Assembly (NCBI GenBank): GCA_964387305.1 | Contig: CAYLWD010000001.1 | Location: 1-26,166 of the forward strand | Direction: 5' to 3' | Source of the DNA: an uncultured archaeon | GTDB taxonomy: Archaea; Iainarchaeota; Iainarchaeia; Iainarchaeales; JAAZKV01 | DNA length: 26,166 bases | Shown: piece by piece, positions 1 through 26,166 of the stretch | Position numbering within the stretch: position 1 is the first letter of the stretch | Layout: the number at the start of each line of letters is the position of its first letter | Notes under the pieces: model-generated | What the model was told of the DNA's origin: nothing | Database searches by the model: none | The model's input: only the letters and a program-made list of their open reading frames with translations | Program-made: the position numbers and the translations under genes

Positions 1-1
1 A

Positions 2-1153
2 TATTGTTCGTTTAGTGATATTCAAGAACCATTCGATATTGAAGTAATAAATACTGGCTCTGGCGGAGGAGACACAGGAGAATGTGGAGATTTGAGTATA
101 GTTGTTCGCGACATTACAGTAAGCGAAGGGGACTCAAAACAAGAAACATTTTATTTGAAAAATGAATCAGGACAAAGATTCGAAATAACTAGAGTTGATT
201 TGTCAGAAAACGGAATGGAAGTAAAAAATTATTATAATGAAAAATATGCTTTCGCTGACGGCGGAATAGCAGATATAGTACTAAGCATTAATGCCCCACA
301 AGTATCAGGAAGCAGAACCTTCGAGAACACATTAGAAATTGAAGGAGAATTTGCTGACGGAACTACTTGTGAATTTGAGGACATTGGAACAGCAAGATTC
401 AATATTTATGTTCAAGACACTAACCCTAGCGTTAGTACAAATTGTGCAGGATTCACTATAGAAGCCCCCTCAAGAGTAACAATGCAAAACACTGGAAGTG
501 TTCCAGTAAAAATAAGTAACTGGAGTAATAGGGGAGTAGAAGTTTTCGTTGAGACAGGAGCAGAGGTTTCTGTAACAAAAATAATTTTGCCAGAAAACAC
601 TTCACTAAGCCAAAATATTGAAGTAAAAATGATTGAACAATACGGTGAAATACGATTACGCCCAGTAATAGCTGGTTGCTCATTGGGAAGCACAATAATT
701 GCTTTAGAAAATACTGCAAGTGGTAGCTTGGGTAGAGTAACAATGGATGTTAGTATTGTTGAGGACGCAGACTATTACGGATTCAATATTGAATTCAATA
801 ACCCTACAACAAAAACATTTTATGGTACAATAAATATTAATTTCCCTGACACAGGAATAACTAGGAACGTTGATGTAACAATTGCTCAAGGAAAAAGCAT
901 AGTTAATATTGGCGGTTTTAGAAAAGAAGAACTAACCGGAAACGGAACAATAACATTCACTTCTAATGGAGAAGAAATAACCCAACAAGTTAACCCTAGT
1001 TATGGTAGCCTAGTAGGGTTATTTGGTTTAGGCGGAATAACTGGCGTAGGAATAATAGTACTAATAGTAATTGGGTTAGTAGCAGTACTAATAATCCAAG
1101 CAAGGGAACAAGACGAAGGAAAACTCCAAAAAGAAGAATCAGAGAAATGGTAA
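2..1153 (+). CDS. Surface/S-layer-like beta-rich protein with C-terminal transmembrane anchor (5'-partial; frame is open from position 2)
   Basis: The frame has no stop from 2 (YCSFSDIQEPFDIEVINTGSGGGDTGECGDL...) into the 92..1153 ORF. It is rich in Thr/Asn/Ile/Val with Ig-like NxG/NTG motifs, and ends in a hydrophobic stretch GIIVLIVIGLVAVLII plus a short charged tail. Confidence 0.7.
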   Translation, partial: YCSFSDIQEPFDIEVINTGSGGGDTGECGDLSIVVRDITVSEGDSKQETFYLKNESGQRFEITRVDLSENGMEVKNYYNEKYAFADGGIADIVLSINAPQVSGSRTFENTLEIEGEFADGTTCEFEDIGTARFNIYVQDTNPSVSTNCAGFTIEAPSRVTMQNTGSVPVKISNWSNRGVEVFVETGAEVSVTKIILPENTSLSQNIEVKMIEQYGEIRLRPVIAGCSLGSTIIALENTASGSLGRVTMDVSIVEDADYYGFNIEFNNPTTKTFYGTININFPDTGITRNVDVTIAQGKSIVNIGGFRKEELTGNGTITFTSNGEEITQQVNPSYGSLVGLFGLGGITGVGIIVLIVIGLVAVLIIQAREQDEGKLQKEESEKW

Positions 1154-1207
1154 AACCAAAAAAATTATTCTTCGAAAAAAACTTTCGAACAAAAAACTTA
1201 ACAACAC

Positions 1208-1241
1208 CAGAGAGGGTTCTCACACAGGGGGACCCTTTCTG
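1208..1241 (+). terminator. GC-rich 14-bp stem-loop between convergent genes (putative terminator/processing element)
   Basis: CAGAGAGGGTTCTC (1208-1221) pairs with GGGGACCCTTTCTG (1228-1241) using 3 G-U pairs, with a 6-nt loop. Confidence 0.45.
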
Positions 1242-1286
1242 CAAACCCCAAAACTAATTTTTAAAATAAAACTACTTTTTTACTCC

Positions 1287-1577
1287 TCAAATTGTTTCTA
1301 ACCTTTTCTCCAAATCATTATAATCGTGTTTTCTTTCAAGTAAGCAAACTACAATAATATCAGGTTCTTTAACTACATAAATTAATCGAGTTTCTTTCCC
1401 TTGTAAATTAAGACGAACTCTAAATACTTTTCCAAATTTTTTTGAATGAATTCTTTTGAAACGATAAGGGTTAATCAAAATTAAATCAAGCTTTGAATTA
1501 ATAAGATTTTTTGAACGAGAATCAAGTAAAGCAATTTGTTTCAAAAAATAATCAGTTGAAACTAAAGTAAATTTCAT
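1287..1577 (-). CDS. Type II toxin, RelE/ParE superfamily
   Basis: 96-aa basic protein with the RelE-like pattern F.KQ...L...SKNLI..KL..I..NPY...FRVR...RLIY...IVV..L.RKHDY, directly downstream of an RHH gene. Confidence 0.8.
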   Translation of the reverse strand: MKFTLVSTDYFLKQIALLDSRSKNLINSKLDLILINPYRFKRIHSKKFGKVFRVRLNLQGKETRLIYVVKEPDIIVVCLLERKHDYNDLEKRLETI

Positions 1578-1640
1578 TAAAGTGCACTAAAAGAACTGAA
1601 ATTCAATAATTTAAAAGCTTGTTGAGAGTTCTTTGCCGAA

Positions 1641-1910
1641 TTAAGCTTTCAATGATTTTCGAAGAGTTTCTTCAGAAACCAAATTACTTTTAGCCGATTT
1701 CTCTTTCAAAGATTTTTCTATCAAAGAATCAATAAATTCAATTTCTTTATCAGAAAAAGAATTATCATATTTATCTTTTTCAAAAATCTTTTCTCTAAGC
1801 GATTCAGAAATTAGTTCTTGAATATTCCTAAACCCGTAAGACTTTGCAAAAAGCTCAGCAGAAGAGTACAACTGAATAGGCAATTTAACATTAATTTGTT
1901 TCGTATCCAT
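1641..1910 (-). CDS. Antitoxin with N-terminal ribbon-helix-helix (CopG/Arc-like) domain
   Basis: MDTKQINVKLPIQLYSSAELFAKSYGFRNIQELISESLREKI matches the RHH strand-helix-helix pattern. It has a charged C-terminus and lies upstream of the RelE-like gene. Confidence 0.8.
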   Translation of the reverse strand: MDTKQINVKLPIQLYSSAELFAKSYGFRNIQELISESLREKIFEKDKYDNSFSDKEIEFIDSLIEKSLKEKSAKSNLVSEETLRKSLKA

Positions 1911-1942
1911 AGCTACTTATAGATATCAAAAAGAATTTAAAT
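1909..1942 (-). promoter_or_regulatory. Putative TA promoter (TTTAAA box ~1935-1942) with imperfect palindromic operator ATAGCTA-N4-TAGATAT (1909-1926)
   Basis: A TATA-like box lies ~25-30 nt upstream of the antitoxin ATG, implying a leaderless mRNA. A 6/7-matched inverted repeat overlaps the start. Confidence 0.4.
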
Positions 1943-2073
1943 GGATTAGGCAATAGGAAATGTGAAGAAAAAATTTGAAAAACCAAAACAACACAAAAAA
2001 ACTATTTCCTAAAGAAAAACTCTTTTTCTTAAGCTTATTTTTTATTATTTCAACTAATTTCAAGAATTCAATC

Positions 2074-2090
2074 CAACAAAAGTTTAAAAG
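2074..2090 (+). promoter_or_regulatory. Putative BRE/TATA promoter of the orphan gene
   Basis: CAACAAAAG-TTTAAAAG (TATA 2083-2090), followed by GTGAT SD at 2114-2118 and ATG at 2122. Confidence 0.45.
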
Positions 2091-2121
2091 CACAACAAAC
2101 ATTACTAATATTAGTGATTAA

Positions 2122-2808
2122 ATGGGTATAATGAAAAGTGCAAAAAATGAATTAAGAAATTCTATCGCAGCAAGACACAAAGGCGACACTCGTGAACCTA
2201 AAGGAGCTCTAAAAATTCCAGGGAGTATTTACGAGAGACAAATTGCACAACAACAAAGAAGAGCAACAACACAACGAGCAGAAGAAGCTAGGCGCTTCGA
2301 AAGCGCGTGGATTACTGATGCTAAACGAAGAATACAAATGGGAGAAATTAAGTTACCTATAGGAGTTAAACTTACAATCGGAAGCGCAATGGCTGTAGAA
2401 GGACTTTGGAGGAGAAGGGCACAAAGAACGATAATAGATGTGCTTAAATTACGCGGATTGAGTGAAAAAAAAGCACTCGAAGCATCAAAAAAAATAATGC
2501 GCGAAGAATATGATGCTTACTTTATTCAAAAAGCAAAGGGGACTAATGGAGGACTTAATGAAAAGGATGTTAACTTGCTCTTGAACAATGCTACAAGAAG
2601 CACATTAAGAATGATTGCAGAAACAAGCAAAAACATTGAAGGAAAAACACTCATGGAACTACTAAAAGCAAGGGGATATACTACATCACAGGCAAAAAAC
2701 CTAATCGAAAGCGAATTCGAAATTAGAGATGGAGGCACGAAATTCCTTGCACAAACAATACTTGAAATGAAATACACTAGCGAAATGACCCGAACTCAAA
2801 CAAAATAA
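2122..2808 (+). CDS. Hypothetical basic, helical protein (228 aa)
   Basis: Long ORF with SD, an upstream TATA box and A-rich codon usage like the neighbouring genes. I recognise no family. Confidence 0.75.
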   Translation: MGIMKSAKNELRNSIAARHKGDTREPKGALKIPGSIYERQIAQQQRRATTQRAEEARRFESAWITDAKRRIQMGEIKLPIGVKLTIGSAMAVEGLWRRRAQRTIIDVLKLRGLSEKKALEASKKIMREEYDAYFIQKAKGTNGGLNEKDVNLLLNNATRSTLRMIAETSKNIEGKTLMELLKARGYTTSQAKNLIESEFEIRDGGTKFLAQTILEMKYTSEMTRTQTK

Positions 2809-2854
2809 TGAAATTAAATTGATTACAATGAAAACAATTAATCACAAGGATTAA

Positions 2855-2890
2855 TTTAAATACTTGAAGAGCGTTGCTGTTAAAGGAGGA
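2855..2890 (+). promoter_or_regulatory. TATA box (TTTAAATA 2855-2862) and strong SD (AAGGAGGA 2883-2890) for a micro-ORF
   Basis: Canonical archaeal TATA box with a correctly spaced SD, 7 nt before ATG 2898. Confidence 0.55.
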
Positions 2891-2897
2891 ATTATTT

Positions 2898-3002
2898 ATG
2901 CCACCAGTGAAAAGACCTATAGGTAGAATGAGAATGCCAAGCGGAGCACACGCAAGAATACCAATGAAAGCAGGAGGGCCAAGAAGGCCGAGAGGAAGAT
3001 AA
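2898..3002 (+). CDS. Small Pro/Arg-rich basic peptide, 34 aa: MPPVKRPIGRMRMPSGAHARIPMKAGGPRRPRGR (not in the ORF track)
   Basis: ATG at 2898, TAA at 3000-3002, with a strong SD and TATA box. Codons mostly end in A (cca, aga, gga, gca), as in the r-protein genes. Confidence 0.7.
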   Translation: MPPVKRPIGRMRMPSGAHARIPMKAGGPRRPRGR

Positions 3003-3358
3003 GTTTTCTAGGAAATTTTTGTAGAAAAAATTCCCAAAAAGTTAGAAAAGCACGGGATTCCAAGAAGTAGAAAAAAAACCACAAATTCTTGGAAACCTTC
3101 AGGAAATCCTTTAAAAACCTTTGGGTGAGGATAATTAATATTATAGTATGAAAGCTGAGTTTTTTCAGCTTTTTGACAGGTACACTACTCTCTTGCAAAA
3201 CTAGAGAACTGCGGAGGGAGCAAATGCCAATTTTCAAAAAAAATTTGGCTATTTTTGCGTGCGTGGAAACGCGTTAGTGCTCTAAAAAATGAAAAAAATA
3301 ACTGGTGAGTAATTTAGTAAAAATTTAGTTTAAATATAATTGATTTCGGTGAAATATA

Positions 3359-4381
3359 ATGGCGTCATATTCAAAACCAAGGAGAGGCTCAATGGCTTAC
3401 TATCCAAGGGTTAGGGCTAATAAAGAAACCCCAACAATGCACGCTGAAGGAACTGAGCCAAAAGCACTTACTTTTTACTGCTACAAAGCAGGAATGACTC
3501 AAGCAATTGGAAAAAATATTCACAAAGGTAGTCCAACTTTCGGACAAGAAGTTGCTGCACCATCAACAGTAATTGTTTGCCCAAATATGAAAGTGTTTGG
3601 AATAAGAGCTTACAAGAAAGCCGAAATAGGTTATGATGTTTACGGAGATGTTTACGCAGAAAGTATTAGCAAGGATTTGGACAGAAAAATACCAAAGTTT
3701 AAAACAAAGAGTCCGCACGCAAAAAACAAGGGTAAAAAAGAAGTTAAAGAAAAAAGCCCCATCGCAAAAACAGTTGCTGATTTTGAGAAAGCTCTTACAG
3801 AAGGAAAAATTGAATACTTTACTTTAATAGTTAACACCGAACCAAGAAAATTGGGTTTCAAAAAAATTCCTGACTTGGCAGAAGTAGACATCGGTGGAAA
3901 AAAAGAAGAACAATTGAATTATGCTAAAGAAAAACTTGGAAAAGAAATTACTATAGAAGAAGTAGTAAAAGAAGGAGAATTCCTTGACATTAAAGCAGTA
4001 ACAAAAGGAAAAGGATTCCAAGGCGTAATAAAAAGATTCGGAGTAAAAATGTTCCGGCCAAAAGCAAAGAAACAAAGAGTAGTTGGTTCAATTAGTCCGT
4101 GGACTCCACACACAGTAATGTTCACTGTACCACGCCCAGGACAAATGGGTTACCACAACAGGACAGAATACAATAAAAAATTAATTAAAATTTCTAATAA
4201 AGTTGAAGAAATAAATCCTGTATCAGGATTCGCTAATTATGGAATGGTAAAAGAAAAATACGCGTTAATTTTTGGTTCGGTAGCAGGCCCCGCAAAGAGG
4301 TGCATTGCACTGAGGAAAACAGTTAGACCAATAAAGAAATCAGGAATACAATTAGAGAAAGTAATTGGAGTAGTAAAATAA
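3359..4381 (+). CDS. rpl3: 50S ribosomal protein uL3
   Basis: KPRRGSMAYYPRVRA, YKAGMT, DIKAVTKGKGFQGVIKRFG and PRPGQMGYHNRTEYNK motifs; SD GGTGA at 3348. Confidence 0.98.
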   Translation: MASYSKPRRGSMAYYPRVRANKETPTMHAEGTEPKALTFYCYKAGMTQAIGKNIHKGSPTFGQEVAAPSTVIVCPNMKVFGIRAYKKAEIGYDVYGDVYAESISKDLDRKIPKFKTKSPHAKNKGKKEVKEKSPIAKTVADFEKALTEGKIEYFTLIVNTEPRKLGFKKIPDLAEVDIGGKKEEQLNYAKEKLGKEITIEEVVKEGEFLDIKAVTKGKGFQGVIKRFGVKMFRPKAKKQRVVGSISPWTPHTVMFTVPRPGQMGYHNRTEYNKKLIKISNKVEEINPVSGFANYGMVKEKYALIFGSVAGPAKRCIALRKTVRPIKKSGIQLEKVIGVVK

Positions 4382-4397
4382 TTTTTGGTTGATGATT

Positions 4398-5342
4398 ATG
4401 AAAGCAAACATACTTGGAATTGATGGCACAAAAAAAGAAAGTATAGAATTGCCTAGCGTTTTTGAAACAACTTACAACCCTAATTTAATTAATAGGGCAG
4501 TACTTGCAATGCAAAGCGCAAAAAAACAACCCAAAGGAGCTAATCCAAGAGCAGGAAAAAATACTACTGCAATTTATGTTGGAAGCAGAAAAGCACCAAC
4601 TCCGATGCGTTCAATTAATGTTGAAAGAGCAAGATTACCTAGATTGAAAAATAGGAGACAATTGATTGCAGGAAGAGTTGCTAAAGTTCCTCACGCAGTT
4701 GGAGGAATGTCTGCACACCCACCAAAAGCTTGGAAAAAGTATTGGGAAAATATTAACAAAAAAGAAAGACGATTAGCATTAAAGAGTGCAATCGCTGCAA
4801 CAGCAAGCAAAGCACTAGTAGAAAAAAGATTTATTTTTGCAGGCGAATTACCTTTAATTGTTGAAGACAAAATGGAATCAATTACAAGAACAAAAGAACT
4901 AATAGGAATTTTTTCAAAAATTGGTGTAGTAAATGATGTTGAAAATGCTAAATCAAAGATAAGGGAAAGAGCAGGTAAAGGAAAAAAAAGAGGAAGAAGA
5001 TTTAAAGGAAAAAAGAGTTTACTTATTGTTACAGCAAAAAATGATAGAGTACTAAAAGCAGCTAGAAACATGCCTGGCGTAGAAGCAGTTACAATTAATT
5101 CATTAAATGCTGAATTACTTGCACCGGGCGGAGTGGCTGGAAGGCTAGTAGTTTGGACAGAAGGAGCAATAAATGCGCTTGGAGAAGGAAAAAAATCACC
5201 AACTACAAAAAGAGTTAGTGCAAAAGAAACAAAAATTGTTTTTGGAGATTGGAGAAAAAACAGGAAAGCAAAAAGAAATATTGCTGAAGCAAAAACAAAA
5301 GAATTAAAGAAAAGCAATCCAAAAAGTGAAGAGGAAGAATAA
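4398..5342 (+). CDS. rpl4: 50S ribosomal protein uL4 (with ~53-aa C-terminal extension)
   Basis: GG..AHPPKAWK, INKKERRLALKSAIAAT and LLAPGGVAGRLVVWTE motifs. Start moved to ATG 4398. Confidence 0.97.
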   Translation: MKANILGIDGTKKESIELPSVFETTYNPNLINRAVLAMQSAKKQPKGANPRAGKNTTAIYVGSRKAPTPMRSINVERARLPRLKNRRQLIAGRVAKVPHAVGGMSAHPPKAWKKYWENINKKERRLALKSAIAATASKALVEKRFIFAGELPLIVEDKMESITRTKELIGIFSKIGVVNDVENAKSKIRERAGKGKKRGRRFKGKKSLLIVTAKNDRVLKAARNMPGVEAVTINSLNAELLAPGGVAGRLVVWTEGAINALGEGKKSPTTKRVSAKETKIVFGDWRKNRKAKRNIAEAKTKELKKSNPKSEEEE

Positions 5343-5360
5343 AAAATATGGTGAGCATGA

Positions 5361-5816
5361 ATGGTTAAACTTAGTGAAGAACAAAAAAGACAAGAACTAC
5401 AAGAAGAGAATGCTAAAGCACAAGAGAAAACAAATGTTGCTAAAGAGAATATTGCCAAAGCTAGCACTAAAAACAAGGAAGACAAAGCAAAAAAGAACTT
5501 TGAAGCAAAAAAAACAGAGGGAAAAGAAATTAAAGGAATCACAGTTAATGCGACATTAGAAGATTTGGGAATGATTTTTTACCCACTGGTTACTGAAAAA
5601 TCAGTTAACATGATTGAAGCAGAAAATAAAATTACATTTATAATAAATGATAAAGCCAATAGAGAAAAAGTTAAGATACTTGTAGAAAAAATGTATTCAG
5701 TTAAAGTAGTAAAAGTAAATATTGTTAGAGATAGGAAAGGAAGAAAAAAAGCAATTGTTAGACTCGCAAAAGAAAATAAAGCATCAGAGTTAGCAACCAA
5801 GTTAGGAGTATTATAA
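5361..5816 (+). CDS. rpl23: 50S ribosomal protein uL23 (with ~65-aa N-terminal extension)
   Basis: IFYPLVTEKS...NKITFII...KKAIVRL...A.ELATKLGVL; SD GGTGA at 5350. Confidence 0.96.
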   Translation: MVKLSEEQKRQELQEENAKAQEKTNVAKENIAKASTKNKEDKAKKNFEAKKTEGKEIKGITVNATLEDLGMIFYPLVTEKSVNMIEAENKITFIINDKANREKVKILVEKMYSVKVVKVNIVRDRKGRKKAIVRLAKENKASELATKLGVL

Positions 5817-5833
5817 TTTTTTTGGTGAAAAAA

Positions 5834-6556
5834 ATGGGTAAACGATTAATATCACAAAGAAGAGGAAAAGGAAGTCACACCTTTAAAGCAAAACACAAAG
5901 GAATTGCCGCAAGATACTCTGCAATTAACACCCAAAAAATTAATGACACTTTAAAAGGGCATTTAGTTGAATTTATTAAAGACACGGGACGGAATGCAAT
6001 CCTCGCAAGAATAAAATTCAATTCAGGCGAAGAAGAAACTATAGTTGCTGCTGAAGGATTAATTTTGAATCAACCAATTCAACAAGGAAAAGAAGCAGGA
6101 ATTAGTATAGGAAATATTTCAGAAGTACAGTACTTACCCGAAGGATGCCCAATATTCAATATTGAAAAAAATAAGGGCGATGGAGGAGTATTTGTAAAGA
6201 GTGCAGGAAATTATGCATTATTAATGGCAAAAGATAGCAATAGCGTAACAGTAAAAATGCCTTCAGGAAAATTATTGAAATTACCTTTAGATGTTAGAGC
6301 AACAATTGGGAATGCGTCTTGTGGAGGAAAATCAGACAAGCCGTTCGTTAAAGCAGGAACAAAGTTCTATGCAATGAAAGCAAAGAGAAAAATGTACCCG
6401 ACAGTGAGGGGAGTTGCAATGAATGCAGTTGACCACCCATTCGGAGGAGCACAACACCACCCCGGAAAATCTAAGAGCACATCAAGAAACGCACCACCAG
6501 GAAGAAAAGTTGGAGCAATTGCATCAAAGAGAACAGGGAGAGCAAAGAAAGGTTAA
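5834..6556 (+). CDS. rpl2: 50S ribosomal protein uL2
   Basis: MGKRLISQRRGKGS, VRGVAMNAVDHPFGG and APPGRKVGAIASKRTG motifs. Confidence 0.98.
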   Translation: MGKRLISQRRGKGSHTFKAKHKGIAARYSAINTQKINDTLKGHLVEFIKDTGRNAILARIKFNSGEEETIVAAEGLILNQPIQQGKEAGISIGNISEVQYLPEGCPIFNIEKNKGDGGVFVKSAGNYALLMAKDSNSVTVKMPSGKLLKLPLDVRATIGNASCGGKSDKPFVKAGTKFYAMKAKRKMYPTVRGVAMNAVDHPFGGAQHHPGKSKSTSRNAPPGRKVGAIASKRTGRAKKG

Positions 6557-6610
6557 AATTAGAGATGCAATTATGGAAAATTATTTTGAGAAATGTTGAG
6601 AGGTTTTGAT

Positions 6611-7000
6611 ATGGCTAAAGAATTCACTTACAGAGGAAAAACGCTTGAAGAATTAAAGGCAATGCCCCTCGAAGAATTTGGAAAACTATGCAATTCAAGG
6701 GCCAGAAGAAGCTTGAAAGAGGGTTTTGACAAAAAACTTTTTAGCAAAATATTGAAATACAATCCAACGAATGTTAAACAAAAAGCAATTAGAACACACA
6801 GTAGAGATACTGTAATTATACCTCAAATGATTGGAGTAAAAATTGCTCTATATAGAGGAAATACTTTTGAGTTAATTGATGTAAAACCAACAATGATTGG
6901 ACATTACTTAGGAGAATTAATTTTAACACGAAAAAGATTAATGCACGGAAAAGCAGGAATCGGAGCAACGAAGAGTTCAACTGCAATAACTGCAAGGTAG
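6611..7000 (+). CDS. rps19: 30S ribosomal protein uS19
   Basis: FTYRGKTLEELKAM, IRTHSRD.VIIPQMIG and MIGHYLGE motifs. Confidence 0.96.
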   Translation: MAKEFTYRGKTLEELKAMPLEEFGKLCNSRARRSLKEGFDKKLFSKILKYNPTNVKQKAIRTHSRDTVIIPQMIGVKIALYRGNTFELIDVKPTMIGHYLGELILTRKRLMHGKAGIGATKSSTAITAR

Positions 7001-7024
7001 TAAATTTATTATTGGTGAAATGCA

Positions 7025-7498
7025 ATGGTTAAGAAAAATTATCAAGTGGAATTAGGCGACAAAAGAAAGACTGCGCGAGCAATAATAACAAACGCCCAAG
7101 TTTCATTGAAATATGCAACAACTATTTGCAACAAAATAAAGGGACAATTGGTTAACAAATCAATTGCATCAATGCAAAGAATAGAAGCGCACGAAGAATA
7201 TTTACCATTAACAAGATACAACAAAAAAATTGGACACAAAAAAGGAAATGCCTTAGGAACAACAAAATCAGGACGTTACCCAGAAAGAACCGTTGCAAAA
7301 TTTATTGAATTATTAAAATTAGTGAAAAACAATGCAGAAGCAAAAGGACTTGATTCAGAAAAATTGTCAGTTTTGAATGCATTCGCAAGCATGGGAATGT
7401 CAAGATACAATTCACAACCAAAAGGAAAAATTGGCGGAAAAATGCGTAGGCACAAATCAACACACTTAGAAATAATAGTAACGGAAGTGAAAGCATGA
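7025..7498 (+). CDS. rpl22: 50S ribosomal protein uL22
   Basis: VSLKYA, GRYPE and NAE.KGLD motifs; position in the operon. Confidence 0.96.
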   Translation: MVKKNYQVELGDKRKTARAIITNAQVSLKYATTICNKIKGQLVNKSIASMQRIEAHEEYLPLTRYNKKIGHKKGNALGTTKSGRYPERTVAKFIELLKLVKNNAEAKGLDSEKLSVLNAFASMGMSRYNSQPKGKIGGKMRRHKSTHLEIIVTEVKA

Positions 7499-8466
7499 TT
7501 GAAAGAAAATTTATTCAACAAAATTTGAGAAAAATGGAATTAGAAGAATACTTGGGTAAGAAACTTGACCGAGCAGGATTCACTCATGCAGATATTGTGA
7601 AGACTCCAATGGTTACAAGAATAATTTTGCACGTGTCAAAACCAGGACTTGCAATTGGAAAAGGAGGACAAACAATAAAACAACTAACTGAAGTTATTGG
7701 AAGAGATTACAAAATCGATAACCCCCAAATAGAAATTCAAGAAGTGAAGAACGCAAACTTGAATGCAAAAATACTGGTAGAAAAAATGGCTGCAATGATT
7801 GAAAGAGAATTTTCTTGGAGAAGCGTAGTATTCAAAGCAGTTAGTGAGATAGTTAATTCGGGCGCACAGGGAGTAGAACTTGTTGTTAAAGGAAAATTGA
7901 GTGGAAAAGGTGGAAGAAAAAGAAAAATGAGGATTGCATTTGGTTACATGAAAAAAATTGGTGAACAATCAAGATTAGTTGATTTTGCAAAAGCCCCAGC
8001 TTATCCAAAAGCAGGTGCAATTGGTTTGAGATTAAGAATAATTCATCCAGGGGTAGTATTCCCTGACAAAATTGATGTAACCAAAGTTATTCAAGACAAG
8101 AGACAACTTGTTGAAGACGCAAAAGAAGTGCTTGAGAAAAAAGAAGACAAAGTAAAAAAAATTGTTATTGAAGAAGAAATAGAAGAAGAAGTTGATGGGG
8201 AAGTAATAAAAGAATACAAAAAAGTAGAAGCTTATGTTCACAAAAAAGAAGCACAAGACGAAAAAGAAACAAAAACTGAAAAGAAAAAAGTGAAAGAAGA
8301 AAAAAAGGAAGTTAAAGTAAAAGAAGCAATAAGCGAAAAAAAAGAAGAAACGAAAGAAACTGAAAAGAAAGAAGAAAAAAAAGAAGTTCTGGATGAAAAG
8401 AAAGAAACAAAAGAAGAAAAAGTAAGTGAAAAAAAGGAAGAATCCCAAGAAGAGAAAAAGGAATGA
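7495..8466 (+). CDS. rps3: 30S ribosomal protein uS3 (with ~125-aa Lys/Glu C-terminal tail)
   Basis: KH domain PGLAIGKGG, GAQGVELVVKGKLSG; ATGA overlap with rpl22. Confidence 0.97.
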   Translation: MIERKFIQQNLRKMELEEYLGKKLDRAGFTHADIVKTPMVTRIILHVSKPGLAIGKGGQTIKQLTEVIGRDYKIDNPQIEIQEVKNANLNAKILVEKMAAMIEREFSWRSVVFKAVSEIVNSGAQGVELVVKGKLSGKGGRKRKMRIAFGYMKKIGEQSRLVDFAKAPAYPKAGAIGLRLRIIHPGVVFPDKIDVTKVIQDKRQLVEDAKEVLEKKEDKVKKIVIEEEIEEEVDGEVIKEYKKVEAYVHKKEAQDEKETKTEKKKVKEEKKEVKVKEAISEKKEETKETEKKEEKKEVLDEKKETKEEKVSEKKEESQEEKKE

Positions 8467-8484
8467 GAAAATTGAGTTGATTTT

Positions 8485-8685
8485 ATGAAGTACAAAGAAT
8501 TGAAGGAAAAAAGAGACGAAGAGCTTAATTCATTAGTTATTGAGTTAAAGCAAGAACTTGCTAAAGAAAAAGCAAAGACCGTTTCAGGAACAAAAGCAGA
8601 AAAGCCAGGACGAGTAAAAAAATTGAGGCGAGATGTTGCTAGAGTACTTACAGAAATTACGACAAGAAAGGGGGTTGTGGATTAA
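8485..8685 (+). CDS. rpl29: 50S ribosomal protein uL29
   Basis: ELK.K...EL...L..EL...KPGRVKKLRRDVARVLT pattern. Confidence 0.93.
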   Translation: MKYKELKEKRDEELNSLVIELKQELAKEKAKTVSGTKAEKPGRVKKLRRDVARVLTEITTRKGVVD

Positions 8686-8988
8686 ATGCAAGAGGTTGAC
8701 AAGATTAGTGGATTACCAAAAGATTTGTTCGATATTAGCAATATTGAAAAAGAACAACAAAAAATAAAAATTGTGGTAATTAAGAGAAGATTTAGAAAAT
8801 TAATTACAATCGTATCAGGATTTGATGATAAGGATAAAGCAAAAGAACTTGGAAAAGAAATGAAAATGAAATTTGCGTGTGGAGGAACTGTAAACGGAAC
8901 AGAAATTGAATTACAAGGAGATCACAGACAAAAAGCAAAGAAATTTTTGATTGAAAAAGGGTACAAAGAAGAATTGATTGAAGCATGA
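8686..8988 (+). CDS. Translation initiation factor aIF-1 (SUI1)
   Basis: SGLPKDL, KFACGGTV...IELQGDHR; conserved position after uL29. Confidence 0.96.
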   Translation: MQEVDKISGLPKDLFDISNIEKEQQKIKIVVIKRRFRKLITIVSGFDDKDKAKELGKEMKMKFACGGTVNGTEIELQGDHRQKAKKFLIEKGYKEELIEA

Positions 8989-9048
8989 ATGAATTGATTT
9001 GAAGATGTATTATTGAAGAAATGGAATTGATATTTTTGGAGGCAATAG

Positions 9049-9348
9049 ATGATTAAGACAGCGCATTACGAAATCAACGCGAAGAACTTAGCGTTCCACG
9101 AGTTGAACGGCTTGCGAGTCAAAGTCATTGAAAGCACCGATAAAGAAAAAAATGGAATAGACGGAGAAGTGATTGGAGAAACGAAGAACACATTGATAGT
9201 TTTGGTAAATGGAAAAGAAAAAGTTTTACCAAAAAACGAATGTGTATTTGAGTTTATCCTAGGCAAAGAAAAAGTAAAGTTGAATGGAAAAATTATTTGT
9301 AAAAGAGCAGAAGATAGAGTAAAAGATTGGAGGAACAACAATGGCTGA
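9049..9348 (+). CDS. rnp1: Ribonuclease P protein subunit Rpp29 (component 1)
   Basis: HELNGLRVKVIES...G..G.VIGETKNTL...PK..CVFEF; conserved position between aIF-1 and uS17. Confidence 0.92.
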   Translation: MIKTAHYEINAKNLAFHELNGLRVKVIESTDKEKNGIDGEVIGETKNTLIVLVNGKEKVLPKNECVFEFILGKEKVKLNGKIICKRAEDRVKDWRNNNG

Positions 9349-9694
9349 AGAAAAGAAAGAAAGAGCTGTTACAGCGAAAGTTGTTAAAGAAACACAAGGT
9401 TCTGGAACAAGCGGAACACAAAAAGAAAAAACTTATCCTATTAGAGGAAATGTTTTTGAAGGAAAAGTTGTTTCAGCAAAATCAAACAAAACAGTTACTA
9501 TTGAAAGAGAATTAACGCATTACATTTCTAAATACGAGAGATACTTGAAAATTCGGTCAAGAATAAAAGCACACAACCCAGAAAGTATTAATGCAAAAGA
9601 AGGAGACATTGTAACGGTTGGAGAAACTAGGAGAATATCAAAAACAAAGAGTTTTGTTGTAATAAAAATTTTGAATAAAGGAGAAAATAATTAA
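9341..9694 (+). CDS. rps17: 30S ribosomal protein uS17
   Basis: RGNVFEGKVVSAK..KTV.IER...KYERY...S.IKAHNP...GD.V.VGETR.ISKTKSFVV. Confidence 0.96.
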   Translation: MAEEKKERAVTAKVVKETQGSGTSGTQKEKTYPIRGNVFEGKVVSAKSNKTVTIERELTHYISKYERYLKIRSRIKAHNPESINAKEGDIVTVGETRRISKTKSFVVIKILNKGENN

Positions 9695-9726
9695 GAAAAT
9701 TGAATTTTGAATTATTAGGTGAGAAA

Positions 9727-10125
9727 ATGAAAGCAATGAGTATTCACAATAATAAGAGCTTGACGCTGAAGAGCCATGTTACTTGTTCCGATAATAGTGG
9801 AGCAAAAGAAGTTTACATGATTTCAATATTCAACGCAAACACAATGAAAAAAGGATTATTCAAAGCAGGAATTGGTTCAATGGTTAATGTTGTAGTATCA
9901 AAAGGAAAACCCGAAATGAGGGGAAAGATTGAGAGAGCAGTTGTAATTAGAACAAAACAAGAATACCGAAGACCTAGCGGATTAAGAGTGAAATTTGAAG
10001 ATAATGCAGTTGTTTTAGTTGATGATAAGGGTTTGCCAAAAGCTTCAGAGATAAAGGGTTGCGTGGCAAAAGAAGTTGCTGAAAGATTCCCAAAAATAGC
10101 AGGATTAGCACCTTCAGTTGTTTAG
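9727..10125 (+). CDS. rpl14: 50S ribosomal protein uL14
   Basis: CSDNSGAK, KGKPEMR, EYRRPSGLRVKFEDNAVV motifs; SD AGGTGA at 9717. Confidence 0.97.
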   Translation: MKAMSIHNNKSLTLKSHVTCSDNSGAKEVYMISIFNANTMKKGLFKAGIGSMVNVVVSKGKPEMRGKIERAVVIRTKQEYRRPSGLRVKFEDNAVVLVDDKGLPKASEIKGCVAKEVAERFPKIAGLAPSVV

Positions 10126-10181
10126 AATTAATTTGATTATGATTGTATTGATTGGGATTTGGAGAAAAAATTGGTGATATT

Positions 10182-10559
10182 ATGTCAAGTGCAAGAAAAA
10201 GCAAGAAAGCATTCATAGAAATGCCTTTACACAAAAGAGTAAAAGCAATTGCTGCTCCGGTTGCGAAAAAAATGGAAAGCGAATACGGAAAAAGAGCAAT
10301 ATCAATTAGAAAAGGAGATACAGTAAAAATTGTTCGAGGAAGTTTCAAAGGAAAAGAAGGGAAAGTAATTGAAGTTATTTTGAGTAAATTAAAAATAATT
10401 GTTGATTCAGCAAAAAGAAAAAAAAGTGACGGAACAGAATTCAATGTAGCAATTGACCCATCAAAGGTAGTTATAGTTGATCTTAATAAAAGCGATTCAA
10501 AGAGATTTGGGCACCAAAAAAAGAGAAAAGTAGAAGCAAAAACGGAGAAAAGGAAGTGA
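10182..10559 (+). CDS. rpl24: 50S ribosomal protein uL24
   Basis: YGKRAISIRKGDTVKIVRGSFKGKEGKV, IDPSKVVI; SD GGTGAT at 10173. Confidence 0.96.
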   Translation: MSSARKSKKAFIEMPLHKRVKAIAAPVAKKMESEYGKRAISIRKGDTVKIVRGSFKGKEGKVIEVILSKLKIIVDSAKRKKSDGTEFNVAIDPSKVVIVDLNKSDSKRFGHQKKRKVEAKTEKRK

Positions 10560-10566
10560 GTATAAA

Positions 10567-11262
10567 ATGGGTAACAAGGGACAAAGAAAACGACAAAAAA
10601 GAATAAGCATGCAAAAGTCGATTAGCATCGCTAGAAAAGAACACGTTTGGGCAATTAGAACAAATCCCGGCGCACATAAAAAAGAATTATCCGTGCCCTT
10701 AGGAACGGTTATTAGAGATTATTTGAAGTTAGCAACAAACCTTAGAGAAGTAAAGACAATTCTAAGAGAAAAACAAGTAAAGGTAGATGGAAAAGTTAGA
10801 GAAGATATTGCATTTTGTGTAGGATTATTTGATGTAGTTGGAATAGATAAAGAAAAAAAGCAATTCAGAATGCTTTTGGATAAAAAACAAAGAATTTATG
10901 CTAAAGAAATGACTGAAAAGGAAAATACAAAAATTGCAAGAATAGAACACAAACACGTTACAAGCAAAGGAATACAAGTAACTACAAGCGACGGGAGAAT
11001 ATTTTCTGGAATAAGTGCAAGGGTTGGAGATTCTTTGAAAATAAATTTTGAAAGCAATAAAGTTGATAAAGTATTAGAAATGAAGGAAGGCGCAAGCGTT
11101 TATGTTATTGGTGGAAGCCACGCAGGAAAAACTGCAAAAATAAATGCAATAATTGCAGGAACCCAAGCAAGAGAAAAATTAATAAAATTAGAACAAAATG
11201 GAGAAGAATTTGAAACAATAGTAAAAAACATTTTTGTAATAGAAAAAACAGGAGATTTTTAA
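10567..11262 (+). CDS. rps4e: 30S ribosomal protein eS4
   Basis: PGAHKKELSVPL, VKVDGKVRED..F.VGLFDVV, VYVIGGSHAGK motifs. Confidence 0.96.
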   Translation: MGNKGQRKRQKRISMQKSISIARKEHVWAIRTNPGAHKKELSVPLGTVIRDYLKLATNLREVKTILREKQVKVDGKVREDIAFCVGLFDVVGIDKEKKQFRMLLDKKQRIYAKEMTEKENTKIARIEHKHVTSKGIQVTTSDGRIFSGISARVGDSLKINFESNKVDKVLEMKEGASVYVIGGSHAGKTAKINAIIAGTQAREKLIKLEQNGEEFETIVKNIFVIEKTGDF

Positions 11263-11318
11263 TAAAGCCAAGATAAAATTGTGGCATAAAAAAGTGAAAA
11301 ATGAAACGGTTGATGATT

Positions 11319-11819
11319 ATGGATATGAAAGAAATTTTGATTGACAAAATTGTAGTCAACATGGGGGTAGGCGGAGACCCAGATGAAATGAAAAGAGCAC
11401 AAAAAATAATGGATGTTGTTACAAAAAGAAAGTCAATTCAAACAAAAACACAAATGAAAGCACCCGAATGGGGTTTAAGGCCAGGACTTGCAATTGGATT
11501 AAAAGTTACTTTCAGAGGGAAGAGTGCAAGAGAATTTTTTGATAACACCATACTTGCTAAAGAAAAAAAATTGAGTGCAAAAAACTTTGATGAAAGAGGA
11601 AATTTTGGTTTTGGGGTTAAAGAATATATTGATATTCCTGGAATGCGATACGACCCAAAATTAGGAATCCGTGGCTTTGATGTGCTTGTTACCCTAAAAA
11701 GAAGAGGATATCGAGTTAAATCAAGAAAATTAAAACCAAGTAAAGTTGGAAAATCGCACGTAATAAACAAGCAAGAAGCAATTGACTTCGTGAAAACATT
11801 AGGAGTTGAAATTGAATGA
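11319..11819 (+). CDS. rpl5: 50S ribosomal protein uL5
   Basis: KIVVNMGVG, FDERGNFGFGVKEYIDIPGMRYDPKLGIRGFDV motifs. Confidence 0.97.
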   Translation: MDMKEILIDKIVVNMGVGGDPDEMKRAQKIMDVVTKRKSIQTKTQMKAPEWGLRPGLAIGLKVTFRGKSAREFFDNTILAKEKKLSAKNFDERGNFGFGVKEYIDIPGMRYDPKLGIRGFDVLVTLKRRGYRVKSRKLKPSKVGKSHVINKQEAIDFVKTLGVEIE

Positions 11820-11986
11820 CTGACACAGTAAAACAAAAATCAGAAAATGACAAGATGAAAAAAAGGAATAGAACTTGCAAAATTTGTGGAACAAGAAAAG
11901 GTTTTGTTAGAAAATACAAAATAGGAATTTGCAGGCGCTGCTTTAAGGATAATGCAGAAAGAATTGGATTTAGGAAATACGAGTGA
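11816..11986 (+). CDS. rps14: 30S ribosomal protein uS14 (56 aa, C4 zinc ribbon; not in the ORF track)
   Basis: My translation: MTDTVKQKSENDKMKKRNRTCKICGTRKGFVRKYKIGICRRCFKDNAERIGFRKYE. It has an ATGA overlap with rpl5 and sits in the canonical position. Confidence 0.95.
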   Translation: MTDTVKQKSENDKMKKRNRTCKICGTRKGFVRKYKIGICRRCFKDNAERIGFRKYE

Positions 11987-12000
11987 AAAAAGGTGATTTT

Positions 12001-12393
12001 ATGAGTTTGATTGACCCAGTAGCAGGAGCATTTACGCAAATAAGGAATGCTGCCAACTCGGCACAACAAGAATTAACAATACAACAAGGCTCGAATTTCC
12101 TTGGAGAATTATTGAAATTAATGAAAGAAAATGAATACATTGAGGACTATTCAAGAGAACAAGAAAAAAATGTTGCTAAGTTCAAGGTAAAGCTTAATGG
12201 AAAAATAAATGATTGTAAAGCAATAAAGCCAAGATACGCAGTTACCAAGGACGAGTACGAAAAATTCGAGAAAAGATACTTGCCTGCAAGAGATGTTGGA
12301 TTGATTATAGTATCAACTTCACAAGGAATAATGACTCACAAGGATGCAAAGCAAAAGAAAATTGGAGGAAGGTTAATCGCTTACTTGTATTAG
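12001..12393 (+). CDS. rps8: 30S ribosomal protein uS8
   Basis: DPVAGAFTQIRNA, LNGKINDCKAIKPR, EKRYLPARDVGLIIVSTSQGIMTH; SD GGTGAT at 11992. Confidence 0.97.
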   Translation: MSLIDPVAGAFTQIRNAANSAQQELTIQQGSNFLGELLKLMKENEYIEDYSREQEKNVAKFKVKLNGKINDCKAIKPRYAVTKDEYEKFEKRYLPARDVGLIIVSTSQGIMTHKDAKQKKIGGRLIAYLY

Positions 12394-12447
12394 TGCAAGT
12401 TAGTGATGACAAGAAATAATAAACTAAATCGAATGAATGTGATTTTT

Positions 12448-13050
12448 ATGACAGAAAAAGAAATGATTAAAGTAATTAAAGTGCCTGAGCAGATTAAGGT
12501 TGAAGTTATTGACGACAATACTTTAGAATTAAAATCTGATAAGGGTTCATTGAAGAGAACATTCAAGAGTCACAGATTAAAAATTAGCCATAAGGGAGAA
12601 CACATTACTCTTGAGGGGGCACCAAGCACAAAACAAACAAAAGCACTAATAGAATCAGTAACTGCGCACATTAGAAATATGGTTGAAGGATTGTTGTTTG
12701 GTTACAAAATAAAATTAAAAATTTGTTATTCACACTTCCCAATGACTGCAATGGTTGAAGGTGAGAGATTGAAAATAAAGAACTTTACTGGAGAAAAAGA
12801 TTTTAGGTATGCAAAAATCGTGCCGGGGGCAAAAGTAGAAGTAAAGGCACAAGAAATTACAATTACCGGAATAGATAAAGAAGTAGTGGGGCAAACAGCA
12901 GGAAACATGGAACTCGCGACAAAAGTACGCGGAGGAAAAGATATTAGGAGATTACAAGACGGAATATTTGTTACAGAAAGAGAATACAAACACAAGGGTT
13001 CTGAAGAATTACTTAAAGTAGAATCCGAAAAGGTAGTAGAGGTGCAATAA
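12448..13050 (+). CDS. rpl6: 50S ribosomal protein uL6
   Basis: AHIRNMVEGL..GY..KLKICYSHFP, KNFTGEK, D.R..QDGIFV; start moved to ATG 12448 after GTGAT. Confidence 0.96.
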   Translation: MTEKEMIKVIKVPEQIKVEVIDDNTLELKSDKGSLKRTFKSHRLKISHKGEHITLEGAPSTKQTKALIESVTAHIRNMVEGLLFGYKIKLKICYSHFPMTAMVEGERLKIKNFTGEKDFRYAKIVPGAKVEVKAQEITITGIDKEVVGQTAGNMELATKVRGGKDIRRLQDGIFVTEREYKHKGSEELLKVESEKVVEVQ

Positions 13051-13051
13051 A

Positions 13052-13705
13052 ATGGTTGAAACTTTGAAAGAAACAAGTGCAAATACTGCAACAGAAAAAG
13101 TTATTACCAAAAAAATTACACCAACAGAAAAAGTTAGTATAAAAACAGCAGAAACAAAAACAACTAAACTAAAAAAAACTGATGAAGTAAAAACAGAGAA
13201 CAAAAAGGACGAAACCAAAGCTGAAGGCAAAAAGATTGAATCTAAAAAAAATGAAGTTAAGAAAGTTGAGTCAAAAAAAGTTGAAACTAAGAAGTATATT
13301 CCGTTTGAAGTTAAAATTAAAGTGAAGAAAAGCAAAGAAGCAAAAGAATTACAAGAAAAACTTAAAACAAAGAAAAAGCACCCAACTTTCAGAGGAAGGT
13401 TTGGAAAGAAATGTATTAGAAAAAAATCAATTGAGAAATGGAATAAATGGAGACACCCAAACGGAATCGATATGAAGAAAGAAAAGAAATACGGAGCAAG
13501 ACCAAAAACAGGTTACGCTAATCCCGCGTGGATGAAAGGAGTACACCCATCAGGATACAGAGAAATTGTTGTTAACAATATTAGTGATTTACAAAAAGTT
13601 AATGTGAATACAGAAGCTGCAAGAATTGGAGCTTGTGTTGGGAAAAGAAAATGGAATACAATAGTAAAAAAAGCGGGAGAAATGAAAATACACGTTTTGA
13701 ATTAA
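13052..13705 (+). CDS. rpl32e: 50S ribosomal protein eL32 (with ~90-aa N-terminal extension)
   Basis: C-terminal half KHPTFR...WRHPNGID...GY.NP...GVHPSGYREIVVNN...VGKRK...VLN; SD GAGGTG. Confidence 0.95.
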   Translation: MVETLKETSANTATEKVITKKITPTEKVSIKTAETKTTKLKKTDEVKTENKKDETKAEGKKIESKKNEVKKVESKKVETKKYIPFEVKIKVKKSKEAKELQEKLKTKKKHPTFRGRFGKKCIRKKSIEKWNKWRHPNGIDMKKEKKYGARPKTGYANPAWMKGVHPSGYREIVVNNISDLQKVNVNTEAARIGACVGKRKWNTIVKKAGEMKIHVLN

Positions 13706-13746
13706 CGGTTAATATTTTTAAATGGAATTAAAATTAGGTGAATGAA

Positions 13747-14187
13747 ATGGAATTAAAGACAGCAAAAAAGCTTGCAGCAAGCATTTTGAAGGTTGGCGTG
13801 GGCAGAGTATACATAAAACCAACTGATTCACAAAAAGTAAGCGAAGCAATGACAAAAGATGATTTGAGAGCACTTATTGGTGAAAGGATTATTAAAAAAA
13901 GATTTTCAGAAGAACAATCAAGAGGAAGAGCAAGAGAATTACACAAAAAGCAAAAAAAGGGAAGGAGACGAGGAAAAGGAAAAAGAACTGGTGGAAAAGC
14001 AGCTAGAACTAATCCAAAAGAAGCTTGGATTGGTAGGGTAAGAGCACAACGTGCTATGCTTAGAGAAGTTGTTAAAGAAAATCCAGAGGCAAAGAAAAAA
14101 TATCGTGAAGTTTACAACAAAATCAGGGGAAATTATTTCAAAGGAAAAAAATATGTTAAAGAATACTTGATGGAAGGGAAAAACTGA
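13747..14187 (+). CDS. rpl19e: 50S ribosomal protein eL19
   Basis: LAASILKVGVGRVYI, SRGRAR, GRRRGKGKRTG.K.AR, W..RVRAQR motifs. Confidence 0.96.
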   Translation: MELKTAKKLAASILKVGVGRVYIKPTDSQKVSEAMTKDDLRALIGERIIKKRFSEEQSRGRARELHKKQKKGRRRGKGKRTGGKAARTNPKEAWIGRVRAQRAMLREVVKENPEAKKKYREVYNKIRGNYFKGKKYVKEYLMEGKN

Positions 14188-14762
14188 TGGCTACTAAAAA
14201 AACTTACAAGACAAAGTTCAGGCGAAGGGCTGAAGGCAAAACCAATTACGAAAAGAGACTTGCTTTAGTAAAATCTGGGAAAGTAAGAATTGCTGTAAGA
14301 AAAACTGATAAGAGAATAATAGCGCAAGCAATAAAGTACAATAGAGTAGGTGACGAAACAATTGCTAACGCAGATTCAAGGGAATTAATGAAGTTTGGTT
14401 TTTATGGAACAAACAATACTCCGTCAGCATACCTAACCGGATTGTTAATCGGAAAAAGATTACTTGCAAAAGGAGAAAAAATAGCAATACTTGATATTGG
14501 GTTAAGAACACCAAGTCACGGAAATGTTTTATTTGGAGCACTAAAAGGAATTTCTGATTCAGGAATATCAATAAAACACAACCCCCAAGCAATTCCAAAA
14601 GAAGATAGAATAAACGCAACAGAATTAGACAAATATGCAAAAACTTTGGGAGACAAAGCAGAAAAAATGTTTTCAAGATATATTAAAGCTGGAATAAAAA
14701 TCGGGGAATTCAATAAAGCATTTAGTATAACAAAAACAGAAATAGAGAAGGTGAATAAATGA
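14187..14762 (+). CDS. rpl18: 50S ribosomal protein uL18
   Basis: FRRRAEGKTNYEKRLAL, N.PSAYLTGLLIG, ILDIGL motifs. Confidence 0.96.
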   Translation: MATKKTYKTKFRRRAEGKTNYEKRLALVKSGKVRIAVRKTDKRIIAQAIKYNRVGDETIANADSRELMKFGFYGTNNTPSAYLTGLLIGKRLLAKGEKIAILDIGLRTPSHGNVLFGALKGISDSGISIKHNPQAIPKEDRINATELDKYAKTLGDKAEKMFSRYIKAGIKIGEFNKAFSITKTEIEKVNK

Positions 14763-15511
14763 ATAGAAAAAGAGTAAATCCTAGAGGAGAAAAAGGCGGA
14801 CGCCCAGGATTTGGCGGAAAAGAAAAAACTGAAGAAGAAAGGAATCAAGAAAAAATTGTTAAAGCACTTGCTGAAAAAGAAAGAATTTTGAGTAATTGGA
14901 CCCCAAAAACAGTGTTAGGAAAAAAAGTTAAAGCCGGGGATATTAATTCACTTGATGAAATATTTAATAAAGGGCAAAAAATTTTGGAACCACAAATAGT
15001 TGATTCGTTAGCAAAATTTGAAGAAGTTACTATTGATGTTGCAAAAACAACTCACGTTGTTAGAGCTGGAAGAAAATTTTCTTACAGAGCAACCGTATTA
15101 ATTGGAAACAGAGCAGGATACATTGGAATAGGTACTGGAAAAGCTGTTGAAAGATTCCCCGCAATAGGAAAAGCGGTTAATGACGCAAAATTAAATTTGA
15201 AGAGAATATATTTGGGAGCAGGTTCTTGGGAAGAACAACCAACAACAGAAAAACATTCGATTCCATTCAAAGTAAAAGGGAAATGCGGGGGAGTACAATT
15301 AGTGTTATGGCCTGCACCAAAAGGGACTGGACTTGTGGTTGGAAAAAATGTTAGAGTTGTTTTAGAATTAGCTGGAGTAAAAGATGTTTGGAGTAAAGCA
15401 ACAGGAAGTTCTGACACAAGATTAAACTTTGTTAGAGCAGGGCTAGATGCTTTAGAACAAACTGGAAAAATGAAAGCATCAAAAGATATTGAAGAAAAGA
15501 TGACAAAGTGA
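14759..15511 (+). CDS. rps5: 30S ribosomal protein uS5
   Basis: WTPKT.LG..VK.G, LEPQIVD, HSIPFKVKGKCG, PAPKGTGLV motifs. Confidence 0.97.
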   Translation: MNRKRVNPRGEKGGRPGFGGKEKTEEERNQEKIVKALAEKERILSNWTPKTVLGKKVKAGDINSLDEIFNKGQKILEPQIVDSLAKFEEVTIDVAKTTHVVRAGRKFSYRATVLIGNRAGYIGIGTGKAVERFPAIGKAVNDAKLNLKRIYLGAGSWEEQPTTEKHSIPFKVKGKCGGVQLVLWPAPKGTGLVVGKNVRVVLELAGVKDVWSKATGSSDTRLNFVRAGLDALEQTGKMKASKDIEEKMTK

Positions 15512-15546
15512 ATTTAAAAATAAATGATTTTTTGTGAGTGATTGAA

Positions 15547-15975
15547 ATGTATGTTGCAATAAGAGTAAGAGGGAGTATTGGTTCTAAACCAGACACTAAA
15601 AGAACTTTAGAAACACTTGGTTTAAAGAGAACACATACTGCAGGAATTTATCCAAAAAAAACAGATGTATTAGTGATGTTGAGAGACGTTTCAGGATACT
15701 TAACTTATGGAGAAGCAACAGAAGAAACAGTTAAATTGCTTATAGAAAAAAAAGGAAAACCAATGCATCCTGAAGACAAGTTAGATGCATCAAAAGCAAT
15801 TAGTGCATTAAAAGCAGGAAAATCGATTAGTAGCGTTGGAATAAGAAATCAATTCAGATTAAGTCCGCCAAGGAAAGGATGGGAAAGAGGCGGAATAAAG
15901 AAACCCTTCACAGTAGGTGGAGCATTAGGGTACCGTGGAGAAAAAATTAATGATATAATAAAAAGAATGATTTAA
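15547..15975 (+). CDS. rpl30: 50S ribosomal protein uL30 (archaeal long form)
   Basis: AIRVRG, FRLSPPRKGWERGGIKKPF..GGALGYRGEKINDIIKRMI. Confidence 0.96.
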   Translation: MYVAIRVRGSIGSKPDTKRTLETLGLKRTHTAGIYPKKTDVLVMLRDVSGYLTYGEATEETVKLLIEKKGKPMHPEDKLDASKAISALKAGKSISSVGIRNQFRLSPPRKGWERGGIKKPFTVGGALGYRGEKINDIIKRMI

Positions 15976-16002
15976 TTGGTGCAAAAATTTGAAGGTGTTT
16001 TT

Positions 16003-16509
16003 ATGGTTGTAAGAAAGAGAAGGAAAAAAAATAAATTAATGGGACAAAGGACTAGAGGCGCAGGAAACACTAAAAATAGAAGAGGAGCTGGTTCTAGAGG
16101 TGGAAGAGGAGCATCAGGAGAAAACAAGCACAAATGGAATTCTGGAAATAGATACAAGGAACCAAACTATAAATTGAAAAATAATGCTGCAAATAAAAGA
16201 GAAATTAGTGTTGGAAAATTGTGTGAAATGATTGACGGAATGGTTGCAAAAGGAAGAGTAAAGAAAGATGGAGAATATTATATTGTTGATAAGAAATCAA
16301 AATACAACAAATTATTGAGCCAAGGAGAAGCTGATAAAAAAATTATTGTAAGAATAAACGCTTCAATGGGGGCAATAAAAAAAATTTTGAGTGCTGGTGG
16401 AAAATTTGAATACAAAAAGAAGGGCGTTGATGAAAAAGAATTGAGTACAATGACTGAGGATGATGAATTCGAAGTTGACGAAACATTAACAGAAGAGGAC
16501 GAACAATAA
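16003..16509 (+). CDS. rpl15: 50S ribosomal protein uL15 (acidic C-terminal tail)
   Basis: G.RT.G.G..KNRRGAGSRGGRG.SG..KHKW; AS.GA.KKI...GG. Confidence 0.95.
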   Translation: MVVRKRRKKNKLMGQRTRGAGNTKNRRGAGSRGGRGASGENKHKWNSGNRYKEPNYKLKNNAANKREISVGKLCEMIDGMVAKGRVKKDGEYYIVDKKSKYNKLLSQGEADKKIIVRINASMGAIKKILSAGGKFEYKKKGVDEKELSTMTEDDEFEVDETLTEEDEQ

Positions 16510-16541
16510 TATAATTAAAATAATAAAATCGAGGGATTTGT

Positions 16542-17918
16542 TTGGGCGTAGTTGATATCTTAGTAGGCATTTCGAGTATGTTGCCTGAAATAAAAGCGCC
16601 AGAAAAAGAAGTGCCTTTTAAAACAAAAATGTTAATCACTTTAGGTGCAGTAATCATATTCTTTGTACTAGGAAATATTTGGTGCATTGGATTAGATACT
16701 TTATCAGCTAGCGTACAAAACATACAAATTTATCAAACATTATTGGCTTCACAAATGGGAACACTAATTAGTGCAGGAATTGGACCAATAGTAATGGCTT
16801 CAATCTTCTTACAACTATTTGTTGGAGCAAAAATACTTAACATCAGTTTTTCTGATCCGGTAGGAAGATCAAAATTCCAAGCACTACAAAAAGTACTTGC
16901 GGTGGCTTTGTGTTTCATTGAAGCATTCATTTACGTTGCTTCTGGATTATTGACTCCACTCGGAGGAGTATCATTATTCAATCCAGTAATGTGGTTAGTA
17001 ATAGCACAAGTGGCATTAGGTTCGTTAATTTTGCTTTATTTAGATGAAATATTATCAAAATACGGAATTGGTTCAGGGATTAGTTTATTCATTGCAGCAG
17101 GAGTTGCTGGCGGATTGTTTTGGCAAATATTTATGCCACCAATTGATTCAGTGTTCAATCCAATACTTGCAAATGGAGGAATAATCTGGAAACTAATAAC
17201 CTTAGGCGACCCATGGTTATTGTTGCCAATACTTGGAGTAATTGGAATATTTTTAGTAGTTGTTTTTGCTGAAGGAATCCATGTAAATATCCCAATAACT
17301 TTAGGAAGAAGTGGAACAGGCGGACGATATCCTGTAAAGTTTTTGTATGTAAGCAATATGCCTGTAATATTAGCAATGGCACTATTTGCTAATGTGAAGT
17401 TATGGTCATTATTCTTAGAAAAAGTACCTATCCTTGGGCAAATGATGGGCGCTGCCGCATGGGCAGTACAAATACCTAGTATTGGTGGAATGAGTATAGT
17501 TGAAGGAATAGTTAGACAAGGAATCACAAGCCAAGCAGTACAATTAGCAATATTGCAAGCAGGAATATTCCTTATTTTATTAATTATTGTTTGTGTAATA
17601 TTCGGTTGGCTTTGGACAGAAATGAGTAACCAGAGTACGAGTGCAGTAGCAGAACAATTACACAATTCAGGAATGCAAATTCCTGGGTTTAGGAGCGACA
17701 AAAGAATAATTGAGAAAGTACTTGGGCGTTATATCCCTCCAATAACAATCCTCGGTTCGATATTTGTTGCACTATTAGCAGGAATCGGAGACATGGTTTT
17801 GAGCGGATTATCCTCAGGAACAGGAATATTATTGACAGTTGGAATCATTTACAGATTCTATGAAGAAATAGCAAAAACACAAGCAGAAACAATAGCAAAG
17901 CTATTGGGAAAAGGTTGA
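16542..17918 (+). CDS. secY: Preprotein translocase subunit SecY
   Basis: About 10 hydrophobic segments; LPEIKAP, GIGPIV.ASIFLQL, KYGIGSGISLFIAAGV, YPVKFLYVSNMPVIL, IPGFRSD, GTGILLTVGI. Probable TTG start after GAGGGA. Confidence 0.98.
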   Translation: MGVVDILVGISSMLPEIKAPEKEVPFKTKMLITLGAVIIFFVLGNIWCIGLDTLSASVQNIQIYQTLLASQMGTLISAGIGPIVMASIFLQLFVGAKILNISFSDPVGRSKFQALQKVLAVALCFIEAFIYVASGLLTPLGGVSLFNPVMWLVIAQVALGSLILLYLDEILSKYGIGSGISLFIAAGVAGGLFWQIFMPPIDSVFNPILANGGIIWKLITLGDPWLLLPILGVIGIFLVVVFAEGIHVNIPITLGRSGTGGRYPVKFLYVSNMPVILAMALFANVKLWSLFLEKVPILGQMMGAAAWAVQIPSIGGMSIVEGIVRQGITSQAVQLAILQAGIFLILLIIVCVIFGWLWTEMSNQSTSAVAEQLHNSGMQIPGFRSDKRIIEKVLGRYIPPITILGSIFVALLAGIGDMVLSGLSSGTGILLTVGIIYRFYEEIAKTQAETIAKLLGKG

Positions 17919-17962
17919 AAGCACAACCCCAAAAAAATAGAGTAAAAATTAAAAAAGTGAGG

Positions 17963-17976
17963 CAGTGCTTTTAAAA
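17963..17976 (+). promoter_or_regulatory. Possible internal promoter (TTTTAAAA 17969-17976) upstream of DUF106
   Basis: TATA-like box in a ~85-100-nt gap. The context AGTGCTTT(T)AAAA recurs at ~24170. Confidence 0.3.
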
Positions 17977-18002
17977 CATTGCGGTTGAGAAAATAGTAGT
18001 AC

Positions 18003-18545
18003 TTGGTGAGTCTAATAGAGGTAATGAACCCCGCAGTTTTGATATTTATAGCAGCATGCATAATGGCTATAATCTCGAGGATATTAGAGTGGAAACTCGT
18101 TCCGAGAGCAGCAAAAGAAATGCAAAAAGAATTAAAGGAAAAACAAAACGAGTATAATAAATTTATTAAGGAGGGAAAAGGAGCTACCAAAGAAAGCGAA
18201 AAATTACAGTCAGAAGTAATGGAAATGACTTTGAAATTAATGCAATCAAGAATGAAAGTCATGTATGTTTCGTTGATATTATTTGGAATAGCTTGGTGGG
18301 TACTTGGAACACAATTCGGTGGAAAAACATTTGAGGCATTGCACGCATTGCCAAAATTCAATGGTTTTTTTCTATTGAATCCGTTCAGTTGGGTTCCTAC
18401 CGGATTAACAATACAAACAGGAATGTTGAAAGCGTATGTGTTTTCATCACTCGAAGCTAGTATTGCAATTACAATAATATTGAAATTGTTGAGAAAATTT
18501 AATGCGAAAGAAATTTTGGAAAAAAAATTTAATTTAAAATTTTGA
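18003..18545 (+). CDS. DUF106 / EMC3-TMCO1 (Oxa1-superfamily) membrane protein; start may be 18024
   Basis: TM1, then a coiled coil (KEMQKELKEKQ...EKLQSEVMEMTLKLMQ), then further TMs. Canonical position between secY and eL34. Confidence 0.85.
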   Translation: MVSLIEVMNPAVLIFIAACIMAIISRILEWKLVPRAAKEMQKELKEKQNEYNKFIKEGKGATKESEKLQSEVMEMTLKLMQSRMKVMYVSLILFGIAWWVLGTQFGGKTFEALHALPKFNGFFLLNPFSWVPTGLTIQTGMLKAYVFSSLEASIAITIILKLLRKFNAKEILEKKFNLKF

Positions 18546-18561
18546 TTGAAAGTGATAAAAA

Positions 18562-18903
18562 ATGGTTAAACCGTACGAAAAGAGTTTGAAACACAAATTC
18601 AGAAAGACTCCAGGCAGAGTAACAAAAAAAGTTTTCTTTAAAGAAAAATCACAGAAAAAAAAATGCCCTGTTTGTGAAATAGAACTAGCTGGAGTAGCAT
18701 CAGGAAGAAAAGCAAAACTTGGAAAATTAAGTAAGTCGGAAAAACGTCCAAGTGCACCGTTTGGCGGGGTACTATCAGGAAAAGGAAGAGAACAAGTTTT
18801 TGTTGAAGCTGCTAAAGTGCACACAGGCGTAAAAACAATTGAAGATGTTGAAGAAAAGTACAAAGCATTTGTGAAACAAGCATTAGAAATGATGAAGAAA
18901 TAA
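18562..18903 (+). CDS. rpl34e: 50S ribosomal protein eL34
   Basis: RKTPG, CPVC..ELAGV, SKSEKRPSAPFGG motifs; position. Confidence 0.93.
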   Translation: MVKPYEKSLKHKFRKTPGRVTKKVFFKEKSQKKKCPVCEIELAGVASGRKAKLGKLSKSEKRPSAPFGGVLSGKGREQVFVEAAKVHTGVKTIEDVEEKYKAFVKQALEMMKK

Positions 18904-18928
18904 TTTAATACAAAAAGGATTGATGATT

Positions 18929-19144
18929 ATGAAAATAGGACAGATTTGCATTAAAACAAAAGGACGAGAAGCTGGAAGAAAGGCAATTGTACTTTCTGAA
19001 GTAAAAGAAGGACGCGTACTTATTGACGGACCAAAAGTAAAGAGAAAAGAATGCAATGTTTTGCATTTATTTCCAACAGGACAAATAGTAGATATTAAAG
19101 AGAATGCAAGTCACGAAGAAGTTTTGAAAATTTTAAATAAATAG
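18929..19144 (+). CDS. rpl14e: 50S ribosomal protein eL14
   Basis: IGQICIKTKGREAGRKAIV...VLIDGPKVKRKECNVLHLFPT. Confidence 0.95.
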   Translation: MKIGQICIKTKGREAGRKAIVLSEVKEGRVLIDGPKVKRKECNVLHLFPTGQIVDIKENASHEEVLKILNK

Positions 19145-19155
19145 GATTGATGATT

Positions 19156-19686
19156 ATGAGCGAAGAAGTAAATTACATTATTCGTGTATTGGGGAAAGAC
19201 CTTGACGGAACTGTTAGTGTTGAAAGCGCATTAAGGGGGATAAAAGGAATCAATCATAGAGTAGGAAAAATAATTGCAACAGAATTTTTTAAAGAAAAAA
19301 AATATCCTATAGGAAAAAAAATGGGAGAATTGACTCCAAGTGATATTGCTTATCTTGAAGAAATAATTACTCACCCAGAAAAACACGGTTTGCCGGAATG
19401 GGCACTTAATAGGCAAAAGGACTTTGAAACGGGAGAAAGCAAACACAAAATAATGAATGACTTGGATTTTTCAGTTAGAACTGACATTCAAAGATTAGCG
19501 GATATTAAATCTTACAGAGGATTAAGACTTTCTTGGGGATTAACAGTAAGGGGACAAAGAACAAAGAGTACTCACAGAGGAAAAGGAACTGTTGTTGGTG
19601 TAATGAAAAAGGATGCAGGCCCTGGAAAAGGGGCAAAGCCAGTAGCCGGAGCAGATAAAGGAAAAGGCGGAGACAAGAAAAAATAA
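19156..19686 (+). CDS. rps13: 30S ribosomal protein uS13
   Basis: IIRV...DLDG, AL..IKGI, P.W.LNRQKD.ETG, SYRGLR...GL.VRGQRTKST.R.G motifs. Confidence 0.97.
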   Translation: MSEEVNYIIRVLGKDLDGTVSVESALRGIKGINHRVGKIIATEFFKEKKYPIGKKMGELTPSDIAYLEEIITHPEKHGLPEWALNRQKDFETGESKHKIMNDLDFSVRTDIQRLADIKSYRGLRLSWGLTVRGQRTKSTHRGKGTVVGVMKKDAGPGKGAKPVAGADKGKGGDKKK

Positions 19687-19699
19687 TTAAGTGATACTT

Positions 19700-20410
19700 A
19701 TGGGTGATCCAAAAAAACTAAAAAAAGGATATAGCGTTCCTAGAAAAAGATGGGAAAAAGAAAGAATCGAAGATGAAAATAAAATAATTGAAGCTTATGG
19801 TTTGAAAAATAAACGAGAATTATATAGAATGGAAAATTTAATTAGAGCAAAAAGAACAACTGGAAGAAAATTACTTGCACTTGATTTAGAAACAAGGATT
19901 AAAAGAGAAAAAGAATTGCTTGATTCAATGAAAAAAATTGGAGTGTTAAGAGGAAATCCAACACTAGAAGATATTTTATCATTGAAGACAAACGATTTGC
20001 TTGAAAGACGATTACAAACAATTGTTTGGAGAAAAGGATTAGCAGGAACAACAAAACAAGCAAGACAATTTATTACACACGGACACATTGCAATAAACGG
20101 AAAAAAAGTTGATTTACCTGGATATATTGTTGGATTGGATGAAGAAGATAATATTACTTACCACGGAAAAGAAATGATTGTAGAAGGGAAGAAAACAAAA
20201 CGCATTGGTGCAAAAAAAGAGGATGCTAAAAAAGAATTAAGAGAAGATTTTGAAGAAGCAAAAGGAGACGAAGAAGAAAGTTCTGATGCTGATGAAGAAA
20301 GTGAAGAAACAAACGAAGATGTAGATTCGAAAGAAAAAAAAGAAACTGTTAAAAGCGATAGTAAAATTAAGGCAGTAGATGTTAAGGAAAAAAAAGTTGG
20401 TGAAGAATAA
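19700..20410 (+). CDS. rps4: 30S ribosomal protein uS4 (with ~70-aa charged C-terminal tail)
   Basis: [46 protein letters not shown]. Confidence 0.97.
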
Positions 20411-20802
20411 TGGCTGATAATCGAGGAATAGTTCACGTTTATGCAACACACAATAACACTATGCTAATGCTCACTGACATGAGTGGAGCAGAAACAATTG
20501 CAAAGTACACTGGTGGAATGGAAACAAAAGCACAACACAAAGAAGGAACTCCTTATGTTGCAATGAAACTCTCAGAATATATTGCTAATGCCGCAAGAGA
20601 AAAAGGGATTAGAGAAATTTTTGTTAAAGTTAGAGCACACGGTGGAAATAGGAGTACAAGCACTGGACCCGGAGCCGAAGCAGCAATTCGTTCATTAACA
20701 AGAAACGGGTTGAGAATAATTTCAATTGAAAATATTACTCCGATGCCACACGATGGGTGCAGGAAGAAAGAAAAATTTAGGGGAAAAGCAGCTAACAAAT
20801 AA
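20410..20802 (+). CDS. rps11: 30S ribosomal protein uS11
   Basis: GIVHVYAT.NNT, GAETIA, TPY.AM, GPGAEAAIRSL, TPMPHDG; TAATG coupling with rps4. Confidence 0.97.
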   Translation: MADNRGIVHVYATHNNTMLMLTDMSGAETIAKYTGGMETKAQHKEGTPYVAMKLSEYIANAAREKGIREIFVKVRAHGGNRSTSTGPGAEAAIRSLTRNGLRIISIENITPMPHDGCRKKEKFRGKAANK

Positions 20803-20830
20803 ATAAATGTTGGAAAAAGGTGTTGATAAT

Positions 20831-21583
20831 ATGGTTATTGAAGTAAAAAAAATTTTTGAAGAAAATGGGTTGACGAAATACTTGATAAAAGGAGTTGACT
20901 CCGTATTCATGAACTCAATAAGAAGAATAACAATGAATGCAGTGCCTTGCCTTGCAATTGACACAGTTAATATTTATTCAAACGATTCAGTGATTAACGA
21001 TGAAATGCTAGCACATAGATTAGCAATGCTACCAATAAAGACGGACGTTAAAGGATATAAAAAAGGACAAAGCGTTAAATTGGTGCTAGAAGCAGAAGGC
21101 CCTTGCATGGTTACAAGCAAAGATATTAAGAGTACTGACCCTAAGGTAGAAATACTCGAAAAAGAAATTCCAATAGTAAAATTAGGTAAAGGAGAAAAAT
21201 TAAAATTAGAAATGAGTGCAATGATGGGAGTTGGAAAAGAACACGTAAAGTTCCAGCCAGGAATTATTGCATACAACCAAGCACCCAACATTAATAATGA
21301 AAAGAGTTACAAGATTCGAGAAATTTTATCAGAATTTCCAAAAGGAATTATTGACGAAAAAGCAGGAAAATTATTTTTAGTTGATCCTTATAATTTGAAG
21401 AATAGTAGTCAACACGAGGACTTGATGAAAAAATTCGGAATAGAATTAGAATATTCTGATGACGAATTTGTTTTAACAATAGAATCAACAGGACAATTAG
21501 ATGCTGACGAGATAGTAGAATCAGCAGTAGATGTATTAAAAGAAAAACTTGACACTCTTGCAGAAGAGGTTAAGAAATTATAG
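20831..21583 (+). CDS. rpoD: DNA-directed RNA polymerase subunit D (Rpo3)
   Basis: NSIRR...VP.LAID.V....NDS...DEMLAHRLAMLP, IPIVKL..GEKL, G.GKEHVKFQP, ESTGQL motifs. Confidence 0.97.
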   Translation: MVIEVKKIFEENGLTKYLIKGVDSVFMNSIRRITMNAVPCLAIDTVNIYSNDSVINDEMLAHRLAMLPIKTDVKGYKKGQSVKLVLEAEGPCMVTSKDIKSTDPKVEILEKEIPIVKLGKGEKLKLEMSAMMGVGKEHVKFQPGIIAYNQAPNINNEKSYKIREILSEFPKGIIDEKAGKLFLVDPYNLKNSSQHEDLMKKFGIELEYSDDEFVLTIESTGQLDADEIVESAVDVLKEKLDTLAEEVKKL

Positions 21584-21669
21584 GCCAATAAGTTATTTAG
21601 CACAGCAAGGGCTACCGAAGGTGCCCAATTCCCGCGCGAAATTTGTCGCGCCGCGAAATTTGCCGTGCC

Positions 21670-21830
21670 GCAGGGGTTCCCGAGCGGTCAAAGGGGCAGG
21701 ACTTAAGTTGCAATTAGTTAGTTGTGAAAAGCAATTTGCAGAGCAAAGTGTTTTGAGAAAAAAAGTGGAAGATTTGCAGTAGAAATCCTGTGGCTTAGTG
21801 CCTTCAAGAGTTCGAATCTCTTCCCCTGCA
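21670..21830 (+). tRNA. tRNA-Leu(UAA) with a 77-nt intron at canonical position 37/38 (intron 21708-21784); CCA not encoded
   Basis: Acceptor GCAGGGG/CCCCTGC with discriminator A, D-arm CCC..GGTCAAA..GGG, anticodon stem CAGGA/TCCTG with loop CT-TAA-G|A, long variable arm GGC-TTAGT-GCC, T-arm AAGAG-TTCGAAT-CTCTT. Confidence 0.95.
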
Positions 21831-21884
21831 ATTTTAGTAATTTAGTAAGTTGGTTTTTAAAGTAAGGTTAGTAAAAGTGATTGT

Positions 21885-22232
21885 ATGGAAAAAAAATTAG
21901 AAACAACAAGGCTTGTCGCTGAATTAGAAAAAGCTTCAAGAAAAACTGAAAAAAATCTTTGGAAAGATTTGGCTAAAAGAATGGATGCCCCTAGAAGACA
22001 AAACATTGTTGTTAATGTCGGTAAATTAAGCAAACTTGCAAAAAAGTTTAAGGGGAAAACATTAATTGTGCCTGGAAAAATTTTGTCAGAAGGAGATTAT
22101 ACTGAAAAAGCAACTATCGTTGCTATAAGTGCATCAGAGAGTGCAAAGAAAAAAATTAGTAAAACAGGAAAATTTGTTTTATTGAAAGATTTTATTGGAC
22201 AAGAAACAAAAAACACAGTAATAATTAAATGA
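21885..22232 (+). CDS. rpl18e: 50S ribosomal protein eL18
   Basis: LWKDLAKRM..PRR....VNVGKL, IVPGKILSEG, S.SA.KKI motifs. Confidence 0.95.
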   Translation: MEKKLETTRLVAELEKASRKTEKNLWKDLAKRMDAPRRQNIVVNVGKLSKLAKKFKGKTLIVPGKILSEGDYTEKATIVAISASESAKKKISKTGKFVLLKDFIGQETKNTVIIK

Positions 22233-22251
22233 TTTTTAGAGTGTGAATACG

Positions 22252-22662
22252 ATGATTGTTGACGGAACAGGATTAGTTGCAGGACGAGCAGCAACAAGAA
22301 TAGCAAAAGCTTTAATCAAAAATGAGAGTGTTATTGTAGTTAATTCAGAAAACTTTTTGCTAGTTGGAACTAAAGAAGCCAGTATGGAAAAATACATTAA
22401 GAGAGTAAACGCTTCAGTTAAGTCAAATCCCCATTATGGGCCAAAATTTGATAGGATTCCAAGCAAAATGTTCAAATTTATGGTAAAAGGAATGTTGCCA
22501 AACAGAAAAAAAACAGCATTAAGAGTATTGAAGAATTTGAAGGTTTATAACAAAAATCTTTCAAATTTAAAAGGCGATGTAATAGAAAAATCAAAATGTA
22601 ATGACAAGCACGATTCAACAACACTAAAAGAAATTGCTGAATCACTTGGCGGAAGATGGTAA
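22252..22662 (+). CDS. rpl13: 50S ribosomal protein uL13 (start may be GTG 22243)
   Basis: IVDG...VAGR.A..IAK.L...E.VIVVNSE, GPK..R.P..MF...VKGMLP, L..IAESLGG.W. Confidence 0.95.
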   Translation: MIVDGTGLVAGRAATRIAKALIKNESVIVVNSENFLLVGTKEASMEKYIKRVNASVKSNPHYGPKFDRIPSKMFKFMVKGMLPNRKKTALRVLKNLKVYNKNLSNLKGDVIEKSKCNDKHDSTTLKEIAESLGGRW

Positions 22663-22708
22663 TTTAATTGATGAAATTTATTTAGATGATGATTTAACGG
22701 TGAAATAA

Positions 22709-23164
22709 ATGGATGAGAAACATATTGAAGAAGTAGTTGAAGAGAAGAAAGTAAAGCCCGCTACAAAAAAAGCAGGGATGACAGTTAAAGCAAAAAAGAA
22801 AACTGCTATTGCCAGAGCGGTTATTAGAAAAGGAAAAGGAAGGATTACTGTTAATAAAATTAATTTGAAGAATTATGCTAGGGGCTATGTACTTGATTTC
22901 ATAACACAACCATTAGTATTAGCTGAAGGAGCTATTGATGAGTATGATGTGGACATAAAAGTACAAGGCTCTGGATTTATGAGTCAAGCAGTTGCTATAA
23001 GAGCATGCCTAGCAAAAGCGATTGTTAGAGCAAAAGGCAAAAAATTCAAGGAAATGTTCCTTGCATTTGACAGATTACTTTTAGTTGATGATGTAAGAAA
23101 AGTTGAATCGAAGAAACCACTTGGAAGAAAAGCAAGAAGCAAAAAACAAAGCAGTAAAAGGTAA
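22709..23164 (+). CDS. rps9: 30S ribosomal protein uS9
   Basis: KKKTAIARAVIRKGKGRITVN, VQGSGFMSQA, DRLLLVDD.R..E.KK..G.KAR.KKQSSKR. Confidence 0.97.
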   Translation: MDEKHIEEVVEEKKVKPATKKAGMTVKAKKKTAIARAVIRKGKGRITVNKINLKNYARGYVLDFITQPLVLAEGAIDEYDVDIKVQGSGFMSQAVAIRACLAKAIVRAKGKKFKEMFLAFDRLLLVDDVRKVESKKPLGRKARSKKQSSKR

Positions 23165-23188
23165 AAAAAAATATTTGGAGATGGTTAA

Positions 23189-23383
23189 ATGATTGTTCCG
23201 GTAAGATGTTTTTCGTGTGGAAAACCAGTTGGTGCGTTGTACGAACAATACAAACAACGCGTAGCTAAAGGTGAAGAGCCTAGAAAAGTTCTTGATGATT
23301 TAAAAGTAACAAGATACTGTTGTAGAAAAATGCTTTTGACTCACGCAGAATTGATTGATGAAATAATGGTATTTAATAAATAA
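23189..23383 (+). CDS. rpoN: DNA-directed RNA polymerase subunit N (Rpo10)
   Basis: [12 protein letters not shown]...LDDL...RYCCRKML. Confidence 0.98.
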
Positions 23384-23394
23384 AGGGGATTTTG

Positions 23395-24156
23395 ATGAAG
23401 AGAAATACACGAACAACAAGAGATAGGCGCGATAGGGTAGAACAAAAACCAGTTATAGAAATTAATGAAACTGGAGAAGAAGATTACCTAAAGAGTAACA
23501 AAGCCCTATTGACTGATGTTGAAACTTACTTGAAATCAGGAATCCATATCGGAACAAAATTCAAAACCGGAGAAATGAGGCGCTACATCTTCAAAAAACG
23601 GGGAGATGGGCTCATGGTTTTTAATATTGAACAAATTGATGACAAAATAAGAATGGTTGCAAAATTTTTATCAACTTATGACCCAAAAGAAATTGCTTTA
23701 GTTTCAAAAAGAGTTTATGGACACAAACCAATAAAGAAATTTGCTGGATTAACAGGAGCAAGAGCATTCACTGGAAGATTCATTCCGGGAACATTCACTA
23801 ACCCCACGGCAAGAATATTTGTTGAACCCAAAGTAGTTATTGTGTGCGACCCAATGATTGATTCACAAGCAATAAAAGAAGCAACACAAAACAATGCAAT
23901 AGTTATTGCAGTTGCTGGAAGCGATTCTCCTTTGAAGAATATTGATATTGCAATACCAACAAACAACAAGGGAAGAAAATCATTAGCATTATTGTTTTAC
24001 TTGTTGGCAAGAGAAGTTCTTGTTGCTAGAAAAGAAATTTCTTCAGAAGCATTCAAAGAGAAAGTAGAGGACTTCGAACAAGAAATCGAAGAAAAAAAGA
24101 TGGAAAAAATACAGCAACAAAGAATGCAAGACAGAAGATTCAGACGAAGATTCTGA
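23395..24156 (+). CDS. rps2: 30S ribosomal protein uS2 (charged N- and C-terminal extensions)
   Basis: [52 protein letters not shown] motifs. Confidence 0.97.
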
Positions 24157-24224
24157 AAATATAGTAAATAGTGCTTTAAAAGGCATAAAAACTCTAAAAT
24201 AGAGTAATCACTAGAAATAGTAAA

Positions 24225-24232
24225 TTTAAATA
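24225..24232 (+). promoter_or_regulatory. Putative TATA box (TTTAAATA) for the trmB-like gene
   Basis: Identical to the 2855 box; followed by GTGAT SD at 24267 and ATG at 24276. Confidence 0.5.
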
Positions 24233-24275
24233 CCTGTGTGCAGTTAATATTAGTAATAGTGCGCAAGTGATTGGT

Positions 24276-25010
24276 ATGGTTTCTGATTCAAATACTCTTT
24301 TTGAAAAGTTGGGCTTAACTGAATACGAAGCAAAAACGCTCAACACTTTATTCAAATTAAAAGAAGCAGAAGCGCCCGACATTTCTAGGAGTGCACAAGT
24401 CCCTAAAACCCGAGTGTATGATGTTCTAGAGAGACTTATTGAAAAAAACTTAATTATAGAAATAAAGGGTAGACCAAAATCATATCGAGCAATTACTCCA
24501 CAAAAAGCAATCGATTCTTTAGTTTTAGCAAAAAAAGATCAAGTAAGCGCATTAGAAAAAGAAGCTACTGAAATGAAAAACAATTTAGTAAATTATGATG
24601 TACAAGAAGAGAGTGGAGAAAAAATAATGAAAGTAAAGGATAGGGGAGATTTTGAAAAAATTCTTGCACAAGAATTATTGAAAGCAAATAAAACAATTCA
24701 CGGAATGACTGAAATAACTGACGACCACAAAGTATTGCACGATGCTTTACAAAAAATGAAGGAAAAGAAAGTTGTTATTAGATTATTGAATTCACAAAAT
24801 TCTAAAAAACTTAGAGAGAGTGCTGAAGTAAAAATTGCTAACCACGGATTGAACGCATTTATTATCGATGATAAAAAAGTTGTCCTAGGTATTTCTGATT
24901 TCAAGAAACAAAGGCCCGAGTACAGTTTTGTTATTCTTAATGAACACCAACCAGTAGCTAATGCTTTAACACACTATTTTGATAAGCATTGGAACCCTGG
25001 GAAGTGCTGA
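24276..25010 (+). CDS. TrmB-family transcriptional regulator (wHTH plus short C-terminal domain)
   Basis: LGLTEYEAK...A.DIS..A.VPKTRVYDVL..L..K.LI....GRPK.Y.A..P is the TrmB N-terminal signature. Confidence 0.92.
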   Translation: MVSDSNTLFEKLGLTEYEAKTLNTLFKLKEAEAPDISRSAQVPKTRVYDVLERLIEKNLIIEIKGRPKSYRAITPQKAIDSLVLAKKDQVSALEKEATEMKNNLVNYDVQEESGEKIMKVKDRGDFEKILAQELLKANKTIHGMTEITDDHKVLHDALQKMKEKKVVIRLLNSQNSKKLRESAEVKIANHGLNAFIIDDKKVVLGISDFKKQRPEYSFVILNEHQPVANALTHYFDKHWNPGKC

Positions 25011-25022
25011 ATTTTAATAACC

Positions 25023-25040
25023 CGAACGAATAATTAAAAA
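25023..25040 (+). promoter_or_regulatory. Putative BRE/TATA for a leaderless gltX transcript
   Basis: CGAACGAAT-AATTAAAA lies ~25-30 nt before ATG 25063, and no SD precedes that ATG. Confidence 0.4.
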
Positions 25041-25062
25041 CCAAACCAACACTAATTCTAGC

Positions 25063-26160
25063 ATGTCTGAAATAAAACTAATCGCAGAAAAGTATGCTAT
25101 AAAGAATGCTTTTGAGTACCAAGGAAAAGCTGATGTTGGTGCAGTTGTTGGAAAAGTAAAAGCACTTGCTCCCGAAGTTGATTTGAAGAAAGAAATGAAG
25201 GAAATCAAAAGAATAGTTGATGAAGTAAATAAATTGGATAAAAGCGAGTTAGAAAAAAAATACAAAATTTTTGAAGAAGAAGGTTGGGAATTAAAGCACG
25301 TGGAGAAAGAAAAAACTCTACCCGAACTTGACTGGCTTAAAGCAGGAGAAAAACTAATTACTAGGGTAGCGCCAAACCCAAGCGGAGCAATGCATTTTGG
25401 ACATGCACGCCCAGCAATATTAACTGACGAGTATGTAAAAAAATATGGCGGAAAATTTATTTTAAGATTCGATGATACTGACCCAAAAATAAAGGTTCCA
25501 ATAAAAGGAATTGAAAAAGAATTCTTGCAAGAATTTGAATGGTTTGGAATAAAAATTAATGAAATCTCTAATGCTTCCGACCATCTTGAAAGATACTATG
25601 AAGTTATTGAAGAACTAATCAAAAAAGGACAAGCATACATCTGTAATTGTGATTCAGAAGAATGGAGAAAAAAAATTTGGGAAAGCAAAGCGTGTAAATG
25701 TAGGGAAAGAGAGGTAAAAGAACAATTAATGGATTGGAAAAAAATGTTGAGCCACGATATTAAAGAAGGGCAAGCAGTAGTTAGAATAAAAACTGATTTG
25801 AAGAACAAAGACCCTGCTACTAGGGATTGGTGGCTTGCTAAGATTGTTGATAATGTAGAGCACCCAAATCCAAGGGTAAAGGACAAGCACGTTTGGCCGA
25901 GCTATAATTTAGCAAGTGCAATTGATGACCACGACATGAATATTAATTTCATTATACGCGGACAAGAACATATTGGAAATGAAGAAAAGCAACGCGCACT
26001 TTACAATTACTTTGGTTGGACTTATCCGCACACAATTTATCACGGAAAAATTTCTAAAGTAGGAGACATGGTGTTAAGTAAAAGTAAAATAAAAGTATTA
26101 ATGGAAGAAGGCGGATTAAGCAGGGACGATGACCCAAGGTTGGCTACATTAAAATCATGA
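25063..26160 (+). CDS. gltX: Glutamyl-tRNA synthetase, archaeal type; truncated at 365 aa by a TGA at 26158-26160
   Basis: N-terminal NA..Y.GKA..GAV.GK, TRVAPNPSG.MHFGH (HIGH), LRFDDTDP, IRGQEH, VLSKS (KMSKS) and DDPRLATL motifs. Confidence 0.93.
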   Translation: MSEIKLIAEKYAIKNAFEYQGKADVGAVVGKVKALAPEVDLKKEMKEIKRIVDEVNKLDKSELEKKYKIFEEEGWELKHVEKEKTLPELDWLKAGEKLITRVAPNPSGAMHFGHARPAILTDEYVKKYGGKFILRFDDTDPKIKVPIKGIEKEFLQEFEWFGIKINEISNASDHLERYYEVIEELIKKGQAYICNCDSEEWRKKIWESKACKCREREVKEQLMDWKKMLSHDIKEGQAVVRIKTDLKNKDPATRDWWLAKIVDNVEHPNPRVKDKHVWPSYNLASAIDDHDMNINFIIRGQEHIGNEEKQRALYNYFGWTYPHTIYHGKISKVGDMVLSKSKIKVLMEEGGLSRDDDPRLATLKS

Positions 26161-26166
26161 CCACCG

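Follow-up and report, generated by a model that had tools for sequence, protein, structure and literature searches.

The window, a stretch of 26,166 nucleotides from an uncultured archaeon of the Iainarchaeota, carries upstream of rpl3 an RNA element (core approximately 3170-3288) whose family had not been catalogued before. We consider it reasonably likely that the rpl3-rpl4 operon mRNA has its 5′ leader at 3140-3358 and that this uncatalogued element mediates feedback by a ribosomal protein. The promoter, the core and the helices P2 and P3 are found again 5′ of rpl3 in approximately 70 genomes and metagenome contigs of relatives, where compensatory changes accompany them. The conserved element is present in a single copy per genome, invariably on the sense strand between promoter and rpl3, and its helices covary. 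The first-pass annotation had read the region as the long, structured 5′ leader of the uL3 operon and as a candidate archaeal r-leader, and the conserved sense-strand fold and the covariation of P2 support this.

The rpl3 loci were sampled from 40 relatives, and their upstream regions were read. The 30 loci retrieved, which represent 11 families of the order, have one layout in common. It starts with a TATA box (TTTWTAAA), the core GYASACU, the variable helix P2 and the junction AAAU, which is followed by R-C. The hairpin P3 comes next, with a U-tract (YURUUUUU) as its 3′ side or tail, and then zero to two variable hairpins. In the 3′ part, a strand that complements the core is followed by an A/U-rich spacer, a Shine-Dalgarno (SD) sequence (GUGA or GGUGA) and the ATG. 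In the window, the features are as follows.

3102-3125, plus strand: promoter, with the BRE-like GGAAATCC, the TATA box TTTAAAAA (3110-3117) and the conserved downstream CCTTTG.
3138-3143, plus strand: predicted transcription start, approximately 30 nt past the TATA start, placed by archaeal spacing and the conserved TATA-to-core distance.
3151-3172, plus strand: P0, an optional 5′ hairpin (AAAGCUGA / UCAGCUUU), a perfect 8-bp inverted repeat.
3170-3183, plus strand: P1 5′ strand, UUUUUG...GGUAC, part of the closing helix in the minimum-energy fold; overlaps the core.
3180-3186, plus strand: conserved core GUACACU (consensus GYASACU), from the alignment of 29 sequences.
3187-3221, plus strand: helix P2, with A3187.C3221 as wobble closing pair and 3188-3196 paired with 3211-3220.
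3222-3225, plus strand: junction J2/3, AAAU, in columns that are invariant or nearly so.
3226-3249, plus strand: hairpin P3, GCCAA / UUGGC, which begins at this R-C in most relatives.
3250-3256, plus strand: conserved U-tract UAUUUUU (consensus YURUUUUU), from T-run counts over 61 leaders.
3261-3272, plus strand: hairpin P4, GCGU-GGAA-ACGC, in the minimum-energy fold; the region is variable in relatives.
3277-3288, plus strand: P1 3′ strand, GUGCU C UAAAAA, in the minimum-energy fold; the core-complementary strand in relatives.
3289-3347, plus strand: A/U-rich extension specific to the window, with CUGGUGAG at 3302-3309, a TATA-like box (TTTAAATA, 3329-3336) and the upstream copy of an 18-nt direct repeat.
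3348-3352, plus strand: Shine-Dalgarno GGUGA, 6 nt before the ATG; nearly all relatives have GUGA or GGUGA at this position.
3359-4381, plus strand: rpl3 (uL3), Pfam Ribosomal_L3, 3.9e-67.
4389-5342, plus strand: rpl4 (uL4), Pfam Ribosomal_L4, 1.7e-36.

The window is contig 1 of a genome assembly of 766 kb in 119 contigs that is 79.5% complete. The genes rpl3 and rpl4 open a ribosomal-protein cluster in which approximately 20 or more ribosomal proteins are encoded. The closest uL3 among the relatives compared is 66% identical to that of the window. The stretch 3003-3358 had been described as non-coding, and indeed no plus-strand open reading frame of at least 50 amino acids was found within it. 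The sole long frame there is on the minus strand, starts with TTG, has 106 amino acids and is without a Pfam match. ARAGORN detected no tRNA or tmRNA in the region. A small upstream reading frame of 18 codons (3148-3204) was considered and rejected, as the relatives have no counterpart.

The evidence for a conserved fold was assessed helix by helix. The G, A, A, C and U of the core were invariant in the 29 aligned sequences, which represent several families of the order. In the window, the strands of P2 are CTCTCTTGC (3188-3196) and GCGGAGGGAG (3211-3220). The first-pass annotation had suggested a covariation check on the rpl3 upstream regions of relatives, and there the structure proved to be conserved. 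In the structure-naive MAFFT alignment of 29 sequences (A2), 89.6% of the P2 cells were paired compared with 62% in shuffles. Double changes were observed in 7 of the 8 pairs, a result equaled by none of 500 shuffles, and the signal collapsed when the partner strand was slid. Across 68 sequences aligned to model R1, 91.7% of the cells were paired, with 171 double-change cells; this alignment was fitted to the model, and the MAFFT result is the cleaner test.

The closing pair of P2 was unusual. Among 64 distinct sequences it was G.U in 49, A.C in 13 and G-C in 2, and A-U occurred once only, in a pattern match in genome G036. Members of a single genus differ between G.U and A.C (L011, L014 and L015 compared with L012, L020 and L025), which points to selection for wobble geometry on the plus strand only. 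The near-exclusive use of G.U and A.C suggests a constraint of the kind found at specific recognition sites. Many G.U pairs and the A.C/G.U pair fit the plus strand only. The folding energy of the region alone is weak evidence, since the z-score was -2.2 on the plus strand and -4.0 on the minus strand.

P3 was recovered by RNAalifold in the genus-level set and also in the folds of single sequences. The support for P3 comes from these per-sequence folds and from reading by eye, as MAFFT shifts the register of this hairpin. By eye, the first pair of P3 is A-U where the motif is AAAUAC, and G-C or G.U where it is AAAUGC. RNAalifold also proposed a short helix GYA:URC, in which C8 is accompanied by G64 in 16 of 16 cases, a pattern that follows the phylogeny, and this helix was rejected. 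P3 was preferred over it because R64 also covaries with its P3 partner.

Several pairings had been noticed in the window before, and the comparison assigns most of them a place in the element. The hairpin at 3151-3172, the stem at 3188-3220 and the GCCAA/TTGGC hairpin are real and correspond to P0, P2 and P3, respectively; the arms of the last lie at 3226-3230 and 3245-3249, one base short of the end at 3250 given earlier. The hairpin GCGT-GGAA-ACGC is present as P4, located at 3261-3272 and not at 3262-3273. In relatives, the P4 region contains none to two hairpins of unrelated sequence. A two-way pairing of 3218-3224 had also been proposed. GCAAA (3220-3224) pairs with TTTGC (3254-3258) in the minimum-energy fold of the window; the alternatives are not conserved in relatives. 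The sequence TGCTC, named as the second partner of this switch, is present one base away from the place given (3278-3282) and is instead part of the 3′ strand of the long-range helix P1.

In P1 of the window, GGUAC (3179-3183) is paired with GUGCU (3277-3281), and the helix is lengthened by U-A pairs. A closing helix P1 was predicted in most of the minimum-energy folds of relatives. Matched changes were seen in L003 and L021 (GUAGAC/GUCUAC), L062 (GCAGAC/GUCUGC), L028 and L053 (GCACAC/GUGUGC) and L026 (GGGAUGCG/CGCAUCCC), as well as in the family of the window (GAGUAC/GUACUC). The 5′ segment of a leader paired with its own tail at -7.8 kcal/mol compared with -6.8 kcal/mol for the tails of others; the permutation p value of 0.0002 overstates the case for P1, as the relatives are not independent. 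A simple longest-helix test of P1 performed no better than shuffles in this A/U-rich RNA, and the register of the helix differs from family to family. P1 is the least secure of the helices, and its support is modest. The resulting model is a multi-helix junction closed by P1, whose conserved centre would consist of the GYASACU and AAAU strands and the wobble G.U/A.C pair at the base of P2.

The position of the element relative to the promoter is conserved as well. The TATA-like TTTAAAAA reported at 3110-3117 is present and is the conserved promoter of the relatives. The CCTTTG downstream of it corresponds to SCTTTY in relatives, and the arrangement of TTTWTAAA and SCTTTC upstream of the element is kept in nearly all of them. 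The distance from the TATA start to the core is 33-46 nt in most genomes. In relatives where it exceeds approximately 50 nt, the gap is filled by a P0 hairpin of unrelated sequence. In the window, the P0 arms AAAGCTGA and TCAGCTTT (3151-3158 and 3165-3172) have 8 nt each and are 100% complementary. The spacing between TATA box and transcription start is well established for archaea. Because the TATA-to-core distance is fixed unless P0 is inserted, the element is placed at the 5′ end of the transcript, and transcription is accordingly expected to start a few nucleotides ahead of P1, or of P0 where this is present. As a P0 hairpin can come between promoter and core, the conservation of the core reflects more than a promoter function.

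At the other end of the leader, the distance to the start codon was examined. In the family of the window, the 3′ strand of P1 stops approximately 24-31 nt before the ATG; in the window itself approximately 70 nt lie between them. The spacer of the window, which is approximately 45 nt longer than that of relatives, is explained by a local direct repeat. The copy at 3323-3340 is 83% identical to 3343-3360, and the second copy covers the SD and the ATG. The TATA-like TTTAAATA at 3329 is a diverged copy of the CGGTGAAATATAAT SD region. In relatives, the conserved SD is found 6-8 nt before the ATG. Direct masking of the SD by P1 is not evident, because P1 ends 12-18 nt short of the SD in the family of the window. 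In the same-family relatives that were read, the stretch from P1 to the SD contains no T-run of at least 5 and no conserved second promoter.

These data bear on the question of whether rpl3 is transcribed through the element. The first-pass annotation had pointed to the second TATA-like box (3329-3336) as a promoter that could give a near-leaderless mRNA. The box is there, but it has no conserved counterpart and sits in the 18-nt direct repeat, and the GGTGA Shine-Dalgarno, which precedes the ATG by 6 nt, speaks for an mRNA with a leader. A related alternative is that an independent small RNA runs from the 3110 TATA box to the U-tract and that rpl3 has its own promoter, such as TTTAAATA. The small RNA would be approximately 110 nt long in the window and approximately 75-90 nt long in relatives without P0. 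It would have a strong promoter of its own and a conserved U-tract after P3, and the window has a TATA-like box 30 nt before the ATG. However, that box belongs to the local duplication, the short gap between P1 and the ATG in same-family relatives contains an SD, and P1 pairs the core with sequence past the U-tract, so that the functional unit spans the tract. We regard a separate small RNA as very improbable. With the short gap between P1 and the ATG, no conserved second promoter or T-run and an SD in place, rpl3 is most likely transcribed through the element.

The distribution of the element was investigated with model R1 and with a strict pattern of the core. Under strict filters, R1 gave exactly one match per genome in 38 of the 151 genomes of the order. 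All 13 matches that were checked adjoin rpl3 on its 5′ side and on the same strand, and 9 of the 13 are in genomes not sampled before. The strict core pattern found the same core in 76 of 215 genomes of the phylum, compared with approximately 8 matches in all for the reversed control. Six families were missed by R1. Five of them carry divergent copies before rpl3, recognized by eye where both R1 and the strict pattern had found nothing, with a longer P2 or with AACUGC or AAUAC instead of AAAURC; in a 500-kb genome among the missed families the element is absent. Beyond the order, a reduced copy was seen in one lineage and no copy in three genomes from two further families. Among 80 metagenome loci with uL3 relatives, R1 matched 9 and the core pattern 7, and the element was limited to the closest uL3 relatives (44-61% identity). 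It was intergenic in every copy examined.

The element was then compared with known systems. The first-pass annotation had pointed to an Rfam search, which returned no family at gathering score for the window or for the loci of 20 relatives. In E-value mode only noise was obtained, for example snoRNA and miRNA models and S10-Clostridia at E=2.7, and the L4-Archaeoglobi family was not listed even at E values up to 10. L4-Archaeoglobi is a candidate L4 leader located 5′ of archaeal rplC (Eckert & Weinberg 2020, PMC7247131). It is the closest known element, alike in genomic position and in the general type of fold. Both are archaeal structured RNAs; L4-Archaeoglobi lies 5′ of rplC-rplD-rplW-rplB, has an outer helix that closes a junction with internal hairpins and is a presumed sensor of uL4, likewise a candidate. 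In contrast, its conserved letters (CUGA...UCAG in the outer helix, GGGU...ACCC in the inner helix) are unrelated to GYASACU/AAAURC when the published alignment is compared with A2, and approximately half of its examples overlap a methyltransferase gene, whereas the window-type element is intergenic in all copies examined. The element is assigned to a new RNA family because no Rfam model matches it and it has no conserved letters in common with L4-Archaeoglobi.

In E. coli, uL4 acts on the S10 leader via both attenuation and translation (PMC10931766). That leader likewise precedes an operon with uL3 and uL4 and, as a structured 5′ UTR, combines attenuation at a U-tract with translational control (PMC10931766). 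However, it is bacterial, confined to some Gammaproteobacteria and dependent on NusA, its operon starts with rpsJ and not with rpl3, and there is no similarity in sequence or structure to the element of the window.

A different conserved leader was found 5′ of rpl3 in another archaeal lineage, in the metagenome loci L128, L133, L134 and L140-L188. The order in this leader is TATA box, ACCAGACAU, a first hairpin (CGGGCAAUUC...GAAUCCCG), a second one that contains a U-run, and GAAAUGUCACGGUUUGG. This ACCAGACAU...GAAAUGUCACGG leader resembles the window element in its place between a strong TATA box and rpl3, in a junction with at least two hairpins and in a U-rich P3; it differs in its conserved letters and in the order of its elements, and the comparison gave no evidence of homology. 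Possibly, several archaeal phyla share a more deeply rooted group of rpl3 leaders, with the element of the window as one branch.

Likeness between an r-leader and the rRNA binding site of its protein is common, although not universal. The 23S rRNA of three relatives was used to look for such mimicry because no 23S gene was found in the assembly of the window. The best match of model R1 to these three 23S sequences had E=6.9, and a motif scan of the relatives' 23S gave nothing consistent. Two resemblances were considered and rejected. The segment GUACAC-AAAAAUGC at 338-351 of E. coli 23S resembles core plus junction by coincidence, as the homologous stretch is not conserved in the 23S of relatives. 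A likeness to GAGUAC-hairpin-GAAUAUGG in domain I of 23S is weak and confined to the window's own family.

The lack of a convincing rRNA mimic in these scans would suit a riboswitch or another sensor, in which the junction binds a small molecule, an ion or a non-ribosomal protein that reports the growth state. The compact junction with approximately 14 conserved nucleotides, the variable helices and the U-tract as a possible expression platform are in keeping with this. However, a riboswitch class typically governs several genes with a link to its ligand, and the element occurs once per genome and before rpl3 only; feedback by ribosomal proteins is also the established rule for leaders of such operons. 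A sensor of this type seems distinctly unlikely to us. By analogy with the known leaders, the operon is probably under feedback from a ribosomal protein. To our knowledge, very few archaeal feedback elements for ribosomal proteins are known, and none has been tested for the large cluster led by rpl3.

For this feedback we propose that a ribosomal protein encoded downstream, when in excess over rRNA, would bind the conserved junction, upon which expression of the operon would fall. Among the many proteins of the cluster, candidate ligands are uL4 by precedent and uL3 by proximity. Two routes are conceivable. In the first, premature termination would be promoted at the conserved U-tract. In the second, loading of the 30S subunit would be hindered; a bound protein could do so because P1 ends close to the ribosome-loading region.

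Oligo-U is the stop signal of the archaeal RNA polymerase. A T-run is found approximately 50 nt past the core, with at least T5 in 47 and at least T6 in 37 of 61 leaders. On the sense strand of the operon in the window, runs of T6 or longer occur at 0.39/kb compared with 6.0/kb for A6 or longer, and the U-tract is thus enriched far over a background depleted of T-runs. Attenuation is plausible because oligo-U is the archaeal termination signal and the tract is conserved in an operon poor in T6+ runs. The most specific form of the proposal is an attenuator operated by a ribosomal protein, in which free uL4 or another protein of the cluster, bound at the wobble-pair junction, would decide whether RNA polymerase stops at the P3 U-tract. 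We hold this version only tentatively and give it a low probability; we know of no described archaeal r-protein attenuator. The U-tract is usually paired with an A-run inside P3 and may be structural and not a termination signal. As a separate observation, the strand asymmetry of homopolymers extends over the ribosomal-protein cluster (3359-21500, plus strand), with 13.4/kb for A5+ versus 1.8/kb for T5+ and 3.1/kb for A7+ versus 0.11/kb for T7+. This asymmetry is consistent with selection against oligo-U terminators within the operon.

The leader could also act constitutively, without feedback by a ribosomal protein, as a stabilizer of the mRNA against decay that depends on the 5′ end, as a substrate for processing, or as a standby site or enhancer of translation. 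Methanogen mRNAs for ribosomal proteins have unusually long structured 5′ UTRs whose processing raises translation (PMC5499594), and a movable SD-like YUGGUGAG loop, present in about half the leaders, would suit recruitment of the 30S subunit. However, an invariant junction sequence or a closing pair limited to wobbles, kept across many families, is seldom required of hairpins that stabilize an mRNA or serve as standby sites, and a constitutive role is unlikely in our estimate. The YUGGUGAG hairpin-loop module is identical to the local SD consensus (GGUGA) and is placed on different arms of the leader in different families: on P2 in the family of the window, in the P0 loop in L027 and L028 (two other families) and on 3′ hairpins in several more families (L051, L059, L061 and L095). 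Beyond the real SD, GGUGA is found in about half of 60 leaders. The loop could be a 30S standby site, a decoy site or a tertiary contact, and the copy at 3302-3309 of the window is possibly a duplicated SD region.

For feedback regulation, which we favor, the element offers a well-defined RNA of approximately 110 nt for studying the balance between ribosomal proteins and rRNA in DPANN archaea with reduced genomes. Its assets are clear covariation, an invariant junction of small size and a pair that is, unusually, restricted to wobbles. As the operon otherwise avoids U-runs, the conserved U-tract opens regulated termination in archaea to direct tests in vitro. The RNA family could also be entered in RNA databases, which would improve the annotation of Iainarchaeota genomes.

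The region 5′ of the leader was inspected as well. A basic reading frame of 34 codons (2898-3002) and a reading frame of 228 amino acids precede the leader, and a Pfam search of the latter gave no match. The 34-codon frame is rich in Pro and Arg, has a strong AAGGAGG SD and is likewise without a Pfam match; a hairpin with a T5 run follows it at 3006-3040. In relatives of the same family, the gene at this place is mostly a long plus-strand reading frame, open for more than 370 amino acids in most, and several of these frames close with a hydrophobic stretch (LFAFG-type motif). The BRE/TATA of the leader promoter is directly preceded by an inverted repeat of 12 nt (GGATTCCAAGAA / TTCTTGGAAACC, 3055-3066 / 3086-3097, 92% complementary). 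This repeat could be a site for a transcription factor or a piece of the terminator of the upstream gene.

What the first reader, a model, noticed from the sequence alone, without database searches (positions are those of the whole stretch)
4398..24156. Cluster-wide accretion of Lys/Glu-rich low-complexity extensions on ribosomal proteins
Seen: extensions on uL4 (C, ~53 aa), uL23 (N, ~65), uS3 (C, ~125), uL6 (C, ~20), eL32 (N, ~90), uS5 (N), uL15 (C, ~30, acidic), uS4 (C, ~70) and uS2 (N and C), totalling several hundred residues. The same locus has shed its metabolic genes. Inference: a ribosome coated with disordered polyampholyte tails, perhaps for solubility, crowding or phase behaviour, or as factor-docking sites, in an otherwise streamlined genome. 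A-rich mutational slippage is the alternative explanation.
Basis: partly seen in the sequence, partly recalled or inferred. Interest (0 to 1): 0.6.

Follow-up and report, generated by a model that had tools for sequence, protein, structure and literature searches.

The report
Charged floppy tails on archaeal ribosomal proteins
Nine ribosomal proteins of this tiny uncultured archaeon (Iainarchaeota, DPANN) really carry about 500 extra, translated, charged and probably floppy residues, but such tails are a habit of the whole lineage and a known kind of ribosome decoration whose job is untested.

Summary
Compared with solved Thermococcales ribosomal proteins, uL4, uL23, uS3, uL6, eL32, uS5, uL15, uS4 and uS2 carry about 500 extra terminal residues (45% Lys+Glu, net charge about zero).

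- **Translation:** the N-terminal tails are translated. GGTGA ribosome-binding sites precede the upstream ATGs. In 50-67 related genomes the frame stays open and starts within a few bases of the previous stop.
- **Disorder:** AlphaFold gives low confidence or coil for the uS3 and eL32 tails.
- **Not special to this window:** the uS3 and eL32 tails occur in all sampled Iainarchaeota, uL23 and uL15 in about three quarters, and uL4 only in the window's family. Lys/Glu-rich stretches also occur on eL31, eS19, RNA polymerase A'', NDK and RIO1 elsewhere in the genome. Methanosarcina uS3 and Haloarcula eL32 are similarly long.
- **Against pure A-rich slippage:** uS3 tail length does not depend on GC (27-59%). 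Each protein keeps its own net charge across species while the sequence turns over. Several tails hold short conserved motifs.
- **Repeats:** internal repeats are not significant in this window, but they are in 12 of 68 relatives.

This is a new member of a known kind (Ntountoumi 2019). This scan has found it before on other DPANN and Asgard DNA. Function is unknown.

The parts
5196..5339 (+). uL4 C-terminal tail, 48 aa, basic (gene 4398-5342)
   Evidence: Tko/Pfu uL4 (255 aa) aligns to q4-265. The tail is present only in the window's family, 34% of 67 loci, median net charge per residue +0.21.
5361..5555 (+). uL23 N-terminal extension, 65 aa (gene 5361-5816)
   Evidence: Archaeal uL23 (81-86 aa) aligns to q71-150. 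GGTGA lies 6 nt before ATG 5361, and there is no SD before the internal ATG 5571. In-frame stops are depleted in 67 loci. A conserved MVKLxEEEKKQ start and an ATLEDL segment flank a variable linker.
8110..8463 (+). uS3 C-terminal tail, about 115 aa, 64% K+E, neutral (gene 7495-8466)
   Evidence: Pfu uS3 (210 aa) aligns to q2-198. pLDDT is 37-61. The tail is present in 77 of 77 loci, median 95 aa. There is no sequence homology beyond composition. Net charge per residue is 0.00 across species.
13003..13047 (+). uL6 C-terminal tail, about 15 aa (gene probably 12448-13050)
   Evidence: Tko uL6 (184 aa) aligns to q24-194. The tail is conserved in the family only. The start is revised by a GTGAT motif.
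13052..13327 (+). eL32 N-terminal extension, about 91 aa, K/T/E-rich, basic (gene 13052-13705)
   Evidence: Pfu eL32 (130 aa) aligns to q96-217. GAGGTG precedes ATG 13052. Residues 1-80 are coil with pLDDT 35-61, and 81-107 are confident. The extension is present in all 54 loci, median 80 aa.
14759..14851 (+). uS5 N-terminal extension, about 31 aa, R/K/G/E-rich (gene 14759-15511)
   Evidence: Pfu uS5 aligns to q41-246 from its residue 10. GGTGA precedes the ATG, which overlaps the uL18 stop. The frame is open in 44 of 50 loci.
16417..16506 (+). uL15 C-terminal acidic tail, 30 aa, with an acidic-Phe motif (gene probably 16003-16509)
   Evidence: Pfu uL15 (147 aa) aligns to q12-143. Tails of 20 aa or more occur in 76% of 50 loci, median net charge per residue -0.33. 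A DEDLEFE-type motif is seen in 14 of 50, with looser acidic-Phe forms in others.
20237..20407 (+). uS4 C-terminal tail, 57 aa, acidic, starting with the conserved FEEAK(P/G) motif (gene 19700-20410)
   Evidence: Tko uS4 (180 aa) aligns to q4-168. The motif is seen in most of 19 relatives, and the distal part varies. Median net charge per residue is -0.12.
23395..23496 (+). uS2 N-terminal extension, about 34 aa, R/E-rich (gene 23395-24156)
   Evidence: Tko uS2 (201 aa) aligns to q40-232 from its residue 5. Relatives of the family share an acidic, Tyr-containing segment before the core.
24088..24153 (+). uS2 C-terminal tail, about 20 aa, Arg-rich
   Evidence: The DFEQEI segment is the normal uS2 end. 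An R-rich tail follows in all 16 relatives scored, net charge per residue +0.21.

Best explanation
The window is the ribosomal-protein superoperon of an Iainarchaeota (Diapherotrites, DPANN) genome. Nine of its ribosomal proteins carry translated, mostly disordered, highly charged terminal tails.

The tails sit at solvent-exposed termini. Their sequence turns over fast, in the lineage partly by in-frame duplication. Their presence, rough length and a protein-specific net charge are kept: neutral for uS3, basic for uL4, eL32, uL23 and the uS2 C-tail, acidic for uL15 and uS4.

I infer that selection acts on bulk physical properties. The tails would be a flexible electrostatic surface layer on the ribosome. 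Some would also act as variable linkers that tether short conserved motifs (uL23 N-terminus, uL15 acidic-Phe motif, uS4 FEEAKP).

Shown here: the tails exist, they are translated by sequence criteria, they are predicted disordered, and their distribution and charge are conserved. Inferred: selection on bulk properties and any docking role. What the tails do in the cell is not known.
For: - **Identity and extent:**
- **Translation of the N-terminal tails:** an SD-like motif lies before the upstream start of uL23, eL32 and uS5. Such motifs precede 19 of 36 genes against 6.9% of internal start-like codons. Between the previous stop and the core, in-frame stops number 40, 32 and 6, against 244-310, 183-406 and 67-150 in the other frames. 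The first start lies a median of -4 to +4 nt from the previous stop.
- **Conserved N-terminal motif of uL23:**
- **Disorder:**
- **Lineage-wide presence:**
- **GC independence:** uS3 tail length is independent of GC over 27-59% (rho 0.12), while composition shifts from K/E to A/K/E/P.
- **Sequence turnover:** no residual homology in the uS3, uL4 and eL32 tails at 75% core identity.
- **Charge:** protein-specific net charge with narrow spread across species, and charges better mixed than shuffles in 91-96% of species.
- **Duplication:** significant internal DNA repeats in 12 of 68 relatives' uS3 tails.
Against: - There is no protein-level evidence (proteomics, structure) that the tails are kept on mature ribosomes.
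- Kin are not independent, so the cross-species statistics overstate.
- In this window the internal repeats are no better than a codon-shuffle null, so the growth mechanism is not shown here.
- K and E codons differ by one transition, so a K/E mix could partly be mutational.
- Lys/Glu-rich stretches also occur on unrelated proteins in the genome, so a general genomic tendency contributes.
- Low pLDDT is only a proxy for disorder.
Confidence: 0.6

Rival explanations
1. Neutral by-product. Purine-rich replication slippage and in-frame duplication add junk residues at termini that tolerate them. The tails have no function and persist because they are harmless.
For: - Tail DNA is 71-83% purine and 50-61% A.
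- There is no sequence conservation in the uS3, uL4 and eL32 tails.
- Lengths vary widely.
- Recent duplications occur in relatives.
- Similar stretches sit on unrelated proteins.
- One relative has the eL32 tail at the other end of the protein.
Against: - Tails persist at similar length in genomes of 50-59% GC, with a different composition.
- Net charge is protein-specific and narrowly kept.
- The uS3 and eL32 tails are present in every sampled species.
- Conserved motifs occur inside the uL23, uL15 and uS4 tails.
- Ribosomal proteins are abundant, so about 10% extra residues is costly.
Confidence: 0.25
2. Structural RNA-binding arms. The basic tails (uL4, eL32, uL23, uS2) bind rRNA and compensate for reduced rRNA or missing proteins in a streamlined DPANN ribosome.
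For: - These tails are net positive.
- The core-proximal part of the eL32 extension is conserved and confidently modelled.
- Lysine-rich low-complexity regions are read as nucleic-acid binding in PMC6821194.
Against: - The largest tail (uS3) is neutral, and uL15 and uS4 are acidic.
- Glu makes up 15-17% of the basic tails.
- The variable parts show no conservation and low pLDDT.
- rRNA content was not examined here.
Confidence: 0.1
3. Annotation artefact. Wrong start codons, or frameshift or assembly errors in A-runs, create apparent extensions.
For: Two apparent N-terminal additions (uL6, uL15) do vanish with the better-supported downstream starts. The purine-rich DNA is open in several frames.
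Against: SD motifs, frame-specific depletion of stops and conserved N-terminal motifs support the long forms. C-terminal tails recur in up to 77 independent assemblies and in hundreds of database proteins.
Confidence: 0.03

Closest known systems
Low-complexity regions of prokaryotic ribosomal proteins (Ntountoumi et al. 2019, NAR, PMC6821194)
   Same: Terminal low-complexity stretches rich in Ala, Glu and Lys on ribosomal proteins, conserved as a feature across genera. Archaeal S3 is listed among the carriers.
   Different: That survey used 102 cultured-type archaeal genera and stringent criteria. It reports single proteins. It does not report many proteins per genome, or the protein-specific charge seen here. 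DPANN were not treated as a group.
Long uS3 of Methanosarcina acetivorans (318 aa, PDB 9o17, PMC12605026) and long eL32 and uL15 of haloarchaea (Haloarcula eL32 240 aa, uL15 165 aa, PDB 1jj2/1s72)
   Same: The same proteins are extended at the same termini.
   Different: The haloarchaeal uL15 tail resembles this one in composition only. The composition of the Methanosarcina and Haloarcula tails was not examined here. The cited paper does not discuss the uS3 tail.
Eukaryote-specific extensions of uL4 (C), uL23 (N, L23eN), uS5 (N), uS2 (C), uS3 and uS4 (C)
   Same: The same termini are lengthened. Eukaryotic chains are longer there in the PDB comparison.
   Different: No homology was found: no Pfam family matches any tail at E up to 1. 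Melnikov et al. report the eukaryotic NLS motifs of uS3, uS4 and uL23 as absent from archaea. Eukaryotic extensions are largely ordered on rRNA expansion segments (established knowledge, not tested here).
ER/K single alpha-helix (SAH) domains
   Same: E/K-rich composition. AlphaFold draws a long helix for uS3 residues 265-322.
   Different: E(i)-K(i+4) pairs are depleted, not enriched (6 against 13.1±2.4, and 2 against 7.8±1.7). The helix has pLDDT of only 52-61.

Membership tests
Low-complexity terminal regions of prokaryotic ribosomal proteins | Carried by a bona fide ribosomal protein orthologue | tested here: met
   Pfam and PDB matches
Low-complexity terminal regions of prokaryotic ribosomal proteins | Composition dominated by a few residues (Ala, Glu, Lys) | tested here: met
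   K+E is 45% overall and 64% in uS3. Entropy is 2.3-3.6 bits against 4.0 in the cores.
Low-complexity terminal regions of prokaryotic ribosomal proteins | The feature recurs in orthologues of many genera | tested here: met
ER/K single alpha-helix domain | Enrichment of oppositely charged i to i+4 pairs | tested here: not met
   Depleted by about 3 SD against shuffles
Eukaryotic uL23 N-terminal domain (Ribosomal_L23eN) and other eukaryote-specific extensions | Detectable sequence homology to the eukaryotic extension | tested here: not met
   No Pfam hit to any tail at E up to 1. phmmer alignments that reach into the tail are compositional.
In-frame mobile palindromic repeats (Rickettsia RPE-like), a lead from earlier scan notes | A shared hairpin-forming DNA repeat inside several tails | tested here: not met
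   No inverted repeat lies within the tails. None of 21 tail pairs shares DNA above a codon-shuffle null.
Tandem-repeat-built tails | Internal DNA repeats above the composition null | tested here: inconclusive
   TRF lists 75-, 33-, 30-, 27- and 15-nt periods. In this window they do not beat codon shuffles (p 0.28 for uS3, 0.03 for eL32). They are significant in 12 of 68 relatives.

The most novel reading that the evidence does not exclude
The tails are a selected, eukaryote-like enlargement of the ribosome surface that arose independently in DPANN archaea. Each protein would hold a set net charge. Several tails would act as flexible tethers for short conserved motifs that recruit lineage-specific partners. 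Candidates are the uL23 N-terminal MVKLxEEEKKQ motif near the tunnel exit, the uL15 acidic-Phe motif and the uS4 FEEAKP motif.
Probability: 0.2. Interest if true: 0.6.

Novelty: new member of a known kind. Interest (0 to 1): 0.3.

Why it matters
If the tails stay on mature ribosomes, about a tenth of the ribosomal-protein mass encoded in this window is flexible charged surface. That is unexpected for organisms otherwise known for genome reduction. It would give a prokaryotic parallel to the extensions of eukaryotic ribosomal proteins. The protein-specific charge and the tethered motifs are concrete handles for experiments. As it stands, this is one more example of a lineage-wide habit that the literature already describes in kind and that this scan has met repeatedly.

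Tried and rejected
- **Pfam on the isolated tails:** no hits, so homology to eukaryotic extensions is rejected.
- **SAH reading of the uS3 tail:** rejected by the i to i+4 count.
- **Tandem-repeat growth in this window:** TRF rows did not survive codon-shuffle controls.
- **Cassette copying between tails and RPE-like palindromes (leads from earlier notes):** not found here.
- **Taxonomy of distant tail-bearing uS3 representatives:** The wider range therefore rests on an unnamed tree.
- **Loose terminal-charge scan of the proteome:** it also flags canonical basic arms and 27% of all ORFs, so it was not used as evidence.
- **Control genomes of the genome search:** they give no lengths.
- **Literature searches:** no paper on DPANN ribosomal-protein tails was found.
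- **ESM Atlas:** it only re-confirmed Iainarchaeota.
Full report
**What the window is.** The 26,166-base window is a whole contig of a 766-kb, 33% GC, roughly 80% complete genome bin. On the + strand it carries the archaeal ribosomal-protein superoperon. The order is uL3, uL4, uL23, uL2, uS19, uL22, uS3, uL29, SUI1, Rpp29, uS17, uL14, uL24, eS4, uL5, uS14, uS8, uL6, eL32, eL19, uL18, uS5, uL30, uL15, SecY, an EMC3-like membrane protein, eL34, eL14, uS13, uS4, uS11, RpoD, a tRNA, eL18, uL13, uS9, RpoN and uS2. Record titles of the closest loci, names given by the protein sources and the ESM Atlas all place it in Candidatus Iainarchaeota, also called Diapherotrites, a DPANN phylum.

**Checking the observation.** I aligned each protein to the chains of solved archaeal ribosomes. 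The table gives the extras relative to Pyrococcus or Thermococcus.

| Protein | Terminus | Extra residues |
|---|---|---|
| uL4 | C | +48 |
| uL23 | N | +65 |
| uS3 | C | about +115 |
| uL6 | C | +15 |
| eL32 | N | +91 |
| uS5 | N | +31 |
| uL15 | C | +30 |
| uS4 | C | +57 |
| uS2 | N and C | +34 and about +20 |

The total is about 500 residues. They are 45% Lys+Glu and 54% charged, with net charge -4. The cores of the same proteins are 22% Lys+Glu with net charge +514.

Three refinements apply.
- The apparent extra N-termini of uL6 and uL15 come from upstream GTG or TTG codons. The better-supported starts are ATG 12448 and ATG 16003.
- The DFEQEI segment of uS2 is its normal C-terminus. Only the Arg-rich 20 residues after it are extra.
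- The tails fall into three charge classes. They are not one Lys/Glu type.

**Are the tails translated?** C-terminal tails are simply read until the stop codon. The N-terminal ones needed a test.
- A GGTGA or GAGGTG motif lies 5-8 nt before the upstream ATG of uL23, eL32 and uS5. None lies before the internal alternatives.
- Such motifs precede 19 of 36 genes here, against 6.9% of internal start-like codons.
- In 50-67 Iainarchaeota loci I examined the stretch between the previous gene's stop and the conserved core. It holds 40, 32 and 6 in-frame stops for uL23, eL32 and uS5. The other two frames hold 244-310, 183-406 and 67-150.
- The first in-frame start lies a median of +4, -1 and -4 nt from the previous stop.
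- The uL23 extension begins with a conserved MVKLxEEEKKQ motif in the family.

I conclude that true starts include the tails. There is no protein-level evidence.

**Structure.** AlphaFold2 with alignments of relatives models the cores well. For uS3 residues 221-272 it gives pLDDT below 50. It then draws a long helix at 265-322 with pLDDT of only 52-61. For eL32 it gives no secondary structure and pLDDT 35-61 over residues 1-80, followed by a confident conserved segment at 81-107.

The uS3 helix is not an ER/K single alpha-helix, because E(i)-K(i+4) pairs are depleted about 3 SD below shuffles. Charges in the uS3 and eL32 tails are mixed more evenly than in 98-99% of shuffles. This fits an expanded, well-mixed polyampholyte.

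**Distribution.**
- In 20 genomes of the same family and order, and in 80 further Iainarchaeota species loci, the uS3 tail is present in 77 of 77 (median 95 aa) and the eL32 extension in 54 of 54 (median 80 aa).
- uL23 has 20 aa or more in 78%, uL15 in 76% and uS5 in 55%.
- uL4 has a tail in 34%, essentially the window's own family. The uL6 tail is almost confined to that family.
- The 120 best database homologues of the uS3 core are 62-76% identical, and nearly all are 236-345 aa long.
- Beyond the phylum, a profile search of 1.84 billion cluster representatives gave 131 complete uS3 cores, of which 85% have 40 or more extra residues.
- In a midpoint-rooted tree, 132 representatives fall outside the clade spanned by my 98 Iainarchaeota sequences, and 83% of those carry such tails.

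Caveats on the last two points:
- These representatives are unnamed.
- Clustering at 50% identity over-counts variable-tailed proteins.
- The rooting is rough.

Among cultured archaea, Methanosarcina acetivorans uS3 is 318 aa and its uS4 is 218 aa (PDB 9o17, identified through PMC12605026). Haloarcula eL32 is 240 aa with about 100 extra N-terminal residues. Thermococcales and Sulfolobales proteins are short. Within this genome, Lys/Glu-rich windows also occur on eL31, eS19, RNA polymerase A'', NDK, RIO1 kinase, DnaJ, DNA ligase and FtsY, besides the coiled coils of SMC and Rad50. The trait is therefore not cluster-specific.

**Slippage or selection?** The tail DNA is 71-83% purine. TRF lists in-frame periods of 75, 33, 30, 27 and 15 nt. 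In this window those repeats do not exceed a codon-shuffle null (p 0.67 and 0.28 ungapped, 0.28 and 0.03 gapped). No two tails share DNA above chance. In relatives, 12 of 68 uS3 tails and 4 of 39 eL32 extensions do hold significant internal repeats. In-frame duplication is thus a real source in the lineage, but it is not visible here.

Several results argue against slippage as the whole story.
- uS3 tail length is unrelated to GC over 27-59% (rho 0.12, p 0.29), while composition shifts from K/E to A/K/E/P/G.
- Tails of uS3, uL4 and eL32 show no order-dependent similarity even to relatives with 75% identical cores.
- Net charge per residue is nevertheless protein-specific and narrowly kept. The medians are uS3 0.00 (IQR -0.03 to 0.05), uL15 -0.33, uS4 -0.12, uL23 +0.10, eL32 +0.14, uL4 +0.21 and the uS2 C-tail +0.21.
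- Charges are better mixed than shuffles in 91-96% of species.
- Short motifs are conserved within variable tails. These are the uL23 N-terminal motif and ATLEDL, a uL15 acidic-Phe motif of the DEDLEFE type and uS4 FEEAK(P/G).

Related species are not independent, so these counts overstate significance.

**Interpretation.** The best reading (about 0.6) is a lineage-wide set of disordered charged tails at solvent-exposed termini, maintained for bulk properties, with some acting as tethers for short motifs. What they do is not known, whether surface electrostatics, spacing, solubility or partner recruitment. The main rival (about 0.25) is tolerated junk from purine-rich expansion. A role as rRNA-binding arms is possible for the basic tails only (about 0.1). 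An annotation artefact is largely excluded.

**Comparison with what is known.** Low-complexity Ala/Glu/Lys stretches on prokaryotic ribosomal proteins, including archaeal S3, were surveyed by Ntountoumi et al. 2019 (PMC6821194). The same termini are lengthened in eukaryotes (uL4 C, uL23 N, uS5 N, uS2 C). No homology is detectable, however, and Melnikov et al. found the eukaryotic uS3, uS4 and uL23 NLS motifs absent from archaea. My literature searches found no paper that describes DPANN tails as such.

This scan has already reported the same habit in Woesearchaeota, Iainarchaeota and Hermodarchaeota windows. I tested two of their specific leads here. Cassette copying between tails and a palindromic in-frame repeat were both negative. 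Two others agree with what I found in this genome: tails on RNA polymerase A'', and on eS19 and eL31.

**Verdict.** This is a new member of a known kind, of modest interest.

**The side remark on metabolic genes.** An archaeal cmk lies about 3.2 kb downstream of uS5 in two other families of the order (G025 above the family cut-off, G019 below it). It is not between eL34 and eL14 here. The best cmk-model hit in this incomplete genome is 36 bits against a cut-off of 102. adk was not tested.

Noticed in passing
window 21670-21830 (+): tRNA-Leu(UAA) with a 77-nt intron at the canonical 37/38 site, between RpoD and eL18. Default ARAGORN and Rfam missed it, and ARAGORN with introns allowed found it. 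It is preceded by two tandem copies of a GC-rich 17-mer (21635-21671).
   Followed up: partly
window 4389, 11292-11343, 18902-18953, 19129-19180: A shared start context, GGATTGATGATTATG, occurs at uL4, uL5, eL14 and uS13. The ORFs begin LMIM or MMIM, and the last ATG is probably the true start.
   Followed up: no
window 11816-11986 (+): A zinc-type uS14 of 56 aa overlaps the uL5 stop and the uS8 start. It is below the 60-aa ORF cut-off, so it is easily missed.
   Followed up: partly
G000 contigs C43:3427-3882, C43:4163-4732, C21:2893-4266, C32:5443-5997, C13:38-862, C118:1-1439: Lys/Glu-rich terminal or inserted stretches occur on eL31, eS19, RNA polymerase A'', NDK, RIO1 kinase and DNA ligase of the same genome. 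The habit is therefore not limited to this locus or to ribosomal proteins.
   Followed up: partly
L035:8942-9430 (G024): In this relative, eL32 has almost no N-terminal extension. It carries a 37-aa K/E-rich tail at its C-terminus instead.
   Followed up: no
L025/L026 (G021) uS4 tail: The conserved FEEAKP motif of the uS4 tail is present twice in tandem in this relative. This is an example of motif duplication within a tail.
   Followed up: no
window 18903-18929; G025:C16:6360-6818; G019:C2:82457-82948: Archaeal cytidylate kinase lies inside the ribosomal cluster in two other families of the order. It is missing between eL34 and eL14 here, and no hit above the family cut-off was found in this 80% complete genome.
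   Followed up: partly
window 2-1153 and 2122-2808 (+): Two ORFs upstream of uL3 (383 aa, open at the contig end, and 228 aa) have no Pfam match.
   Followed up: no
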